DNA of 48,018 bases from an uncultured Rickettsiales bacterium (GTDB taxonomy: Bacteria > Pseudomonadota > Alphaproteobacteria > Rickettsiales > SXRF01). The stretch spans positions 1-48,018 of the forward strand of contig CAYPEF010000003.1 in assembly GCA_964409675.1 (NCBI GenBank), written 5' to 3'. Position numbers and translations under genes: made by a program. The notes below the pieces were generated by a model. The model searched no databases. It saw nothing but the letters and a program-made list of their open reading frames with translations, and was not told where the DNA came from. Below are positions 1 to 48,018 of the stretch, one piece after another (within the stretch, counting starts at the first letter, position 1; each line of letters starts with the position of its first letter).

Positions 1-49
<49 letters not shown>

Positions 50-146
50 AAGGATGATGCGTATTACTTTTCGAAGTTTACTCATCGCACCTTACATCCA
101 CTCACTTCGCCGCTTGCGCTTAGATGCTCTCTTCACAAAGTTAAAA

Positions 147-178
147 GCCCCGGAAGATTAATTTCTTCCGGGGCTTTT
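147..178 (+). terminator. Rho-independent terminator ~100 nt after the 16S 3' end
   Basis: 11-bp stem GCCCCGGAAGA / TCTTCCGGGGC, 6-nt loop TTAATT, followed by TTTT (175-178). Confidence 0.7.
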
Positions 179-240
179 CATATTTTATTTACTTTTTATG
201 GATTACACTCCAAAAAGATGTAAATTAATGTTAGCGATAT

Positions 241-870
241 ATGCCTGAATTTTATCAAAGAGTAATTAAAGCCAAGGATCTTCCGAGACAGGAAGAACTC
301 CCTGATGGAACTGTTTTCCCTGTCAAAGAAGGCGATATCGCTTTTTTCCAGGTCCCTCTGATGAATAAGCCAGCACCATCAGATGTTATGGCGCAATTTT
401 TGCCGAATCCAGGCGTTATTTTGCGCAAGGCAGAAGATGGCAATCTTCTGGTCATTGCAGAGCTGGTTAACATGATGCATGCCGGGCATACGGGCCAGGA
501 ACGCCTGGCTATGGAAATCGCTTATCTGGTACAACATGACCGCAGCTCCCACTCCTATCAATGCATGTACCCGGTGCCACTTGATGCACCAGTCCCCCTT
601 GAACAGTATGCAAAAAACCTGAGTTTTCCATCCCGGTCCCCTGCTATGCGTGGAACCCCTCATATACTGCCTGACGGAACAGAAGCCCCTCCTCAGGAAG
701 GAACGCCCTACCATACGCTGACAACCGTGGAAGAAAGATTTAAGGCATATCTCTCGGAACTGGCAAATAAACCGGATTTACTTAATGAAATACCGGAATC
801 CGTGAAACCGGTATTTCGCGGGCTGGGTAAAAATGCCTCTACCGGCTCGCCGTCTTCCGGTCGCGCATAA
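241..870 (+). CDS. Hypothetical protein (209 aa), no recognisable motif
   Basis: ATG-initiated ORF in an AT-richer segment. No competing ORF of similar length. No family motif recognised. Confidence 0.45.
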   Translation: MPEFYQRVIKAKDLPRQEELPDGTVFPVKEGDIAFFQVPLMNKPAPSDVMAQFLPNPGVILRKAEDGNLLVIAELVNMMHAGHTGQERLAMEIAYLVQHDRSSHSYQCMYPVPLDAPVPLEQYAKNLSFPSRSPAMRGTPHILPDGTEAPPQEGTPYHTLTTVEERFKAYLSELANKPDLLNEIPESVKPVFRGLGKNASTGSPSSGRA

Positions 871-1011
871 GTATTATAAGTTACTATAATTAATGAATAT
901 CGTCCAGCTTATCCAGAATATCCCTGATAAGTGAGAGATTCATCAAAATGTCACACATGGCGACAGGAAAACTGGTATTATAAACTATGATTTCATAGGT
1001 TTATTAAGAAA

Positions 1012-2703
1012 ATGAGTACATCCCCAACCACACCTCCGAAACCGAAGCTCTTTGCCGTACTGGCAGGCGATAATGGGGAAATGTACCTTGCGGAAGCAAC
1101 AGCCACAAAAGTTAAAGGCAAAAATGGCACTGAATTCACCCGCTATAAGCTGCAAGAAGGCGGAGAGGCGCTCCCTGCTTCACCCCTAATGGGTACCGCA
1201 ATCACAGTCAGTAAAAACCCCCAAAATTATGCCATTCACCCTGTGACCGATACACGGCTTAACGCTAATCTTGCGCAATTCACTCATGTTGTTGCAAACG
1301 CGACCATGAATGGCAGGCCCATGCGGTTAGGTAAAATCACAAAAAGTTTTATGGGCGGGAAAACACTGCAAGACATACCGCTCGGCGAAACACCGCTGAT
1401 CGTAACTGAAGCGGAACTTGCGGTGATCGCGCAGGACGGAGCGAAAGCAAGCAATGTTCCTCAGCGTTTTATGGGTGCATATAAGGCCCATATAACGGCA
1501 CAGGAAACCGGAATAGAGCGTATAGAACGCTTTAACCAGGCAGATATGCGACGCACTCGCGCAATGGACGCCGCAAAAGCAGAGATGGATATGCTGGCTG
1601 TCGAGGCAGCATCCCTGCATAACATTAACGACACGCTGCGCACCTACCAGAATGATCATTCAATCGGCGGCTATATCGCAGGGCAACAAACACAGCTTAA
1701 GGCACGCGCGGAGAGGCTGGCAAAGCAACAGCAGGCATCCGCTAATCAATATGCCAAGCTCAGCACAATGAGCGATCCCGAAACGATATTGACGCAATTC
1801 GGTAAGCCGGAAGATACGCAGATTGCAAGAGCAGAAGCTGAGAAACTGCTTGGGCGCCCGCTTTCCACTCCTGAAACGCAACTGGCACGGAATGCACCCG
1901 CCCCTGCTCCATCGCAGGGTGCTTCCGCAACACCCGCGCCGGACGCGTATGATAAGCGATTGGCTGAGTTGCAGAAGATTGCGGATGAGAAAAGGGCAGG
2001 ATTGTTGCAAGCGTCAGAAAACGTGGAATCAATGCGAATGTCCTTCAACCGGGCTTCAACGAACGAACAAAAACTATGGGGCGATGCGATCCGTGCAAAA
2101 ATGCAACTTGAGAAAGACTATACCCTTGCTCAAAAAGAATTGGCCAAACTCCAATCGCTTGACCGGCAGCATTACCTAAAGGCTCTTGCCGACAATAAGA
2201 ACCAGGAACCCGATCTTGACGTTGCGCTAACGCAAAAGGTGCTCAAGGTGCTCGAAGAAAGTCCACCACCAAATGTAGTCGCGGGTCCAGCTCCATTACG
2301 CAACCCTGTTATTCCCACCTCCACCAGTGCCGCAGGCGACAGCGGCACCCCAGAAGGCACCGGTGAATCTCTGCTGGGCGGCGGCGCAGCCGGGATAGGC
2401 GCATTGGCGCTTCTTGGCTCTAATCCTGCAGGCTGGGCGATTGCCGCGGTGGCAGCGGTGGCGGTTGGTTACATGATCTACCAATCCAAGAATAAAAAGC
2501 CCGCCCCTGCCCCGGAAACCGTGGCTGCTAATACGCCCGCCAGCGGAAAAGCCCCGCAGGGCGCAACGCCCGCGCAGGCCCAGGCGCTGGACCCAACGCA
2601 AAATTTTACCGCCTACGCACAGCCCAATGGGCAGTATGCGCAGAACCCCAACGCGCACCTGCCCAATAATCCGCAGCAACCCGGCGGGCGAGCTCCGGCC
2701 TAG
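1012..2703 (+). CDS. Hypothetical membrane-anchored protein with a coiled-coil-like centre and a Pro/Gln/Ala-rich tail (563 aa)
   Basis: Long ORF. Heptad-like charged helical stretches at ~aa 170-400. Two adjacent hydrophobic segments at aa ~453-490 (LLGGGAAGIGALALLGS...AGWAIAAVAAVAVGYMIY). C-terminal tail rich in P/A/Q/N. Confidence 0.55.
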   Translation: MSTSPTTPPKPKLFAVLAGDNGEMYLAEATATKVKGKNGTEFTRYKLQEGGEALPASPLMGTAITVSKNPQNYAIHPVTDTRLNANLAQFTHVVANATMNGRPMRLGKITKSFMGGKTLQDIPLGETPLIVTEAELAVIAQDGAKASNVPQRFMGAYKAHITAQETGIERIERFNQADMRRTRAMDAAKAEMDMLAVEAASLHNINDTLRTYQNDHSIGGYIAGQQTQLKARAERLAKQQQASANQYAKLSTMSDPETILTQFGKPEDTQIARAEAEKLLGRPLSTPETQLARNAPAPAPSQGASATPAPDAYDKRLAELQKIADEKRAGLLQASENVESMRMSFNRASTNEQKLWGDAIRAKMQLEKDYTLAQKELAKLQSLDRQHYLKALADNKNQEPDLDVALTQKVLKVLEESPPPNVVAGPAPLRNPVIPTSTSAAGDSGTPEGTGESLLGGGAAGIGALALLGSNPAGWAIAAVAAVAVGYMIYQSKNKKPAPAPETVAANTPASGKAPQGATPAQAQALDPTQNFTAYAQPNGQYAQNPNAHLPNNPQQPGGRAPA

Positions 2704-3968
2704 GCCAGACGCTCCATCGCCACCATGCGCTCATCTTCCGCTGCATAGCGCTCCCGCCCCGCCGCCAGCGCGGCGAGCACGGCCACCAGTCCATAGGCGG
2801 TAAAATGACAGTCGCGCACCGGCTGGCGGCAGTCGAACACGGTTTCCATTTCGTCGCACATGCCGGTAAAGCGCATGCCGGCGGCATTGAGATTGCTCTG
2901 TGCGTCGCGGTTTTCATTCACGCGGTACATGCCGCCCACCGGAATGCCGTCGATCAGGTAGATCATCGGCTCGGCGAAATGCCCCTCCACCTGGTCAATA
3001 GTGGGAATGCCCTCCTGGATGATCACTTCCGACACGTGCGCGCCTTCCTTGATGACATGCATCTTGTTGCGCTCTTTCTTATTCATCTCCAGCAATTCCG
3101 AGCCGTCATGCACCGTCATGATGCCCATGCCGTAGGTGCCGGAATCGGCTTTCACGAAGACATAAGGATCCTCGGCAATGCCGTATTCCTTATGCTTGGC
3201 GCGTGCGCCTTCGATCAGCTCATCCACTGCTTTTGCCAAGCAATCCACGCCCTGGCGCTCCTTGAAGTCAATCGCCCCGCAAGCATGGAAGCGGGCGGAG
3301 AGCAGCCACGGATCAAGGCCAAAAGCGGAAGCGAATTCCCCAGATAACGCCCGATAAGCAGCGAAATGCACGCTTTTTCGGCGCTGGTACCAGCCCATTG
3401 CCATCGGCGGCAGCACGGGCTGCGCGATGCCCTCCAGCAGCGCCGACGGCCCGGAGGTGAAATCATTGTTAAGAAACACTATATCCGGTGCAAAGCCGGA
3501 TTCCGTCACCAGCCGGTTGCCGCTGCGCAGCAAGGGCTGCTCGATGATTTCCATGCCCGACGGCGCCTGCAACCTTACCGGCTCGCCCGCCAACGCCTGC
3601 AGACTGCCGAACTGCACCTCCAGGCCGGCGGAGCGGAACAGGAAAGAGAGCATGGCGAGGTTATCGAGATAGGGCAGATTGCGCGTATGGTTCTCCGGGA
3701 TGATCAGCACACGCTCCGCCATCGGATAATGCTCATTAAGATAGCTGCGGATACGCGCCGCCGCCCGTTTGCCCGCATTGACGGAGAGATTGTTGAACCC
3801 CGCCGGATAGAGGTTGGTATCCACCGGTGCCAGCCGCACCCCCGAATGGCGCAGATCCACTGAGCTGGTAAAATGCGGCGCGGCCAGGCGGCGCTGCGCG
3901 CCGAGCCATGCTTCCACCTCGTCATAGCGTCGTTCGTACAAATCCTTCAGCGTCTCCAGTATCATCAT
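2700..3968 (-). CDS. gshA: Glutamate--cysteine ligase, ~420-aa proteobacterial type (GshA-like)
   Basis: N-terminus ...FTSSVDLRHSGVRLAPVDTNLYPAGFNNL... resembles the short 'Acidithiobacillus-type' gamma-glutamylcysteine synthetase family as I recall it. ATGA start/stop overlap with the upstream rsmE. Confidence 0.55.
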   Translation of the reverse strand: MMILETLKDLYERRYDEVEAWLGAQRRLAAPHFTSSVDLRHSGVRLAPVDTNLYPAGFNNLSVNAGKRAAARIRSYLNEHYPMAERVLIIPENHTRNLPYLDNLAMLSFLFRSAGLEVQFGSLQALAGEPVRLQAPSGMEIIEQPLLRSGNRLVTESGFAPDIVFLNNDFTSGPSALLEGIAQPVLPPMAMGWYQRRKSVHFAAYRALSGEFASAFGLDPWLLSARFHACGAIDFKERQGVDCLAKAVDELIEGARAKHKEYGIAEDPYVFVKADSGTYGMGIMTVHDGSELLEMNKKERNKMHVIKEGAHVSEVIIQEGIPTIDQVEGHFAEPMIYLIDGIPVGGMYRVNENRDAQSNLNAAGMRFTGMCDEMETVFDCRQPVRDCHFTAYGLVAVLAALAAGRERYAAEDERMVAMERLA

Positions 3969-4798
3969 GCCTCGCTCAACTTTCCATTACATCCCTCACT
4001 CAAGGAGGAGGAAGCAGTAAATGACGGCTGTTCGTCCCAGTCACCCAGCCATGCCTGCACGCAGGCGAGCGCCGCCAGAGCCGCCGTTTCGGCGCGCAGG
4101 ATGCGCGGACCTAAACTCACCGGTTTAATATAGGGTAGCCCGCGCAGAATTCCACGCTCCTCCGGCGAAAATCCGCCCTCCGGCCCGATTAATACGGCGT
4201 AGCGCGCCGGCGAGAGCGCGGGCAGCGCCTGCTTCAGTGCTTCCCCCTGCCCGCTTTCATCGCAGTGCAGCAAGGTGATGTCCGCCGGCCATGCGGAAAG
4301 CAACCGCTCCAGCTTTTGCGGCGCATGGATCGCCGGAACATCCAGCCGCCCGCACTGCTCCGCCGCTTCCACGGCGTTGCTCATCAGCCGCTCCTCATTG
4401 ACGCGGCTAACGATTGTATAGCGCGTAAATACCGGCCAGATATCGCTCACCCCCAGCTCTACCGCCCGCTTGACCAGGAAATCGATTTTCTCATTCTTCA
4501 CCGGCGCGAACACCAGACCGACGGGCGGGCTGGCGCGCTGCGGCTTCAGCTGGCGCGCCACCCGCGCATCCGCCTCGCGCTTGCCGACGCGGGTCAGCTC
4601 CGCCGCCCATTCGCCGTCCCGCCCGTTAAAGAGCGCTACCCACTCGCCGGGCTTCGCGCGCAGCGTATGGATCAGGTAATGCGCCGCCGCCTCTTGCAGC
4701 GTCACATTCGCGCCTTCGCGCAAACGCGCATCGCGCAGGTAAAGGCGCGCCTTGATTTTTTGCGGTGCATGCGCTTCAGTCATACGCGGTAGATACAT
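3965..4798 (-). CDS. rsmE: 16S rRNA (uracil-N3)-methyltransferase, RsmE family
   Basis: RsmE-type C-terminal SPOUT motif LIGPEGGFSPEE, PUA-like N-terminus and typical size. Start uncertain (4798 or 4783). Confidence 0.8.
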   Translation of the reverse strand: MYLPRMTEAHAPQKIKARLYLRDARLREGANVTLQEAAAHYLIHTLRAKPGEWVALFNGRDGEWAAELTRVGKREADARVARQLKPQRASPPVGLVFAPVKNEKIDFLVKRAVELGVSDIWPVFTRYTIVSRVNEERLMSNAVEAAEQCGRLDVPAIHAPQKLERLLSAWPADITLLHCDESGQGEALKQALPALSPARYAVLIGPEGGFSPEERGILRGLPYIKPVSLGPRILRAETAALAALACVQAWLGDWDEQPSFTASSSLSEGCNGKLSEA

Positions 4799-4833
4799 TG
4801 TTTCGTTTATAATCCCCGCACCATAAGGAGCCT

Positions 4834-5682
4834 ATGTCAAAGGCGCAAGCCCATCCCTATTTCCGCCTGATGCGGCTGCACCAGCCGGTGGGCGCGTGGC
4901 TGCTGTTTTGGCCCTGCGCATGGGCGCTGGCGCTGGGCAGCCATGGCCGGCCGCCGCTGCTTGCGTTAGCGTTCTTTGCTACCGGCGCACTAATCATGCG
5001 CGCTGCCGGTTGCATTATCAACGACCTGACCGACCGTAAATTCGATGTGAAAGTCGAGCGCACCCGCACCCGCCCGCTGGCGAGCGGCGAGACATCGGCC
5101 AAGGAAGCCCTGCTGCTGCTCGGCGCATTGCTTGCCTGCGCGCTGGTGGTGGCATGGGTGCTGGGTCCGCGCGTATTAATCTGGTCCTTGGCGGCCATGC
5201 CGCTGGTGATCGCCTATCCGTGGATGAAGCGCATCACATGGTGGCCGCAGCTGTTTCTGGGGCTTACGTTCAACTGGGGCGCGCTGGCAGGCTGGGTCTA
5301 TGTGCATGGTGCGCCGGAAGTGCCTGCTGTGCTTCTCTACCTCGCCGGCATCTTCTGGACACTCGGCTATGACACGATCTACGCCCATCAGGATAAAGAA
5401 GACGACGCGCTGATCGGCGTCAAATCCACCGCGCTGAAACTGGGCGCGCAGACGAGACGCTGGCTCTGCCTGTTTTATGCGCTCTGCACTATCTGCTTAT
5501 CCCTTGCAGCCATGCTGCAGGATGCGCAGGCCTTATGTTATGCCATACTGCTGCTGGTAGCAGCAGATTTTTCCTGCCAGATACGCCGCCTCAACCTGGA
5601 CGACCGCGCATCGGCCCTGCGCATCTTCCGGCAGAACGCGCGCACCGGCAGCTTGATTTTTCTTGCTTTCCTCCTGATGTAA
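4834..5682 (+). CDS. ubiA: 4-hydroxybenzoate polyprenyltransferase (UbiA family)
   Basis: NDLTDRKFDVKVERTRTRPLASGE (NDxxDxxxD prenyl-diphosphate motif), second Asp-rich motif YAHQDKEDD, multiple TM helices. Confidence 0.85.
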   Translation: MSKAQAHPYFRLMRLHQPVGAWLLFWPCAWALALGSHGRPPLLALAFFATGALIMRAAGCIINDLTDRKFDVKVERTRTRPLASGETSAKEALLLLGALLACALVVAWVLGPRVLIWSLAAMPLVIAYPWMKRITWWPQLFLGLTFNWGALAGWVYVHGAPEVPAVLLYLAGIFWTLGYDTIYAHQDKEDDALIGVKSTALKLGAQTRRWLCLFYALCTICLSLAAMLQDAQALCYAILLLVAADFSCQIRRLNLDDRASALRIFRQNARTGSLIFLAFLLM

Positions 5683-5872
5683 AACCGCCCCGACAATCCG
5701 CCTGAGAACAGTTTTAGAGCACATTGTCATTGAAAATAATAATGTAAACAGCACGTTATCATTGTCTTTCTTTTAAGAAAATATGCGTAAAATTGCTTGC
5801 TCTTTAAGCATTTTTTACTTTTTTCTGCCCATAATAGCGGATTGAATTTAACCGAAGGCATCCCGCAACCAC

Positions 5873-7198
5873 ATGCAAGGGCAGGAAATCCCCCGTAATG
5901 GCGCACATCATGCGCAGCCTCCCGGCTGGTCGGCTGCGCCTGCGCGCGCGGCTGCGCATGAGGGAGAGTTCCTCGGACTGATCGATAAATCCATTCGCCA
6001 GTGCACGCTCAGCCACACATCCGGCGCGCTGTTGCTGGTGCATATCAGCAACCTCGCCATGGTGATCAGCGGCTATGGGCACGATGTTTCCGAAACCGTT
6101 ATCCACGATTTGATCTCCAAGCTGCGCGACCTGCTCTCCTCGCTCGATACCGTTGAACGCCTCCAGCGCGACCAGATCGGCATTATTCTCACCAACAGCT
6201 ACCCGGAAGAAACCGAGCGCACCGCCCAGCGCATCATCGACACACTGCAGAATTACGGGCGCGATAATTTCGCCACCGCATCGCTGCACATCATGGGCAC
6301 TATCGGCGCGGTACATTTCCCGTCCGAGGCGCAGCAGGCCACCGACGCCATGGATAAGGCGTACGTGGCGCTCTACAGCACCCAGTCATCGCTCTACCGC
6401 ACCTTCTCCGCCTCCAAGCGCGAGGCCGACCTTTGCCGCCAGCAGATGGGCCTGGCCAGCTATCTCTACAACGCCTATCAGGAGCAGCGCCTGCGGCTGG
6501 CCTGGCAGCCGATTCTGGAAGTCGCCACCGGCACCATCGCGCATTACGAGGCGCTGCTGCGCATCAAAAGCCTGAACGGCAAGATCAGCTCTGCGGGAGC
6601 GCTAATACCGGTGGCCGAGAAAATGGGCCTGATCGAAACCATCGACATCATGGTGCTGGAAAAAGTGGTGCAGGAGCTGCGCGACTCGCCCGATATCAGC
6701 ATCGCCTTCAATATCTCCAACCTCACCACCGAAAACCCAATCTGGCTGGAGGCGCTTACCAATTTAGTGGAGCAGACGCCCGACATCACCTCCCGCATGA
6801 TGGTGGAGATCACTGAAACTGCTGTGCAGCGGGATTTACGCCGCGCCGCCTATTTCGTGGCCAGCCTGCAATCCTTAGGCTGCCAGGTGGCGCTGGACGA
6901 TTTCGGTTCCGGCTACACCTCCTTCCGCCAGCTGAAAGCCCTCTCGGTGGATTTAGTGAAAATCGACGGCGTATTTATCAAGGACATCGCCCAGAACGCC
7001 GACAGCCGCTTTTTCGTCAAAACCCTGCTCGATTTCGCGCGCGGCTTCGGCCTGAAAACGGTGGCGGAATTCGTCGAAACCGGCGAAATCGCCAAAATCC
7101 TCATCGACATGGGCGTCGATTACCTGCAGGGCTACTACTTAGGCAAGCCCGAAAACCACCGCCGCTGGCTGAAAGAAGGCGAATACGGGGTGGAATGA
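5873..7198 (+). CDS. Cyclic-di-GMP phosphodiesterase: degenerate GGDEF domain plus EAL domain
   Basis: EAL signature HYEALLRIK, DDFGSGYTSF, and KIDG/EFVE motifs. In the upstream GGDEF-like domain, the GG[DE]EF position reads RLQRDQIG. Confidence 0.8.
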   Translation: MQGQEIPRNGAHHAQPPGWSAAPARAAAHEGEFLGLIDKSIRQCTLSHTSGALLLVHISNLAMVISGYGHDVSETVIHDLISKLRDLLSSLDTVERLQRDQIGIILTNSYPEETERTAQRIIDTLQNYGRDNFATASLHIMGTIGAVHFPSEAQQATDAMDKAYVALYSTQSSLYRTFSASKREADLCRQQMGLASYLYNAYQEQRLRLAWQPILEVATGTIAHYEALLRIKSLNGKISSAGALIPVAEKMGLIETIDIMVLEKVVQELRDSPDISIAFNISNLTTENPIWLEALTNLVEQTPDITSRMMVEITETAVQRDLRRAAYFVASLQSLGCQVALDDFGSGYTSFRQLKALSVDLVKIDGVFIKDIAQNADSRFFVKTLLDFARGFGLKTVAEFVETGEIAKILIDMGVDYLQGYYLGKPENHRRWLKEGEYGVE

Positions 7199-8614
7199 TC
7201 ACTTCCATCGGCCTCCTGTACGAGGTTCAACATCCGGTTTTATTAATTCACGCCAGTTTCTAGGCTTCATGGCTGCATGCCTTTGCTCTGGCGTTTTGCC
7301 CTCCCATTGCTCCAGGGTATTATCTAAATTCCAGCTGGCTACGCGGTCAATCTGACTATCGTGAAGAGTTGGATTTCCCTTCAGCGCAAGCACAAAATTA
7401 TAGCGGCGCAGCAATTCGCGCACCTGCGTTTCATTTGGTGTTGCCGCTTCTTTATTCTCCCATCGCTCGACATCATTAGCGGTAATACGCACGGCAGGCT
7501 GAGCGGAAGGAATATCAATGCGGAAAATATCATCCACCGACATCCCAATATCAGAAGCATTCCGGATAGCTTTCAGCACATCTTTAATTGGCGTACCTCG
7601 GCGTATATTAGCAATCACATCGTGCGATGTATTATTTAACTGCTGTTGCGTATAAGGTGATAATTCCACCAGTTCCTGCACATCCATCTCCGTACAGGCA
7701 ATGCCCTCTTTTGCATAAGCGTTTAATACTTCTATCAGTACACGCATATTAAAAAGCGTTGGCGTGATCGTATTACGCCATTGCGTCAGATACGGCCGAT
7801 GAATACGAAGTACTCCACTGGCAGGATCGCGGCTACGCTCAGCGATCTGGACTGAGGAAATCTTTTGTGCAGATAACTTGGTAAGAATCTCATCCAGCTT
7901 TGCGTTGAACGGCGAGCGGCGGCCCTCATCTTTCGGAGCAACACAGGCGGTCATCAGGCGTTCCCTGCCGTAATACCCATCAAGCATAACGGCTTGTTGC
8001 TTATCCAAGCCTAGATAGGAATAAATCGCCTGCCGTTGCGCTGGCGCGGCGTTACTTCGCCCATTGACTATATTAGTCAGTAAAGGCGCGGGCAGTTGGC
8101 TCTCGGGCGCCTGGTGCGCCAGTTCACCCGCGATATCGGGAAATGATCGGCGCCCTCCCTGCATATGGAAGTCCAGCAGCTTATGCACAACCTGCGACCA
8201 TGTAACTTCATTTTTTTCTAATCTTTGCTGCGCCCGCATCAACACGTCGCAGTTAAATACCGCAATGGTTTCTGGCGTTACTTCCACAAGCCCCGCTTTG
8301 GTAAAAAGAGGGATACGATGCGCCTGCGTATCAAGATGAAGGGGATTCGGCTGTGCCGATAGCAAATCCTCAATAAAACGATATGGTGGCTGTTGTGCGC
8401 CATTCCGATAACCACCAAGCGATACGTAACTGTAAGATTTTCTACCCAATGCAGATGCCAACTGCCGCTCCAGATCGCGGTTGGTCAATTGATTGCAGCC
8501 CATAAGCGAATTGAACAATCCGGCAAAATCCTGATAATCATTCCACTGGCCGATTATCTCCTGCACCGCTAACAGAGCACGATCTTCGCCAAGTGTAATA
8601 CGGCGCTTATGCAC
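7199..8614 (-). CDS. Hypothetical protein (471 aa) with about four internal HTH-like repeat modules
   Basis: Long ORF in a visibly AT-richer segment. A recurring C-terminal module signature ([YWIV]-x-N-[GTK]...P...[LI][LYI]) is seen four times. No catalytic motif recognised. Confidence 0.5.
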   Translation of the reverse strand: MHKRRITLGEDRALLAVQEIIGQWNDYQDFAGLFNSLMGCNQLTNRDLERQLASALGRKSYSYVSLGGYRNGAQQPPYRFIEDLLSAQPNPLHLDTQAHRIPLFTKAGLVEVTPETIAVFNCDVLMRAQQRLEKNEVTWSQVVHKLLDFHMQGGRRSFPDIAGELAHQAPESQLPAPLLTNIVNGRSNAAPAQRQAIYSYLGLDKQQAVMLDGYYGRERLMTACVAPKDEGRRSPFNAKLDEILTKLSAQKISSVQIAERSRDPASGVLRIHRPYLTQWRNTITPTLFNMRVLIEVLNAYAKEGIACTEMDVQELVELSPYTQQQLNNTSHDVIANIRRGTPIKDVLKAIRNASDIGMSVDDIFRIDIPSAQPAVRITANDVERWENKEAATPNETQVRELLRRYNFVLALKGNPTLHDSQIDRVASWNLDNTLEQWEGKTPEQRHAAMKPRNWRELIKPDVEPRTGGRWK

Positions 8615-8628
8615 GGCAAATCCTCAGT

Positions 8629-9165
8629 CTATTTATCCAAAATATTAATAAACGCCAATGATAATACCGCTTCATCCGCCTCCGAATCAGTGCTATCGCC
8701 CTCCGCCAGCCGTATTATTCTGCCAACCCCTGCCGCCCGGCCCGCCTGCACGTCGCTTTCCTTGTCACCGATGAGAATGCTTTCCCGCAGATCGATGCCA
8801 TGCTCGCGCGCTGCCTGCAATATCATCCCCGGTTGCGGTTTGCGGCAATGGCAATTCTGCCGGTATTCCCCCTGCCCCGCTTCCGGGTGGTGCGGGCAGT
8901 AATAGGTCTGGGTGATAGTGATATTCTGCTGCGCGAACTGCGCATGTATCCATGCGGTGAAAGCGTGGAATTGCGCCTCGCTGTAATAGCCGCGCCCGAT
9001 GCCCGCCTGGTTAGTAACGATAATAATCAAATATCCTTGCGCCTGCGCCGCTGCGCAAAGCGCGAAAATACCTTCTACGAACTCGCAATTCTCCGGCGTA
9101 TGCACATAGCCGTGATCGATATTGATCACCCCGTCGCGGTCAAGAAAAAGCGCTTTGCGTAACAC
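8629..9165 (-). CDS. gmhB: D-glycero-D-manno-heptose 1,7-bisphosphate phosphatase (HAD family)
   Basis: FLDRDGVIN (DxDG HAD motif I), TNQAGIGRGY, Zn-site CPHHP...CHCRKP, and GDKESD motif. Confidence 0.85.
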   Translation of the reverse strand: MLRKALFLDRDGVINIDHGYVHTPENCEFVEGIFALCAAAQAQGYLIIIVTNQAGIGRGYYSEAQFHAFTAWIHAQFAQQNITITQTYYCPHHPEAGQGEYRQNCHCRKPQPGMILQAAREHGIDLRESILIGDKESDVQAGRAAGVGRIIRLAEGDSTDSEADEAVLSLAFINILDK

Positions 9166-9168
9166 CGC

Positions 9169-10266
9169 TTAATTGACGAGGCTCAGGCGCACCTTGCGCT
9201 CCACCGGATCGGCGCGCGGCTCGGGCGTTTTGAGGTGGTAGAAATCGCGCCGTGTGAGCGAGGTCTGCGAATAACCGTGGCGGTCGAAGAAGACGATGCT
9301 GGAGCCCTGCGTTTCAAACGAAAACGGCACCCAGAGCAGGTCTTCCAGCGCCTGCATGATGCGCAAATGCTGCTCCGGCTTGGCGAAAAACAGCATGAAC
9401 CCGCCGCCGCCCGCCCCCAGCAGCTTGCCGCCGATGGCCCCGGCCTTGCGCGCGCGGGCATAAATATCGTCCACGAAATCCGGCGCGATACTGGCCGAGA
9501 GCGAGCGTTTCAGCTGCCACGTTTCATGCAGCATGCGCCCGAATTCGCAGATATCGCCCCGGGCGGTCACGCAGCCAACCGCCTCGTCCACCAGCTCGCG
9601 CATGGCATTAAGTTCCATCTTCTTGTCGCCGCGCGCCTGGCTTTGCATCTGGTCTTTAGCAATATTGGAGGCGGTGCGCGACACGCCGGTGAAAAACAGC
9701 AGGAAATGGCTCTGCAATTCCTCCAGCCGTTCCGGCGGCACAATCACCGGCTCGACGCAGAAATCGCCGTCCCGCTTGATGGTGACGCGGTTGAAACCAC
9801 CGAACGCCGTGCCGATCTGGTCCTGCACGCCGACATTCTCGCGCAGCACGTCGCGCTCGATATGCACCGCTTCGCAGGCCAGTTCGCGCTTGTTGCTCAT
9901 GCGCCCCTGCAGCGCATTGACCGCATTGAGCAGCCCCACGGTAAAGGCCGAGCTGGAGCCAAGGCCCGAGCGCGCTGGCAAATCGCCGCTATGGAGAATT
10001 TCCATGCCGTTATCGATATTCAGATGCTGCAGCACCGCCCGCACCGCCGGATGCTCGATTTCGGCATTGTCATGCACCTGCTCGATGCGCGACCAGACGA
10101 TACGCGAGCGCTCCTCGAAAAAGGGTGGCAGGTAGCGACAGGTGATATAGCAGTAATGGTTGATCGAGGTGGAAAGCACGCTGCCCCCGTGCTCTTGGTA
10201 CCAGGTATGGTAATCAGTGCCGCCGCCGAAAAATGAAACACGGTAGGGGGTACGGCTGATGATCAT
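9169..10266 (-). CDS. hddA: GHMP sugar kinase, D-glycero-alpha-D-manno-heptose 7-phosphate kinase type
   Basis: N-terminus SRTPYRVSFFGGGTDY typical of HddA-type kinases. GHMP motif PARSGLGSSSAF. Adjacent to gmhB. Confidence 0.8.
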   Translation of the reverse strand: MIISRTPYRVSFFGGGTDYHTWYQEHGGSVLSTSINHYCYITCRYLPPFFEERSRIVWSRIEQVHDNAEIEHPAVRAVLQHLNIDNGMEILHSGDLPARSGLGSSSAFTVGLLNAVNALQGRMSNKRELACEAVHIERDVLRENVGVQDQIGTAFGGFNRVTIKRDGDFCVEPVIVPPERLEELQSHFLLFFTGVSRTASNIAKDQMQSQARGDKKMELNAMRELVDEAVGCVTARGDICEFGRMLHETWQLKRSLSASIAPDFVDDIYARARKAGAIGGKLLGAGGGGFMLFFAKPEQHLRIMQALEDLLWVPFSFETQGSSIVFFDRHGYSQTSLTRRDFYHLKTPEPRADPVERKVRLSLVN

Positions 10267-11204
10267 GCGGTTTTCCTTGCTTCCTCGGTGAAATGATACG
10301 CATACATGCGGCCGAGACCTTCTTCCAGCGAAATCACCGGTTTCCAGCCAAGCGAAAACAGCTTGCCGGAATCCAGCATCTTGCGCGGCGCGCCATCAGG
10401 CTTTTCGGTATCGAGCGAGATGTTGCCGCGATAGCCGACGGTTTTCGCCACCAGCTTCGCCAATTCGCCAATGGTAATCTCCTGCATGGAGCCGACATTG
10501 ATGATTCCGGGATCATCGTAGCGCTCCATCAGGAACAGCAGCGCATCCGCCAGGTCATCGACATAGATAAACTCGCGCAGCGGCGTGCCGCTGCCCCAGA
10601 TCACCTCCTCCGGCGAAAGGGCGAGCTTCGCCGCGTGGAAGCGCTTCATCAGCGCCGGGATCACGTGGCTGGCGGCAGGGTCAAAATTATCATTGATGCC
10701 GTAGGTATTGGTCGGCATCGGCACCACCACCTGCATGCCATATTCGCGCGCATAGGACTGCGCCATGGTAATGCCGTTAATCTTGGCGGCGGCGTAGGCG
10801 ATATTGGTCGGCTCGATATAGCCGTTCAGGAATTCTGCTTCCGCCACCGGCTGCGGCGCGAGCTTGGGATAAGTGCAGGCGGAGCCGGGAAAGAGCAGCT
10901 TCCGCACGCCCGCCTTACGCGCCGCATCCATCACGTTCAGGTGCATTGCCGTATTGTCATAGATAAACTGGCCGGGGTACGTGCTGTTGGCGTGAATGCC
11001 CCCCACCCGCGCCGCCAGGTGGAATACATAGTCCGGCTTTTGTGCAGCCATGTAAGCATTCACCGCAGCCTGATCGCGCAATTCCAGCTCGGCATGCGCG
11101 GGCGCAAGAACCCGGCTAAACCCGCGCTCCGCCAGCAGGCGGCGCAAGGCGGAGCCGACCATCCCTGACGCGCCAGTGATGAGAATGGAATCGTTTTTCT
11201 GCAT
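10263..11204 (-). CDS. GDP-L-fucose synthase family 3,5-epimerase/4-reductase (Fcl/ColC-like)
   Basis: ILITGASGMVGSAL Rossmann motif, YAAAK catalytic dyad, PTNTYGINDNF. Start trimmed to MQKNDS (11204); the ORF-track extension to 11384 runs into the divergent spacer. Confidence 0.75.
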   Translation of the reverse strand: MQKNDSILITGASGMVGSALRRLLAERGFSRVLAPAHAELELRDQAAVNAYMAAQKPDYVFHLAARVGGIHANSTYPGQFIYDNTAMHLNVMDAARKAGVRKLLFPGSACTYPKLAPQPVAEAEFLNGYIEPTNIAYAAAKINGITMAQSYAREYGMQVVVPMPTNTYGINDNFDPAASHVIPALMKRFHAAKLALSPEEVIWGSGTPLREFIYVDDLADALLFLMERYDDPGIINVGSMQEITIGELAKLVAKTVGYRGNISLDTEKPDGAPRKMLDSGKLFSLGWKPVISLEEGLGRMYAYHFTEEARKTA

Positions 11205-11269
11205 GACGCGGTGAAAAAACCCCTTGTTTTTCTCTGATTTTGCCGATTTGTTAACCGGTAACGAATGCA

Positions 11270-12364
11270 TTGAGGTATAGCATGGAAGCCAAACGGGAGC
11301 AAACCATTCTAAATCACGCGCAAGCGATTGTTTTAGAAGCATCAAAGATTGCCTTGCGCGAGCGCGCCAAGCCGGAGCTTGCATGCACCGAAGAAAAACT
11401 GCTGGAGCAGCTTAATCTGCGCTCGGGAAGCAAGGAAGACCCGGTCACGCCCGATGCATTCCTGACCGCGAAAAAACCCGCCGACAACAGCACTGTCACC
11501 AGCGCCGATATACTGGCGCAGGACTATATGCAGAAAGAACTGCATAAAATAGTGCCGGAAGCCGCTTTCACCGGTGAGGAAAAAGGCGGCGATGCCGGCG
11601 CGGAAGCTTCCTTGCGCTGGGTAGCCGACCCGGTGGACGGCACCGGTAATTTCCTGCGCGGCAAATACCCGGAGCAGAATCCTAACCCTGAGCGCCGCCG
11701 CTTCGGCCACCTGCTGGCGCTGGAGGAAGCAGGCAATCCCGTGATCGCCGTCATGTTCTGCCCCGAGCCGGACGCGAGCGCCAAGCATTTGAACGGCACG
11801 CTCTACGTCGCCACCGCCCATACCCTCACCCGCATTATCCCGGTGCGCGAGGGGGAGATGAAAACGCAGGAAGCGGTTGAAGCGCAGCCCCTTCCCCGCC
11901 CTGCCGCACCACAAACGTTTTCATACGGGACCTTCGACCCCGCCCTGCTCGGCCCGAAACACGGCCAGCCGGATACTGCGCGGCAGGCGCTCACTACTGC
12001 CGCTGCCGAGCACGGAATGCAGGGGCGGGAGATGTTCTGCTTCGCCGCCGGGGCGGAAGACGTGCTGACCGGGCGCGGCGTATGCGCCAACGGCGTTAAT
12101 TGCGAGTGGGATTCCGCCGCACCGGCGCTGCTGTTTCAGCAAGCGGGTATACCCTTTGCCGAATACGCCAACGGCACCGGGCCGGACGGCAGCGCGCGCT
12201 TCGCCATGATCGCCGCGCCGGATACCACTTCTTTTGCCGCTGTAAACGATGCATATAATGCGCAGTTTGCCGGACGCACCGACGCGCCACCGTTGCTGCG
12301 CTTCGCCCATACCACGCCGCCCTGCGCCGCGCCCGCCTCCGCTGCCGCAGGCAGAAGTCGATAA
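11270..12364 (+). CDS. Inositol-monophosphatase / CysQ (PAP phosphatase) superfamily protein
   Basis: Metal-site motifs FTGEEKGG, WVADPVDGTGNF and CEWDSAAPALLFQQAG (WDxAAG). Longer than typical family members. Confidence 0.6.
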   Translation: MRYSMEAKREQTILNHAQAIVLEASKIALRERAKPELACTEEKLLEQLNLRSGSKEDPVTPDAFLTAKKPADNSTVTSADILAQDYMQKELHKIVPEAAFTGEEKGGDAGAEASLRWVADPVDGTGNFLRGKYPEQNPNPERRRFGHLLALEEAGNPVIAVMFCPEPDASAKHLNGTLYVATAHTLTRIIPVREGEMKTQEAVEAQPLPRPAAPQTFSYGTFDPALLGPKHGQPDTARQALTTAAAEHGMQGREMFCFAAGAEDVLTGRGVCANGVNCEWDSAAPALLFQQAGIPFAEYANGTGPDGSARFAMIAAPDTTSFAAVNDAYNAQFAGRTDAPPLLRFAHTTPPCAAPASAAAGRSR

Positions 12365-12429
12365 ATGATTGCCGATGCCAGGCGCAGCCGCTATAAAAAG
12401 CGGTCCTTAACCCCAAGCTGAAAGCCCCT

Positions 12430-13398
12430 ATGCCGACCCCGGACATTGCCACCACCAAGCGCCTCTACCATTCCATGCAGCTCATCCGCCGCGTGGAGGA
12501 GCATATCTGCGAAGTCTATCACACCGACGCCATCAAAAGCCCGGTGCACCTCTCCATCGGCCAGGAATCGGTGGCCAGCGGCATCTGCGACGCCATGCAG
12601 GCCGACGACATGGTTTCCAACACCTACCGCTGCCACGCCACCTACATCGCCAAGGGCGGCGATTTGCGCCAGATGATGGCCGAGCTCTACGGCAAATCCG
12701 GCGGCTGCGCGGGCGGCAAGGCGGGCTCGATGCATTTGATCGACATGCCAAACGGCGTGATGGGCGCATCCGCTGTGGTCGGCACCACCGTGCCGGTAGC
12801 GGCGGGCTATGCGCAAGCGCTGCAGTGGGATGCCAAAAAAACCGGCAAGCAGCGCGCCGTAGTCGCCATCTGCGGCGATGGAGCCACCGAGGAAGGCGGC
12901 TACAGCGAAACGCTCAATTACGCCGCGCTGAAAAAACTCCCCATCCTGTTCGTGGTGGAAAATAACGGCTTCGCCATTCACACCCCCATCTTCCGCCGCC
13001 AGCCCAACTGGAATTTGCGCGCCCGCGTGGAAACCTACGGCATCCCCACCCAGTTTATCGATAACGGCGACGTCTTCACCATCCGCGAAGCCACCGCGCA
13101 GGCGCTCGCCCACATCCGTAACGGCGAAGGTCCGCAATTTTTAGAGTGCACCACCTACCGCTGGATGGAGCATGTCGGCCCTACCGACGACCACGACCAC
13201 GGCCCCTACCGCGATTTGAAGGAATACGCCCGCTGGAAGGAATCCGACCAGATCGCCAGACTCGCCAAAACCCTCGGCAAGGAAGCCGAAGCCATCAATT
13301 TGCAGGTAGAAGCCGAACTGCGCGACGCCGTGGATTTCGCCGAAGCCTCGCCCTACCCCTCTAATGCCGAACTGATGAGCCACGTCTATGCCGCATAA
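12430..13398 (+). CDS. ThDP-dependent 2-oxoacid dehydrogenase E1 component, alpha subunit-like
   Basis: E1_dh-type motifs: YRCHATYIAKG, GSMH, ICGDGATEEGGYSETLNYA (ThDP/Mg GDG-x-N motif), TYRWMEHVGPTDD. Confidence 0.85.
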   Translation: MPTPDIATTKRLYHSMQLIRRVEEHICEVYHTDAIKSPVHLSIGQESVASGICDAMQADDMVSNTYRCHATYIAKGGDLRQMMAELYGKSGGCAGGKAGSMHLIDMPNGVMGASAVVGTTVPVAAGYAQALQWDAKKTGKQRAVVAICGDGATEEGGYSETLNYAALKKLPILFVVENNGFAIHTPIFRRQPNWNLRARVETYGIPTQFIDNGDVFTIREATAQALAHIRNGEGPQFLECTTYRWMEHVGPTDDHDHGPYRDLKEYARWKESDQIARLAKTLGKEAEAINLQVEAELRDAVDFAEASPYPSNAELMSHVYAA

Positions 13399-14494
13399 CC
13401 TCGCCCTGAAAGAACGCGAACCCACCAAGGCCACGGATAACAAGCGCCTGATCCGCTACGTGGATGCCATTGCCGAGGCCTGCGCGCAGGCGATGGAAGA
13501 AGATGAGCGCGTATTCGTCTTCGGCCTTGACGTGGACGACCATAAATCCATCCAGGGCTCCACGGCGGGCCTCGTGGAGAAATTCGGGCCGGACCGCTGC
13601 TTCGGCACGCCGCTTTCGGAAGACGCGATGACCGGCATGGCCATCGGCGCGGCTATGGCAGGTTACCGCCCGGTGCATGTGCATATCCGCATGGATTTCA
13701 TGCTGCTGGCCATGAACCAATTGATCAATATCGCCGCCAAGGCGCATTACATGTATAATGGCCAGGTGCGCGTGCCTTTGGTGGTTCGCACCATGGTGGG
13801 CCGCTCCTGGGGTCAGGGCGCGCAGCATTCCCAGGCGCTGCATTCCATGTTCATGCATGTGCCGGGCCTTAAAGTGGTGGCCCCCTCCAACGCGCATGAT
13901 GCCAAGGGCTGCATGCTGGCCGCCATCCGCGATGATTCTCCCGTGATTTTCATGGAGCACCGCCTGCTCTGCAACATGCAGTCCTATGTGGACGAGGCAA
14001 TGTACGAAGTTCCCTTCGGCAAGGCGCGCGTGATGCATGAGGGCAAGGACGTCACCATCCTCGGCATCTCGCATATGGTGATTGAGGCCTTGCGCGCTTC
14101 GCATTACCTTGAAAAATCCGGCATCTCCGCCGAAGTGATCGACCCGATTTCCCTGCGCCCGCTGGATATGGATACCATCATTGCCTCCGTTAAAAAAACC
14201 GGCCGCTTATTGATCGTGGACAATGGCTGGCAGATGTGCGGCGCGGGCGCGGAGATCATGGCGCAGGTGTTCGAGCGGCTGCCGCAAGGCGTGAACGGCA
14301 AACCGGTCGCCATGAAGCGCATGGGCTTCGCCGATACGCCCTGCCCCACCACCAAGCCACTGGAAAACCTGTTTTACCCCAACGGCAAAACCATCGCCGA
14401 AGCCGCTTTCCGTCTGGTAGATCCAAATGGCAAGATCGACCTTCCTGCCGATCATGAGATCAAGGAAGTCGATGAATTCAAAGGGCCGTTTTAA
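13388..14494 (+). CDS. ThDP-dependent E1 component, beta subunit-like (transketolase pyrimidine-binding plus C-terminal domains)
   Basis: DERVFVFGLDV...KFGPDRCFGTPLSEDAMTGMAIGAAMAGYRPV... typical of E1 beta. 11-nt overlap with the alpha gene. Confidence 0.85.
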   Translation: MPHNLALKEREPTKATDNKRLIRYVDAIAEACAQAMEEDERVFVFGLDVDDHKSIQGSTAGLVEKFGPDRCFGTPLSEDAMTGMAIGAAMAGYRPVHVHIRMDFMLLAMNQLINIAAKAHYMYNGQVRVPLVVRTMVGRSWGQGAQHSQALHSMFMHVPGLKVVAPSNAHDAKGCMLAAIRDDSPVIFMEHRLLCNMQSYVDEAMYEVPFGKARVMHEGKDVTILGISHMVIEALRASHYLEKSGISAEVIDPISLRPLDMDTIIASVKKTGRLLIVDNGWQMCGAGAEIMAQVFERLPQGVNGKPVAMKRMGFADTPCPTTKPLENLFYPNGKTIAEAAFRLVDPNGKIDLPADHEIKEVDEFKGPF

Positions 14495-15216
14495 TGGCGC
14501 AGGCTGCCTCCCTCCTCTCCGCTGAAGACACGCTTCTCACCCAGTATGCGCGCGACGGCTATTGCATTCAGGAAAACGTGTTTTCCCCGCAGGAATGCGA
14601 TCATTTAATTGCGGCGGCGAAAGAATTGCCGGACTACCGGCAGGGCATCGTCAAGCCCGCCATGATGCCGCACCGCGTGGATGCCATCTTCCTGCACGCA
14701 CTGAAAAACCCCGCCATCGTCACCATGATGGAAAAGCTGGTGGGCGGCAAGGCAGCCGGCCTGCAAACCGAATTCTTCTACTGCAAGCCCGGCACGCGCG
14801 GCTTTTCCAACCATCAGGATAATTTCTTCGTGCAGGCCCCGTTCGGCGTGTTTGCCTCCGCGTGGATCGCGCTGACCGACACCTATAAGGAAAAAGGCGG
14901 CCTGATCGTCTATCCCGGCACACATGAAGAAGGCCTGCTGCCGGTGCGCCCGGTTGCCATAAGCAAGGATAGCGGCCAGGACCCCAATGCCAACAACGAA
15001 GAATGCGTCATCCCGCCTCGCTACCAGCCGCTGAACGCCTCCGTCCCCAAAGGCGCGGTGCTCTATATCCATGGCCACGTGGTGCACGGCTCCAACCCCA
15101 ACACCACCGATGAATGGCGCTACGTATTGCTCAATACCTACGTCAAAAAAGGCGAGCCCTTCCGCGCCGGTAAATATGCCCAGCGTGAAGAGGTGAATCT
15201 CTACCAATCCGCCTGA
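14494..15216 (+). CDS. Phytanoyl-CoA dioxygenase (PhyH) family Fe(II)/2-oxoglutarate oxygenase
   Basis: HxD motif in GFSNHQDNFF, distal His in IHGHVVHGSNPN. TAATG overlap with the E1 beta stop. Confidence 0.75.
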   Translation: MAQAASLLSAEDTLLTQYARDGYCIQENVFSPQECDHLIAAAKELPDYRQGIVKPAMMPHRVDAIFLHALKNPAIVTMMEKLVGGKAAGLQTEFFYCKPGTRGFSNHQDNFFVQAPFGVFASAWIALTDTYKEKGGLIVYPGTHEEGLLPVRPVAISKDSGQDPNANNEECVIPPRYQPLNASVPKGAVLYIHGHVVHGSNPNTTDEWRYVLLNTYVKKGEPFRAGKYAQREEVNLYQSA

Positions 15217-16496
15217 TGGCCTTACTCAAGCGCATTGCCCTAACCCTCCCCCCGCTTCAAAAGCTGCACAAGCAGCGCAACGGACTGCTGTTGGAACGTA
15301 ATGCGCTGCTGGCGGCGCAACATGAGCTGGAGCAGCGCATCCGGGTGCTGCATTTTCAGGCACAGCAGCAGGCGAATACGCTAAATACCTTGCAGGCTCA
15401 ACTCCAGAACGAAACCCTACTTCGGCAAGCATCTGAGGCAACCCTTCAGACGCAGGCCACCGCTTGCGCCGCGCTGGAGGCCCTGCTCGCTGAACGGGAT
15501 GCGCTGATTACCGAGCAGGAAGCAGCGCAGGCGCGTGCGGAAGCCGAAGCGCTGGCGGCAACGCCTTTTATACCAGCCTGTCTCACCAATCCCTGGTGTC
15601 AGCTTTTGGATAAAGCAGAGGAATGCACAACCCGCCCCGACACGCCGGACATCGCCTTTCTCTGCTCGCACGGGCGCACCGGAAACCGCTGGCTTGGGCG
15701 GGTGCTGAATCTGCATCCTGAGATGGTCTGCGGCGTTGGCCCGCTCATGCGCCCCTATGTTGAATATGACAGCTGTACCGATGACTCGGTAATATTTGAC
15801 CCTAATGAAATTGATATTGTCGAGCATTTCCAGGCGGCATCGGTAGACAAAATGCTAAGCACCCTCAAAGCCTACAAAACCGGCTACCGGTTTTACGTGC
15901 GCGCCCATGCCATCAACGCCTTTCAGCTCATGCTGAATATCCGCGAACAACCGCCAGGGGTGCGCGTCAGCATTGCCAATGTCATCCGCCACCCGGTGAC
16001 GCGTGCGCCGTCCTATGCGCGCGAATGGCTGCATACGGACGGCACCGACCTTCACGCCCATATGGAAACCCTATGGGAATCCGGCGAGCATTACCGCATC
16101 TGCGAAGATGAGATCCGCACCCGCTTCCCGGAGATTGACCTGAACACGCGGGAAAACCGGTATTTCATCATGGGCATATTCTGGCTGTGGAACGATTTGA
16201 GCGATTTCACCCTGCCCATCCGGCATTTCCGGTTTGAAGAGCTGACCGGGCATAACGAGCTGCTTTGCGGGTTCCTGACCCATTTGCTCGGCAAGGATTT
16301 TATCATCACCCCGGACTATATCGCCAAAATAAAAGCGGAGCGCCCGGCAAACTACCGCGCCGCGCCGAAGGCAGCGGTAGAAGTCTACGCTAACTGGCAG
16401 CCCTGGCAGAAATATTGCTTTCGCCGCTTTATGGAAGCGTATAATATCGATGCAGCTTTCCAGCCCTTCGGATATGATTTTTCCTTCATCGATTAG
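15216..16496 (+). CDS. N-terminal coiled-coil plus sulfotransferase-like domain protein
   Basis: aa ~15-115 are Leu/Gln/Ala/Glu-rich heptad-like sequence. aa 148-170, FLCSHGRTGNRWLGRVLNLHPEM, resembles the PAPS 5'-phosphosulfate loop (GxxRSGTTxL...HP). aa 257-267, IRHPVTRAPSY, resembles the 3'-phosphate motif (RxPxDxxxS). TGATG overlap with the PhyH stop. Confidence 0.55.
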   Translation: MALLKRIALTLPPLQKLHKQRNGLLLERNALLAAQHELEQRIRVLHFQAQQQANTLNTLQAQLQNETLLRQASEATLQTQATACAALEALLAERDALITEQEAAQARAEAEALAATPFIPACLTNPWCQLLDKAEECTTRPDTPDIAFLCSHGRTGNRWLGRVLNLHPEMVCGVGPLMRPYVEYDSCTDDSVIFDPNEIDIVEHFQAASVDKMLSTLKAYKTGYRFYVRAHAINAFQLMLNIREQPPGVRVSIANVIRHPVTRAPSYAREWLHTDGTDLHAHMETLWESGEHYRICEDEIRTRFPEIDLNTRENRYFIMGIFWLWNDLSDFTLPIRHFRFEELTGHNELLCGFLTHLLGKDFIITPDYIAKIKAERPANYRAAPKAAVEVYANWQPWQKYCFRRFMEAYNIDAAFQPFGYDFSFID

Positions 16497-16504
16497 GAGT
16501 CAGC

Positions 16505-17557
16505 ATGCGCAATATCAGCTATACTTCGCGGTTTACCCGCCTTCTTACCAAGCGCCGCGTGTTCAAGGATTCGCCGCTTTGCGTGCTGGATGTGGGTGCG
16601 CGCGGCGGCCCGCAATCGCACTGGCCGCTCTATGACCGGGACATTAACGTGATCGGTTTCGAGCCGCATGCCGAGGAATGCAAGCGCCTCAACGGCATCG
16701 CCTCCTCCTTCAACGTTCCCTTCACCTGCTACCCCGTGGGGCTGGGGCGTGAGGAATTCACCGCTCGGCTTTATGAATATCCGAACAAGGCCGCCAACAG
16801 CCTGATACCGCCGCAGGGCGTGGAAAACCCTGCCTATACCGACATTCACGTCACGCGCTTCGACCGTTTTGCCGCCCAGCACAATATCAGCAAAGTCGAT
16901 TTCGCCAAGCTTGACGTAGAGCGCCATGAAATGGAGGCGCTGGAAGGCATGGAAGCGTGGCTGGGTGGCGATAACCCGATCTTCGGCCTCGAAATCGAGG
17001 TGCATTTCAAGCCCGATGGCGATACGCCGCTCTTCTCCGATATTGAACTATACCTGCGCCGCCACGGCTACCGCGTGGCGGATCTTGATATATTCAAAGC
17101 TTCCAGCAACGCCATGCCTGCCCCGGTGGCATGGGACCACCGCAATCATTTGAACGAGCCGATCCTAGGCCCCACCACCACCGGGGAAATGATCCACGGA
17201 GATGCGCTGTTCTTCCTGGATTTAAGCCGTGTCAACCCCGAGTGGATGCGTGCAAAAGGGCCACTTTATATCCTCAAATGCGCCTCTTTGTTTGAAGTGT
17301 ACGGCCTGCCGGATTGCGCGGCGGAGCTATTGCTCCAATACAGCGGCGAGGTGGAGCAGGTGATATCGGTGGACGAAGCCCTGAACGCGCTAGTGCCGGA
17401 CCATTTTGGCCAGGGACTCACCTATCAGCAATATTTGAAGACTTATCAAGAGCGCGTCGGACGCCCGGTCACGCCGGAAGCACCAGCCGCTGCCAGCCAA
17501 ACGGGAGAAAAATCTTCCATTGCCAAAGTCTTTCGCCTGATTAAAGGCGCTGCCTAA
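16505..17557 (+). CDS. FkbM-family SAM-dependent methyltransferase
   Basis: VLDVGARGG SAM motif, DFAKLDVERHEMEALEG (FkbM KxDxEGxE motif). AGGAG SD 7 nt upstream. Confidence 0.75.
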   Translation: MRNISYTSRFTRLLTKRRVFKDSPLCVLDVGARGGPQSHWPLYDRDINVIGFEPHAEECKRLNGIASSFNVPFTCYPVGLGREEFTARLYEYPNKAANSLIPPQGVENPAYTDIHVTRFDRFAAQHNISKVDFAKLDVERHEMEALEGMEAWLGGDNPIFGLEIEVHFKPDGDTPLFSDIELYLRRHGYRVADLDIFKASSNAMPAPVAWDHRNHLNEPILGPTTTGEMIHGDALFFLDLSRVNPEWMRAKGPLYILKCASLFEVYGLPDCAAELLLQYSGEVEQVISVDEALNALVPDHFGQGLTYQQYLKTYQERVGRPVTPEAPAAASQTGEKSSIAKVFRLIKGAA

Positions 17558-17561
17558 GCAT

Positions 17562-17596
17562 AAAAAAAGCCCGCATCCTCCGATGCGGGCTTTTTT
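17562..17596. terminator. Bidirectional rho-independent terminator between convergent genes
   Basis: A7 run, 9-bp stem GCCCGCATC / GATGCGGGC, loop CTCC, then T6 run. Confidence 0.8.
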
Positions 17597-17611
17597 ATAA
17601 CTACAGATACA

Positions 17612-18448
17612 TCACGCCAACTCTAAATCCGCCAAATGCGATTTAGCACGCTCCACCGCTTCCGCTGGGAAGTGCGAGGGGTAATGCACCGGCATGCCCT
17701 TCAGGGAGATCTTCTGCCAGCCGTCGCCTTTTTTCTGCATGGCCCAGAAACCGCCCCACATGGAAACTTCGCCGAAAATCTCCTGCACGGCAAGCGTGAC
17801 GCCGGGGTGGAAGTTGCGGCCTGTTTTAGGGTCCTTAATAAAATCGCGGTCATGGTTGGCTTTCGCGTTGGCCTGGTCTACCTGGCTCCATTGCAGATTC
17901 AGATCATCGCCGCAGATGATGCCGCCTTCGCGCACCATGGGCATGGAGAGCATAATATCCTTTTTCACTGGCTCGTAGGTATGGTCGGCGTCAATGAAGA
18001 CCACGTCGAACGTATCGCGCCCCATCAGTGGCAGGATGTTTTCGCTTTTGCCGCGTAAATGCTGGCAGTTGATGCTGCCGGGCAGCGTGCGAATGTTATG
18101 CAGGAAGATATTATAGGCCGTGTCGGATCCCAGCGAATGCTCCATCGCCACATAGACATCGTCCTGATGCTTGGAGCGGTCGAAGAACGGCACCCAGCCG
18201 TCCACGCAGGTCAGGCTCCCCTGCCCGCCATTATGCAGCGCCAAGCCTTCCCCCCAGGAAAGCGCCGACGCGCCGTACCATGAGCCGATCTCCAGGATGC
18301 GCAAATCCGGGCGCTTGCCCTGCTTGGTTAAATACCATACGCATCCCATCATGAACACATGGCGCACGGGCGCGCTCAGAATGCCGTATTGCATATCGAA
18401 TAACGGCTTATCGCCGGCGACGGTCTTCAGGAGGGCTTGATAGGACAT
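17612..18448 (-). CDS. Class I SAM-dependent (O-)methyltransferase
   Basis: ILEIGSWYGASALSWGEG (motif I), VFIDADHTYEPVKKD. Start trimmed to MSYQALLK (18448), 4 nt after the upstream stop. Confidence 0.7.
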   Translation of the reverse strand: MSYQALLKTVAGDKPLFDMQYGILSAPVRHVFMMGCVWYLTKQGKRPDLRILEIGSWYGASALSWGEGLALHNGGQGSLTCVDGWVPFFDRSKHQDDVYVAMEHSLGSDTAYNIFLHNIRTLPGSINCQHLRGKSENILPLMGRDTFDVVFIDADHTYEPVKKDIMLSMPMVREGGIICGDDLNLQWSQVDQANAKANHDRDFIKDPKTGRNFHPGVTLAVQEIFGEVSMWGGFWAMQKKGDGWQKISLKGMPVHYPSHFPAEAVERAKSHLADLELA

Positions 18449-18452
18449 AATC

Positions 18453-19367
18453 TCACATTGCTTGGAGTTGATCGGAAGAGTGCGGGAAATACGCTTCACC
18501 CGGCGCATAGACAATCCGCCTGCGCCCGGTGCCCTGGTAGACCACCGGCATCCGCCGGTAATCCTCCACGGGGATAATGCGGATATCCATCGAGGCGCGG
18601 GTATGGTGCAACAGCGGCTCGCCGGTATGGATGCAGCGGGAATCAAAGGCGAACATCTTGCCAAACGGCGTTTTCACCTGCGGCGCAAATGCATTCAGCG
18701 ATTGGTTAAAGGCGGGGTCATTCACCGCCTTATCGATAAACGGCGCGAAGCGGTAGCCGAAGCCTTCCAGCACGCGGCGCGAATCCGCCACATTCATGCA
18801 GCGGAAGCCATGCCCCTGCTCGCCTTCCGGCGCGGTCAGCGGAATCCAAATATTGATTTCCTGCGGCGGATGGCCATAGCCGATATCGGTATGGTAGCGC
18901 GGATAATGGTGGTTGTTCTCCCCGTCCGGGCAGTGAATGCGGATGGTGGTGGTGGCCTGGAAATAGGACGCATAAGGGAAATAGCGCTGCACGCATTCCC
19001 CGATAAAACGGTGATAGAGCGCCATAAACGCCTCATCGGCATCATAGAGCAAGGTACTGATTTTATTCACTCCGTCATTAAACCCATACGCTTTCAGTTC
19101 ATGCCCGATGCGCGCATGCAGCGCCTGAAGCGGCTCCACGGCCTGCGCAATGCCTTGCGCACGCAGCAGGCGCAGCACGCCGTCGCGGAAGCCTTCCGCG
19201 AAGGGCGCGCAGTCCAGCTCGGCATGGTCGGCGCCGAATTCACGCTGGAAACGGCTTTGTGCAGCATATTCGCCCATCATCAGCTCCGCCCGCTCATCCT
19301 CGGTTAAGGCATGGATATTCACCTGCGCATGCGCGGCAGGTGCGGTGGCGTTAGCAGAGGAGGGCAT
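18453..19367 (-). CDS. PhyH-like Fe(II)/2OG dioxygenase-like protein (divergent)
   Basis: YHTDIGYGHPPQEINIWIPLT (HxD followed by a beta-strand), FGKMFAFDSRCIHTGEP...RASMDIR (distal His and Arg). Confidence 0.5.
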   Translation of the reverse strand: MPSSANATAPAAHAQVNIHALTEDERAELMMGEYAAQSRFQREFGADHAELDCAPFAEGFRDGVLRLLRAQGIAQAVEPLQALHARIGHELKAYGFNDGVNKISTLLYDADEAFMALYHRFIGECVQRYFPYASYFQATTTIRIHCPDGENNHHYPRYHTDIGYGHPPQEINIWIPLTAPEGEQGHGFRCMNVADSRRVLEGFGYRFAPFIDKAVNDPAFNQSLNAFAPQVKTPFGKMFAFDSRCIHTGEPLLHHTRASMDIRIIPVEDYRRMPVVYQGTGRRRIVYAPGEAYFPHSSDQLQAM

Positions 19368-19513
19368 GAAGGCTCTTGATCCTTGTCAAAAATGAGGAAA
19401 AATAAAAGGTCGAATATCCCCGGCTGTCAACGATAATTTGTATTGCAAGCTGAAAGCGTGGCCGTTACACCTTGCGGCAAGACATTTTTCACCAATTCTT
19501 TAGGAGAAGAGTC

Positions 19514-20485
19514 ATGTCCGAGGTTGTACCGTTCAATGAGCGCATTGCCCGCCTGACAGCGATCACCCCTGCCGCATCCGTGCTGGAGGATATGGGGCTG
19601 GTGAAAATTCTCTCCATCCAGGAAGCGCAACGGGCGCGCGTGCGAGGGGCGCTGAATTATTTTCTCTGGTCCTGCCTGTCGCACGCATTCCCCGAGAAAG
19701 CCTTCCCCCTCACCAACGACATGCTGGCTACCTATGAAGCTGATATCCTGAAACTTCCCAATATCACCCCTAACGGGCTGGTGCTTCCCAAGCGCGAAAA
19801 CATCCTCGCCTTCAACGCGCTACAGAAGGAAGCCGCCATGGCCTTCGCTGCGCTGGGCCTGGGCGAGCATATTGCCCGCGCGCAGTTCCCCATCAATATC
19901 CGCCTGCAAAACGGCGCGCCGGACCAGGCCGTGGATAGCCGCCCGCGCGCTTCCGTGAAGCCGCACAGCGACATCTGGGCAGGCGATCCCGCCTCGGGCA
20001 TTCTGGTGTTCCTCTCCGTGCTGGGCGACCCGTCCAAATCAGGCATCGATTTCATGCAACCCAAGGAATTCCCGCTATCTTACGTGCGCACGCTCAACGA
20101 TTATAACGAAGGCCAGCCCCTGCTGACCGACAGCACAAAAATCGGTAGCTTCAGCAATGCCGGCTGGTTCCTGGCCGATCCATACCTGATCCACCAGACC
20201 ACCAAGAATGCGCCAGGCTGCCGCATCTCGCTCGATTTCCGCTTTATCCCCAACAAGCGCGTAAGCTCGGACATCGACGAAGATGAAACCCGCAAGCCCT
20301 TCTTTATCCCTTTCAATCGCTGGAGCGCCATCGGCAGCGACAAGCTGATCATGACGGAAGAAGGCATGCGCGAATTTTCTCCCAATAAGAGCAAAGATCC
20401 TTATACTATCGGTTACCCGGTTAAAATATCTATCATCGATACGGACGCAACCTATGACCTACGCCCTCAAAAGCTCGCCAGCTGA
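19514..20485 (+). CDS. PhyH-like Fe(II)/2OG dioxygenase-like protein (divergent)
   Basis: KPHSDIWAGDPASGILVFLSV (HxD), WFLADPYLIHQTTKNAPGCRISLDFRF (distal His and Arg). Start moved to MSEVVPF, which has an AGGAGA SD. Confidence 0.45.
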   Translation: MSEVVPFNERIARLTAITPAASVLEDMGLVKILSIQEAQRARVRGALNYFLWSCLSHAFPEKAFPLTNDMLATYEADILKLPNITPNGLVLPKRENILAFNALQKEAAMAFAALGLGEHIARAQFPINIRLQNGAPDQAVDSRPRASVKPHSDIWAGDPASGILVFLSVLGDPSKSGIDFMQPKEFPLSYVRTLNDYNEGQPLLTDSTKIGSFSNAGWFLADPYLIHQTTKNAPGCRISLDFRFIPNKRVSSDIDEDETRKPFFIPFNRWSAIGSDKLIMTEEGMREFSPNKSKDPYTIGYPVKISIIDTDATYDLRPQKLAS

Positions 20486-21422
20486 TTCGCAACTGCACAC
20501 CCTTGCCCCCGAACAGGTGGCGGCGAAGTTCGGCCTTAGCCGCGAACAACTGCTGAGTTTGCTGGGCAACCACGCCTGGCCGTCGCTTACCTACCGGGTA
20601 ATCAAGGGCGCGGAGCGCGACGACGTGATGCTCGGCATCCTGAAGCGTATCGATTCCGGCACCATGCGCATCGTCGGCGGCAATGACAACGCGGTCTGGG
20701 AACAGGGCTGGGGGGAAATCCTCACTCAAGTCAAGAACAAAGGATTTAGCCCTACCATCCTGCGCCCGCAATATTTCGACCATCACCGCATCATGCGCCT
20801 GAACGGCGAGTATGTGGACGGCGGTGACGCGCGGTTTGTCTACGAGTATGACCAGCTGCTGCGCCGCATCGTCTTTTCGCATTACCTGAAGGGTACTTCC
20901 AAGATCGTCGAACTCGGCTGCGGCACCGGCACCAGCCAGTTGCTGCTGGCCGAATTGCTGCCAAACGCGAAACTGGTGGCCAGCGACTGGGCAACGCCTT
21001 CGCAGGAGATCGTGCGCCAAATCGGCGCATACACCAAGCGTGACATTAAGCCGGTGAACTTCAACATGCTAACGCTGGAAGGCTGGGAAAACCTGGAGAT
21101 CGATGCGCAGTCCACCGTGCTGACCGTCCACGCGCTGGAACAGCTCGGTGGCGGCTGCACGGAGCTGCTGGACCGGCTGGTGAAGGCCAAGCCCAAAATG
21201 TGCCTGCATTTCGAGCCGATTGTGGAGCTGTACGACGAAAACGCCCTTTTCGATTACCTCGCCATCAAATACCACACCACGCGCAATTATTTGAGCAATT
21301 GGCTCAGCACCCTGCGCACACTTGCCAAGGCGGGCAAGGTGGAGATCATGGAAGAGCGCCGCCTTGCCTTCGGCGACCGGTATCACGAGGCTTATTCCGT
21401 TATCGCCTGGCACCCCTTGTAA
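20454..21422 (+). CDS. Class I SAM-dependent methyltransferase
   Basis: KIVELGCGTGTSQLLLAELLPNAKLVASD (motif I plus acidic motif II). Confidence 0.7.
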   Translation: MTYALKSSPADSQLHTLAPEQVAAKFGLSREQLLSLLGNHAWPSLTYRVIKGAERDDVMLGILKRIDSGTMRIVGGNDNAVWEQGWGEILTQVKNKGFSPTILRPQYFDHHRIMRLNGEYVDGGDARFVYEYDQLLRRIVFSHYLKGTSKIVELGCGTGTSQLLLAELLPNAKLVASDWATPSQEIVRQIGAYTKRDIKPVNFNMLTLEGWENLEIDAQSTVLTVHALEQLGGGCTELLDRLVKAKPKMCLHFEPIVELYDENALFDYLAIKYHTTRNYLSNWLSTLRTLAKAGKVEIMEERRLAFGDRYHEAYSVIAWHPL

Positions 21423-21441
21423 TCCCGGTAACAGCAGACGC

Positions 21442-23364
21442 ATGCATACGCTGACACCCGTTGATTACGGCTATGTGGATACGATAGCCAATAATATCCG
21501 TTACTCCCTGGGCATCCGCCGCCCCGCCGAGCCGATTGCGTCCGGCGTGCTGCTTTCCATCCATGTGCAGTCCAACCGACCGGATAATTTCGTCAAGTTC
21601 CTGGACGATCTGGAAGCGAGCATTGACGACCCCGCTAATATCGAAGTGGTGGTGAAAATCGACGACACGGACGCAGAAATGAACGCGCTGCTGCCGCTGG
21701 AAGTGGCCAAGCGCCCATTTGCCGTGAAATACCTCTCCACACCACTGGTGGGCGGCTTCTTTGAGCTGTGGCGCTCAATGAACGATATGCTCAATGTATG
21801 CGACCCCAACGCCTATTTCCTCTGGAACATGAACGACGAAATGGCGGTGCTGAACAAGGGCTGGGACAGTATGCTTAAGAAATATGTCGGCCTGTTCCCC
21901 GACCATATTTTCCGCCTGCGCACTTCGCTCTTCCGTTCGCGCAATTACTGCGATTTCTGGGAGTGCGGCTTTGCACCGGAAACCTCCGCCATCACCACCA
22001 AGCGCTGGATTGATATCGGCGGCAACTGGAACCCCTGCCTGGGGCCGGACAGTTTCCAGCAATGCGTGGCCTATTACTTCGCCTACCACGACCGTTTCAA
22101 CAAGTTTAAACCCCTGCGTGAAGTGCCGATCCACGACATTACCCTTGCCGGCGAAGGCGCTTTCATCGGATTAGAGGGCGAAAAACTCTGGAAACGCATG
22201 CGTGGGGCAACCAAGGCCTGGTTCCGTCTGATGTCGCCAAAAATACAAACCGAAGCATCCCGGCGCGCGCAGAAGCTGCATGCCCATGTTTGCGCCACCA
22301 ATAACCGCCTGACGGATTTTACCATACAGGATCATGCCTTTACCGAAACCATCGTCCTGACCGATAACGAAACCGGCCTCATTATCCGCAAATTCCCGTA
22401 TCACTTGTCATACACGCGCATCTGGCTTACCAATGGCTGGCGGGCCGCGCGCTATCTCTATTACGGAGGCGGCGGCGCACGGGCAATCCGCTCATTACCC
22501 GTCAGTATTATCACCTTCCTTTCGCTGCGTTATAAAAGCTTTGAATGGGTCTACCGCTTCAGCCACCGCTACCGCAAATGGCGGGACAGCCTGCTGACCA
22601 ATACGCTGCAAGCGGCATCAATGCTATACGTAAAAAACAAACTGCGCTTGCTGCGCCTGCGGCGGAAAATCCTTAATCAGATGCAAACATCGTTATCCTG
22701 GACCATTACCGGCGCGCACCATATCCGCCACCAGTTGCGCCGCCTGTACGCAGCGCTTGTCGGCGAGTTGCGCAGCCTGTTTTACGACACTCCCGTCTGG
22801 TCAGCGTTTAAAACAATTAAGCATTATAACCGCCACACGGCGCAACTTACACTGTATCCATTCCGCATATTGCGTGAACTGGCCAAACGCAGTGCGCTGA
22901 ACGTACTGAACAGGGGATATGCGTTTGATGAGCGCAATATCCAACTCACCCGGCTTGATCTGAACCTGGATTGGCATGCAATCAACGTCGCCATGCTGTT
23001 CGCTACCCTGCCGGAGCGTTTCGTCAATCCGCGCTTCCGCAACGCCACCATGCGCTGCATATTGCTCAAGCACTGGTATAATCTTACCGATCAACAGTTG
23101 CAAGAAGCGCTATTAAACGATGTGGGGCTGCGCTATTTCCTCGGGCTGCGGGCGCACCAACGCGTTCCCACCATCTCCGCCATCCGCGCCTTGCAGGATA
23201 TGCTGACGGAAGAAAACGTATTGCCGAAGGTCTTTGCCATTGTCGATGCCGAAATCGCGCGCGAACAGCTCCCCAAGCTTGGCGCTATATCCCCGGCGAT
23301 TCCAGCGGAATCACCAGGCGCGGCAGATGCGATCCCTCCCCTCCGGCTCGCCGCCGCCGGATAG
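21442..23364 (+). CDS. Composite ORF: GT-A-like N-terminal domain, Arg-rich helical middle, IS5-type transposase N-terminal domain at the C-terminus
   Basis: N-terminal ~330 aa carry acidic motifs (KIDDTDAE, NMNDEM) suggestive of a GT-A fold. The C-terminus matches the InsH N-terminal domain. Start trimmed to MHTLTP (21442). Confidence 0.45.
   Translation: MHTLTPVDYGYVDTIANNIRYSLGIRRPAEPIASGVLLSIHVQSNRPDNFVKFLDDLEASIDDPANIEVVVKIDDTDAEMNALLPLEVAKRPFAVKYLSTPLVGGFFELWRSMNDMLNVCDPNAYFLWNMNDEMAVLNKGWDSMLKKYVGLFPDHIFRLRTSLFRSRNYCDFWECGFAPETSAITTKRWIDIGGNWNPCLGPDSFQQCVAYYFAYHDRFNKFKPLREVPIHDITLAGEGAFIGLEGEKLWKRMRGATKAWFRLMSPKIQTEASRRAQKLHAHVCATNNRLTDFTIQDHAFTETIVLTDNETGLIIRKFPYHLSYTRIWLTNGWRAARYLYYGGGGARAIRSLPVSIITFLSLRYKSFEWVYRFSHRYRKWRDSLLTNTLQAASMLYVKNKLRLLRLRRKILNQMQTSLSWTITGAHHIRHQLRRLYAALVGELRSLFYDTPVWSAFKTIKHYNRHTAQLTLYPFRILRELAKRSALNVLNRGYAFDERNIQLTRLDLNLDWHAINVAMLFATLPERFVNPRFRNATMRCILLKHWYNLTDQQLQEALLNDVGLRYFLGLRAHQRVPTISAIRALQDMLTEENVLPKVFAIVDAEIAREQLPKLGAISPAIPAESPGAADAIPPLRLAAAG
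22954..23259 (+). mobile_element. IS5 (InsH)-family transposase N-terminal domain remnant; no DDE catalytic domain follows
   Basis: LDWHAINVAM...RFRNATMRCILLKHWYNLTDQQLQEALLNDVGLRYFLGL...VPTISAIRALQDML...VFAIVDAEI aligns with E. coli InsH ...LPWQNMVEVI...[41 protein letters not shown]...LPDRTTIMNFRHLL...LFKTINRWL (InsH recalled from memory). Confidence 0.6.
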
Positions 23365-23390
23365 TTTCCTCTAACGGCTCGCTAAGCGAC

Positions 23391-23930
23391 ATGACGGGCT
23401 TTACCTTCACCCCCTTGCCAATTACCGGTGCCGTGCTGATCACGTCCACGCTGCATACCGACGCACGCGGCACATTCCAGCGCAGCTTCTGTGAAACATC
23501 CTTCCGGCAGGCCGGCATCCCGACACATTTCCCGCAGCACAACATCTCCGGCAACCCCACCCGGCACACGCTGCGCGGGCTGCATTACCAGCAGGGCAAT
23601 GAATATAAAATCGTGCGCTGCCTGCACGGCAGCGCCTTCGACGTGATTACCGACCTCCGCGAAGACAGCCCCACATATGGTACATGGCACGCGGTAGAAC
23701 TCTCGGCGCAGGCCGCGCACTACGTCTATATCCCTGCCGGTTGCGCGCACGGCTTCCTCACGCTGGAGGCGGATACCACGCTGCATTACCTGATGGGAGA
23801 AGCCTATCGCCCAGATGCCCAGCGCGGCATCCATTACCGCGATCCTCAGTTAAATATCCTTTGGCCCGCCGATCCGGCGCTGATTTCCGAACGCGATCTC
23901 GCCTTTCCTACCCTGCGGGGTAGCCTGTGA
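23391..23930 (+). CDS. NDP-4-keto-6-deoxyhexose 3,5-epimerase (RmlC cupin family)
   Basis: DARGTFQRSF, LRGLHYQ, KIVRCLHGSAFDVITDLREDSPTYGTW, PAGCAHGF: all canonical RmlC-family blocks. Confidence 0.85.
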   Translation: MTGFTFTPLPITGAVLITSTLHTDARGTFQRSFCETSFRQAGIPTHFPQHNISGNPTRHTLRGLHYQQGNEYKIVRCLHGSAFDVITDLREDSPTYGTWHAVELSAQAAHYVYIPAGCAHGFLTLEADTTLHYLMGEAYRPDAQRGIHYRDPQLNILWPADPALISERDLAFPTLRGSL

Positions 23931-24736
23931 GCGAACTATTTACCATCGTCGGCGCCAAAGGCTTCATCGGCAGCGCATTGATGCAAATTCTGCCCGCGCA
24001 AGGCTACCGTGTGCAGGCATGGACGGATGAACCATCTACCGCACCCGGCCATATCATTTTCGCCGCCGGTGTCACCGCCGATTTCCGCCAGCGCCCGCAC
24101 GATACCATGCAGTCGCATGTCAGCCTCGCCTCCGAGATACTGCGCCGGAGGGGCTTTGCCTCCTTCACCTACCTCTCCTCCGCCCGGCTCTACCGGCACG
24201 CGACCTCCACGCGCGAAGACGCTGCCTTCACCCTCTGTCCGCATGACCCCGAATGTCTCTATGATTTCTCCAAGCTCTGCGGCGAAAGCCTCTGCCTGAA
24301 TGACCCGCAAGAAAGCGTGCGAGTAGTGCGGCTCTCCAACGTGGCGGGAGCGGACCGGGAAGGAAACAATTTCATCAGCTATCTGATCCACGAAGCGCTG
24401 GCAAAGGGCGAAATCTCTTTGCACACTGCCCCCGCCTCCGCCAAGGATTACGTGCTGCTGGATGATGTCACCTCCATGCTGCCACGCATCGCCCTTTCCG
24501 GGAGGGAACACCTGTACAACCTCGCTTCGGGCCGCGTGACAAGCAATGATTTTATTGTTAAGACGCTGGAAGAAACCACAGGCTGCCGCGCATCATACGC
24601 AGACTATGCGCCCATCGCGCAGCAGCCCGCCATCAACATCTCACGCTTGGCAGAAGAATTTGGCTATACGCCCACGCGCATAGAAGACCAACTGGAAAGG
24701 ATCATCAGTGACATTCAGCTCGCTTTGCACGGGTAA
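23927..24736 (+). CDS. Extended-SDR NAD(P)-dependent sugar 4-ketoreductase/epimerase
   Basis: GTG start overlapping the epimerase stop (GTGA). IVGAKGFIGSAL Rossmann motif, YDFSK (YxxxK). Confidence 0.7.
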   Translation: MSELFTIVGAKGFIGSALMQILPAQGYRVQAWTDEPSTAPGHIIFAAGVTADFRQRPHDTMQSHVSLASEILRRRGFASFTYLSSARLYRHATSTREDAAFTLCPHDPECLYDFSKLCGESLCLNDPQESVRVVRLSNVAGADREGNNFISYLIHEALAKGEISLHTAPASAKDYVLLDDVTSMLPRIALSGREHLYNLASGRVTSNDFIVKTLEETTGCRASYADYAPIAQQPAINISRLAEEFGYTPTRIEDQLERIISDIQLALHG

Positions 24737-25502
24737 GGTTACCTTCGATTTCGATGCCGGAACCGCCAGCCGCACCGATGCCAACGGCACCGTCACCCAT
24801 TCACTCTCCAGCACTGAGGGCTTCGCGCTCGCCGCTGATACCTGGCTGCGCGCCGGGTGGGACGCGAAATACGTCTATAGCTTCACTTGGCTGGGCCGCC
24901 CCGTCATTCAATTGCCGGATGACATGCTGCGCCTGCAGGAAATTATTTATCAGGTACAGCCGGATCTCATCATTGAAACCGGCGTGGCGCATGGCGGGGG
25001 ATTAGTGTTCATGGCGTCGCTGTGCAAATTGATCGGCAAGGGCCGGGTGCTGGGCGTGGAGATTGATCTGCGTGCCCATAACCGAACCGCGCTGGAGGCG
25101 CATGCTCTGCGCCCCTATTATGATATCATTGACGGCAGCTCGATTGCTCCGGAAACCGTGGAAAAAGTGAAGCGCCATATCCGCCCGGGCGAGAAAGTGC
25201 TGGTGATCCTCGATTCCTGCCACAGCGCCGCCCATGTCAGCGCCGAGCTGGAAGCCTACGGTGCACTCGTCTCGGAAGGCTCTTACCTGATTGCGGCAGA
25301 CGGCATCATGCAGCGCCTCCCCACGGCGCCGCGAAGCCAGCCGGACTGGGGAATTAACAATCCGATTACCGCTGTAGAAGCCTTCCTGCACAGCCACCCC
25401 GAATTCAAAGCCGCCCCCTTGCAGCCCGCCTTCAACGAAGGCAGCGCCCAGCCGGTAGCCACCTACTGGCCCGCCGGCTACCTCCGGCGCAAATCAGGTT
25501 AG
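24708..25502 (+). CDS. CmcI / 'cephalosporin hydroxylase'-family methyltransferase (sugar O-methyltransferase type)
   Basis: FTWLGRPVIQLPDDMLRLQEIIYQVQPDLIIETGVAHGGGLVFMASL matches the CmcI-family core. Confidence 0.7.
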   Translation: MTFSSLCTGKVTFDFDAGTASRTDANGTVTHSLSSTEGFALAADTWLRAGWDAKYVYSFTWLGRPVIQLPDDMLRLQEIIYQVQPDLIIETGVAHGGGLVFMASLCKLIGKGRVLGVEIDLRAHNRTALEAHALRPYYDIIDGSSIAPETVEKVKRHIRPGEKVLVILDSCHSAAHVSAELEAYGALVSEGSYLIAADGIMQRLPTAPRSQPDWGINNPITAVEAFLHSHPEFKAAPLQPAFNEGSAQPVATYWPAGYLRRKSG

Positions 25503-25503
25503 T

Positions 25504-26736
25504 ATGCCCAGTGTCTCCGTCTGCATCCCAACCTACAACCGCGCCGCCATTCTGGCGGACCGGCTGGAGCGGATGGCAGGCATGCAGGCAGCGTTTGATA
25601 TTGAAATCTGCATCTCCGACAATGCCTCTGATTCGGATACGGAAGCGGCCATTGCCCCCTACCGCAGCCGCTTTGCCGGATTCCGCTATGTGCGCCAGCC
25701 AAAGCTGGTCAGTCCCACCTTTAACTTTTACGCAGCCATGCGCCTTGCCACCGGCGATTTTATTGTTCAGTTGGGAGATGACGATTGCATCGATACACAA
25801 GGCATTGCCCGCTGCCTGGAACTTTTCGCCGCTGAACCGCAATTGAATTATATTGCCGGCAATTGCGAACTGTATTTTTTCGAGCAGGAGCAAAGCAACG
25901 GTATCGTGCGCTTCATTCATGCGGAAGAGCGGTACGACAGCACGCAACTGCGCGAAGTATTTGAGAAATATTACTTCCTCGAATACATGATCATGCGCCG
26001 CGCGCCTGTGCACCGCTATTACCACAATGAAGGCTTAAGCTACCCCACTGGCTGGAAGCTGATCCGCTGCTGTTTGGAAGACGGCCATATCCGCTTCATC
26101 CCCGATACCATCGTGCGCAAGGGCGATTCGCCGGACCAGCTCGGCCACCGCAATTACCTAATTACCATGCAAGACTACACCAGAAACGACCCCGAGCATT
26201 ACGCCGCCCTCTGCGCCGATAGCTTAAGCGAAGAAGACTACAGCGCCGTGCAACAAACGGCGCTCATGCGCAGCGTGCGCTATTCCTCCGACGCCACCGT
26301 CAGCGCCCAGCAGCATGCAGAGGCGCTGATTTCCTGGCATCACACCATGAAAGCCGCTGTCTATGATCATGATACGCAGTATTACCCCCTGCTCCCGCCG
26401 CAAGAGCGAATCCACGCGCGCCTGAATGCTTGGATTGCGCAGTTACTGCGCTCACTACCGGATACACAGCAGGTGGAAATCGAGAACGCACCCGGCTTGC
26501 AGCCCATCCTGCCGCTCCTGCAAGCAGCCTGTCCCGCGCTCACCGTTAACATCAAGCCTGCCTCCAGCCTGCTGGTACGCCAGGGCGTGCTGACCATCAG
26601 CGCCGCCTTCAACGCCGCCTTTCACACCGCGGCACTGGCAATACGGGGCTACCCCTACATCGCCATAGAAGATCTCATGCCTGATATGCTGGATTACACG
26701 CTACCGCAGGAGGAAACCTCTACGCTACTGCGCTAA
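25504..26736 (+). CDS. Glycosyltransferase family 2
   Basis: VSVCIPTYNRAAIL, ISDNASDSDTEA, and QLGDDDC (DxD) in a GT-A N-terminal domain. Confidence 0.75.
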   Translation: MPSVSVCIPTYNRAAILADRLERMAGMQAAFDIEICISDNASDSDTEAAIAPYRSRFAGFRYVRQPKLVSPTFNFYAAMRLATGDFIVQLGDDDCIDTQGIARCLELFAAEPQLNYIAGNCELYFFEQEQSNGIVRFIHAEERYDSTQLREVFEKYYFLEYMIMRRAPVHRYYHNEGLSYPTGWKLIRCCLEDGHIRFIPDTIVRKGDSPDQLGHRNYLITMQDYTRNDPEHYAALCADSLSEEDYSAVQQTALMRSVRYSSDATVSAQQHAEALISWHHTMKAAVYDHDTQYYPLLPPQERIHARLNAWIAQLLRSLPDTQQVEIENAPGLQPILPLLQAACPALTVNIKPASSLLVRQGVLTISAAFNAAFHTAALAIRGYPYIAIEDLMPDMLDYTLPQEETSTLLR

Positions 26737-26760
26737 ATAGACTTCCGGTTTTACCATTGG

Positions 26761-27894
26761 TTATCCCCGCGCATCGCAAAGCCGCTGCACGGGCCGTGTG
26801 ATCGCGGCGCGCAGACCAGCCTCCGGCATCGCTGCCCCGGCGGTAAAGTCCCCCAGAATCTCGCGCAGAACCTTCTGCTGTTCGGCAAGCGCTTTATCCG
26901 CGAAGCGCACGAGCATTGCGTGCGCCTCTTGCCGGGTGATAGCCGGAACCATCTCCACATTGGCCTGACCGGTGCATTTATCCCATAAGCCCCGCCAGCC
27001 GCCCGCTTTGGCAGCCGGTGCCTCCGGCACGCTGGCCACCAGCGCCCGGGCGGCGAAATGCAGTGCCAGCGTTGCTTGATGATCATCCGCCGCCTGGCGC
27101 ATGGCAGCGGCATACAGAAAGGCGCGGCGCTGCTGCATCAGGCGCGTACGCATCTCCACTGGCAGCGCGGCGAAGGACGGCCAGCGCACGATAAAATGCT
27201 CGCTGTCGGCCATGGCACGCTCCAGCGTCACCATGTCATAAAGCGCCCGCCACGGGCAGAACCGCTCCGGGCGGTCAGGCTGGAAGAAGCCTTCGCGCAC
27301 GTCATACAGCCAGAAGGAAGCATCACGCGCCCGGATTTTCTGCCCCAGCGGAGCTGGTCTGGCATGGACTGCGCCATGCTTTGCCAGTTGCGCCAACGTC
27401 TCCCATTGCCCCATCAGCCCGTATTCGGTGGCACGCACTGCGCGCATGGCGGCGGCGCGGCGCATCAGCATGATTCCCGGCGAGAGGTGAGTAAGAAAAT
27501 GCCGCTTCCACTCTGTGGTGCCCGGTGCATTGCCCATCACCACGGCAATCTCCTTCCGGGCACGCATGGCGGCGGCAAATAGGTCGTCAAAGTAAACCGT
27601 ATCTGATGCATCTGCCAGCAAAAGCCACTCACCCTGCGCCTGACGCATGAGTGCCTGCAACGCGTGATTATAGGCCAACCCGTCTGCTTTAAAAATACGC
27701 GCTGGCAGTGAAGACGGATTGGCGTCGGCATAGATCAGCAATTCTGCCTTCCCCCTGCTCAGCAGAGGCAACAGCGCGTCCTGATGGCGCGCCAGAAATG
27801 CCGATGCCGCATGCCCATGCACACATAGGGAAACGAGCGGTGCTACTACCACACGGATAATTCCGGCACGGCGGTGACAAATTGCCCGCCCCAC
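26761..27894 (-). CDS. Hypothetical protein, weak GT-A-like N-terminus
   Basis: VSLCVHGH..., YNHALQALMRQAQGEWLLLADASD is reminiscent of the GT2 nucleotide-binding region. Start uncertain (49-nt overlap with the upstream gene as drawn). Confidence 0.4.
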   Translation of the reverse strand: MGRAICHRRAGIIRVVVAPLVSLCVHGHAASAFLARHQDALLPLLSRGKAELLIYADANPSSLPARIFKADGLAYNHALQALMRQAQGEWLLLADASDTVYFDDLFAAAMRARKEIAVVMGNAPGTTEWKRHFLTHLSPGIMLMRRAAAMRAVRATEYGLMGQWETLAQLAKHGAVHARPAPLGQKIRARDASFWLYDVREGFFQPDRPERFCPWRALYDMVTLERAMADSEHFIVRWPSFAALPVEMRTRLMQQRRAFLYAAAMRQAADDHQATLALHFAARALVASVPEAPAAKAGGWRGLWDKCTGQANVEMVPAITRQEAHAMLVRFADKALAEQQKVLREILGDFTAGAAMPEAGLRAAITRPVQRLCDARG

Positions 27895-29120
27895 TGGCGG
27901 ATATAATCATGCTGGACGCTAATTTCCTGGCGGATATTCCACGGCAGGATCAACACATAATCCGGCTTGTCGCGCCTTAACATCTCCGGCGCATAAACCG
28001 GCAGACCGGAACCGGGTAAAAAACACTTTTGCTTTTCCGGGTTCATATCCACCGTATAGGCCAGCAGATCTGGCCGGATACCGCAGAAATTAAGCAGCGT
28101 GTTGCCCTTGGCAGGTGCACCATACCCCGCCACACGCTTACCCTCTTCTTGCGCCTTCAGTAAAAAGCGCAACAGTTCATGTTTAATCCGTTCCGCCTTC
28201 GCCTGCAACCCGGCATACGCCTCCGGCGTATCCGGCGATTCCTTCAGCAACGCATCCAGACGCAGCGTCGGCATATGCGCCGCTCCGCTCAGGCAGGCAT
28301 AGACGCGCAGCGATCCGCCATGCGTGGCAATCCGCTCGGCATCGAATACACGCACGCCGTGTAGCGCGAACAAACGCTGCACCACGGCAAGCGACAGATA
28401 GGAAAAATGCTCATGATAAATTGTATCGAACTGGCCTTCGCTGAGTAAATTGGCCACATCCGGGAATTCAACCGTCACCACGCCTTCCGGCTTCAGAAGC
28501 CGCGCCATGCCAGCCACGAAATCATTAATATCGGGCACATGCGCCAGCACGTTATTGGCGGCAATCAGATCAGCTTTGCGCCCCTGCGCCGCCAGCTCAT
28601 GCGCCAGCTTCTCGCCAAAAAAACGGGCGATGGTTTCAATGCCGTGCCGGGCGCGAGCGATGGCAGCCACATTCTCCGCCGGTTCAATGCCCAGCGCTGG
28701 AACGCCAAGCGCTTTAACATGCCGCAGCAAGTATCCGTCATTACTGGCAATTTCCACCACCAGCGAGTTTGCGTCGAGTGCAAAACGCTCTGCCATCTGC
28801 ACTACATACATACGCGCATGTTCCACCATGGTGGAAGCAACAGAGGAGAAATAACGATAGCCGCTAAAGAGCTGTTCCGGCGCAATATTGCAGGTAAGCT
28901 GCATCAAGCGGCACTGCGCGCAGAGTACGGCATGCAGCGGGTAGAACAGCTCCGACTCCCGCGCCTGTGCTGAAGCACGGTAGGCATTGGCAATCGGCGA
29001 CATGCCAAGATCCACCACCGAGTAAAACTCAGCATCCCCGCACATGCGGCAACACATATCATCAAAAGATAGTTTTTTCAGAGCATTATTTTTATCTCTT
29101 AAAGCAGGTTCAGCCCGCAT
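27846..29120 (-). CDS. NDP-hexose C-methyltransferase (TylCIII/EryBIII-like; Zn-ribbon plus class I MT plus C-terminal domain)
   Basis: CRMCG...VVDLGMSPIANAY...YPLHAVLCAQCRLMQL...LFSGYRYFSSVAS, EIASNDGYLL, FDTIYHEHFSYLSL, HGGSLRVYA. Start trimmed to M31 (29120). Confidence 0.75.
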   Translation of the reverse strand: MRAEPALRDKNNALKKLSFDDMCCRMCGDAEFYSVVDLGMSPIANAYRASAQARESELFYPLHAVLCAQCRLMQLTCNIAPEQLFSGYRYFSSVASTMVEHARMYVVQMAERFALDANSLVVEIASNDGYLLRHVKALGVPALGIEPAENVAAIARARHGIETIARFFGEKLAHELAAQGRKADLIAANNVLAHVPDINDFVAGMARLLKPEGVVTVEFPDVANLLSEGQFDTIYHEHFSYLSLAVVQRLFALHGVRVFDAERIATHGGSLRVYACLSGAAHMPTLRLDALLKESPDTPEAYAGLQAKAERIKHELLRFLLKAQEEGKRVAGYGAPAKGNTLLNFCGIRPDLLAYTVDMNPEKQKCFLPGSGLPVYAPEMLRRDKPDYVLILPWNIRQEISVQHDYIRQWGGQFVTAVPELSVW

Positions 29121-30171
29121 CGGCCAGATACTCCTCGGTGTGACGGAAGGCAAGCGCGGCAGCGTCTTTCCCAGCAAGATAGGTTTTATACCAATCCGCC
29201 GTGCGCTCAAGCCCTTTGGCTAAAGTCCATACCGGCTTCCAGCCCAGCTGCTGTTGCGCCTTGGCAGCATCAATCGCGAGCAGGCCCGCCTCATACGGCC
29301 CGGCATGCGGCGGCGTTTCCACGCGCACACTCTCCCCCATGAAGCTATGAAAGGCGGCGATCAGCTCGCCCACCGGCAGCGTATCCTCCACGCCAGGGCC
29401 GATATTCCAGGCTTCTGCGTAAGCCTTCGGTTGCTGTGCCAGATGTTCGGCCAGCATCAGGTACGCACGCACCGGTTCCAGCACGAACTGCCAGGGCCGC
29501 GTCGCCTGCGGATGGCGCAAACACAGCGGCGCACCGGAGATACAGGCGCGGATATAATCCGGCAGCAGCCGGTCCGGCGAGAAATCGCCGCCGCCGATGA
29601 TATTGCCCGCCCGCGCCGTTGCCAGCCCGATGGATTTCGGCGCAAAATACGACGCCCGGTAGGCCTGCACGGCGATTTCCGCCGCCGCTTTGCTGCCGCC
29701 ATACGGCTCCAGCCCGCCAAGCTCATCATCTTCGCGGTACGGCTGGCTGCGCTCCTTGTTCACATAGACTTTATCGGTGGTGGCAATCACAACCGATTGT
29801 ACGGCAGCGCATTCGCGCAGCGCCTCCAGCAGGTGCACCGTGCCCATCACGTTGGTGGCAAAGGTTTCCACCGGGGCGGCGTGCGCCCTGCGCACCAGGC
29901 TCTCCGCCGCCAGATGAAACACCACTTCCGGCTGCGCCCGCTGCACCGCTTCACGCACGCTTGCATAATCGCGCATATCGGCAATGGTTGAATCAAGTGA
30001 AAGCTGTGGCTCCAGCAGCCCATAGAGCGAGGGCGACTCCGCCGCCCGCGCCAGCCCATGCACGCGCGCGCCCAGCACCTGCAACGCCGCCGCCAGCCAT
30101 GCGCCCACAAAGCCGGTATGGCCGGTAATCAGCACGGGGCGCTGATGCCAGAAGGATTTCGTCACGCGCAA
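29110..30171 (-). CDS. rfbG: CDP-glucose 4,6-dehydratase
   Basis: FWHQRPVLITGHTGFVGAWL, YGGSKAAAE (YxxxK), RAGNIIGGGDF and size typical of RfbG. Directly downstream of rfbF. Confidence 0.85.
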   Translation of the reverse strand: MRVTKSFWHQRPVLITGHTGFVGAWLAAALQVLGARVHGLARAAESPSLYGLLEPQLSLDSTIADMRDYASVREAVQRAQPEVVFHLAAESLVRRAHAAPVETFATNVMGTVHLLEALRECAAVQSVVIATTDKVYVNKERSQPYREDDELGGLEPYGGSKAAAEIAVQAYRASYFAPKSIGLATARAGNIIGGGDFSPDRLLPDYIRACISGAPLCLRHPQATRPWQFVLEPVRAYLMLAEHLAQQPKAYAEAWNIGPGVEDTLPVGELIAAFHSFMGESVRVETPPHAGPYEAGLLAIDAAKAQQQLGWKPVWTLAKGLERTADWYKTYLAGKDAAALAFRHTEEYLADAG

Positions 30172-30971
30172 GCAGCAACCGACTTGGAGGCGGCTTTATC
30201 CCATAGCTGCCACTCCGCCTGCCCGGAGCTCCAGATCTCGTTCAGCAATTGCATCTCGCGGTAGGTATCCATGCACTGCCAGAAGCCGTGATGCTGGTGC
30301 ACGGAGAGTTGCTTTGCATCCGTAAGCTCCTCCAGCAGACCATTTTCCAGCGTTACATTCTGATCCACCGGAATCCGCTCAATCGCGGCGCACTCAAATA
30401 CGAAAAACCCACCATTAATCCAGCCCGCCGCCACCTGCGGCTTCTCGACAAAACTATTTACCGCACCATCGCATATATCCAACTCGCCGAAGCGCGAGGA
30501 CGGATGCACGGCGGTAACGGTGGCGAGCTTGCCACTGGCGCGGTGCGCATTTAAGAGCTGATCAAGGTCCACGTTGCTCACACCGTCACCGTAGGTGGCG
30601 AAAAACCGCTCGCCGCTGATAAAGGGCAGCGCCATGCGCAGGCGCGAGCCGGTCAGCGTTTCCTGCCCGGTATCGATGAAGGAAATCCGCCAGTCGAGCG
30701 CGCCGTCATCGTCATATTTGGTAATGCTGTTATCGGCCATGTCCAGCCGGCAATTGAACTGGCGTACGTTGTAATTCAGGAAATAATCGCGGATCATGCC
30801 GCCCTTGTAGCCAAGGCAGAGCACAAAATCGCGCACGCCGAAATGGCGGTAATATTTCATGATATGCCACAAAATCGGCTTATCGCCGATCTTCACCAGT
30901 GGCTTGGGCTTGAATTCGGTTTCTTCGCGCAGCCGGGTGCCCTGCCCGCCGCAGAGAATCACGGCTTCCAT
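30162..30971 (-). CDS. rfbF: Glucose-1-phosphate cytidylyltransferase
   Basis: MEAVILCGGQGTRLREETEFKPKPLVKIGDKPILWHIMKYY... and WQCMDTYRE are hallmark RfbF blocks. Confidence 0.9.
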   Translation of the reverse strand: MEAVILCGGQGTRLREETEFKPKPLVKIGDKPILWHIMKYYRHFGVRDFVLCLGYKGGMIRDYFLNYNVRQFNCRLDMADNSITKYDDDGALDWRISFIDTGQETLTGSRLRMALPFISGERFFATYGDGVSNVDLDQLLNAHRASGKLATVTAVHPSSRFGELDICDGAVNSFVEKPQVAAGWINGGFFVFECAAIERIPVDQNVTLENGLLEELTDAKQLSVHQHHGFWQCMDTYREMQLLNEIWSSGQAEWQLWDKAASKSVAACA

Positions 30972-31107
30972 GCTGACTCTGCTCCATTTTTACATTCAGG
31001 GCCGTTTTAGCACAGCGCGCAAAGGCTGGCTAGGCAAGTTTCACTGGCGTTAAGCCCGCGATCATGCTCTATAAAAACCCTAACGAAACGGAGTTTTTTG
31101 CCCTACC

Positions 31108-32727
31108 ATGCTCATTCTCGGCCTGCACAAGGACCCTTGGCACAATACCGGCGCCTGCGCCATCTCCAACGCCTCCGGCACCCCCCAGATTGCCTACCTC
31201 GCCGAGGAACGGCTGGACCGGGTGAAGGATTCCCGCGCTTTCCCGGCCCTTTCCACCGCCGCCGTGCTGAAGGAAGTAGGCGCATCCGCATCCCAGCAGG
31301 CGGACATGGTGGTGCTGGACTACATCATGCACCCGGATATCACCGCCGATTACCACTGCACCCCCTGCCGGAAAGATACGTTCTTGCATGCAATGCCAGC
31401 GGAGAACATCCACATCATCAACCACCACCTCGCCCATGCGGCATCAGTATTTTATTCCTCGCCGTTTAATGAATCCGCTATCCTCATCGTAGACGGGCGC
31501 GGATCAGACAAGGAAACGCAAAGCCTCTTCATCGGCACCGACCGGGGGATTGAACGCATCGCCAGCACCTCCACCATCGGCATCGGTCTGCTCTATGCAG
31601 CCGTCACCCATGCCATCGGCTTCGGACTACTGCAAGAAGGCAAGACCATGGGCCTTGCCCCTTACGGCGCTGGAATCACCAAAAACATTCTGCCCATTCC
31701 ACATGCATACGATGGCATCGTCACCGACTACAGCGCTCTCTGCATTGACGGCAGCTATGATCTGCGCAGCCTTCTTTCGCCCATTGAACGCGAGGAAGAC
31801 AAGGCACGTGCCGCCTTTGAAGTGCAGGAAGAATGCGAGCGCGCCATGCTGCACCTCGCCCGCTATGCCCGCGAAGCCACCGGCATGCGACATTTGTGCA
31901 TCTCCGGCGGCGTTGGGCTTAACTCGGTCGCTAATTATAAAATCCTGCAATCCGGCATATTTGATGACGTATTCATCAATCCCGCCGCCTCCGATACCGG
32001 CATTCCGCTCGGCTGCGCGCTCTATGGCTATCATGCCATTGCCAAGGCCCCTCGCTTGCCGGGCACCCTCCCGGCCTATCTCGGCCCGGATTATGACGAC
32101 GCGGCCTGTGCGCAGGCGCTTAGCGGCGCTTCGAACATGGTGGTGATTGAAGAAAATGCCGTGCAAGAAGCGGCGCGCCTGCTTGCCGCCAACCAGATCG
32201 TCGCCTGCTGCTGGGGCCGCTCCGAGATGGGTCCGCGCGCGCTGGGAAACCGCAGCATTTTCATGAGCCCACTCAAAGCTGAGAATAAGGATATCCTAAA
32301 TTACCGCGTCAAGCACCGCGAGGGCTTCCGCCCGTTCGCGCCCGCCATTTTAGCCGAGCATACGCAGGAGTATTTCGAGATCGACCGCGAAAGCCCTTTC
32401 ATGCTGCTGGTGCCGACGGTGAAGCCAGATAAGCGCACCATCATCCCCGCGGTCACCCATGCCGACGGCACCGGGCGGCTGCAAACAGTGTCGGCGCAAG
32501 ACAATCCGCGCTTCTACGCGCTCATCCAGGCCTTCCAGCACCACACGCAGGTACCGGTGCTGCTCAATACCTCGTTCAACGTGGCGGGCGAGCCGATTGT
32601 GGAAACTCCCGCCGACGCACTGCGCTGCATGCAGGGCACCGAGATCGATGCGCTGCTGCTGGGATCCCGGCTGGTGGTGAAACAGGCCGTATGGGAGCGC
32701 ATGCACCCCAGCCGCCACGTGGCGTAA
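31108..32727 (+). CDS. Carbamoyltransferase (NodU/CmcH family)
   Basis: ILGLHKDPWHNTGACAI, HHLAHAASVFYSSPF, GRSEMGPRALGNRSI, FRPFAP, NTSFNVAGEPIV. Confidence 0.85.
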   Translation: MLILGLHKDPWHNTGACAISNASGTPQIAYLAEERLDRVKDSRAFPALSTAAVLKEVGASASQQADMVVLDYIMHPDITADYHCTPCRKDTFLHAMPAENIHIINHHLAHAASVFYSSPFNESAILIVDGRGSDKETQSLFIGTDRGIERIASTSTIGIGLLYAAVTHAIGFGLLQEGKTMGLAPYGAGITKNILPIPHAYDGIVTDYSALCIDGSYDLRSLLSPIEREEDKARAAFEVQEECERAMLHLARYAREATGMRHLCISGGVGLNSVANYKILQSGIFDDVFINPAASDTGIPLGCALYGYHAIAKAPRLPGTLPAYLGPDYDDAACAQALSGASNMVVIEENAVQEAARLLAANQIVACCWGRSEMGPRALGNRSIFMSPLKAENKDILNYRVKHREGFRPFAPAILAEHTQEYFEIDRESPFMLLVPTVKPDKRTIIPAVTHADGTGRLQTVSAQDNPRFYALIQAFQHHTQVPVLLNTSFNVAGEPIVETPADALRCMQGTEIDALLLGSRLVVKQAVWERMHPSRHVA

Positions 32728-32730
32728 CCC

Positions 32731-33843
32731 ATGCAAGCCGCCATCGCCCTTGATGATTACGCCAACAGCATGTTCCGCTTCGAGCATCTGCATGATGGCT
32801 GGATCGATGCCTGCGCCGCTTATTTAACGCATATTTTCGGCCCCCGCCTGCATGGCGCGTGCGTGATTGACTATGCATTCGGGCGCGGCAACTGGTCGGT
32901 TGCGTTCCTGCGCGCGGGCGCGAAGGAAGTGACCGCCATCGACGCCTCCGCCAGCAACGTGCAGCGCTTCAGCGCTTATTGCACAGCGAACGGGCTGAAG
33001 CGCATTAAGGTGATTGAAGGCAATGTGTGCGAAGCGCCGGTGGAGGCACAGGGCGATATTCTCTGGCTATACGGCATCCTCCCCGCCATTCCCGATCAAT
33101 CAGGCTTCCTTGCAAAAACCCTCTCCCTGCTCTCTCCTGCCCCAGAAGCGCTGGTGCTGGCCTACGGCTACAACCGCAGCAGCCTGCGGCACTGGCTCGT
33201 GAACGCTGCGCGCGCCTGCCTCACCTACCCCGACGAAATATCTTTCCGCGCCGACAGCCTGGCCTTTACCCCTCCCGCTCGCCTGCGCGCCCGCGACGAC
33301 CTGACCGCCCCGCATGTGGAATGGCACAGCGCGCAGGAAATGGCGGTGTTATTCGCTCCCTTTAGGTTTGCGCCCCTCAAGCAGGTGAAGGATTTCCGCA
33401 TTTTTTCGCAAAACTGGTCGGAAGAAGAATTCAGCCCGCAGCATGTGCTGTTCGCACGCGGCGCGCAGGGCATTGCCCTGCAAGAGCCGGAAAATCCTTA
33501 CCATGCGGATATTGCGCTGTTAGACCAGTGCTACCGCTGCCTGCTGCCCGCGCTCAGCGCACCGGAACGAAAGGCGCTGGCCATCGGCCTGTTCAATACG
33601 CACTTCAGCGCACTGGGCGCAAAAGGAGAAGCAGGGGAAAGCATTAAGCAGTTGTTCCTGCTGCTACTGTACGGGCTGATGAACAAGCATATCCCCGCCG
33701 AGCAATTCGCCAATGCCGACGGGCGCGCGCTTTACCTGCTAGCCCAGCACGCACTAAAAAACCAGCCGCGCCCGCCGCTGGATAGTGCGCTGGCACATAC
33801 GCAGCTCACCCGCTGGCTATGCGAACAAAGCATCCGCATTTAA
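32731..33843 (+). CDS. Class I SAM-dependent methyltransferase with a C-terminal helical extension
   Basis: VIDYAFGRGNWSVAFLRAGAKEVTAIDAS (motifs I/II). 3-nt spacer after the carbamoyltransferase. Confidence 0.6.
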   Translation: MQAAIALDDYANSMFRFEHLHDGWIDACAAYLTHIFGPRLHGACVIDYAFGRGNWSVAFLRAGAKEVTAIDASASNVQRFSAYCTANGLKRIKVIEGNVCEAPVEAQGDILWLYGILPAIPDQSGFLAKTLSLLSPAPEALVLAYGYNRSSLRHWLVNAARACLTYPDEISFRADSLAFTPPARLRARDDLTAPHVEWHSAQEMAVLFAPFRFAPLKQVKDFRIFSQNWSEEEFSPQHVLFARGAQGIALQEPENPYHADIALLDQCYRCLLPALSAPERKALAIGLFNTHFSALGAKGEAGESIKQLFLLLLYGLMNKHIPAEQFANADGRALYLLAQHALKNQPRPPLDSALAHTQLTRWLCEQSIRI

Positions 33844-33850
33844 GCGGCAA

Positions 33851-34585
33851 TCAGCGCGCACCGGTTACGCTGATGATGGAACCGGAAACATACGACGCCT
33901 TCTCAGACAGCAGCCACGCAACCGCCTCCGCTACTTCATCCGCAGAGCCAAGGCGTCCCAGCGGGATTGAGGATTTTAAGCCCTCGAGCCGTTCAGGCGT
34001 GGCAGCCGCATGCGCATCGGTATCAATCACCCCTGGGCTGACCGCATTTACACGGATATTATAGGCCGCCAGTTCCCGCGCCAGTCCGATAGTAAGCGTA
34101 TTCACCGCTCCCTTGGAGGCCGCATACCCGGCAATGCGGTTGCCGCCGAATTTTGCCGCCTCGGAAGAAATATTAACAATAGCGCCGCCGCTTGCGCGCA
34201 TGCGCTTTACCGCCTCATGGCAGCACAGCATTACCCCGCCCACATTCACCGCCAGCGTCTGCATGAGATTGGCATAGCTTACATGCTCGGCGGTGCCGGT
34301 ATTGGGCAGGTTGACGGCGGCGTTATTCACCAGCGCCGTCACCGGCCCGAGCGAGGCGTCAATGCGGGAAAACAGGGCGATAATATCGGCTTCGCTGCCC
34401 ATATCCGCCTGCGCGGCGATCGCCTTGCCGCCGCTGCGCTCAATCTCCGCCACCACCGCCTCGGCCTGCGCACGCTGGCTATGGTAATTGACGCATACGG
34501 CGTAGCCTTCCCGCGCCAGCGTTTTCGCCACCGCCGCGCCGATACCACGGCTGGCGCCGGTGACGAGCGCAACCTTAGGCGGCAT
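33851..34585 (-). CDS. Classical SDR oxidoreductase
   Basis: ALVTGASRGIGAAV (TGxxxGxG), NNAA, YAASKGAV (YxxxK). Confidence 0.85.
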   Translation of the reverse strand: MPPKVALVTGASRGIGAAVAKTLAREGYAVCVNYHSQRAQAEAVVAEIERSGGKAIAAQADMGSEADIIALFSRIDASLGPVTALVNNAAVNLPNTGTAEHVSYANLMQTLAVNVGGVMLCCHEAVKRMRASGGAIVNISSEAAKFGGNRIAGYAASKGAVNTLTIGLARELAAYNIRVNAVSPGVIDTDAHAAATPERLEGLKSSIPLGRLGSADEVAEAVAWLLSEKASYVSGSIISVTGAR

Positions 34586-35585
34586 CGCGCTTCTGCTTCA
34601 TCGCCGGGTCGTTGAAGGCAATGTAGCGCTTATCCGCGTCATTGCGGTTAGCCACATACCAGGCAATGGTTTCCTTGATGCCTTCTTCAATGGAAACTTC
34701 GCATGCAAAGCCGTACCCTGCCGCGCGCGTCATATCCATCAAGCGTTTTTTATCGCCGGCGGGCTTGTCCTTGTCCCAGACAATCGGCACCGGGCCGCCG
34801 GGTACGTGCTTGGCCACCATTTCAGCCACTTCGCGAATGGTCACGCCCGCGCCGGAGCCCAGATTAATCGGCTCGTTAATGCCTTTTTCCACCGCCAGCA
34901 TCATGCCCCGCGCCACGTCGCGCGCATGGATGAAATCGCGGATGGGAGAGCCATCACCCCAGACGGTCAGCGGATTTTCGCCTTCCACGGCGCGCCGTAT
35001 CAGCGAGGGAATCACCATGGCGTTTTCAGGGTCGAAATTATCATACGGCCCGTACACATTGGCCGGGCGCACGATAGAGATTTTATCCCAGCCATATTCA
35101 ATCTTGTAGGCTTCCGCCTGCAATTCGCCCATGCGCTTGGCCCACCCGGCGAAGCGGTCGTTCGGCGAGGGGAAGGTCGTCCAGACGCTATCTTCATAAA
35201 ACACCTCGGCAGGCTGATACACGCCCACCGAGCTGGTGAACAGGAACCGCTCCGCCCCGCTCCTGCGCGCCGCTTCCATCATGTTGATGGAAAACTGCAT
35301 GGTCGGCACAAAGAAGCTGGCCGGGCGCTTGGCGGTCATGGCGGGGGAGCCTTTCACGCCCGCCAGCTGGAACACGATTTCCTTGCCCTTGCACACACTC
35401 ATGCAGCTCTCAAACTCGCGCAAATCCGCCTTCACGAATGTGCAGCCCTTCGGCGCGCGGCTGGGGTCATCCAGCGACACCACGGATACGTTGGCGCCTT
35501 GTGCAATCAGCATTTCCACTAAAGGCCGGCCAATCAGTCCGGTGCCGCCAGTAACAAGTACGTTCTTTCCCTGATAAAATCCCAT
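34575..35585 (-). CDS. Extended-SDR NAD-dependent epimerase/dehydratase family protein (non-canonical active-site motif)
   Basis: VLVTGGTGLIGRPL, RPANVYGPYDNF. The expected YxxxK position reads FAGWAK. Start trimmed to MGFYQGK (35585), which has an AAGGA SD. Confidence 0.7.
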   Translation of the reverse strand: MGFYQGKNVLVTGGTGLIGRPLVEMLIAQGANVSVVSLDDPSRAPKGCTFVKADLREFESCMSVCKGKEIVFQLAGVKGSPAMTAKRPASFFVPTMQFSINMMEAARRSGAERFLFTSSVGVYQPAEVFYEDSVWTTFPSPNDRFAGWAKRMGELQAEAYKIEYGWDKISIVRPANVYGPYDNFDPENAMVIPSLIRRAVEGENPLTVWGDGSPIRDFIHARDVARGMMLAVEKGINEPINLGSGAGVTIREVAEMVAKHVPGGPVPIVWDKDKPAGDKKRLMDMTRAAGYGFACEVSIEEGIKETIAWYVANRNDADKRYIAFNDPAMKQKRDAA

Positions 35586-35752
35586 TTTCACCATCCTTAT
35601 GAATATGAACCCGCAAGCTACAGCCCCCGCCGGCAAACGCAACCCGAAAATGCACGCCTGCCAAGGCATACGCGCCTTTTTCATACAAGCGCTTTACCGA
35701 GGCGTTCAATCGCCCTACAAGCACGCAAGCAGAACTACGAAAGGAATCCTGC

Positions 35753-36820
35753 ATGGGCATCACGCGCTTATGGCTAGCGCTGTTAGTGCTGGCATCGCAT
35801 ACGGGCATGATCTCCGTGTGGTATGGCCCGTTCGCGGTGGAATGTTTCTATTTGATCTCGGGTTTCTACATCCAGATGATCCTGCACGAGAAATACGCGC
35901 GCCAGCCCAATGGTACGCTGAAATTCTATGCCAGCCGTTTTTTACGCATCTATATCCCCTACTGGATCATCCTTGCAGCGGTATTCACCGGCGGCCTGCT
36001 GGTGCGCCACCCGCAGACGATTGCGCTTTTGCATCCCGCCAGCAAGCAGGAGGGCGTTTTGAGCGCCCTGTTAAACATCTTCATCATCGGCTCCGAGGAG
36101 CTGAAACTGCTGCGCATTCTTGGCGATTGCACGTTCTATCTCTGGGATAAAATGCTGATCGCCCCGGCATGGTCCATTGCCATTGAGCTGTTTTTTTATG
36201 CCGCCGCGCCGTTCCTGCTGCGCCGCACGCTGTGGCTGGTGATCATTACGCTGGCCACTGCCGCCGCCAAATTCCTGCTGCTGGGCGGGTATGCCGAAGC
36301 CATTTTCCGCGTCGGCTGCGGCGACAGCCTGTTTAATGGCATTGTGCCGCTGGAAATGGGCGTGTTCACGCTCGGTGCGCTGGCCTACCGTTTTTACGCC
36401 CGCCACCGCGAGGCGCTGGAGCGGCGCATGCAGCGGCTTTACTGGCCCGCTACTCTTTCCGCCCTGCTAGTCACCGGCCTGTTCGGCCTTGCCGCACGCG
36501 CCGCGCCAGCGTGGATGATTACCGGCTGGTATTGCCTGCTGCTGATCTTCGCGCCGCTGCTGCCATTTCTCTTTGCTGCCAGCCGCAAGCGCGTATGGGA
36601 CCGGCGCATCGGCGAGCTATCCTATGCGGTCTATCTCTGGCACCTGCCGGTGGTCGGCGCAGTGGGTGCATTACATATGAACCGGATCTTCCGCACCCTG
36701 GTAGCAGCGCTTGCCTCCATTGCACTTGCAATACCGGTGGCATTCTGGATCGAGCGGCCCTTGACCGCGCTTAGGCACCGGCTGTTCTGGCGACAGAATA
36801 TCGCTACGCAAGCACCTTAA
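35753..36820 (+). CDS. Acyltransferase-3 family integral membrane protein (putative glycan O-acyltransferase)
   Basis: ~10 predicted hydrophobic helices. N-terminal LALLVLASH (conserved His) and late GELSYAVYLWH motif typical of the family. Confidence 0.65.
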   Translation: MGITRLWLALLVLASHTGMISVWYGPFAVECFYLISGFYIQMILHEKYARQPNGTLKFYASRFLRIYIPYWIILAAVFTGGLLVRHPQTIALLHPASKQEGVLSALLNIFIIGSEELKLLRILGDCTFYLWDKMLIAPAWSIAIELFFYAAAPFLLRRTLWLVIITLATAAAKFLLLGGYAEAIFRVGCGDSLFNGIVPLEMGVFTLGALAYRFYARHREALERRMQRLYWPATLSALLVTGLFGLAARAAPAWMITGWYCLLLIFAPLLPFLFAASRKRVWDRRIGELSYAVYLWHLPVVGAVGALHMNRIFRTLVAALASIALAIPVAFWIERPLTALRHRLFWRQNIATQAP

Positions 36821-38150
36821 ACGGCGCCAGTATATTGCGCTGCACATCCGCTTCGTACAAGGTGGCGAAATGGGTAATGAGGTTGTTGAAATTATGCTCC
36901 AGCACCTCCCACATGGCGCAGCAGGCGTCATGCAGTTCCTGCATCGGCATGGCGCACAGCCGGTCAATCTGCGCCATGATCGCCTGCATGCGCTGCGCGG
37001 GATCGGTGATTTCATCGTAGGACTCATCAATCAGCGGCGCGAAGGTCTTAAACCCCATTCGCTGCAGTTCCCTCAACACGAACGGCGAGCCGAGATGGAT
37101 AAACGGCTGGAAGCGCAGTATGGGCCGCAGGGTTTTTTCGGTGATATAGAGCGTGGATGCATCGCTGAAATAGGTTTCGGTGACAATCTCGAAATAGGTA
37201 TCGATCCGCGCTTTCCCTTGGTAGCGACGAAATTCCGGCACCAGAAAGCGGATATCGGCAGGTGAGCGCCAAATGCCTTTTACCTTCTGCGCATCGCATT
37301 CATAGGTAATCGGGCGCATGGATTCCAGTCGCCCGATTTCCTTCTGGAAACGCCCCCCGTCCGGCACCTTGGAGAGCAGCGCGCGCATCTCGGCAATAAT
37401 ATCATTCCATTCGCCGCCGCTGTCGCCGATATAGGTCACCACGCCATCAGGAAGGTAATTGCGCGAAATAAGCTGCAATAGCAGCGCCACCCGGTGCGGG
37501 CGCGCTTTGAGATTAAGCGACATGAAACGCTTCGGGCGCATCTCCCCGGTTGCCACGCACGCATGCGCGGCCTGCTGCAACTGCCGCAAAATCGCCTTAA
37601 ATCCAGTTCCTGCTGCCATTTTTTGCATGATGGCATAAATATAAAAATGATATCCGACAAGATGGATACGGTAATCCGGACTGTGTTTTGCGCTCCATTC
37701 GGGATAGAATTCCGCGCTCGCATTGGCATTGATGAAATAGATTCGCTGTGCGGGCAGTTCCAGCCGGCGCAGCACGCGGTGAAATGCGCGGAACGCCTCG
37801 CCCACGCCCCCCTCGTTGCAGACCGCCTCACCAGAGAGATCGAACAGCAGACAGGCATGCGGGTTTTGCCGCATAAGTCCTAGCACCTCCTGCGAAAGGC
37901 GCGATTCGACGCCGCTGACATCCTCCAGCACGCGCAGGCGTATGGTAATGAATATCCGCGCATAGGCCGCCATATCCTGCACGCGCTCGCGACGGATGTC
38001 TTTCCACTGCATGCGGTCCAGCAGGCGGAAGAAATTGGTGTAATGGTCCTTATCGGGAATCAGGAACGCCAGCTCGCCTTCTTTGCCGATGCGATAGCAG
38101 CGGGGAAACCGCGCGGCGCGGTGGCGAATCAGCCGCGCGGCACTGCGCAT
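36804..38150 (-). CDS. Hypothetical protein, possible fucosyltransferase-like glycosyltransferase
   Basis: YFEIVTETYFSDASTLYITEKTLRPI is reminiscent of the FENS...YxTEK motif of GT10-type fucosyltransferases. Start trimmed to MRSAARL (38150). The 3' end overlaps the convergent acyltransferase gene by 17 nt. Confidence 0.35.
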   Translation of the reverse strand: MRSAARLIRHRAARFPRCYRIGKEGELAFLIPDKDHYTNFFRLLDRMQWKDIRRERVQDMAAYARIFITIRLRVLEDVSGVESRLSQEVLGLMRQNPHACLLFDLSGEAVCNEGGVGEAFRAFHRVLRRLELPAQRIYFINANASAEFYPEWSAKHSPDYRIHLVGYHFYIYAIMQKMAAGTGFKAILRQLQQAAHACVATGEMRPKRFMSLNLKARPHRVALLLQLISRNYLPDGVVTYIGDSGGEWNDIIAEMRALLSKVPDGGRFQKEIGRLESMRPITYECDAQKVKGIWRSPADIRFLVPEFRRYQGKARIDTYFEIVTETYFSDASTLYITEKTLRPILRFQPFIHLGSPFVLRELQRMGFKTFAPLIDESYDEITDPAQRMQAIMAQIDRLCAMPMQELHDACCAMWEVLEHNFNNLITHFATLYEADVQRNILAPFKVLA

Positions 38151-38191
38151 ATTCGGCACTTGCCTGGAAATATGCAGTGCCAGCGGCACCT

Positions 38192-39175
38192 TTAGGCCGC
38201 CCTTGACAGGCGCGGCGCCAGCGTCTGGGGATCGATATTTTCCCGCCACCAGTGGATTGCGTCGCGGATCCCATCCTCCAGCCCGATCTTCGGCTTCCAG
38301 CCCAGCTCTTTCTCCGCCAGCGCGCAATCGAGACTCAGCGAAGTCTTGATGGTCGGCGCGCTTAAGTCATGCTCGATGGCGAGCTTCTTGCCCGATGCCT
38401 GCACCATCTGCTCGATCACCCGCTTCACCGGATAGGCCTTGCCGAGGCCGCAATTATAGAGGCGGTATTTCTCCGGCTGTCTTGCAATGGCGGCTTCCAC
38501 GAAATCGCAGAGATCACTTGCGTGCAGCAAATCGCGCTCCTCCTCGCCGGTACCCCACATGATAATTTTATCGTTGGCCGTCATCACCTTGGTGATATTC
38601 GCGCCGAAGAAATGGCTGCGCTCCAGGTCATATTTATCGTGCGGACCGTAAATATTAGAATGGCGGATGGCGGTGAATTTCGTGTCGGCCAGCCCGGCGA
38701 AGAACTCGCACATTTTCTCGATATAGAGCTTGGTGTTGCCCACCCCGAAATAGCGCGGGTGCAGCGGGCGGTTGGCGTCGAAATCGGATTCCTTCAGCGG
38801 CGTGTCGGATGACTGGTACATCACTGTGCAGCTGAAGAAAATCACGTGCTTCACCTTCTTCTCGAAGGCGGCGCGGAATAGGTAGGAATTCATCACCGCG
38901 TTGTCGGTCACGTGGATGAACGGCTTGGTGACGATATCCTTCGCCCCCGAAGTGGTCGCCGCCGCCTGGACGATAATGTCCATCCCCTCCACCAGCTTCT
39001 CCACCACTACCGGGTCGCGCAAATCCGCCTGGTGCCAGACGGTATTGGCAAGCGGATATTCCGGGCGCTTATAGCGTACCGCGTGCACTTCGTACTCGCC
39101 GCTACGCGCAAACCGCTCGGCCATGTTGCGCCCAACGAAGCCGGTGGCGCCGCAAATGAGAATCTTCTTTTTCAT
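38192..39175 (-). CDS. Extended-SDR NAD-dependent epimerase/dehydratase family protein
   Basis: KILICGATGFVGRNM, RHSNIYGPHDKY. Start trimmed to MKKKIL (39175). Confidence 0.75.
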   Translation of the reverse strand: MKKKILICGATGFVGRNMAERFARSGEYEVHAVRYKRPEYPLANTVWHQADLRDPVVVEKLVEGMDIIVQAAATTSGAKDIVTKPFIHVTDNAVMNSYLFRAAFEKKVKHVIFFSCTVMYQSSDTPLKESDFDANRPLHPRYFGVGNTKLYIEKMCEFFAGLADTKFTAIRHSNIYGPHDKYDLERSHFFGANITKVMTANDKIIMWGTGEEERDLLHASDLCDFVEAAIARQPEKYRLYNCGLGKAYPVKRVIEQMVQASGKKLAIEHDLSAPTIKTSLSLDCALAEKELGWKPKIGLEDGIRDAIHWWRENIDPQTLAPRLSRAA

Positions 39176-39301
39176 GCTGTTCCTATCATTTATCTTCTGG
39201 GATGCGCCTTCGAGTTGTAATGGCCCCCGCATGGCGAGGCAAGCGCATAAATCGGGCGAGAGCGGTTGCGCATGAGGTGAGAGCGTGGCATAGTCGCGCC
39301 C

Positions 39302-40228
39302 ATGTCGGCCATAGCGGAAACCCCCCTGATTTCACTGATCGTCATCGTGCACAACGGCGCGGGCACTATCGACAGGGCGCTGGAATCGGTGAAGCGGCAG
39401 ACTTACGCGCATTACGAGCTTCTGGTGCTGGACGCCGCCTCCACCGACGGCACGCAAGCCATCATCGAGCAATACCGCGATATCCTCACCTACTACCACT
39501 CCCGCCCCGACAACGGCCCCTACGATGCCTTCCACCAGTCCTTCGCGCTGGCCAAGGGTGACATTATCGGACTGCTTAACGCCGACGACTGGCTGAGTCC
39601 CGAGGCGCTGGCGGAGGTGGTCGCGCTTTACCATGCACACCCGCACGCGCAGATTTTCAGCTTCGGCATCCAGGAGCACCAGCTGCTGACAGACGGCACG
39701 CTCGCGCCAGGCCGTTACCTGCCCGCACAGACGGACGCGCAATTTACCCTTGCCGACGGGCTCTACTGCCACGGCCTGACGCAGTTCTACGCCCGCGACG
39801 TCATCGCCCGCGAAGGAAGCTACAAGGTGGAGCAATACCCCCAGCTGGCCGACCGCGAGTTCTATATCCGCTTAGGCCTGCAAAATCTGCCGCGCGCAGG
39901 CGTGGATAAGCCGCTCTATCATTTCCTGGTGCACCCGCAATCCAATTCCATGAGCGGCAATATCCCCAAAACCGCTGCCATGCTCGCCGAAACGCTGGAC
40001 GTAGCGCGCAACTGCCTGAAGCGCCGGGATATAGACGCGGCACAGCGCCGCCTGTTCGCCCGCTGGTACAGCTTCAACGCGGTGCGCACCGCCTGGTTCC
40101 AGTGGCGCGCCCGCCAATGCGGCGCGGCGGTCAAAACCATGCTCGGGGCGCTGCGCCAGCCATTGGAGCTGATTGCCATCTTGCGCGACCACCGCCTGCC
40201 TCCCGCCTTCCGGCCCCGGCATGGCTAA
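39302..40228 (+). CDS. Glycosyltransferase family 2
   Basis: ISLIVIVHNGAGTIDRALESVKRQTYAHYELLVLDAASTDGT, LNADD (DxD-type). Confidence 0.8.
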   Translation: MSAIAETPLISLIVIVHNGAGTIDRALESVKRQTYAHYELLVLDAASTDGTQAIIEQYRDILTYYHSRPDNGPYDAFHQSFALAKGDIIGLLNADDWLSPEALAEVVALYHAHPHAQIFSFGIQEHQLLTDGTLAPGRYLPAQTDAQFTLADGLYCHGLTQFYARDVIAREGSYKVEQYPQLADREFYIRLGLQNLPRAGVDKPLYHFLVHPQSNSMSGNIPKTAAMLAETLDVARNCLKRRDIDAAQRRLFARWYSFNAVRTAWFQWRARQCGAAVKTMLGALRQPLELIAILRDHRLPPAFRPRHG

Positions 40229-41129
40229 AATCGACATCCTGCTCGCCGCCTATAACGGCGCGCCTTACCTCTGCGCCCAGATCGATTCCCTGCTGCGCCA
40301 GGATTACCCGCACTGGCGACTGTTGATCCGCGATGACGGCTCCACCGACGACACACGCGCCCTCGCCCAGTCCTACGCAGTGCAATACCCGGACAAAATC
40401 CAGCTGCTGCCTATGGGCGGCAATCTCGGCGCTTCCGGCAATTTCGCTGCCCTGCTCGCGACCTCCACCGCCGAATATGCCATGTTCTGCGACCAGGACG
40501 ACGTCTGGCACCCGCAGAAAATCAGCGTAAGCCTGAAGGAAATGCAGGCGCTGGAAGCGCAGCATGGCAAGGACACGCCGCTGCTGGTGCACGCGGACGC
40601 GCGGATCGTGGACAGCAACCTGCATCTACTGCACCCCTCCTTCGCCGCCTATGAGCGCTTACAGCCGGAGCACGCCACGCTCGCGCGCCTGCTGGTGCAG
40701 AACGCCGCGCAAGGCTGCGCCATGCTGCTGAACCGCGCGCTGGCGCGCCTCGCCTCCCCTATCCCTGCGGAAGCTCGGATGCATGACATGTGGGTTGCGC
40801 TGATAGCCGCCGCCTGCGGCTATATCGCCTATATCCCCGAGCCACTCCTCGATTACCGCCAGCACGCCAACAACGCCATCGGTACGCCGGGCGCAAATAT
40901 GGAGAAGATCAAAGGCCGTATCCGCCAGATGATGCAGGATAACCTCGCGCAGGCCCACGCGCTGCATGCGCGCTGCGCCGCACACATGCCAGCCGACAGC
41001 CGCACCATCGTGGAATCCTTCCTCGCCCTGCCCGCATTGCCGTGGGGCCTGCGCCAGCTACGGCTCCTCACCGGCGGCTACCTGCGCCACCCGCTGCATG
41101 AGAATCTGGCGGTGCTGTGGCATTACTGA
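40221..41129 (+). CDS. Glycosyltransferase family 2 (rhamnosyltransferase-like)
   Basis: KIDILLAAYNGAPYLCAQIDSLLRQDYPHWRLLIRDDGSTDDT, FCDQDDVW. Start at MAKIDIL overlaps the upstream stop (ATGGCTAA). Confidence 0.8.
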   Translation: MAKIDILLAAYNGAPYLCAQIDSLLRQDYPHWRLLIRDDGSTDDTRALAQSYAVQYPDKIQLLPMGGNLGASGNFAALLATSTAEYAMFCDQDDVWHPQKISVSLKEMQALEAQHGKDTPLLVHADARIVDSNLHLLHPSFAAYERLQPEHATLARLLVQNAAQGCAMLLNRALARLASPIPAEARMHDMWVALIAAACGYIAYIPEPLLDYRQHANNAIGTPGANMEKIKGRIRQMMQDNLAQAHALHARCAAHMPADSRTIVESFLALPALPWGLRQLRLLTGGYLRHPLHENLAVLWHY

Positions 41130-41135
41130 CGTTTC

Positions 41136-41301
41136 CCTCCCCCTGGAGGGGGAGGATAGCAATCCTTAGCGCTTGCGCTTAGGATTGCTTGGTGGGGGTG
41201 AAAGACCTCTCAGTATAACTTCACCGCTGTCACCCTCACTCAGCATCTTCTAAATGCTAAAGCATTAAGAAGATGCAACCCTCTCCCTTAAAGGGAGAGG
41301 G
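41136..41301. repeat. Cluster of four REP-like hairpins between convergent genes
   Basis: 41136-41155: CCTCCCCC/GGGGGAGG. 41159-41188: 14-bp arms with 1 mismatch. 41243-41276: 16-bp arms with 1 mismatch. 41279-41301: CCCTCTCCCT/AGGGAGAGGG followed by a T-run. Confidence 0.75.
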
Positions 41302-41310
41302 GAAGTATTT

Positions 41311-42600
41311 TTACGCCGCCGCTTTCACGCCTTGCGCGGCCATAAACTCGTCGATGCATTTCGCCACGTATTCGCAGGCTTCCTTGCTCACCGCATGATG
41401 GCAGCCGACGGCAAAGCCACGGGTCATGATGGTATCGCAATTCTCCAGCGTTCCCGCCACGCGGTGGGTGAACATCTTGAGCGCCGGGTGCTTGGCCATG
41501 TTGCCGGCGATGATTGGCCGGGTTTCGATGTTTTTCTTGTTCAGGAACGCTGTGATATCCCTCGGCGTAAACGGCGCGCCCTCTTTCAGCACGATGCCGA
41601 AGCCGAACCAGCTGGCCTCGCCGCCCGTTTGCTCCTCCTGGAAGCGGAAATAGCGGGAGTGCTTGTCCAGCAGTTTGCGGTAGGTATCGCGCGCCGCGCG
41701 GCGGTTTTTCACGAAGCCTTCCAGCTTGGGCAGCTGCTTCATGCCCATCACCGCCTGCACTTCGGTGGGGCGCAGATTATAGCCGAGATTGATGAAGATA
41801 AAGCGCGGGTCGATCTCGGGGTATTCCTTGATATATTTCTCTTTCTCATCCGCCTCGCGGCTCCAGCCGTGGGCGCGGAGCACGCGCATCAGTTCGGTGA
41901 GCTTGAAATTATCGGTAAAGCAGATGCCGCCCTCAAACGTGGTGATGTGGTGCGAGTAATAAAAGCTCATGGTGCCGACATCGCCGAGCGTGCCGATCAT
42001 CTTGCCCTTGTATTTTGCACCCATCGATTCGCAGGTATCCTCGATCACGTAAAGCTTGTGCTTCTTGGCCAGCGCCAGAATGGCATCCATGTCGCACGGA
42101 TTGCCGTACACGTGCACGAGCATAATGGCCTTGGTTTTGGGCGTAATCGCCGCTTCCAGCTTCTTCATGTCGAAATTATAGGTATCCAAATCGCAATCCA
42201 CGAACACCGGCACCAGCTGATGCTGAATCAGCGGCCAGACAGTCGTTGCCCAAGAAAGCGCGGGCACGATCACCTCATCGCCCGGCTTCAAATGATTCTC
42301 CCACGCCGGATTCGCCAGCGCCGCCACAGCGAGCAAATTGGCCGAGGAGCCGGAATTGTTCATTAAGCTGTATTTGCAGCCGAAATAGGAAGCGCACTGC
42401 TCCTCAAAGCTGCGCACCTGCTTGCCCATGGTGACCATGGTGGAGAGCGACTGATTGATCATCGCGTTCACCTCTTCCGCGCCGAAGCTTGTCTCATGCA
42501 GGCGCACGGCGGGGTTTGTTGGGTCGAAAGCGAAGTTGAAATGCTCCTTGCAGTAGGCGTTTACGTTTTCTTCAATCGCTTGCAGATGCTTGTCGGTCAT
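41311..42600 (-). CDS. PLP/PMP-dependent NDP-4-keto-6-deoxy-sugar 3-dehydratase, ColD-like (DegT/DnrJ/EryC1 fold)
   Basis: SFYYSHHITTFEGG: the Schiff-base Lys position is His (codon 41950-41952, CAC on the minus strand). LRAHGWSRE, LSWATT and ASWFGFGIVLKEG blocks resemble ColD. No Cys-rich Fe-S motif as in RfbH/E1. Start at MTDKHLQ (42600) with a GAGGAGA SD. Confidence 0.8.
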   Translation of the reverse strand: MTDKHLQAIEENVNAYCKEHFNFAFDPTNPAVRLHETSFGAEEVNAMINQSLSTMVTMGKQVRSFEEQCASYFGCKYSLMNNSGSSANLLAVAALANPAWENHLKPGDEVIVPALSWATTVWPLIQHQLVPVFVDCDLDTYNFDMKKLEAAITPKTKAIMLVHVYGNPCDMDAILALAKKHKLYVIEDTCESMGAKYKGKMIGTLGDVGTMSFYYSHHITTFEGGICFTDNFKLTELMRVLRAHGWSREADEKEKYIKEYPEIDPRFIFINLGYNLRPTEVQAVMGMKQLPKLEGFVKNRRAARDTYRKLLDKHSRYFRFQEEQTGGEASWFGFGIVLKEGAPFTPRDITAFLNKKNIETRPIIAGNMAKHPALKMFTHRVAGTLENCDTIMTRGFAVGCHHAVSKEACEYVAKCIDEFMAAQGVKAAA

Positions 42601-42619
42601 ATTCACTCTCCTCGTTGTC

Positions 42620-42681
42620 ATTCCCGCGCAGGCGGGAATCTAGCTTTACTTACATTCCTGGATTCCCGCTTGCGCGGGAAT
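42620..42681. repeat. Two ATTCCCGC-N4-GCGGGAAT palindromes (ATTCCC-N8-GGGAAT type) 42 bp apart
   Basis: 42620-42639 ATTCCCGCGCAGGCGGGAAT and 42662-42681 ATTCCCGCTTGCGCGGGAAT, both in the 89-nt spacer between the Gmd/Rmd-like and ColD-like genes. Confidence 0.8.
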
Positions 42682-42689
42682 AACAGTGT

Positions 42690-43706
42690 TTAGCGCGTCA
42701 AAAACTGGCTGCCGCTGGCTACGCGCTCGCGCCAGTAATCGAGCAGGTCCTGCATGGTTTTCTCAAACGGTATCTGCGGTTTCCAGCCGGTATGGGCTTC
42801 GAATTTAGTTGTGTCCGGCACCTGCAAATCGGCATCAATGGGGCGCAGGCGGTCGGGGTCAATCTCCACCTTGATTTCCCCTTTTTTCGGCGACAGCGAG
42901 ATCAGATGATTCAGCATCTCACGCACCGAGCAGGTGAACTGCCCGCCGATATTGTAATACGCCCCCGGCGTCGGGTTGATCGTCACCAGCATCACATACG
43001 CTCGCACCGCATCGCGCACGTCGGCAAAGGTGCGTAAAGAATCCAGGTTGCCTACCTTGATCACCGGCGCGATCATCCCCTGCTCGATCATGGCAATCTG
43101 CTTGGCAAACGTCGACTCGGCGAATACGTCGCCGCGCCTCGGGCCGGTATGGGTGAACATGCGGGTGGTCATCACCTTCATGTTGTAAGCCTCGGCATAG
43201 AAGCGCCCCACCAGGTCAGTGCCGACCTTGGAAATGGCGTAAGGAGACGCCGGGTGGAACGTGCATTCCTCGTTAATCGGCAGCTTCTCCTTCGGCACCC
43301 GTCCGAACACTTCCGAAGAGGCGCAGACATGGATCACCGCGTCCTGCTTGTAGGTTTTCAGCGCCTCCAGCACGCGGCTGGTGCCCTGGATATTGGTTTC
43401 ATACGTATCCAGCGGGGCGGTGAAGCTGGTTTTGGGGTAGCTCTGCGCGGCGAGGTGAAACACGTAATCCGGCAGGCACAGGCGCACCGCCTCGTTAATC
43501 GAGTCGGAATCGCGCAAATCGCCGTAGATCAGGTGAATGCGGTCTTTGCTGTTAATGCGCGGGATAAGGTGGGAGAGGTTATCCAAGGGGCTGCGCCAGC
43601 GCGTTAAACCGTAAATTTCCCAGTCAGTCTGCTCCAGCAGGAAATCCGCCAGGTGGGAACCGACCATGCCGGTAATGCCGGTGATGAATGCGCGTTTTTT
43701 GGTCAT
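42690..43706 (-). CDS. GDP-sugar 4,6-dehydratase / 4-reductase family SDR (Gmd/Rmd-like)
   Basis: AFITGITGMVGSHL, ASSEVFG, SPYAISK (YxxxK), FTHTGPRRGDVF, VGNLDSLRTFADVRD. Sits between hddC and the ColD-like gene. Confidence 0.65.
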   Translation of the reverse strand: MTKKRAFITGITGMVGSHLADFLLEQTDWEIYGLTRWRSPLDNLSHLIPRINSKDRIHLIYGDLRDSDSINEAVRLCLPDYVFHLAAQSYPKTSFTAPLDTYETNIQGTSRVLEALKTYKQDAVIHVCASSEVFGRVPKEKLPINEECTFHPASPYAISKVGTDLVGRFYAEAYNMKVMTTRMFTHTGPRRGDVFAESTFAKQIAMIEQGMIAPVIKVGNLDSLRTFADVRDAVRAYVMLVTINPTPGAYYNIGGQFTCSVREMLNHLISLSPKKGEIKVEIDPDRLRPIDADLQVPDTTKFEAHTGWKPQIPFEKTMQDLLDYWRERVASGSQFLTR

Positions 43707-43709
43707 TAG

Positions 43710-44426
43710 TCAGGCTGCGTTTTTCTTAATGAATGGTTTTAATTCTGCTTCCGCTCTCGCGTAATCGCTGGGGATGCCGATGTCAATAAAATACCCCTTC
43801 ACCTCATAGCCGTACATCGGGATGACATCCGCATAGGGCCGCTGATAATCGACCTCAAAGGAAAAAACTTCCGGCAGGCTCAGCCCGGCAAATGCGTCCG
43901 GCGAAATAATATAGCAGCCGGTGCTGATAAACCCTTCCCCCGCCCCGCCGGGATAGCAGAACGATACAATCCGTCCGTCCGGCGTGCAGCCTATTTCCCC
44001 GTAACGGCTGCAATCGGGCATATTGCGCAGTGCAACCGTCACTTTCGCCTGTTTTTCCTCATGTTCCTTCAGCATGGCGGGAATATCCGCCTCTACGAAT
44101 GTATCGCCGTTGGAGACATAGACCGGCTTCTCCGGCTGCAAGGCATCCAGCGCCAGCCTGATCGCCCCACCGGTGCCAAGCGGTGTGGATTCCTCCGTAT
44201 AGGTAATCGGCATCCCCTCAAACGCATCCCCGAAATAGGAGCGGATAACCGGGGCCAGATGGTGCAGCGACAGCAGCGCATGCGTTATCCCCTGCCCTTG
44301 CAGGTAGCGCAGGTAATGCGCCAGAAACGGCTCGCCCGCAATCGGGGCCATGGGTTTGGGAATATCCTCGCCGATGGCGGATTTCAACCGTGTGCCGAAT
44401 CCCCCGGCAAGGATAATGGCCTGCAT
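43710..44426 (-). CDS. hddC: D-glycero-alpha-D-manno-heptose 1-phosphate guanylyltransferase-type nucleotidyltransferase
   Basis: MQAIILAGGFGTRLKS...PKPMAPI, LGTGGAI. ~238 aa. Flanked by gmhA. Confidence 0.7.
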   Translation of the reverse strand: MQAIILAGGFGTRLKSAIGEDIPKPMAPIAGEPFLAHYLRYLQGQGITHALLSLHHLAPVIRSYFGDAFEGMPITYTEESTPLGTGGAIRLALDALQPEKPVYVSNGDTFVEADIPAMLKEHEEKQAKVTVALRNMPDCSRYGEIGCTPDGRIVSFCYPGGAGEGFISTGCYIISPDAFAGLSLPEVFSFEVDYQRPYADVIPMYGYEVKGYFIDIGIPSDYARAEAELKPFIKKNAA

Positions 44427-44431
44427 GCAGC

Positions 44432-45049
44432 TTACGCCATTGCCTTATCGGCTTTGGGCGCATATTCCGTGCCGAAAATGGCCTGCTCGATCAGCGAGCA
44501 ATAGATATGGCCGAGCAGCATATGGCATTCCTGGATTTTCGGCGTCTCGTTCGAAGGCATGCACAGGCAGAGATCGCACAGAGCCTTCATTTTCCCCCCG
44601 CTTTTACCGGTCTTGCCGATCACCGCGATTCCTTTAGCTTTCGCCGCCTCGATAGCCTTCAGGATATTGGGTGAATTGCCGGAGGTGGAGATGGCAATCA
44701 GCACGTCTCCCTCCTGCCCCACCGCTTCCACCTGGCGGGAGAAGGCGTTTTCAAACCCGTAATCGTTGCCGATGGCAGTCAGCGCCGACGTATCCACGGT
44801 CAGCGCCAGCGCGCACAGGCCAGGACGGTTAAAATTCAGCCGCGACACCAGCTCAGCGCTTAAATGCTGCGAATCCGCCGCCGAGCCGCCATTGCCGCAG
44901 AACAGGATTTTCCTGCCCGCCCGCAGTGCCCGCTCGCAGACATCGCTTACCTCCTGCACTTGCGCAAGCAGGTTCGTATCGGCCAGTAGCGCGTCGATGG
45001 TGGCGCGGGTTTTGCGGATTTCATCGGCAATCATCGGGTGCATGGACAT
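44432..45049 (-). CDS. gmhA: Phosphoheptose (sedoheptulose-7-phosphate) isomerase, SIS domain
   Basis: FCGNGGSAADSQHLSAELVSR, TAIGNDYGFENAFSRQV, ISTSGNSPNI. Confidence 0.85.
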   Translation of the reverse strand: MSMHPMIADEIRKTRATIDALLADTNLLAQVQEVSDVCERALRAGRKILFCGNGGSAADSQHLSAELVSRLNFNRPGLCALALTVDTSALTAIGNDYGFENAFSRQVEAVGQEGDVLIAISTSGNSPNILKAIEAAKAKGIAVIGKTGKSGGKMKALCDLCLCMPSNETPKIQECHMLLGHIYCSLIEQAIFGTEYAPKADKAMA

Positions 45050-45052
45050 TCC

Positions 45053-45853
45053 TTACAAGTAATAAACGAAATTGCGCCGCCCGATATGGTAGCAGCCATA
45101 GCCGATCATCATCGCCACCACTGATACTGCGCAGGATTTCAGCAGCATGGCAAGCGTCGGCAGCGTATGATGATAGACCAGCTCCACCGCCGGCTGCATC
45201 AGGATAACAATCGGGTTCCATTGCAAGATGGCCTGCACCCATTCCGGCACGGCGGCTACCGGATAAACAATGGCGCTGAACCAGAATAGCATGTTCATGG
45301 CCACCATAATCGCCTCGCCGATATCGCGCACATACGGCGCGGTGAAGGCAATGCCGATCGCCATTCCCATGACGGCGCCCAGCACCGGCAGGAAATAAAT
45401 GGGCCATAACAGCACATGCAGCGACACCGGCGCGCCCAGCAGGGTAACGAACCCCAGCATCGTTAGAAATGCGATGAAATATGTATAGACGTTGCGGAAT
45501 ACATCCGCGATCGGGAAAATGGTGGAGGAGATCATACAGCGCTTAAGCGTCTCCCCTTGCGCCAGCAGCGACGCGCTCGCCCCGATCATCGAGGAAGAAA
45601 TGAACCCCCACAGCGGCAGTGTGCAGATGATATAAAGCGTATAATCTGAATGCGGCATGCGCATAATCATCGGCATAATCACCGAATAAACAATCACCAT
45701 CGAAAGCGGCTGGAACAGCGTCCAGAGGATGCCAAGATAGGAATTGCGGTACTGGCGCGTCAACCCGCTTTTGGCGATCAGCACGGCGGTGCGCCAGTAA
45801 TAAGGATCAAGGAATATGGCGAATTGTCGCATACGGCTAGGCACTGGCTGCAT
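45053..45853 (-). CDS. wzm: ABC-2 type polysaccharide export permease
   Basis: ~266 aa with six hydrophobic segments, ABC-2 layout. 17-nt overlap with the upstream ATPase gene. Confidence 0.8.
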   Translation of the reverse strand: MQPVPSRMRQFAIFLDPYYWRTAVLIAKSGLTRQYRNSYLGILWTLFQPLSMVIVYSVIMPMIMRMPHSDYTLYIICTLPLWGFISSSMIGASASLLAQGETLKRCMISSTIFPIADVFRNVYTYFIAFLTMLGFVTLLGAPVSLHVLLWPIYFLPVLGAVMGMAIGIAFTAPYVRDIGEAIMVAMNMLFWFSAIVYPVAAVPEWVQAILQWNPIVILMQPAVELVYHHTLPTLAMLLKSCAVSVVAMMIGYGCYHIGRRNFVYYL

Positions 45854-46625
45854 GCCTCACCTCCCCGGGCAAAGCCGTCTCAGGCGGGCGCGGCAGGTGC
45901 AGAATATCCTCGCGGTACTGGCGGATGATCTCGCGCCCCGGCCCTTCATTGATAATACGCCCCTGGTGCATCAGCACGAAGCGGTTGCATATATTAACCA
46001 TCTCGTCATGGTTATGACTGATGATAATGGTAATGGCCGCATTGTTTACCTTAGCCTTGATCGCTTCCGCCGATTTATGGGTAAAGCCTGCATCGCCGGT
46101 GGCAAAAATCTCGTCCAGCAGTAGGATGTCCGGCTCCTGGAAAATCGCCGAGGAAAAAGCCAGGCGGGAAGCCATGCCGGAGGAATAGGATTTCAGCGGC
46201 AGGTCGATTTTCTCGCCAAGCTCGGAGAATTCGATCACCTTTTCTTCAATATCCCTGGAATATTCGCGCAGCTTCCCGCGATAGGCATAGGTGAGCTTGA
46301 TATTGCCCCGTCCTGACACTTCGCTTTCAAACCCCGCCCCCATCTCGATCAACGGCACGATGGTGCCTTCCACATGCCGCACCCCGGCATGGATCGGGTA
46401 ATTGCCGGAAATTACTTTCAATAACGAAGATTTACCGCTGCCGTTCGCCCCCAGCAGGGCAATGCGGTCGCCAGCTTTGGCTTCAAACGAAACATCCTGT
46501 AAAATGGGAATGCGCACTGGGCGCAGCGAAGCGCGGCGGGTGAACCACTGCCGAAGCGTCGCCGCACGTGCATGCGTATCGATTCCGTAAACGGAAATAT
46601 TCTGAAGCTGTATCAGTGCGGACAT
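45837..46625 (-). CDS. wzt: Polysaccharide export ABC transporter ATP-binding protein (NBD only, no C-terminal carbohydrate-binding module)
   Basis: Walker A GANGSGKSS, signature YSSGMASRL, Walker B ILLLDE, H-loop SHN. 262 aa. Confidence 0.85.
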   Translation of the reverse strand: MSALIQLQNISVYGIDTHARAATLRQWFTRRASLRPVRIPILQDVSFEAKAGDRIALLGANGSGKSSLLKVISGNYPIHAGVRHVEGTIVPLIEMGAGFESEVSGRGNIKLTYAYRGKLREYSRDIEEKVIEFSELGEKIDLPLKSYSSGMASRLAFSSAIFQEPDILLLDEIFATGDAGFTHKSAEAIKAKVNNAAITIIISHNHDEMVNICNRFVLMHQGRIINEGPGREIIRQYREDILHLPRPPETALPGEVRHAASA

Positions 46626-46684
46626 GGGTTATACGTAACTCGTAATTCCTCTGCGTGTAGCACTGCACCGGGCATTCTTCAACT

Positions 46685-46718
46685 TTATTCCCTCTCCCAG
46701 CGGCGGGAGAGGGAATAA
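46685..46718. repeat. REP-like hairpin sharing the CCCTCTCCC/GGGAGAGGG core with 41279-41301
   Basis: Perfect 14-bp stem TTATTCCCTCTCCC / GGGAGAGGGAATAA with loop AGCGGC, immediately after the PMM stop codon. Confidence 0.75.
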
Positions 46719-46721
46719 GAT

Positions 46722-48018
46722 TTACGCCGCCAGCGCTTGCGCGGCGATGCCGCTGGCGCGCAGCTGTTCCAGCAATTGTGCCGAAAGTTTATCTAAATCG
46801 GCCTGCGTATAGGCTTCCGCGCGGGCGATTAACTGGCCGCCGGTGTTGGAAGCGCGCAGCAGCCACCAGCCTTCCGGCACTTCCACGCGCACGCCGTCCA
46901 CGTCGTTAAACGGAACGCCCTGTTTCTTCAGCCGCTCGCGCACCTCAGCCACCACGTCGAATTTGCGCGATTCTTCGCATTCCAGCCGGATTTCCGGGGT
47001 GTTGACCATCACGGGCAGCGCGTCCAGCATGGCGTCCAGCGGCTGCGCGGCGTTATCCGCCAGCAGATTCACCAGTCGCAGCGCCGCGTAGATCGCATCG
47101 TCGAATCCGTAATAGCCGTCGGCGAAGAACATGTGGCCGCTCATCTCGCCCGCCAGGAGCGCCTTGGTTTCCTTCATCTTGCTCTTGATCAGCGAGTGGC
47201 CGGTTTTCCACATGATACCGTTCGCGCCCTGCTTCTTCAGACCATCGAACAGCACGCGGCTGGCTTTCACGTCGCCGATCACCGTTGCGCCCGGGTGACG
47301 GGAGAGTACGTCACGCGCGTAGATCAGCAGCAGCTGGTCGCCCCACAAAATGCGGCCCTTGCGGTCGATCACGCCGAGCCGGTCGCCGTCGCCGTCGAAG
47401 GCGATGCCTAAGTCGCAGTGTTTCGCCTTCACCAACTCGCTCAGCTGGACAAGATTTTTCGGCACCGTCGGGTCCGGGTGGTGCGCCGGGAAGGTACCGT
47501 CAATTTTTGCATTGATCACATAATGCGTACCCGCCAGCGCCTTGGCGATGCGCTCCATCACTTCGCCGGTCGCCCCGTTGCCGGGGTCCCATGCCACGGT
47601 TAACGGCTTCGCCTTCGCGCCTTGCGCGAGATTCGGCGCATCGCGCAGCAAGCGCTCCATGTAATCGGCTTTCAGGTCAAATACCTGCTCGCTTCCGCCT
47701 GCCCGGTCCGGCACGCCCTGCTGCGCGCGCTGGCCCAGTTGCTTGATCTGCTCGCCGAAGAAGGAGGCGTGCCCCAGCATCATCTTGAAGCCGTTATGCG
47801 TCGGCGGGTTGTGCGAGCCGGTCACCATGATGCCCGCATCCGCGCTTAGATGATAGACGGCGAAATAAAGCATCGGCGTCGGCCCCAGCCCAACGTTCAG
47901 CACCTGCGCGCCGCCCTCCTGCAATCCCTTCGAGAGTGCCGCCGACATGGCGGGCGACGACATCCGCCCATCCCGCCCAAGCGCCACGCGTGGATTCGCC
48001 TTGCCGGAGGCTTCCGCC
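46722..48018 (-). CDS. Phosphomannomutase/phosphoglucomutase (alpha-D-phosphohexomutase), N-terminus outside the window
   Basis: GIMVTGSHNPPTHNGFKM (active-site Ser loop), FDGDGDRLGV (Mg site), GEMSGH. The frame stays open to the window edge, so the annotated 'M' at 47987 is an internal GTG Val. Confidence 0.85.
   Translation of the reverse strand, partial: AEASGKANPRVALGRDGRMSSPAMSAALSKGLQEGGAQVLNVGLGPTPMLYFAVYHLSADAGIMVTGSHNPPTHNGFKMMLGHASFFGEQIKQLGQRAQQGVPDRAGGSEQVFDLKADYMERLLRDAPNLAQGAKAKPLTVAWDPGNGATGEVMERIAKALAGTHYVINAKIDGTFPAHHPDPTVPKNLVQLSELVKAKHCDLGIAFDGDGDRLGVIDRKGRILWGDQLLLIYARDVLSRHPGATVIGDVKASRVLFDGLKKQGANGIMWKTGHSLIKSKMKETKALLAGEMSGHMFFADGYYGFDDAIYAALRLVNLLADNAAQPLDAMLDALPVMVNTPEIRLECEESRKFDVVAEVRERLKKQGVPFNDVDGVRVEVPEGWWLLRASNTGGQLIARAEAYTQADLDKLSAQLLEQLRASGIAAQALAA

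Follow-up and report, generated by a model that had tools for sequence, protein, structure and literature searches.

A probable Wzm/Wzt-dependent polysaccharide locus with two proposed nucleotide-sugar pathways in an uncultured Rickettsiales bacterium

The DNA analysed here (the window) is an entire NCBI contig of 48,018 bp, and from position 8629 it carries a real cell-surface polysaccharide gene cluster of ~39 kb, the right-hand end of which lies beyond the contig. We consider it fairly probable that this is one coherent Wzm/Wzt-dependent locus, most likely for an LPS O-antigen, encoding a GDP-heptose pathway (Pathway A) with a ThDP-dependent E1 alpha/beta pair and a CDP-glucose pathway (Pathway B). 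Judged from its genes, the product would contain a C-branched 3,6-dideoxyheptose derivative and a 3-C-methyl-6-deoxyhexose.

Results

The 38 ORFs listed within 8629-47987 lie in 11 strand-alternating blocks (Table 1), as the original prediction had described the gene content and layout from 8629. Its statement that every gene is glycan-related applies to about 33 of them, for which Pfam, NCBIfam and PDB searches support such a function, and some five ORFs are without support. The sugar-activation set that it named (gmhA, hddA, gmhB, hddC, rfbF, rfbG and PMM) was recovered, the HddA- and HddC-like proteins scoring below the NCBIfam cut-offs; so were the seven SDRs and one RmlC-type epimerase (Pfam, NCBIfam, PDB) and, by Pfam, the carbamoyltransferase, the acyltransferase_3 protein and the E1 pair. 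An assembly chimera, which it had raised as a possibility, is ruled out because independent Logan contigs cover four stretches, two junctions between blocks among them, with 99.9-100% identity, and because two related metagenomic contigs share genes with the window.

Table 1. Blocks and genes of the locus, with the evidence for each assignment.
Feature	Coordinates	Strand	Evidence
Block 1	8629-11384	-	
GmhB, heptose 1,7-bisphosphate phosphatase	8629..9165	-	TIGR00213 198 bits, above cut-off
GHMP sugar kinase, HddA position	9169..10266	-	Pfam GHMP_kinases_N + _C; best NCBIfam model HddA, 143 bits (cut-off 600)
SDR-A, GDP-fucose-synthase-like epimerase/reductase	10263..11384	-	NF047922 398 bits; PDB 7LL6 311 bits; true start probably near residue 60
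Block 2	11270-17557	+	
Inositol-monophosphatase/CysQ-like phosphatase	11270..12364	+	Pfam Inositol_P 70.7 bits; weak HisN and CysQ matches
ThDP-dependent E1 alpha subunit (alpha-KADH2 type)	12430..13398	+	Pfam E1_dh; PDH E1 alpha NCBIfam model 273 bits, below 394 cut-off
E1 beta subunit	13388..14494	+	Pfam Transket_pyr + Transketolase_C; PDH model 305 bits, below 321 cut-off
PhyH-family Fe(II)/2-oxoglutarate dioxygenase	14494..15216	+	Pfam PhyH 91 bits
Sulfotransferase-like protein	15216..16496	+	Predicted model, motifs
FkbM-family methyltransferase	16505..17557	+	Pfam Methyltransf_21; L088 ortholog 70% identical
Block 3	17612-19367	-	
Methyltransf_24 methyltransferase	17612..18664	-	Pfam match; true start probably near 18450
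Remote PhyH-superfamily dioxygenase-like protein	18453..19367	-	Family profile vs PtlH (2RDN), E=6.6e-6
Block 4	19472-26736	+	
Second remote dioxygenase-like protein	19472..20485	+	Weak: hhalign to 18453-19367 family, E=4.6e-4; Pfam search, no match
Probable class I methyltransferase	20454..21422	+	Weak Methyltransf_25, E=5.7e-4
Pfam-less conserved N-domain (~300 aa) + DUF772-like C-terminal segment	21442..23364	+	
RmlC-type 3,5-epimerase	23391..23930	+	Pfam dTDP_sugar_isom 191 bits; TIGR01221 154 bits
Short SDR, probable 4-ketoreductase	23927..24736	+	Pfam Epimerase 62 bits; weak RmlD matches
CmcI/rhamnosyl-type O-methyltransferase	24708..25502	+	Pfam RMNT_CmcI 242 bits
GT2 glycosyltransferase	25504..26736	+	Pfam Glycos_transf_2
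Block 5	26761-30971	-	
Protein with faint GT2 similarity only	26761..27894	-	Glycos_transf_2 E=0.078
TylCIII-type C-methyltransferase	27846..29210	-	Pfam Methyltransf_13 + _14; PDB 4RV9 284 bits, 5T64, 3NDI
CDP-glucose 4,6-dehydratase (RfbG)	29110..30171	-	TIGR02622 391 bits, above cut-off
Glucose-1-phosphate cytidylyltransferase (RfbF)	30162..30971	-	TIGR02623 310 bits, above cut-off
Block 6	31108-33843	+	
O-carbamoyltransferase (NodU/CmcH type)	31108..32727	+	Pfam Carbam_trans_N + _C
Class I methyltransferase	32731..33843	+	Pfam Methyltransf_25 + _11
Block 7	33851-35684	-	
Classical short-chain ketoreductase	33851..34585	-	Pfam adh_short
SDR-B, GDP-sugar-type epimerase/reductase	34575..35684	-	Pfam Epimerase; Fcl-like PDB matches; orthologs up to 89% identity
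Block 8	35753-36820	+	
Membrane acyltransferase_3 (O-acyl transfer)	35753..36820	+	Pfam Acyl_transf_3 93 bits; multiple predicted TM segments
Block 9	36804-39232	-	
Pfam-less GT-B-like candidate glycosyltransferase	36804..38150	-	448 aa as called in NCBI
SDR-C, GDP-sugar-type epimerase/reductase	38192..39232	-	Pfam Epimerase; PDB Fcl + GDP-mannose 3,5-epimerase; orthologs up to 80% identity
Block 10	39302-41129	+	
GT2 glycosyltransferase	39302..40228	+	Pfam Glycos_transf_2 89 bits
GT2 glycosyltransferase	40173..41129	+	Pfam Glycos_transf_2 82 bits
Block 11	41311-47987	-	
ColD-type PMP-dependent NDP-4-keto-6-deoxy-sugar 3-dehydratase	41311..42621	-	RfbH model 396 bits; PDB 3BCX and 2GMS, ~282 bits each
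GDP-D-glycero-D-manno-heptose 4,6-dehydratase	42690..43706	-	PDB 7US5 362 bits, E=3.5e-107
HddC-like heptose-1-phosphate guanylyltransferase	43710..44426	-	Best match NF049965, 187 bits, below 300 cut-off
GmhA sedoheptulose-7-phosphate isomerase	44432..45049	-	Pfam SIS_2 98 bits
Wzm ABC-2 permease	45053..45853	-	Pfam ABC2_membrane; best PDB match A. aeolicus Wzm, 6OIH/6M96
Wzt ATPase, 262 aa	45837..46625	-	Pfam ABC_tran; best PDB match A. aeolicus Wzt
Phosphomanno/phosphoglucomutase	46722..47987	-	Pfam PGM_PMM domains I-IV; N-terminus cut by contig end, domain I begins at profile position 44

Among the GDP-heptose genes, homologs of the kinase (50-74% identity) adjoin the E1 pair in many loci, and orthologs of the heptose 4,6-dehydratase (73-85% identity) occur in 20 of the 45 close loci, that is, those with an E1 alpha identity of at least 58%. 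The PMP-dependent dehydratase carries the catalytic His in place of Lys and, on comparison with PDB structures, lacks the Cys-rich Fe-S segment of E1, features by which its sequence is classed as ColD-like. An RfbFGH-type dideoxyhexose route for the CDP branch was rejected, since this enzyme is ColD-like without the Fe-S cysteines, no E3 gene is present, and its gene sits among the GDP-heptose genes. From their PDB matches, all three large SDRs (A, B and C) belong to the GDP-sugar lineage, and 21 of the 45 close loci have SDR-A upstream of E1 alpha in divergent orientation. The classical ketoreductase, with orthologs of 56-68% identity in E1-linked loci, may serve as an acetyl-branch reductase. 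The inositol-monophosphatase/CysQ-like protein, found at the equivalent position in L088 and L007, may act as a PAP or sugar-phosphate phosphatase; its gene and that of the ColD/RfbH-type dehydratase had been missed in the original prediction.

The ThDP motif GDG...ENN of E1 alpha is invariant in our alignment (A1), the genes of the two subunits are adjacent in 79 of 83 loci, and the 45 ORFs scanned include no E2 or E3 gene. Pairs of the alpha-KADH2 type furnish keto-sugars with a C2 branch derived from pyruvate (PMC4753412, PMC12247030), and by type the present pair may be likened to the AviB1/B2 enzymes, which carry out this addition in antibiotic sugars.

For the CDP branch, a PDB search matched the C-methyltransferase with solved sugar 3-C-methyltransferases; a TylCIII-type methyltransferase has been proposed for an LPS sugar of Coxiella (PMC3539893).

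Comparison with relatives showed 12 consecutive genes to be collinear with the metagenomic contig L088 and ~18 genes to be common to the window and metagenomic L089/L003, which has a Wzy_C/O-antigen-ligase-family gene as well. In 20 of the 45 close loci the E1 pair is physically linked to GmhA, HddC and the heptose dehydratase; the carriers of the pair and GDP-heptose genes are for the most part MAGs of Alphaproteobacteria, Legionellales and Coxiellaceae. Pathway A, the hydroxylase/methyltransferase pairs and the Pfam-less candidate glycosyltransferase form a conserved unit; in the comparison with related loci, Pathway B and the block of the carbamoyltransferase were specific to the window. 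The locus is a mosaic in which window-specific insertions join a module of wide conservation.

Of the three PhyH-type proteins in the original prediction, one matches Pfam directly, and its gene comes after that of E1 beta in L002 and L088 also. The second was reached by profile, its HxD...H motif aligning with that of PtlH, an Fe/2OG hydroxylase; the third aligns its HxD, H and R motifs with the family of the second. Each of these two is paired with a methyltransferase gene, the 17612..18664 pair being kept in L003, L006 and L088 and the 20454..21422 pair in L002, L006 and L088. Five of the six predicted methyltransferases are confirmed by Pfam or PDB matches and that at 20454-21422 is probable. 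The sulfotransferase-like protein, with an N-terminal coiled coil of ~100 residues, had no Pfam match at all and only four homologs were found; its motifs FxCSHGRTGNRW and RHPxTRxPSY are invariant. Its medium-confidence model (pLDDT 70), the fold matches of which are almost exclusively sulfotransferases, and its PAPS-loop-like motifs suggest that the name is apt.

As for chain assembly, the three GT2 genes foreseen are clear, and the product of 36804..38150 (>660 homologs, none with a Pfam domain) has a high-confidence model (pLDDT 90.6) best matched by GT-B glycosyltransferases at low TM-scores of 0.33-0.37, making it a candidate with a GT-B-like fold. The other two, 26761-27894 and 21442-23364, are unproven candidates. 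The N-domain of the latter, without Pfam or PDB match, may be a GT-A-like glycosyltransferase; it occurs in 11 of the 83 E1-linked loci and is doubled within one 934-aa protein, and the DUF772 tail is kept in the L088 ortholog.

The exporter's best solved relative is the Aquifex aeolicus O-antigen Wzm-Wzt, whose full-length Wzt has 404 aa, whereas the present Wzt of 262 aa lacks the C-terminal carbohydrate-binding domain. Multiple transmembrane segments were predicted only in the acyltransferase, Wzm and the upstream UbiA among the window's proteins; the window therefore lacks Wzx, Wzy, WaaL and any polyprenyl-phosphate glycosyltransferase, in line with the original prediction, which saw Wzm/Wzt but none of Wzx, Wzy, Wzz or an initiating phosphoglycosyltransferase. 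Since WecA and Kps genes are also absent from the window, which ends inside the locus, the most likely assignment, an LPS O-antigen, is drawn from exporter similarity and the ligase-family gene of one relative.

Discussion

Enzyme families, gene order and conservation are established directly; the order of the substrates, branching at C-4 and the type of polymer are our inferences. In Pathway A, GmhA, the HddA-like kinase, GmhB and HddC would yield GDP-D-glycero-alpha-D-manno-heptose, which the 4,6-dehydratase would convert into a 4-keto-6-deoxy sugar, and removal of O-3 by the ColD-type enzyme would give GDP-3,6-dideoxy-4-keto-heptose. The E1 pair may then decarboxylate pyruvate and place the C2 unit on the C-4 ketone. 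A ColD ortholog is linked to the pair in the nearest relatives (L007, L008, L054, L060 and L089); in most Legionellales-type loci none was seen within 10 kb of E1, and for this reason the general acceptor may be the 6-deoxy-4-keto-heptose. A quaternary C-4 would also leave the Fcl-like 4-reductase SDR-A with no obvious role after branching, a point in favour of either two heptose products or branching at a position other than C-4. On the C-4 reading that we prefer, the FabG-like reductase, together with the three GDP-type SDRs, could fix the other stereocentres and reduce the branch, and decorations could come from both dioxygenase/methyltransferase pairs as well as from PhyH, FkbM and the sulfotransferase-like enzyme.

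In Pathway B, RfbF and RfbG would produce CDP-4-keto-6-deoxyglucose, to be methylated at C-3 by the TylCIII-type enzyme, epimerised by the RmlC-type enzyme, reduced by the short SDR and O-methylated by the CmcI-type enzyme, ending in a virenose- or vinelose-like 3-C-methyl-6-deoxyhexose. The chain would be built on undecaprenyl phosphate in the cytoplasm by the GT2s, the GT-B-like protein and the Pfam-less conserved domain, receive carbamoyl and acyl groups and leave via Wzm/Wzt, the initiating transferase and ligase presumably being encoded outside the window.

An ABC-transporter-type glycan locus with few clear glycosyltransferases and many sugar-modifying enzymes was thus rightly foreseen, and the chemistry predicted for it (deoxy, C-branched, O-methyl, carbamoyl, possibly sulfated or hydroxylated) fits the enzyme families found. 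The dense tailoring enzymes are indeed present; they are mostly steps of the GDP-heptose and CDP-glucose pathways, not decorations of a finished polymer.

Taken together, an E1-type thiamine-dependent pair, a kind of enzyme so far tied to antibiotic sugars, stands here in a surface-glycan locus, and the rare-sugar part that contains it recurs across many uncultured bacteria.

Layout and integrity of the glycan locus

The window is an entire NCBI contig of 48,018 bases, whose left 8.6 kb carries ordinary genes (gshA, rsmE, ubiA and a GGDEF-EAL protein). The glycan locus that follows was confirmed to be laid out as originally predicted, with 38 ORFs in 11 strand blocks that alternate in direction; the interpretation offered with that prediction was upheld in part and refined. 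Searches of Pfam, NCBIfam and PDB sequences upheld nearly all of the functions listed in that prediction; not on its list were a DegT-family PMP dehydratase and an inositol-monophosphatase/CysQ-like (IMPase/CysQ-like) gene. The GC content is even over the locus (0.55–0.63), and no tRNAs, Rfam families or meaningful repeats were found in the window.

Coordinates of the features discussed in the text
Feature	Position in window	Strand
Low-GC left end	1–2700	
ORFs of the left end	241–870; 1012–2703	
471-residue ORF	7199–8614	−
Glycan locus	8629–47987	both
SDR-A	10263–11384	−
IMPase/CysQ-like gene	11270–12364	
E1 alpha	12430–13398	+
E1 beta	13388–14494	+
PhyH-type protein	14494–15216	
Sulfotransferase-like protein	15216–16496	
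N-terminal helix of the above	15216–15545	
First dioxygenase-like/methyltransferase pair	17612–19367	−
Dioxygenase-like protein 1	18453–19367	−
Second dioxygenase-like/methyltransferase pair	19472–21422	+
Dioxygenase-like protein 2	19472–20485	+
unk680, ORF with Pfam-less N-domain (candidate GT)	21442–23364 (also called 21322–23364)	
DUF772-like segment	23050–23235	
CDP-glucose block	23.4–31 kb	
Candidate GT	26761–27894	
Carbamoyltransferase and methyltransferase	31.1–33.8 kb	
Ketoreductase (adh_short, FabG-like)	33851–34585	−
SDR-B	34575–35684	−
GT-B-like protein	36804–38150	
SDR-C	38192–39232	−
DegT-family, ColD-like protein	41311–42621	
4,6-Dehydratase	42690–43706	

Some features outside the main argument lie near the left border. 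The GC content of the first 2 kb is much lower (0.49 versus about 0.58–0.6), and the two ORFs of this end have no Pfam match. Beyond a faint HTH_31 hit the 471-residue ORF matches no family, and none of the related loci has a homolog. It follows gmhB on the same strand after a gap of 15 bases and may close the gmhB operon.

The MAG-type origin of the contig, the many alternations of its strand blocks and its natural-product-like enzymes would fit an assembly chimera of unrelated clusters, or a gene cluster for a small-molecule glycoside, but both are extremely improbable. Independent short Logan contigs from SRR12487045 agree with the window at 99.9–100% identity over four stretches (11,430–14,007; 22,772–24,237; 27,371–31,232; 42,891–47,015) that include two block junctions, two other metagenomes show long synteny with the locus, and the uniform GC content and the lack of repeats or IS elements point the same way. 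Juxtaposition of unrelated clusters by assembly, named with the original prediction as something that could overturn it, is thus largely refuted by the Logan contigs and the synteny. As for a small-molecule cluster, PKS, NRPS and aglycone genes are absent from the window, and the exporter is of the O-antigen type.

Enzymes of a proposed GDP-heptose-derived pathway

The most interesting part of this locus is not its enzyme count but a GDP-heptose/ColD/E1 alpha-beta module, which is conserved, widely distributed and apparently uncharacterised. Among its sugar-activating enzymes, GmhB scores above the NCBIfam cut-off and GmhA contains an SIS_2 domain; HddA is the best model for the GHMP kinase at the HddA position (143 bits versus a cut-off of 600), as is HddC for the HddC-like transferase (187 bits versus a cut-off of 300). 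The 4,6-dehydratase matches the solved GDP-D-glycero-D-manno-heptose 4,6-dehydratase 7US5 over its full length (362 bits, E=3.5e-107), and the nearest solved relatives of SDR-A, SDR-B and SDR-C are GDP-fucose synthase or GDP-mannose 3,5-epimerase.

For the DegT-family protein, the alignments with the CDP-type E1 dehydrase (3BCX) and with ColD (2GMS) are equally good. Its 'SHHITT' motif aligns with His220 of the former and His188 of the latter, the catalytic histidine replacing the aminotransferase lysine, and the cysteine-rich Fe-S segment 'CyCapgCdntC' of E1 dehydrase is missing. Pfam scans of the window also found no E3-like or ferredoxin-reductase-like (RfbI) gene. We therefore read this protein as a ColD-type 3-dehydratase acting on GDP-4-keto-6-deoxyheptose. 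Its assignment as the RfbH of a CDP-3,6-dideoxyhexose route (RfbF/G/H/I) was considered and rejected, since the protein is ColD-like and E3 is absent.

Campylobacter jejuni makes 3,6-dideoxyheptose by a route of the GDP-heptose/4,6-dehydratase/ColD type. The window shares with the 6-deoxy- and 3,6-dideoxy-heptose pathways of the C. jejuni capsule apparently the logic of GmhA, HddA, GmhB and HddC, the 7US5-related dehydratase, the ColD-type 3-dehydratase and the Fcl-like reductases; it differs in adding the E1 alpha/beta pair, PhyH-type dioxygenases and extra SDRs, and in carrying Wzm/Wzt rather than KpsMT. In the scheme that we propose, GDP-heptose would be converted into GDP-3,6-dideoxy-4-keto-heptose, the E1 pair would then move a pyruvate-derived C2 unit onto C-4, and the FabG-like reductase would reduce the resulting branch. 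The branching and reduction steps are modelled on the precedents of AviB1/B2, Pau11/12, KbDH-alpha/beta and YerE/YerF.

An alpha-KADH2-like E1 pair

Both E1 subunits score just under the NCBIfam pyruvate dehydrogenase E1 cut-offs, and their ThDP motif is invariant in the alignment. Pfam scans revealed no lipoyl, E2 or E3 domains among the window ORFs. The pair resembles the alpha-KADH2 enzymes of actinomycete antibiotics (AviB1/B2, Pau11/12, KbDH-alpha/beta and the aldgamycin enzymes; PMC4753412, PMC12247030) in its split alpha and beta subunits, intact ThDP motif, lack of E2 and E3, and deoxysugar gene context, where it adjoins NDP-keto-deoxysugar enzymes and a ketoreductase. Unlike these enzymes, it is found in a Gram-negative surface-polysaccharide locus with a predicted GDP-heptose substrate, the likeness being one of gene layout and context.

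A second comparison is with YerE/YerF for yersiniose and ErwE for erwiniose, which are acyl-branched 3,6-dideoxy sugars of LPS (PMC9306805). In these systems too a 3,6-dideoxy-4-keto nucleotide sugar is the likely acceptor, and ThDP-dependent branching is followed by ketoreduction. In contrast to YerE/YerF, the window ORFs include no single-chain YerE-type, AHAS-like ThDP enzyme (TPP_enzyme_N/M/C), the sugar would derive from GDP-heptose rather than CDP-glucose, and the 3-dehydratase is ColD-like, with neither an Fe-S cluster nor an E3 partner.

Could the E1 pair serve some purpose other than C-branching of a keto sugar? It might extend the chain of a sugar phosphate before activation, in the manner of transketolase or DXS, or supply an acyl or hydroxyethyl unit. 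Both subunits also match DXS and transketolase models, although more weakly; a role for the Fcl-like SDR-A is hard to see after C-4 has become quaternary; and where E1 alpha identity falls below 58%, in the distant loci, the pair is accompanied by a GHMP kinase, a nucleotidyltransferase and a true DegT-like aminotransferase, with the 4,6-dehydratase often missing. We nevertheless consider such a role unlikely, if well worth keeping in mind, since the dehydratase of the close loci would make precisely the kind of 4-keto compound that YerE and the alpha-KADH2 enzymes accept, and the characterised alpha-KADH2 sugar enzymes act on pyruvate and ketone acceptors (PMC12247030). Chemical reasoning also argues against the DXS-like variant, because GmhA could not isomerise the resulting 1-deoxy-ketose.

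According to a 2025 review, alpha-KADH2 enzymes and transketolases are used mainly for specialised antibiotics and YerE-like enzymes for LPS, a pattern from which an alpha-KADH2 pair in the Wzm/Wzt loci of many Proteobacteria departs (PMC12247030). Our search found no open-access paper on O-antigen clusters in which an E1-type enzyme is connected with heptose genes. About 120 alpha-KADH2 clusters were reportedly surveyed by Krug et al. in 2024, and loci of the present type may already have been noticed there. The O-antigen region of Coxiella burnetii may contain E1-like genes (CBU0692/0693), which were given no weight here.

Distribution and conservation of the module

The E1 alpha subfamily has at least 120 relatives at ⩾61% identity. 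A scan of one genome per species detected an E1 alpha relative in 160 genomes, and 80 loci were kept. The window proteins were compared with the related loci by tblastn, 45 loci with an E1 alpha identity of ⩾58% being treated as a close group. Co-occurrence was counted within 10 kb of E1 alpha, and the counts are lower bounds since many of the contigs are short. E1 beta is adjacent to E1 alpha in all 45 close loci; SDR-A is present in 21, the heptose 4,6-dehydratase ortholog (73–85% identity) and GmhA in 20 each, and PhyH and the N-domain of unk680 in 10 each. The ColD ortholog was seen only in the closest relatives. Most carriers are MAGs, labelled as Alphaproteobacteria or Rickettsiales, as Legionellales, as Coxiellaceae or as other Gammaproteobacteria. 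Isolates with the module include the sequenced Aquicella siphonis (L004), Gammaproteobacteria bacterium BBSC-SA01 (L015) and Hyphomicrobiales UR115 (L073).

Synteny comparison, suggested earlier as a check, showed long collinearity with the nearest relatives, among them locus L088 and the loci L003 and L089 of a single ENA contig. In L088, 12 consecutive genes are collinear with window positions 10,263–23,364 at 54–83% identity, the IMPase-like gene reaching just 26%. The L003/L089 contig has homologs of about 18 window genes, including the dehydratase (85% identity), ColD (81%), SDR-B (89%) and SDR-C (78%), as well as the E1 pair, PhyH, the ketoreductase, the GT-B-like protein and Wzm/Wzt; its extra genes include a Pfam sulfotransferase and a Wzy_C/O-antigen-ligase-family gene. 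This last gene and two MBOAT acyltransferases lie within the L089 cluster (2343–3551 and 14365–17262); the window has an acyltransferase_3 instead.

In two further such relatives, L007 and L008, GmhA, HddC, the dehydratase, ColD, SDR-C, SDR-B and the ketoreductase form near-contiguous operons in that order. In the window, GT2 genes, the acyltransferase and the GT-B-like gene stand between members of this series, and part of the alternation of strand blocks is accounted for in this way.

The setting of distant E1 relatives (under 58%, for example in Azospirillum) is different, their neighbours being a GHMP kinase, a DegT aminotransferase, a nucleotidyltransferase, a TPR-GT9 protein and a B12 radical-SAM enzyme, in Azospirillum with an AMP-ligase as well. 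In one such locus, L069 of Azospirillum doebereinerae GSF71 (317–15428), E1 alpha/beta at 55% identity stand alongside these genes, the TPR plus GT9-like protein having 1086 residues; here a cultured bacterium has another undescribed sugar pathway, distinct from that of the window. The neighbour of an Azospirillum 'Wzt' match is an ABC permease for branched-chain amino acids (PF02653), and the match is unlikely to be a true Wzt.

A predicted CDP-glucose-derived pathway and window-specific genes

RfbF and RfbG exceed their NCBIfam cut-offs and are followed in the same operon by a sugar 3-C-methyltransferase. The best PDB match of the latter is 4RV9 (284 bits), closely followed by KijD1 and TcaB9, and its Zn-binding N-domain, SAM domain and C-terminal domain were all found (Pfam Methyltransf_13, _23 and _14). 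A convergent operon encodes RmlC, a short SDR, a CmcI-type O-methyltransferase and a GT2. Judging from these enzyme families, the product should be a 3-C-methyl-6-deoxyhexose with an O-methyl group. It would resemble CDP-vinelose of Azotobacter, a CDP-linked 3-C-methyl-2-O-methyl-6-deoxyhexose. The block is also similar to the route proposed for virenose, an LPS sugar of Coxiella burnetii (PMC3539893), where a TylCIII-type 3-C-methyltransferase acts on an NDP-4-keto-6-deoxyhexose; it differs in the CDP carrier, the CmcI-type O-methyltransferase and its insertion within a larger locus.

Neither the CDP-glucose block nor the adjoining carbamoyltransferase and methyltransferase genes have counterparts in 83 related loci, and the acyltransferase and one GT2 of the window likewise lack counterparts in any related locus. 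In view of these absences, all are taken to be lineage-specific insertions. The same absence, together with a GT2 of its own, would also suit a CDP-glucose/C-methyltransferase block that makes or modifies a separate glycan, such as the core or a second O-chain, next to a GDP-heptose/E1 module devoted to another. Two adjacent systems of this kind are rather improbable: a single exporter is visible, the block is flanked by genes of the conserved module (unk680 on one side, adh_short and SDR-B on the other), its junctions are backed by independent contigs, and O-antigen loci often diversify through such insertions.

Modifying enzymes and candidate glycosyltransferases

Three PhyH-type proteins had been predicted. 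The one encoded directly after E1 beta has a direct Pfam PhyH match (91 bits), and dioxygenase-like protein 1 was reached by a profile of its six-sequence family, which matches the Fe/2OG hydroxylase PtlH (E=6.6e-6). Dioxygenase-like protein 2 is weakly linked, and solely to the family of protein 1 (hhalign E=4.6e-4, the HxD...H residues being aligned); compared directly with the PhyH family by hhalign, neither protein 1 nor protein 2 was significant (E=0.11 and 0.23). Both remote genes are followed by a methyltransferase gene in divergent pairs. These are kept as pairs in four related loci (L002, L003, L006 and L088), suggesting cassettes that hydroxylate and then O-methylate.

The predicted sulfotransferase-like protein has no Pfam match, but the fold matches of its medium-confidence model (pLDDT 70) are almost all sulfotransferases, the top ones having E=1e-4 to 1e-3 and TM-scores of 0.3–0.45. 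Invariant PAPS-loop-like motifs, candidates for 5'-PSB and 3'-PB, were read by eye. The IMPase/CysQ-like gene lies upstream in the same strand block, a position that would fit PAP removal. The N-terminus of the sulfotransferase-like protein is a single helix of about 98 residues predicted as a coiled coil, all or most of which is lacking in its four homologs. It is reminiscent of the coiled-coil rulers found in chain-terminating enzymes such as WbdD, although no cap-binding domain is present in this Wzt.

Of three candidate glycosyltransferases put forward beside the clear GT2 genes, one is GT-B-like by its model and the other two (26761–27894 and unk680) are putative. The GT-B-like protein is one of a Pfam-less family with over 660 members, and the top fold matches of its model (pLDDT 90.6) are GT-B glycosyltransferases, with low TM-scores. 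Several family members of 621–625 residues (P0179, P0183, P0187, P0191–P0195 and others) are DegT/aminotransferase fusions, which points to a tie with amino or keto sugars.

The N-domain of unk680 has no Pfam or PDB sequence match, and glycosyltransferase activity is our guess. A 934-residue protein of L003 (14467–17271, minus strand) carries this domain twice in tandem and adjoins Wzm/Wzt; the glycosyltransferases that polymerise chains in ABC-dependent pathways typically show such a two-domain build. At residues 577–638 of the longer unk680 ORF, a DUF772-like segment (IS5-type transposase N-terminal) forms an in-frame C-terminal fusion. We rejected an IS remnant of a recent insertion, since this tail is conserved in the L088 ortholog (15997–17781) on another metagenomic contig and neither repeats nor a plasmid match were found; the segment is thus a stable domain rather than a local IS scar.

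Exporter and polymer type

Wzm and Wzt contain the Pfam domains ABC2_membrane and ABC_tran, and their best PDB match is the O-antigen exporter of Aquifex aeolicus, followed in order by mycobacterial RfbE, TarGH and KpsMT. The Wzt has 262 residues, aligned to near residue 243, as compared with 404 in full-length A. aeolicus Wzt, and its C-terminal carbohydrate-binding domain is absent. Cap-dependent export is therefore not expected, in spite of the FkbM and coiled-coil sulfotransferase-like genes. A crude hydropathy scan of the 48-kb window found the acyltransferase and Wzm to be the multi-TM proteins of the locus; with no further such protein, Wzx and Wzy, which the original prediction had also not seen, are judged absent from the window, as are WaaL and a polyprenyl-phosphate glycosyltransferase.

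This arrangement is that of ABC-dependent O-polysaccharide loci with a short Wzt (Klebsiella pneumoniae O2a type, with A. aeolicus as structural reference), in which Wzm and Wzt occur without Wzx or Wzy, the glycosyltransferases are cytoplasmic, and initiation and ligation are encoded elsewhere. In contrast to such loci, the window is far richer in sugar-pathway and modification genes, no polymerising glycosyltransferase was recognised in it, and it combines candidate capping-type enzymes (FkbM and the coiled-coil sulfotransferase-like protein) with a Wzt lacking the carbohydrate-binding domain.

The product is most likely an O-antigen, a capsule or other glycan being the alternative. The same chemistry could build a non-LPS polymer (a CPS similar to group 2, or a glycan of proteins or of an S-layer), as WaaL, WecA and core genes are absent from the window, KpsMT and TarGH are also detectable relatives of the Wzm/Wzt pair, and heptose-modifying loci are best known from C. 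jejuni capsules. This is not probable, since the O-antigen Wzm-Wzt and mycobacterial RfbE outrank KpsMT as exporter matches, no KpsC-, KpsS-, KpsD- or KpsE-like protein was found in the window, and the L089 cluster includes a Wzy_C/O-antigen-ligase-family gene.

Proposed product and implications

We tentatively propose, as a reading that is quite possible but short of probable, that the conserved module makes an undescribed nine-carbon, C-4-branched heptose derivative for a surface polysaccharide, and that this is the first alpha-KADH2-type branching in Gram-negative envelope glycans, widespread in uncultured Alphaproteobacteria, Legionellales and Coxiellaceae. The module so understood comprises the GDP-heptose genes, the 4,6-dehydratase, the E1 pair, the three GDP-type SDRs, the ketoreductase, PhyH and, in the closest relatives, the ColD-type enzyme. 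Its product might even be carbocyclic and caryose-like. The biosynthesis of caryose, a carbocyclic LPS sugar, has been reported as unknown (PMC9092360). By our own reasoning, its 3,9-dideoxy-4,8-cyclo-nonose skeleton could formally be assembled from a 3-deoxyheptose to which pyruvate contributes a C2 unit at C-4; a link between the module and caryose-type sugars is speculative.

Should the chemistry be wrong, the locus would be a large, mosaic O-antigen-type cluster from a MAG. If it is right, thiamine-dependent E1-type sugar branching would not be confined to actinomycete antibiotics but would be a common route to rare higher-carbon surface sugars in many uncultured, often host-associated Proteobacteria. 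It would also provide a defined gene set for working out the structure and biosynthesis of LPS sugars, branched or carbocyclic, that are still unexplained, together with new carboligases for tertiary alcohols and candidate antigens for Legionella- and Coxiella-related lineages.

Follow-up and report, generated by a model that had tools for sequence, protein, structure and literature searches.

A pair of adjacent E1 alpha and E1 beta genes from an uncultured Rickettsiales bacterium probably encodes an E2-independent ThDP enzyme of the AviB/Pau kind and heterotetramer type, which would use pyruvate to place an acyl branch on C4 of GDP-3,6-dideoxy-4-keto-heptose. The pair belongs to a large Gram-negative family (at least 571 species genomes), whose most likely role is the carbon branching of a GDP-heptose sugar. 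Comparative genomics points to an acceptor derived from GDP-heptose, and not to the CDP- or GDP-hexose favoured in an earlier note made from the DNA letters (the sequence-only reading).

The E1 operon and its locus

The window (the whole 48,018-nucleotide stretch that was analysed) carries a glycan locus at 8.6–47 kb, with GDP-heptose genes, a CDP-glucose branch, glycosyltransferases, methyltransferases and a Wzm/Wzt exporter (Table 1).

Table 1. Features of the glycan locus, with coordinates in the window
Feature	Coordinates	Strand	Evidence
GmhB heptose 1,7-bisphosphate phosphatase	8629..9165	-	TIGR00213 198 bits, above cut-off 150
HddA-like GHMP sugar-phosphate kinase	9169..10266	-	GHMP_kinases_N/C; best NCBIfam HddA 143 bits, cut-off 600
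GDP-L-fucose-synthase-like SDR (epimerase/reductase), divergent from E1 operon	10263..11270	-	GDPFucSynFcl 398 bits, cut-off 500
Inositol-monophosphatase/CysQ-family phosphatase, upstream of E1 alpha	11282..12364 (start from gene call in related locus L001)	+	Inositol_P 2e-19; weak HisN, CysQ matches
E1 alpha, ThDP/diphosphate-binding, E2-free AviB1/Pau11-type	12430..13398	+	Pfam E1_dh 7e-58; motifs; tree
E1 beta, 22-aa C-terminal tail ending EFKGPF	13388..14494	+	Transket_pyr 6e-35; Transketolase_C 1e-30
PhyH-family Fe(II)/2-oxoglutarate dioxygenase, translationally coupled, accessory tailoring gene	14494..15216	+	Pfam PhyH 1.4e-25
426-aa protein, N-terminal ~110-aa coiled coil, no assigned family	15216..16496	+	No Pfam/NCBIfam/PDB match
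FkbM-family methyltransferase, last gene of operon	16505..17557	+	Pfam Methyltransf_21 1e-15; TIGR01444
Classical SDR, candidate acyl-branch reductase (YerF/Pau7 role)	33851..34585	-	adh_short 7e-52
ColD/RfbH-family PLP/PMP C3-dehydratase	41311..42621	-	PDB 3BCX 5.6e-83; ColD 2GMS 1.4e-82
GDP-D-glycero-D-manno-heptose 4,6-dehydratase	42690..43706	-	PDB 7US5 3.5e-107
HddC-like heptose-1-phosphate guanylyltransferase	43710..44426	-	Best match NF049965, 187 bits, cut-off 300
GmhA sedoheptulose-7-phosphate isomerase	44432..45049	-	TIGR00441 205 bits, cut-off 209; PRK13936 211 bits
Wzm/Wzt-type ABC exporter of glycan	45053..46625	-	NCBIfam KpsM/Wzm and Wzt/TagH

The gene overlaps described in the sequence-only reading are exact. 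E1 alpha and E1 beta share 11 nt; the E1 beta stop codon (TAA, 14492-14494) has one base in common with the PhyH start codon (TAATG), as does the PhyH stop codon (TGA, 15214-15216) with the next ATG (TGATG). The ThDP motif GDGATEEG is likewise present in E1 alpha, with ENN ~27 residues further on.

The pair is probably not part of a dehydrogenase complex

A Pfam scan of 45 ORFs in the window found no lipoyl, E2 or E3 domains, and tblastn with five E2/E3 proteins found no E2/E3 genes, whether in the window or across 84 related loci (1.38 Mb). At the level of the locus, the earlier description of a stand-alone E1 is borne out by domain scan and tblastn alike. The pair resembles pyruvate dehydrogenase (PDH) and acetoin dehydrogenase E1 proteins in its fold, ThDP motif, active-site His (alpha YR..H) and beta PLSE glutamate, with 32–46% identity. 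It differs from them in its extended beta C-terminus, separate clade and glycan context, and in scores below curated cut-offs: E1 alpha reached 273 bits against NCBIfam PDH_E1_alph_y (cut-off 394), and E1 beta 305 and 292 bits against PDH E1 beta profiles (cut-offs 321 and 454, respectively). The canonical beta C-terminus is said to contact the E2 binding domain in the B. stearothermophilus E1-PSBD structure. On the scores, the lack of E2/E3 in these loci and the 22-aa beta extension, we rejected identification as the PDH complex E1 (PdhA/PdhB). Membership of the YerE type was also rejected: the single-chain TPP_enzyme_N/M/C fold is absent, the only trace being a marginal TPP_enzyme_C match (28.6 bits) inside E1 alpha. 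No YerE-type gene was found in the window. The pair is predicted to work like YerE without belonging to its type.

The pair groups with Pau11/Pau12

We built an NJ tree from the concatenated alpha and beta sequences of 33 taxa (646 columns), bootstrapped 200 times, with a small outgroup of seven E2/E3- or lipoyl-linked pairs. The tree does not include AviB1/B2, AlmDI/DII or BCKDH, and the link to AviB runs through Pau11/12, which are stated AviB homologues (PMC4753412); Pau12 was recognised by its UniRef name. The family was monophyletic (200/200), and an equally firm split (200/200) set it, the A. oryzae-type pairs, Pau11/12 and the S. griseofuscus pair apart from the seven outgroup pairs. 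The AviB-like affinity suggested in the sequence-only reading therefore holds, in that the pair groups with Pau11/Pau12 and apart from E2-linked PDH and acetoin E1s. The same split divides it from aco-type pairs of Enterococcus and Klebsiella, which carry E2/E3, and on this ground it was rejected as an acetoin dehydrogenase E1 (AcoA/AcoB). The family is 43–45% identical to Pau11/12 and forms a separate sister clade, not nested within them.

Two signature motifs are shared. All 63 of 63 family members have the beta tail [FYW]xGP[FYW], as do 116/120 Pau12-type and 118/120 A. oryzae-type sequences; among the E2-linked beta subunits the count is 0/7. The alpha motif YRWxEHVGP is common to the family and Pau11 (TYRWMEHVGP in the window, which Pau11 also has).

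It is most improbable that the pair is simply a catabolic E1 of pyruvate or acetoin dehydrogenase, with E2/E3 elsewhere in the genome and a place in the glycan locus owed to chance or horizontal transfer. Its best PDB and NCBIfam matches are indeed PDH E1 subunits, relatives are named AcoA or PDH in databases, and the Coxiella homologues have been so interpreted (PMC5423948). However, the sub-cut-off scores, extended beta C-terminus, 200/200 split from E2-linked pairs and lack of E2/E3 in 84 loci all count against it, as does the placement of the pair in heptose-sugar operons, which is kept across Alpha- and Gammaproteobacteria.

The genomic context of Pau12 is the paulomycin cluster, with an AKR, an acyltransferase, an EryCIII-like GT and a hexose 2,3-dehydratase. 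The S. griseofuscus pair, the closest Streptomyces relative and the one used to find Pau12 (73% identical to it), has an NRPS condensation protein and ACPs as its neighbours instead of sugar genes. Thus, membership of the E2-free superclade alone does not imply sugar branching. This neighbourhood, and that of an E2-free Sphingobium relative beside a lipoyl-domain protein and an AMP-ligase, would suit a stand-alone ThDP decarboxylase/carboligase whose acyloin, aldehyde or acyl product later becomes a glycan substituent, with no C–C branch on the ring; the operon's PhyH, methyltransferase and 426-aa protein could tailor such a unit. We consider this unlikely, as the family shows no conserved association with a carrier protein, ligase or acyltransferase, and the only product of the conserved partners is a GDP-4-keto-heptose.

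Conserved neighbours point to a GDP-heptose acceptor

Neighbourhoods were counted in 80 species genomes, within 10 kb where stated. A ColD-type C3-dehydratase gene lies directly after E1 beta in 27/80 loci, usually with a Cj1427-type C4-dehydrogenase next, while a heptose 4,6-dehydratase is present in other family loci. At least one of these three (the C4-dehydrogenase counted as Cj1427-like) is encoded within 10 kb in 53/80 loci, and 33 of the 41 loci with full flanks have these 4-keto enzymes or GDP-heptose genes; 18/80 lack any heptose or 4-keto gene over the 10-kb distance. The A. lipoferum 'DegT' protein matches ColD at 3e-121 and keeps the catalytic His, as in 34/35 members, and SDR320 of the relatives matches the Cj1427-type C4-dehydrogenase (PDB 6VO6) at 8e-114. 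The HddA-like kinase is found in 31/80 family loci.

The sequence-only reading required a 4-keto nucleotide sugar as acceptor, and genes for one are present in the same locus: the heptose 4,6-dehydratase and the C3-dehydratase. Such genes show conserved adjacency in relatives. In the window, the heptose acceptor-making genes lie 27–31 kb away from the E1 operon. The C3-dehydratase was rejected as an aminotransferase, having the catalytic His (YSHHITT) instead of the aminotransferase Lys, and the 4,6-dehydratase was rejected as a true Gmd (177 bits, cut-off 415). These comparisons point to GDP-3,6-dideoxy-4-keto-heptose as the likely acceptor here and to GDP-3-deoxy-4-keto-heptose in many relatives.

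That reading had named a 4-keto-6-deoxy intermediate of the CDP or GDP branch. The genes for CDP-4-keto-6-deoxyglucose are real, with the glucose-1-P cytidylyltransferase (310 bits, cut-off 300) and CDP-glucose 4,6-dehydratase (391 bits, cut-off 278) both above their cut-offs, but no conservation with the E1 family was seen (only ~27% cross-hits). The same branching chemistry on CDP-4-keto-6-deoxyglucose or its 3-deoxy product would give a yersiniose-like sugar. In its favour, the 436-aa C3-dehydratase matches the CDP-specific RfbH as well as ColD, and the proven acceptor of YerE is CDP-3,6-dideoxy-4-keto-glucose (PMC9306805). We nevertheless judge it distinctly unlikely. Besides the lack of conservation of the CDP genes, the C3-dehydratase gene forms a block with those for the heptose 4,6-dehydratase, HddC and GmhA; it is gapped at the Cys-rich Fe-S stretch of RfbH (NCBIfam RfbH 396 bits, cut-off 423), with no E3 reductase in the window; and a TylC3-like C-methyltransferase already belongs to the CDP branch.

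A further possibility is a DXS- or transketolase-like addition of C2 to an aldose phosphate, giving a heptulose or octulose phosphate for the GmhA/HddA/GmhB/HddC route. The Legionellales-type pair adjoins a transaldolase and a second GmhA/HddA/GmhB/HddC set, an arrangement that resembles lincosamide octose logic and counts for this reaction, as do weak transketolase and DXS profile matches. These reach only 26–32 bits, however, against 196 for E1_dh, and transketolase or DXS identity was rejected. The tightest and commonest neighbours (C3-dehydratase, C4-dehydrogenase) act after nucleotide activation, and the sister clade is proposed to act on NDP-sugars, making such a reaction very unlikely.

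Proposed pathway

For the preferred reading, branching of a GDP-4-keto-heptose, we infer the donor, the acceptor, the branch position and every later step from the gene content. GmhA, the HddA-like kinase, GmhB and the HddC-like guanylyltransferase would convert sedoheptulose-7-P to GDP-D-glycero-D-manno-heptose, which the 4,6-dehydratase and the ColD-type C3-dehydratase would take to GDP-3,6-dideoxy-4-keto-heptose. Both this compound and GDP-3-deoxy-4-keto-heptose have been formed in vitro by these enzymes (PMC10440746, PMC10680097). The E1 pair would decarboxylate a 2-keto acid, with pyruvate as the simplest candidate, and so form an acyl-anion equivalent on ThDP. It would pass this not to lipoamide but to the C4 carbonyl of the GDP-4-keto-heptose made by the locus, yielding GDP-4-C-acetyl-3,6-dideoxy-heptose. 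An SDR might then reduce the acetyl branch to a 1-hydroxyethyl form; PhyH, FkbM and other enzymes may tailor the sugar, and the glycosyltransferases and Wzm/Wzt would bring it to the surface.

Comparison with known systems

The E1-type pairs AviB1/AviB2 (avilamycin) and Pau11/Pau12 = Plm8/Plm9 (paulomycin) are proposed to put a pyruvate-derived C2 unit on an NDP-4-keto-sugar (PMC4753412), a role tied to Plm8/Plm9 and AviB1/B2 by genetics and not by reconstitution (PMC4802897, PMC4753412). The window pair is like these systems in having adjacent E1_dh and transketolase-like beta genes, no E2/E3, and a place in the same superclade via Pau11/12. It further shares with Pau11/12 the alpha motif, an FxGP[FY] beta tail and deoxysugar genes that would give a 4-keto acceptor. 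In contrast, its family has Gram-negative hosts and cell-surface glycan loci, and the predicted acceptor, judged from the ColD-type, Cj1427-type or heptose 4,6-dehydratase genes, is a GDP-heptose derivative and not a dTDP/UDP hexose or pentose.

ThDP enzymes also add C2–C8 acyl branches to CDP-3,6-dideoxy-4-keto-hexose in LPS (PMC9306805), and the literature on Gram-negative glycans describes only YerE-type (ALS-fold) branching enzymes (PMC4753412, PMC9306805). Like YerE, ErwE and MyGE (yersiniose, erwiniose, caryophyllose), the pair is predicted to direct an acyl anion from a 2-keto acid to the C4 carbonyl of an LPS sugar, and the same logic is predicted for the acceptor: YerE uses a 3,6-dideoxy-4-keto nucleotide sugar that a 4,6-dehydratase and a C3-dehydratase provide (PMC9306805). 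YerE, however, is an acetolactate-synthase-like flavoprotein with a CDP-hexose acceptor, whereas the pair is an E1 alpha2beta2 type of unrelated fold with a predicted GDP-heptose acceptor.

The C. jejuni GDP-3,6-dideoxy-heptose and Cj1427 pathways have an orthologous 4,6-dehydratase (7US5) and ColD-type C3-dehydratase, and their Cj1427-type C4-dehydrogenase has its counterpart in relatives of the window pair. Their GmhA/HddA/GmhB/HddC set may also have its counterpart in the window, where GmhB is above its cut-off, GmhA just below, and the HddA- and HddC-like proteins far below. The C. jejuni pathways end with an epimerase and a C4-reductase and have no ThDP enzyme (PMC10440746, PMC10680097), whereas the loci described here add an E1 pair next to such genes.

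The wider family

A broader proposal, whose chances we put a little short of even, is that a large clade annotated as pyruvate/acetoin dehydrogenase (Rhodospirillales, Rickettsiales-like, Legionellales/Coxiellaceae and others) makes C-acyl-branched heptoses, for example 4-C-acetyl- or 4-C-(1-hydroxyethyl)-3-deoxy-/3,6-dideoxy-heptose, which would be surface sugars of a new class. We know of no report of a 4-C-branched heptose from these bacteria. A sister clade with reversed HldE would include Coxiella burnetii CBU_0692/CBU_0693 (with CBU_0686), E1-type genes in the O-antigen region that we liken to the pair by description. LPS is the defining virulence factor of Coxiella. Its O-antigen region also contains GmhA and a reversed-domain HldE (PMC5423948, PMC5843353), and the same reversed HldE adjoins the E1 pair in the A. 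oryzae-type sister clade. The published reading of the CBU_0692/CBU_0693 'pyruvate dehydrogenases' is a role in fatty-acid or acetyl-CoA metabolism (PMC5423948).

If the proposal is true, sugar C-branching would become the assigned role of thousands of genes in Gram-negative glycan loci that are now called 'pyruvate/acetoin dehydrogenase E1'. Azospirillum, Legionellales, Rickettsiales-like symbionts and possibly Coxiella would be expected to carry a new family of branched higher-carbon sugars in their LPS or capsules. It would also provide the first tractable in vitro system for the AviB-type reaction, so far known from genetics only, and a second, unrelated ThDP scaffold for tertiary-alcohol acyloin formation in biocatalysis. 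The hypothesis is directly testable, since the Raushel laboratory has already produced the acceptor substrates with enzymes; cultured hosts of the family include A. lipoferum 4B and A. thermophilum.

Accessory genes

The sequence-only reading had PhyH hydroxylate the sugar after the E1 reaction. PhyH homologues occur within 10 kb in only 7/80 family loci, directly after E1 beta in just one (L010); given this rarity, E1-coupled hydroxylation is a lineage-specific guess. The label 'sulfotransferase-like' for the next gene is tentative: it comes from a P-loop-like motif seen by eye (GRTGNRWL), and no Pfam, NCBIfam or PDB match appeared even at E ≤ 5–10. A single-sequence AlphaFold model of this 426-aa protein had a pLDDT of 50 and was confident only in helix 2-114, and no homologue was found in the 80 family loci.

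Upstream, the phosphatase is common to 1/80 family loci, while a homologue of the GDP-L-fucose-synthase-like SDR adjoins E1 alpha in 24–26. The assignment of the classical SDR as reductase of the acyl branch is speculative. Its homologues were found in 5/80 loci by the stricter tblastn (≥40% identity) and in 13 family loci by ORF clustering (≥33% identity), and some of them adjoin E1 alpha or come just after E1 beta.

The E1 operon and its glycan locus

The window holds a surface-glycan locus spanning 8.6–47 kb, and the housekeeping genes of the left flank place the boundary of this locus at about 7.2 kb. GC content is lower (49–56%) in the first 3 kb of the window. The genes for E1 alpha and E1 beta overlap by 11 nt, as shown by the ORF listing and by direct reading of the sequence. 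Direct reading also bore out the TAATG and TGATG junctions described in the sequence-only reading, and the ThDP motif of E1 alpha (GDGATEEG...ENN) is intact. E1 alpha, E1 beta, PhyH, the 426-aa ORF and the FkbM methyltransferase form a single operon, because the gene that follows is convergent; the Inositol_P phosphatase on the 5' side is perhaps also part of it.

Features of the window and their positions
Feature	Position	Strand	Remarks
Left flank	1-7198		GshA, RsmE, UbiA prenyltransferase, GGDEF-EAL protein; two ORFs without family match
Inositol_P/CysQ-like phosphatase	11282-12364	+	5' of E1 operon
E1 alpha	12430-13398	+	E1_dh, 7e-58 (Pfam)
E1 beta	13388-14494	+	Transket_pyr and Transketolase_C (Pfam)
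E1 beta C-terminal tail	14429-14494		EFKGPF
PhyH	14494-15216	+	Pfam PhyH; TAATG junction with E1 beta
426-aa ORF	15216-16496	+	TGATG junction with PhyH
FkbM methyltransferase	16505-17557	+	
680-aa ORF	21322-23364	+	C-terminal DUF772 transposase domain; middle of glycan locus
CDP-glucose branch	27846-30971 (-) and 23391-25502 (+)		also RmlC-like epimerase, short SDR, CmcI-type methyltransferase
NodU-like carbamoyltransferase	31108-32727	+	
Acyl_transf_3 O-acyltransferase	35753-36820	+	

The label 'sulfotransferase-like' that had been given to the 426-aa protein gained no support: the protein had no match in Pfam, NCBIfam or the PDB, relaxed Pfam and PDB searches included. Its single-sequence AlphaFold model was poor, and confident for an N-terminal coiled coil only. 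A PAP phosphatase (the Inositol_P gene) would fit if the 426-aa protein were a sulfotransferase, both assignments being putative.

GDP-heptose genes lie in two separate places. At 8.6–10.3 kb, GmhB and an HddA-like kinase stand beside an Fcl-like SDR whose transcription diverges from that of the E1 operon, and at 41.3–45 kb there are GmhA, an HddC-like transferase, a GDP-D-glycero-D-manno-heptose 4,6-dehydratase (3.5e-107 against PDB 7US5) and a ColD/RfbH-family C3-dehydratase, with Wzm/Wzt next to them. The C3-dehydratase should work like ColD, judging from its sequence, since a diagnostic His replaces the aminotransferase Lys (YSHHITT), the Cys-rich stretch of RfbH is missing and no E3 reductase was found among the window ORFs. 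The window also has a genuine CDP-glucose branch (cytidylyltransferase, CDP-glucose 4,6-dehydratase and a TylC3-like C-methyltransferase), which predicts a second sugar, a C-methyl-branched 6-deoxyhexose, in the same glycan. The NodU-like and Acyl_transf_3 genes indicate that the glycan is probably carbamoylated and O-acylated as well. The 680-aa DUF772 ORF may be an IS remnant or a fusion marking a recombination joint of two sugar modules.

Comparison with dehydrogenase-complex E1s

The closest solved structures are PDH E1 subunits (alpha, 1e-45; beta, 4e-65), and the pair could in principle be the E1 of a common PDH or acetoin dehydrogenase whose partners are encoded far away. Every test we ran speaks against this reading. 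As reported earlier, E2 and E3 genes are missing from the window: Pfam found no lipoyl, 2-oxoacid_dh or pyridine-nucleotide-disulfide domain in any of its 45 ORFs, and tblastn with five E2/E3 proteins found nothing there. Both subunits score below the curated NCBIfam PDH cut-offs (273 vs 394 for alpha, 305 vs 321 for beta). Among plasmid records, identity to the window protein was 52–57% in three Azospirillum plasmids that carry the same family and 32–39% in E2/E3-linked operons. Outside the family it was 41% in A. oryzae and at most 40% in nearly all others, the lone exception being a partial-length Streptomyces match at 42%. We conclude from these sequence comparisons that the pair is no dehydrogenase-complex E1.

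Searching with a Streptomyces plasmid homologue led indirectly to a UniRef protein named Pau12, which is encoded in the paulomycin cluster directly 3' of Pau11. No sugar cluster surrounds the S. albogriseolus plasmid homologue (L084), which was therefore not used as a reference. In a Kimura-distance neighbour-joining tree of concatenated alpha and beta subunits (33 taxa, 646 columns, 200 bootstraps), a distance-based tree with few outgroups and neither BCKDH nor AviB1/B2, the heptose-locus family was monophyletic (200/200). The family, the A. oryzae-type pair, Pau11/12 and an S. griseofuscus pair were split from seven E2/E3- or lipoyl-linked pairs (200/200).

The E2-free beta subunits also extend 18–37 residues past the E2-linked stop and end in [FYW]xGP[FYW]. 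This tail occurs in 63/63 family members, 116/120 Pau12-type and 118/120 A. oryzae-type sequences (GFQGPF in Pau12; present in L002-L081, L082, L083, L085, L086 and L094), and in none of the beta subunits of the seven E2-linked outgroup pairs. It may obstruct the E2-binding site or extend to the active site, and could offer an easy criterion for annotating stand-alone E1s. Complex E1s carry YRYxGHSMSDP where the alpha subunits of the family and Pau11 share ATYRWxEHVGP.

Conserved neighbourhood of the family

A protein homologue search (E<=1e-20) gave 7160 matches; the best 120, examined for their names, were 61–100% identical, and most of them had either no name or the name 'acetoin/pyruvate dehydrogenase'. 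When one genome per species was scanned, the family proved to be encoded in at least 571 loci. Of these, 80 were kept; they come from Alphaproteobacteria (Rickettsiales-like, Rhodospirillales, Xanthobacteraceae, Bradyrhizobium) and Gammaproteobacteria (Legionellales, Coxiellaceae). E1 beta was beside E1 alpha in 78. Gene maps and a tblastn census with thresholds showed a 4-keto-heptose-forming enzyme within 10 kb in 53/80 loci, and such an enzyme or GDP-heptose genes in 33 of the 41 with full flanks. PhyH occurred in seven of the 80, directly 3' of E1 beta in one only (L010). Neither the Inositol_P phosphatase (1/80) nor the 426-aa gene (0/80) is kept across the family, and the FkbM gene was found in 0/80.

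Two contexts recur. In Type A (about 27 loci and the Azospirillum plasmids) the order is E1a-E1b-'DegT'-SDR-HddC-HddA, with GmhB close by. The 'DegT' gene is a ColD orthologue (A. lipoferum protein against 2GMS, 3e-121) with the catalytic His kept in 34/35 members; the ColD match and the His in place of Lys rule out a sugar aminotransferase 3' of E1 beta. The SDR matches PDB 6VO6 (8e-114), which we take to be Cj1427, a GDP-heptose C4-dehydrogenase. The function of Cj1427 is documented (PMC10680097). In Type B (Legionellales-like), heptose 4,6-dehydratase, GmhA and HddC precede an Fcl-like gene, followed by E1a-E1b on the other strand. These loci often have close by a second HddA/HddC/GmhA/GmhB set, accompanied by genes for a transaldolase, a GFO oxidoreductase and UGDH.

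An E1a-E1b-ColD-Cj1427-like cassette is present in L046, L048, L055, L082, L085 and about 25 other loci, and its C3-dehydratase releases 2-oxoglutarate from glutamate. Cj1427-type dehydrogenases require 2-oxoglutarate to re-oxidise bound NADH (PMC10680097). Since one enzyme yields what the other consumes, the two may be metabolically coupled. We rejected the idea that the E1 pair itself recycles electrons or 2-oxoglutarate for either enzyme, since a ColD-type enzyme does not require a reductase and the E1 has no redox cofactor.

Proposed reaction

A heptose 4,6-dehydratase with a PLP C3-dehydratase gives GDP-3,6-dideoxy-4-keto-heptose, and Cj1427 with a C3-dehydratase gives GDP-3-deoxy-4-keto-heptose (PMC10440746, PMC10680097). 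The proven acceptor of YerE is the analogous CDP-3,6-dideoxy-4-keto-hexose, and YerE relatives add C2–C8 acyl branches from 2-keto acids to LPS/LOS sugars (PMC9306805). Plm8/Plm9 and AviB1/B2 are tied genetically to pyruvate-derived C2 branches (PMC4802897, PMC4753412). From this heptose enzymology, the YerE analogy and these genetics we infer each chemical step of a route in which the E1 pair would be an acyl-branching enzyme on GDP-4-keto-heptose. It would decarboxylate pyruvate or another 2-keto acid and add the acyl-anion to C4; an SDR would then reduce the branch, and lineage-specific tailoring would follow, with PhyH, FkbM and the 426-aa protein as window candidates.

The same branching on the CDP-hexose branch of the window is less consistent with the conserved partners. 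The same holds for synthesis of a non-sugar substituent and for a DXS/transketolase-like building of a precursor.

The predicted way of working of the pair resembles that of YerE, but the fold differs and the pair is no member of that family. It agrees with the AviB/Pau-type E2-free E1s in every testable respect, but falls into a Gram-negative clade of its own, for which another nucleotide sugar is predicted. In the literature searched, Gram-negative bacteria use YerE for the branching step (PMC4753412), and a search on heptose, thiamine and O-antigen found nothing relevant. Its wide distribution, its mis-annotation and the fact that the proposal can be tested at once make the family interesting.

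Related loci

The A. oryzae plasmid (L086, 3723-15489) carries the sister E1 clade (41–45% identity) beside an HldE with its domains reversed (cytidylyltransferase-like at the N-terminus, PfkB at the C-terminus); GmhA, SDRs, a radical SAM enzyme and two DegT genes lie there as well. Coxiella CBU0678 has been described with the same reversed arrangement (PMC5423948, PMC5843353), and the E1 genes of the Coxiella LPS region have been interpreted as acetyl-CoA metabolism (PMC5423948). The shared reversed HldE suggests that these E1 genes may belong to the A. oryzae-type clade; CBU_0693 was not among the best 120 matches of a search with an A. oryzae-type beta subunit.

In Legionellales/Coxiellaceae-type loci (L012, L015, L018, L025, L033, L035; for example L033:4782-13313) the second block runs SDR-SDR-UGDH-SDR-GFO-HddA-HddC-GmhA2-GmhB-transaldolase. 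Its dedicated transaldolase resembles the lincosamide octose pathway (LmbR/N/P/K/O), and by analogy the block may be a higher-carbon sugar route. On the A. lipoferum 4B plasmid AZO_p6 (L082, 15412-17677 and 8826-10097), genes for MTA phosphorylase and methylthioribose-1-P isomerase lie inside the glycan locus, adjoining the E1-ColD cassette. Not far from them are several genes with a sulfotransferase domain and one for an NTP-transferase fused to a HAD phosphatase (HddC-GmhB-like).

Follow-up and report, generated by a model that had tools for sequence, protein, structure and literature searches.

The window analysed here, a stretch of 48,018 nucleotides from an uncultured Rickettsiales bacterium, contains a sugar-biosynthesis cluster in which a gene for a 426-aa protein (P0001) with a sulfotransferase-fold domain lies between precursor and tailoring genes (Table 1). 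The open reading frame of this gene, as proposed in the first-pass annotation, was reproduced exactly by the ORF list and its translation. Its ATG overlaps the stop codon of a gene for a PhyH-type dioxygenase as TGATG, and an FkbM-family methyltransferase gene follows 8 nt downstream, where that annotation had already placed it. The operon is headed by an IMPase-superfamily phosphatase gene, whose true start is possibly further downstream, and two overlapping genes for the alpha and beta subunits of a ThDP-dependent E1 enzyme stand between it and the dioxygenase gene. The Wzm permease and Wzt ATPase of an ABC transporter are encoded in the same cluster, 29 kb from the sulfotransferase gene.

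Table 1. Positions in the window of the sulfotransferase gene, its predicted parts and the neighbouring genes.
Feature	Position	Strand	Basis
IMPase-superfamily phosphatase, operon head	11270..12364	+	PF00459
ThDP-dependent E1 alpha and E1 beta (two overlapping genes)	12430..14494	+	PF00676, PF02779/PF02780
PhyH-type Fe(II)/2-oxoglutarate dioxygenase, translationally coupled to the sulfotransferase gene	14494..15216	+	PF05721 at 1.4e-25
Whole sulfotransferase gene, 426 aa (P0001)	15216..16496	+	ORF list, translation
Conserved N-terminal peptide (putative handle), aa 1-24, MALLKRIALTLPPLQKLHKQRNGL	15216..15287	+	Motif common to other family members
Long helix / predicted coiled-coil stalk, aa 12-113	15249..15554	+	AlphaFold single helix; heptad a/d count
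Low-confidence linker, aa 114-140	15555..15635	+	pLDDT <50 at aa 115-133 in both models
Predicted sulfotransferase-fold catalytic domain, aa 141-426	15636..16493	+	Foldseek PDB matches
Putative 5'-phosphosulfate-binding (PSB) loop CSHGRTGNRWL, aa 150-160	15663..15695	+	Alignment to 3rnl; family conservation
His231, candidate catalytic base	15906..15908	+	Kept in 91/97 sequences; end of strand 226-230; analogy
Putative 3'-phosphate-binding (3'-PB) motif NVIRHPVTRAPSY, aa 255-267	15978..16016	+	Conservation; alignment to LRNPVDRAFSAY of 3rnl
Glu341 in strand motif RFEEL	16236..16238	+	Invariant, 97/97 sequences
FkbM-family methyltransferase	16505..17557	+	PF05050, TIGR01444
Wzm permease (45053-45853) and short Wzt ATPase (45837-46625; 262 aa, no CBM)	45053..46625	-	PF01061, PF00005

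In P0001 an N-terminal handle, a stalk, a linker and the catalytic domain follow one another. The handle conforms to the motif [KR]x[LI]AL.[IVL]P[PA][IL]..L[HY]..R[ND].L, which was also found in P0004, P0088, P0114, P0140 and P0153-P0157, relatives whose catalytic domains are only ~20-25% identical to that of P0001; it precedes the coil and is conserved across two subfamilies. A genome-wide ORF search detected this motif in no other ORF of the genome, and the hydrophobic moment of the peptide is modest (0.4-0.5). Residues 12-113 were modelled by AlphaFold as one unbroken helix, with pLDDT values of 85-92 when a deeper alignment was supplied. The composition of residues 14-113 (A 21%, L 20%, Q 16%, E 11%) agrees with the Q/L/A/E-rich, heptad-like stretch of ~100 aa described in the first-pass annotation. 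Within a single heptad register spanning aa 14-111, L, I, V or M occupies 14 of the 28 a/d positions, a value matched by none of 5000 shuffles, and a leucine zipper (L17-L24-L31-L38-L45-(Q52)-L59) was reached in 0.8% of shuffles (p ~0.008). Fourier tests for a hydrophobic periodicity of 3.5 residues, both global and windowed, were significant for relatives and not significant for P0001, so that a coiled coil in this protein is moderately supported rather than textbook. The DNA underlying the predicted coiled-coil region contains no tandem repeat.

The AlphaFold model of P0001 reached a pLDDT of 87.1. Foldseek comparison with the PDB returned PAPS sulfotransferases for all of the best 48 matches (probability 0.9-1.0; best E 1.3e-5, to SULT7A1), including 3-OST-1, TPST1/2, NDST1 and the CurM sulfotransferase, with moderate target-normalised TM-scores (TMt) of 0.45-0.55, and the same fold had been obtained from a first, lower-quality independent model. 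Structural comparison and profile searches had both been named in the earlier annotation as checks on its sulfotransferase call; the former points to a sulfotransferase fold, and in the latter P0001 matched no Pfam or NCBIfam model, sulfotransferase models included, even at E = 1. Links to established families were nevertheless found through relatives: 15 of 97 family members match Pfam Sulfotransfer_3 (PF13469) at E <= 0.01, and in P0040 and P0067 a domain of the P0001 type is paired with a canonical Sulfotransfer_1 domain. Against PDB sequences, a profile built from 5 sequences gave only chance-level matches headed by a kinase, and a 97-sequence profile gave marginal matches (E 0.08-0.5) that were mostly to sulfotransferases. 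With fold, motifs, these transitive profile matches and an association with APS kinase genes taken together, the original assignment is well supported.

Both cofactor-binding motifs recognised at the outset, a PAPS-loop-like element and IRHPVTRAPSY at a spacing of ~100 aa, are present: FLCSHGRTGNRW...LNLHPE (aa 148-169) and NVIRHPVTRAPSY (aa 255-267) lie ~105 aa apart and are invariant among the 5 closest homologues. In the alignment with the Alicyclobacillus sulfotransferase 3rnl, the PSB loop is matched by AAKCGTSSL and R154 falls on the PSB Lys. Residue conservation, counted over 97 family sequences, is high for G153 (96/97) and W159 (97/97), with R154 kept in only 53/97; HGRTGNRW is invariant within the subfamily of P0001. 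In the 3'-PB motif, where RHPVTRAPS aligns with RNPVDRAFS of 3rnl, R258 and P260 are each present in 97/97 sequences and S266 in 93/97. His231 is a candidate catalytic base by analogy with His108 of cytosolic SULTs, and Glu341 presumably takes the place of a strand that reads (Y/F)E(D/E)L in sulfotransferases of bacterial and heparan-sulfate type. Also conserved are the C-terminal motifs W-x-x-W-Q and G-Y-D-F-S-F. The structurally nearest proteins, SULT7A1 (5x2b), 3-OST-1 (3uan, 1zrh), TPST1/2 (5wrj, 3ap3), NDST1 (8cd0), the CurM sulfotransferase (4gbm) and the Alicyclobacillus sulfotransferase (3rnl), have in common with the P0001 model the alpha/beta fold, a PSB loop behind strand 1, the Arg...Ser helix of the 3'-PB site and, probably, a conserved His after the second core strand. 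P0001 differs from these solved enzymes in its low identity (11-16%), the unusual loop S-H-G-R-T-G-N-R-W, an additional low-confidence insert of ~30 residues (aa 175-203) and its scores below all Pfam and NCBIfam sulfotransferase thresholds. The Arg in place of the PSB Lys and the ~105-residue spacing between the PSB and 3'-PB sites are features that we take to be TPST-like.

A word search over 5.8 billion proteins yielded only 4 homologue clusters for P0001, and an exhaustive profile search gave 414 family representatives at 50% clustering. A profile scan with alignment A1 found no relative in the GTDB representative genomes, and of the two loci that alignment A3 gave in a scan of genome contigs, L005 was good and L006 weak. 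P0001 is a member of a putative sulfotransferase clade for which Pfam and NCBIfam have no existing model. Architecture was examined in 147 representatives, 103 of which (70%) consist of the domain only. N-terminal coiled coils of 70-665 aa occur in 16 (~11%), and coil-bearing relatives include P0006, P0011, P0116 and a 768-aa protein of an Alphaproteobacteria MAG, the coil of P0011-type relatives being 450 residues long; the closest syntenic orthologues, P0002 and P0003, have no coil. In P0064 the family domain is fused to a Wzt_C module (2e-13), the one such fusion found. These N-terminal coils, the handle before the coil in two subfamilies and the Wzt_C fusion are new observations.

A cassette of 12 genes, comprising E1 alpha/beta, PhyH, the sulfotransferase, FkbM and others, is syntenic in two metagenome contigs (L001 and L002), with identities of 50-55% for the sulfotransferase and 54-83% for its neighbours. 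PhyH lies directly upstream of the sulfotransferase gene in both contigs, and each contains additional sulfotransferase genes. Six loci, among them L001, L002, G018, L046 and L048, contain E1 alpha/beta homologues together with family sulfotransferases, and FkbM genes are located near family sulfotransferases in L001, L002, L046 and L007. The G018 locus has PhyH and E1 alpha/beta as well, though set apart from its family sulfotransferases. The surroundings of P0158 (L045) are not recognisable as a glycan locus. In G001, three paralogues of an unknown 680-aa protein are encoded directly after a coiled-coil sulfotransferase; neither this protein nor an unknown 337-aa protein had a sequence match in the PDB, and hhalign comparison of the 680-aa core with local GT2 proteins was not significant (probability 0.4%). 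At the level of motifs one might guess that the 680-aa protein is a glycosyltransferase. As regards the phosphatase at the head of the operon, its NCBIfam scores (HisN 60.9 bits, CysQ 37.8 bits) are both far under cut-off and its best PDB matches are IMPase/SuhB; an assignment as CysQ, or PAP phosphatase, was rejected, the sub-threshold CysQ score and the IMPase/SuhB matches offering no specific support.

PAPS supply is represented in the genome by an APS kinase gene (201.8 bits) and by CysD/CysH-family genes. Two relatives also have an APS kinase gene close to family genes, immediately adjacent in G018 (111 bits) and at a distance of 4.5 kb in G078 (96 bits).

The presence of Wzm and Wzt in the same sugar-biosynthesis cluster agrees with the ABC-transporter-dependent glycan locus recognised in the first-pass annotation, as does the absence from Wzt of the cap-recognising C-terminal domain, which had been entered there as counter-evidence to a terminator. 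In this 262-aa protein ABC_tran is the only domain (aa 42-174) and the remainder leaves no room for a CBM; the best NCBIfam Wzt/RfbE match spans aa 39-238, and a whole-genome search of the 94.9% complete genome detected no Wzt_C (PF14524). Wzm and Wzt are also encoded near family genes in G001, directly adjacent to them in G253 and 3 kb away in L046, and all four Wzt proteins found near family genes, that of the window included, are short and lack a CBM. Two apparent long Wzt proteins were rejected, that of G253 being an over-called ORF rather than a CBM-bearing Wzt and that of G078 a MalK-type ATPase with a TOBE domain.

A close known counterpart is WbdD of E. coli O9a and K. pneumoniae O3, a kinase-methyltransferase terminator with a coiled-coil ruler, which resembles P0001 in combining a modifying enzyme with an extended coiled coil, in the short conserved element that stands at the coil end opposite the enzyme and in belonging to a Wzm/Wzt-dependent glycan locus (PMC3482155, PMC11231755). 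The two share no sequence homology and differ in fold and chemistry, a PAPS sulfotransferase being predicted in P0001 whereas WbdD contains a kinase and a SAM methyltransferase. Their order is reversed, from handle to coil to enzyme in P0001 and from enzyme to coil to anchor in WbdD; moreover, the partner Wzt of P0001 lacks a CBM, and any effect of P0001 on chain length is hypothetical. Other terminator modules are chemically diverse, with GT99 and GT137 Kdo transferases and the methyltransferase-kinase ORF6-O7 represented among WbbB (K. pneumoniae O12) and the O4 and O7 terminators, all of which have as their mark a coiled coil that bears the terminating module distally (PMC11231755). ORF6-O7 carries a CBM of its own, a likeness to the family member P0064 with its Wzt_C module (PMC11231755). 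The WbbB, O4 and O7 systems have proven caps and a CBM-bearing Wzt, whereas at the P0001 locus Wzt is without a CBM and the cap is hypothetical; in addition, polymerising glycosyltransferase modules are fused to the coil in WbbB and ORF6-O7, whereas the sulfotransferase of P0001 stands alone.

The most likely role of P0001 is sulfation of an exported surface polymer. We consider that it is probably a PAPS-dependent O-sulfotransferase from a clade not modelled before, tethered to a membrane complex and acting on the glycan of its locus. With PAPS as donor, the catalytic domain (aa ~141-426) would sulfate a hydroxyl on the glycan exported by Wzm/Wzt, the acceptor most likely being the rare branched methylated sugar whose precursor genes (E1 alpha/beta, PhyH, FkbM and partners) are inherited together with the sulfotransferase gene. 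The handle and the coiled coil of ~100 residues would oligomerise the enzyme and may tether it to a partner or to a membrane-associated assembly complex, where it would act before export on the lipid-linked polymer rather than on a nucleotide sugar. Precedents for such a decorating, non-terminating role are LpsS and NodH of Sinorhizobium meliloti and Stf0 of mycobacteria, PAPS-dependent enzymes that sulfate LPS, a lipo-chitooligosaccharide and trehalose, respectively; Stf0 (1tex) is among the fold matches of P0001. To our knowledge none of the three has a coiled-coil stalk or an N-terminal handle, and all belong to recognised Pfam sulfotransferase families.

The first-pass annotation had proposed a chain terminator and ruler, in which sulfate would cap the non-reducing end of the lipid-linked chain and stop its extension, the handle would bind the polymerase or the membrane, and the coil would fix the distance of the catalytic domain such that only chains above a minimum length were capped. 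P0001 would then be a functional analogue of WbdD/WbbB, but with sulfate chemistry and a Wzt without CBM, and this we regard as rather unlikely. The hallmark of terminator systems is described as a modifying enzyme that bears a coiled coil and is encoded in a Wzm/Wzt locus (PMC11231755), and the sulfotransferase is the sole protein of its locus with a coiled-coil signal. The recurrence of N-terminal coils of very unequal length behind a conserved peptide (16/147; 70-665 aa) argues in the same direction, as do the Wzt_C fusion of P0064, the three 680-aa paralogues directly behind the coiled-coil sulfotransferase of G001 and the order GT2, wzm, wzt and sulfotransferase on one strand in G253, which resembles wzm-wzt-wbdD. 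However, all characterised terminated systems have a Wzt CBM (PMC11231755), in contrast to the short Wzt proteins of this locus, G001, G253 and L046 and the lack of PF14524 in the genome, and the nearest cassette orthologues are coil-free in a family with mostly domain-only members (103/147). The gene is translationally coupled to those of precursor enzymes and is distant from wzm/wzt, the heptad regularity of P0001 is weaker than that of its relatives, and the extra sulfotransferase genes of L001 and L002 suggest general decoration. The N-terminal position of the coil, raised earlier as an objection, carries little weight because WbdD and WbbB need only a catalytic module and an anchor or partner site at opposite ends of the coil, an arrangement that P0001 may share. 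No sulfotransferase terminator was described in the literature searched, which did not cover the bioinformatic census that Mann, Kimber and Whitfield made of terminator chemistries in 2019 (Glycobiology). P0001 could tentatively be viewed as the first sulfate-based coiled-coil terminator, with a stalk of lineage-specific length (0-665 residues), that caps the non-reducing end and sets glycan length alongside a CBM-free Wzt; its handle would dock to polymerising glycosyltransferases, possibly the 680-aa family, and some relatives would carry the binding module on the sulfotransferase itself. This extended proposal we consider doubtful.

Sulfation of a soluble intermediate is improbable. Here a hydroxyl on a nucleotide sugar, perhaps introduced by PhyH, would be the acceptor, the coil would serve oligomerisation only, and the sulfate would either stay in the sugar or, as a transient leaving group, be lost in an elimination or ring closure, by the logic of CurM/OLS. 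The tight translational coupling of PhyH, sulfotransferase and FkbM, in an order conserved in three loci, is consistent with this, as are the six loci that combine a family sulfotransferase with the E1 alpha/beta precursor enzymes and the presence among the fold matches of the activating CurM and OLS sulfotransferases and of retinol dehydratase. A conserved handle and a stalk of variable length are nevertheless hard to reconcile with a soluble nucleotide-sugar substrate, the family sulfotransferases of G018 lie apart from PhyH and E1 alpha/beta, neither a thioesterase nor an eliminating partner can be recognised, and polymer or peptide sulfotransferases (3-OST-1, TPST, NDST1) figure among the best fold matches as much as small-molecule ones. 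It is more improbable still that P0001 is inactive as a sulfotransferase and represents a degenerate or repurposed P-loop-like fold, with a place in the assembly complex as a kinase-like enzyme or as a subunit of structural or scaffolding function. The failure to match any sulfotransferase HMM, the variable basic residue at the PSB site and the lower-ranked guanylate kinases and zeta toxins in the fold lists would accord with such a loss; yet the top 48 fold ranks are all sulfotransferases, the Arg and Ser of the 3'-PB site, which are specific to sulfotransferases, are conserved in all or almost all members, and the sequence has no Walker A GK[ST] motif. The HGRTGNRW loop, unchanged throughout the protein's own subfamily, and the APS kinase genes next to family genes in two genomes likewise argue for retained activity.

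Sulfated bacterial surface glycans are rare and known mostly through chemistry, and few of the enzymes responsible have been assigned. The clade described here, with ~414 representatives at 50% clustering, is missed by current family databases; its genes are linked to those for ABC-transporter-exported glycans, for APS kinase and for enzymes of branched and methylated rare sugars. Its handle-stalk-enzyme design offers a concrete case in which the ruler strategy may reach sulfate chemistry as well as transporters that lack a module for reading the cap; if true, this extension would widen the current model, which is now built on a few enterobacterial prototypes. Should P0001 only decorate the chain, its conserved N-terminal peptide would still be a candidate address tag by which the assembly complex recruits modifying enzymes.

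By its predicted fold and cofactor motifs, the catalytic domain of the ST protein is placed in the sulfotransferase superfamily, outside all curated sequence families. The first-pass annotation had proposed a sulfotransferase; the predicted fold and the 5'-phosphosulfate-binding (PSB) and 3'-phosphate-binding motifs uphold this, whereas Pfam and NCBIfam scans returned zero matches. Word-indexed searching of 5.8 billion proteins turned up no more than four clusters of homologues (41-55% identity); in an exhaustive profile search the representatives at E <= 1e-3 numbered 414, their core measuring ~280 aa. The structural model (pLDDT 87.1, 97-sequence alignment) had PAPS-dependent sulfotransferases as all 48 of its best PDB fold matches, including SULT7A1, 3-OST-1, TPST1/2, NDST1 and the CurM ST, and an earlier, poorer model gave the same picture. 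Alignment of the family profile with a bacterial sulfotransferase was marginal but correct, placing GRTGNRW on the PSB loop AKCGTSS and RHPVTRAPS on RNPVDRAFS. Across 97 family sequences, G153, W159, R258, P260 and E341 were invariant or nearly so, while S266 was kept in 93, H231 in 91 and PSB Arg154, invariant within the protein's own subfamily, in only 53. Furthermore, 15 family members independently matched Pfam Sulfotransfer_3, and two long relatives pair a canonical Sulfotransfer_1 domain with the clade domain.

According to the AlphaFold model, aa 12-113 form a single unbroken helix (68% Ala, Leu, Gln and Glu), followed by a disordered linker (aa 114-140) and the globular domain. With a single heptad register held fixed across aa 14-111, L/I/V/M occupied 14 of 28 a/d positions, matched by 0 of 5000 shuffles, and the leucine zipper L17, L24, L31, L38, L45, (Q52), L59 was equalled by 0.8% of shuffles; hydrophobic periodicity at 3.5 residues, tested by Fourier analysis, was significant in relatives but not in this helix. 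The coiled coil is therefore rated as real but irregular, in agreement with the heptad-like N-terminal region described at first pass. No tandem repeat was found in the underlying DNA.

Representatives in which the domain is complete numbered 147, of which 103 were domain-only and 44 had an N-terminal extension of at least 30 aa; 16 of the latter, with extensions of 70-665 aa, gave a coiled-coil signal. A short peptide (consensus [KR]x[LI]AL.[IVL]P[PA][IL]..L[HY]..R[ND].L) precedes the coil in the ST protein, in its orthologue P0004 at locus L002, as well as in another subfamily (P0088, P0114, P0140, P0153-P0157) whose catalytic domains are only ~20-25% identical to that of the ST protein; it was not found elsewhere in the source genome. 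C-terminal extensions occur in 13 relatives. One 441-aa relative (genome G381) has a beta-rich C-terminal extension of ~150 aa matching nothing in Pfam. In the 975-aa relative P0064 the ST domain (aa ~302-584) is joined to ankyrin repeats and to a Wzt_C carbohydrate-binding module (CBM; aa 835-956, 2e-13); the cap-reading type of module resides there on a sulfotransferase and not on the transporter.

Gene annotation of the window (contig G+C ~58%) describes a large glycan locus encoding a GDP-heptose pathway (GmhA, HddA, GmhB, HddC), a GDP-sugar 4,6-dehydratase, an enzyme with DegT aminotransferase fold, an Fcl-like reductase, a CDP-glucose branch with C-methyltransferase, an RmlC-like epimerase, at least five methyltransferases, a carbamoyltransferase, an acyltransferase, three GT2 glycosyltransferases, and Wzm with a 262-aa Wzt. 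Two metagenome contigs (L001, L002) carry the ST gene in the same order: Fcl-like reductase, IMPase-like phosphatase, E1 alpha, E1 beta, PhyH, ST and FkbM, the adjoining methyltransferase already noted at first pass; then, on the opposite strand, a further methyltransferase gene and one resembling an oxygenase; and finally an unknown of 323 aa, a gene resembling a methyltransferase and another unknown of ~600 aa. Identity to the window is 50-55% for ST and 54-83% for its neighbours. E1 alpha/beta or split-transketolase genes also lie beside distant clade members of 22-29% identity (G018, L046, L048), as do FkbM genes (L046, L007) and paralogues of the 680-aa unknown (G018, L048, L007). Together with the conserved cassette, these neighbours suggest that ST is tied to one particular elaborate sugar, probably C2-branched and methylated.

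Coordinates of the ST gene, its neighbours and related loci
Feature	Location	Strand	Remarks
IMPase-family gene heading operon	11270-12364	+	HisN 60.9 bits vs CysQ 37.8 bits, both far under cut-off; best PDB relatives IMPase/SuhB
ST gene	15216-16496	+	426 aa; ATG overlaps upstream PhyH stop as TGATG
FkbM methyltransferase gene	starts 8 nt past ST stop		adjoining
Methyltransf_24 ORF	17612-18664	-	called 350 aa from TTG; overlaps next ORF 18453-19367
680-aa ORF	21322-23364	+	conserved IS5/DUF772-like tail
680-aa counterparts	L001:15982-17781; L002:8653-10386; L007:12329-17128		
Tandem clade genes + APS kinase	L017 (G018:C92:23596-27291); ORFs 1001-1603, 1504-2610, 2632-3564	-	clade proteins 368 and 310 aa, no coil
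GT2 + GT41 (TPR-type) fusions	L046:11656-14244; L048:4842-7379		845-862 aa
Canonical sulfotransferase genes	G000:C109:4040-4870; G000:C21:2075-2755; G000:C78:6880-7449		two or three further genes (PF13469 / PF00685)

The L001 counterpart of the IMPase-family gene has 297 aa and 26% identity, making this the least conserved cassette member, with a TTG start probably called too far upstream. Similarly, since the Methyltransf_24 orthologues in L001 and L002 have 278 aa, the true start of that ORF probably lies ~70 codons further in. The L001 and L002 orthologues of the 680-aa protein align over aa ~44-668 (54-56% identity), so its IS5/DUF772-like tail did not arise by a recent, accidental fusion. 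The core (aa ~73-426) accompanies the clade in six loci, and in an Alphaproteobacteria MAG three paralogues of it lie directly 3' of the coiled-coil ST. It contains the GT-A-like motifs VVVKIDDTD and NMNDE, but its comparison with the local GT2 proteins by hhalign was not significant.

Wzm/Wzt pairs occur near clade members in four independent settings: the window; Alphaproteobacteria MAG OZ244931.1, ~13 kb from a 768-aa coiled-coil ST; genome G253, where wzm, wzt and the clade gene lie directly one after the other on one strand; and L046, at 3 kb. Wzt is short in all four. The GT2 + GT41 fusions of L046 and L048 adjoin handle-bearing second-subfamily STs and are candidate polymerases there.

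We consider it reasonably likely that ST is a tethered, decorating glycan O-sulfotransferase. That it instead caps the chain, with the coil as ruler, appears rather unlikely. Two hallmarks set capped systems apart, namely a coiled-coil protein that carries the terminating module distally and a cap-reading CBM on Wzt, whereas transporters lacking the CBM, e.g. K. pneumoniae O2a, couple export to extension (Whitfield laboratory synthesis, PMC11231755). The ST locus has the former hallmark and not the latter: ST is its sole coiled-coil protein, with a conserved handle at the far end of a stalk whose length differs widely over the clade, features compatible with a ruler, but its Wzt has no CBM, as stated at first pass, and no Wzt_C domain was found in the source genome (94.9% complete). 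Also against a terminator, the two closest syntenic orthologues (P0002, P0003) and the majority of the clade lack the coil, the partners to which the gene is coupled are precursor enzymes and not glycosyltransferases or wzm/wzt, and L001 and L002 contain further sulfotransferases. Resemblance to WbdD, WbbB and the O4/O7 terminators is in layout only, without homology, and no sulfotransferase terminator is described in the literature searched, a set of papers without the 2019 survey of terminator chemistries. The probability that the decorating and capping readings leave is shared between an enzyme sulfating a soluble intermediate and an inactive scaffold.

The source genome encodes an APS kinase and CysD/CysH-family proteins. 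Independent support for PAPS dependence comes from the same-family genome G018, in which two tandem clade genes directly adjoin an APS kinase gene, and from G078, in which 4.5 kb separate an APS kinase from an 827-aa clade fusion protein. A related locus with heptose, E1 alpha-beta and PhyH genes lies about 5 kb from the G018 tandem genes, its GMD 83% and E1 beta 82% identical to those of the window. Two or three canonical sulfotransferases on other contigs of the small 2.27 Mb source genome suggest a wider use of sulfation by the organism. What is new here is a clade of sulfotransferases that occurs in ABC-transporter glycan loci with a handle-stalk-enzyme arrangement.
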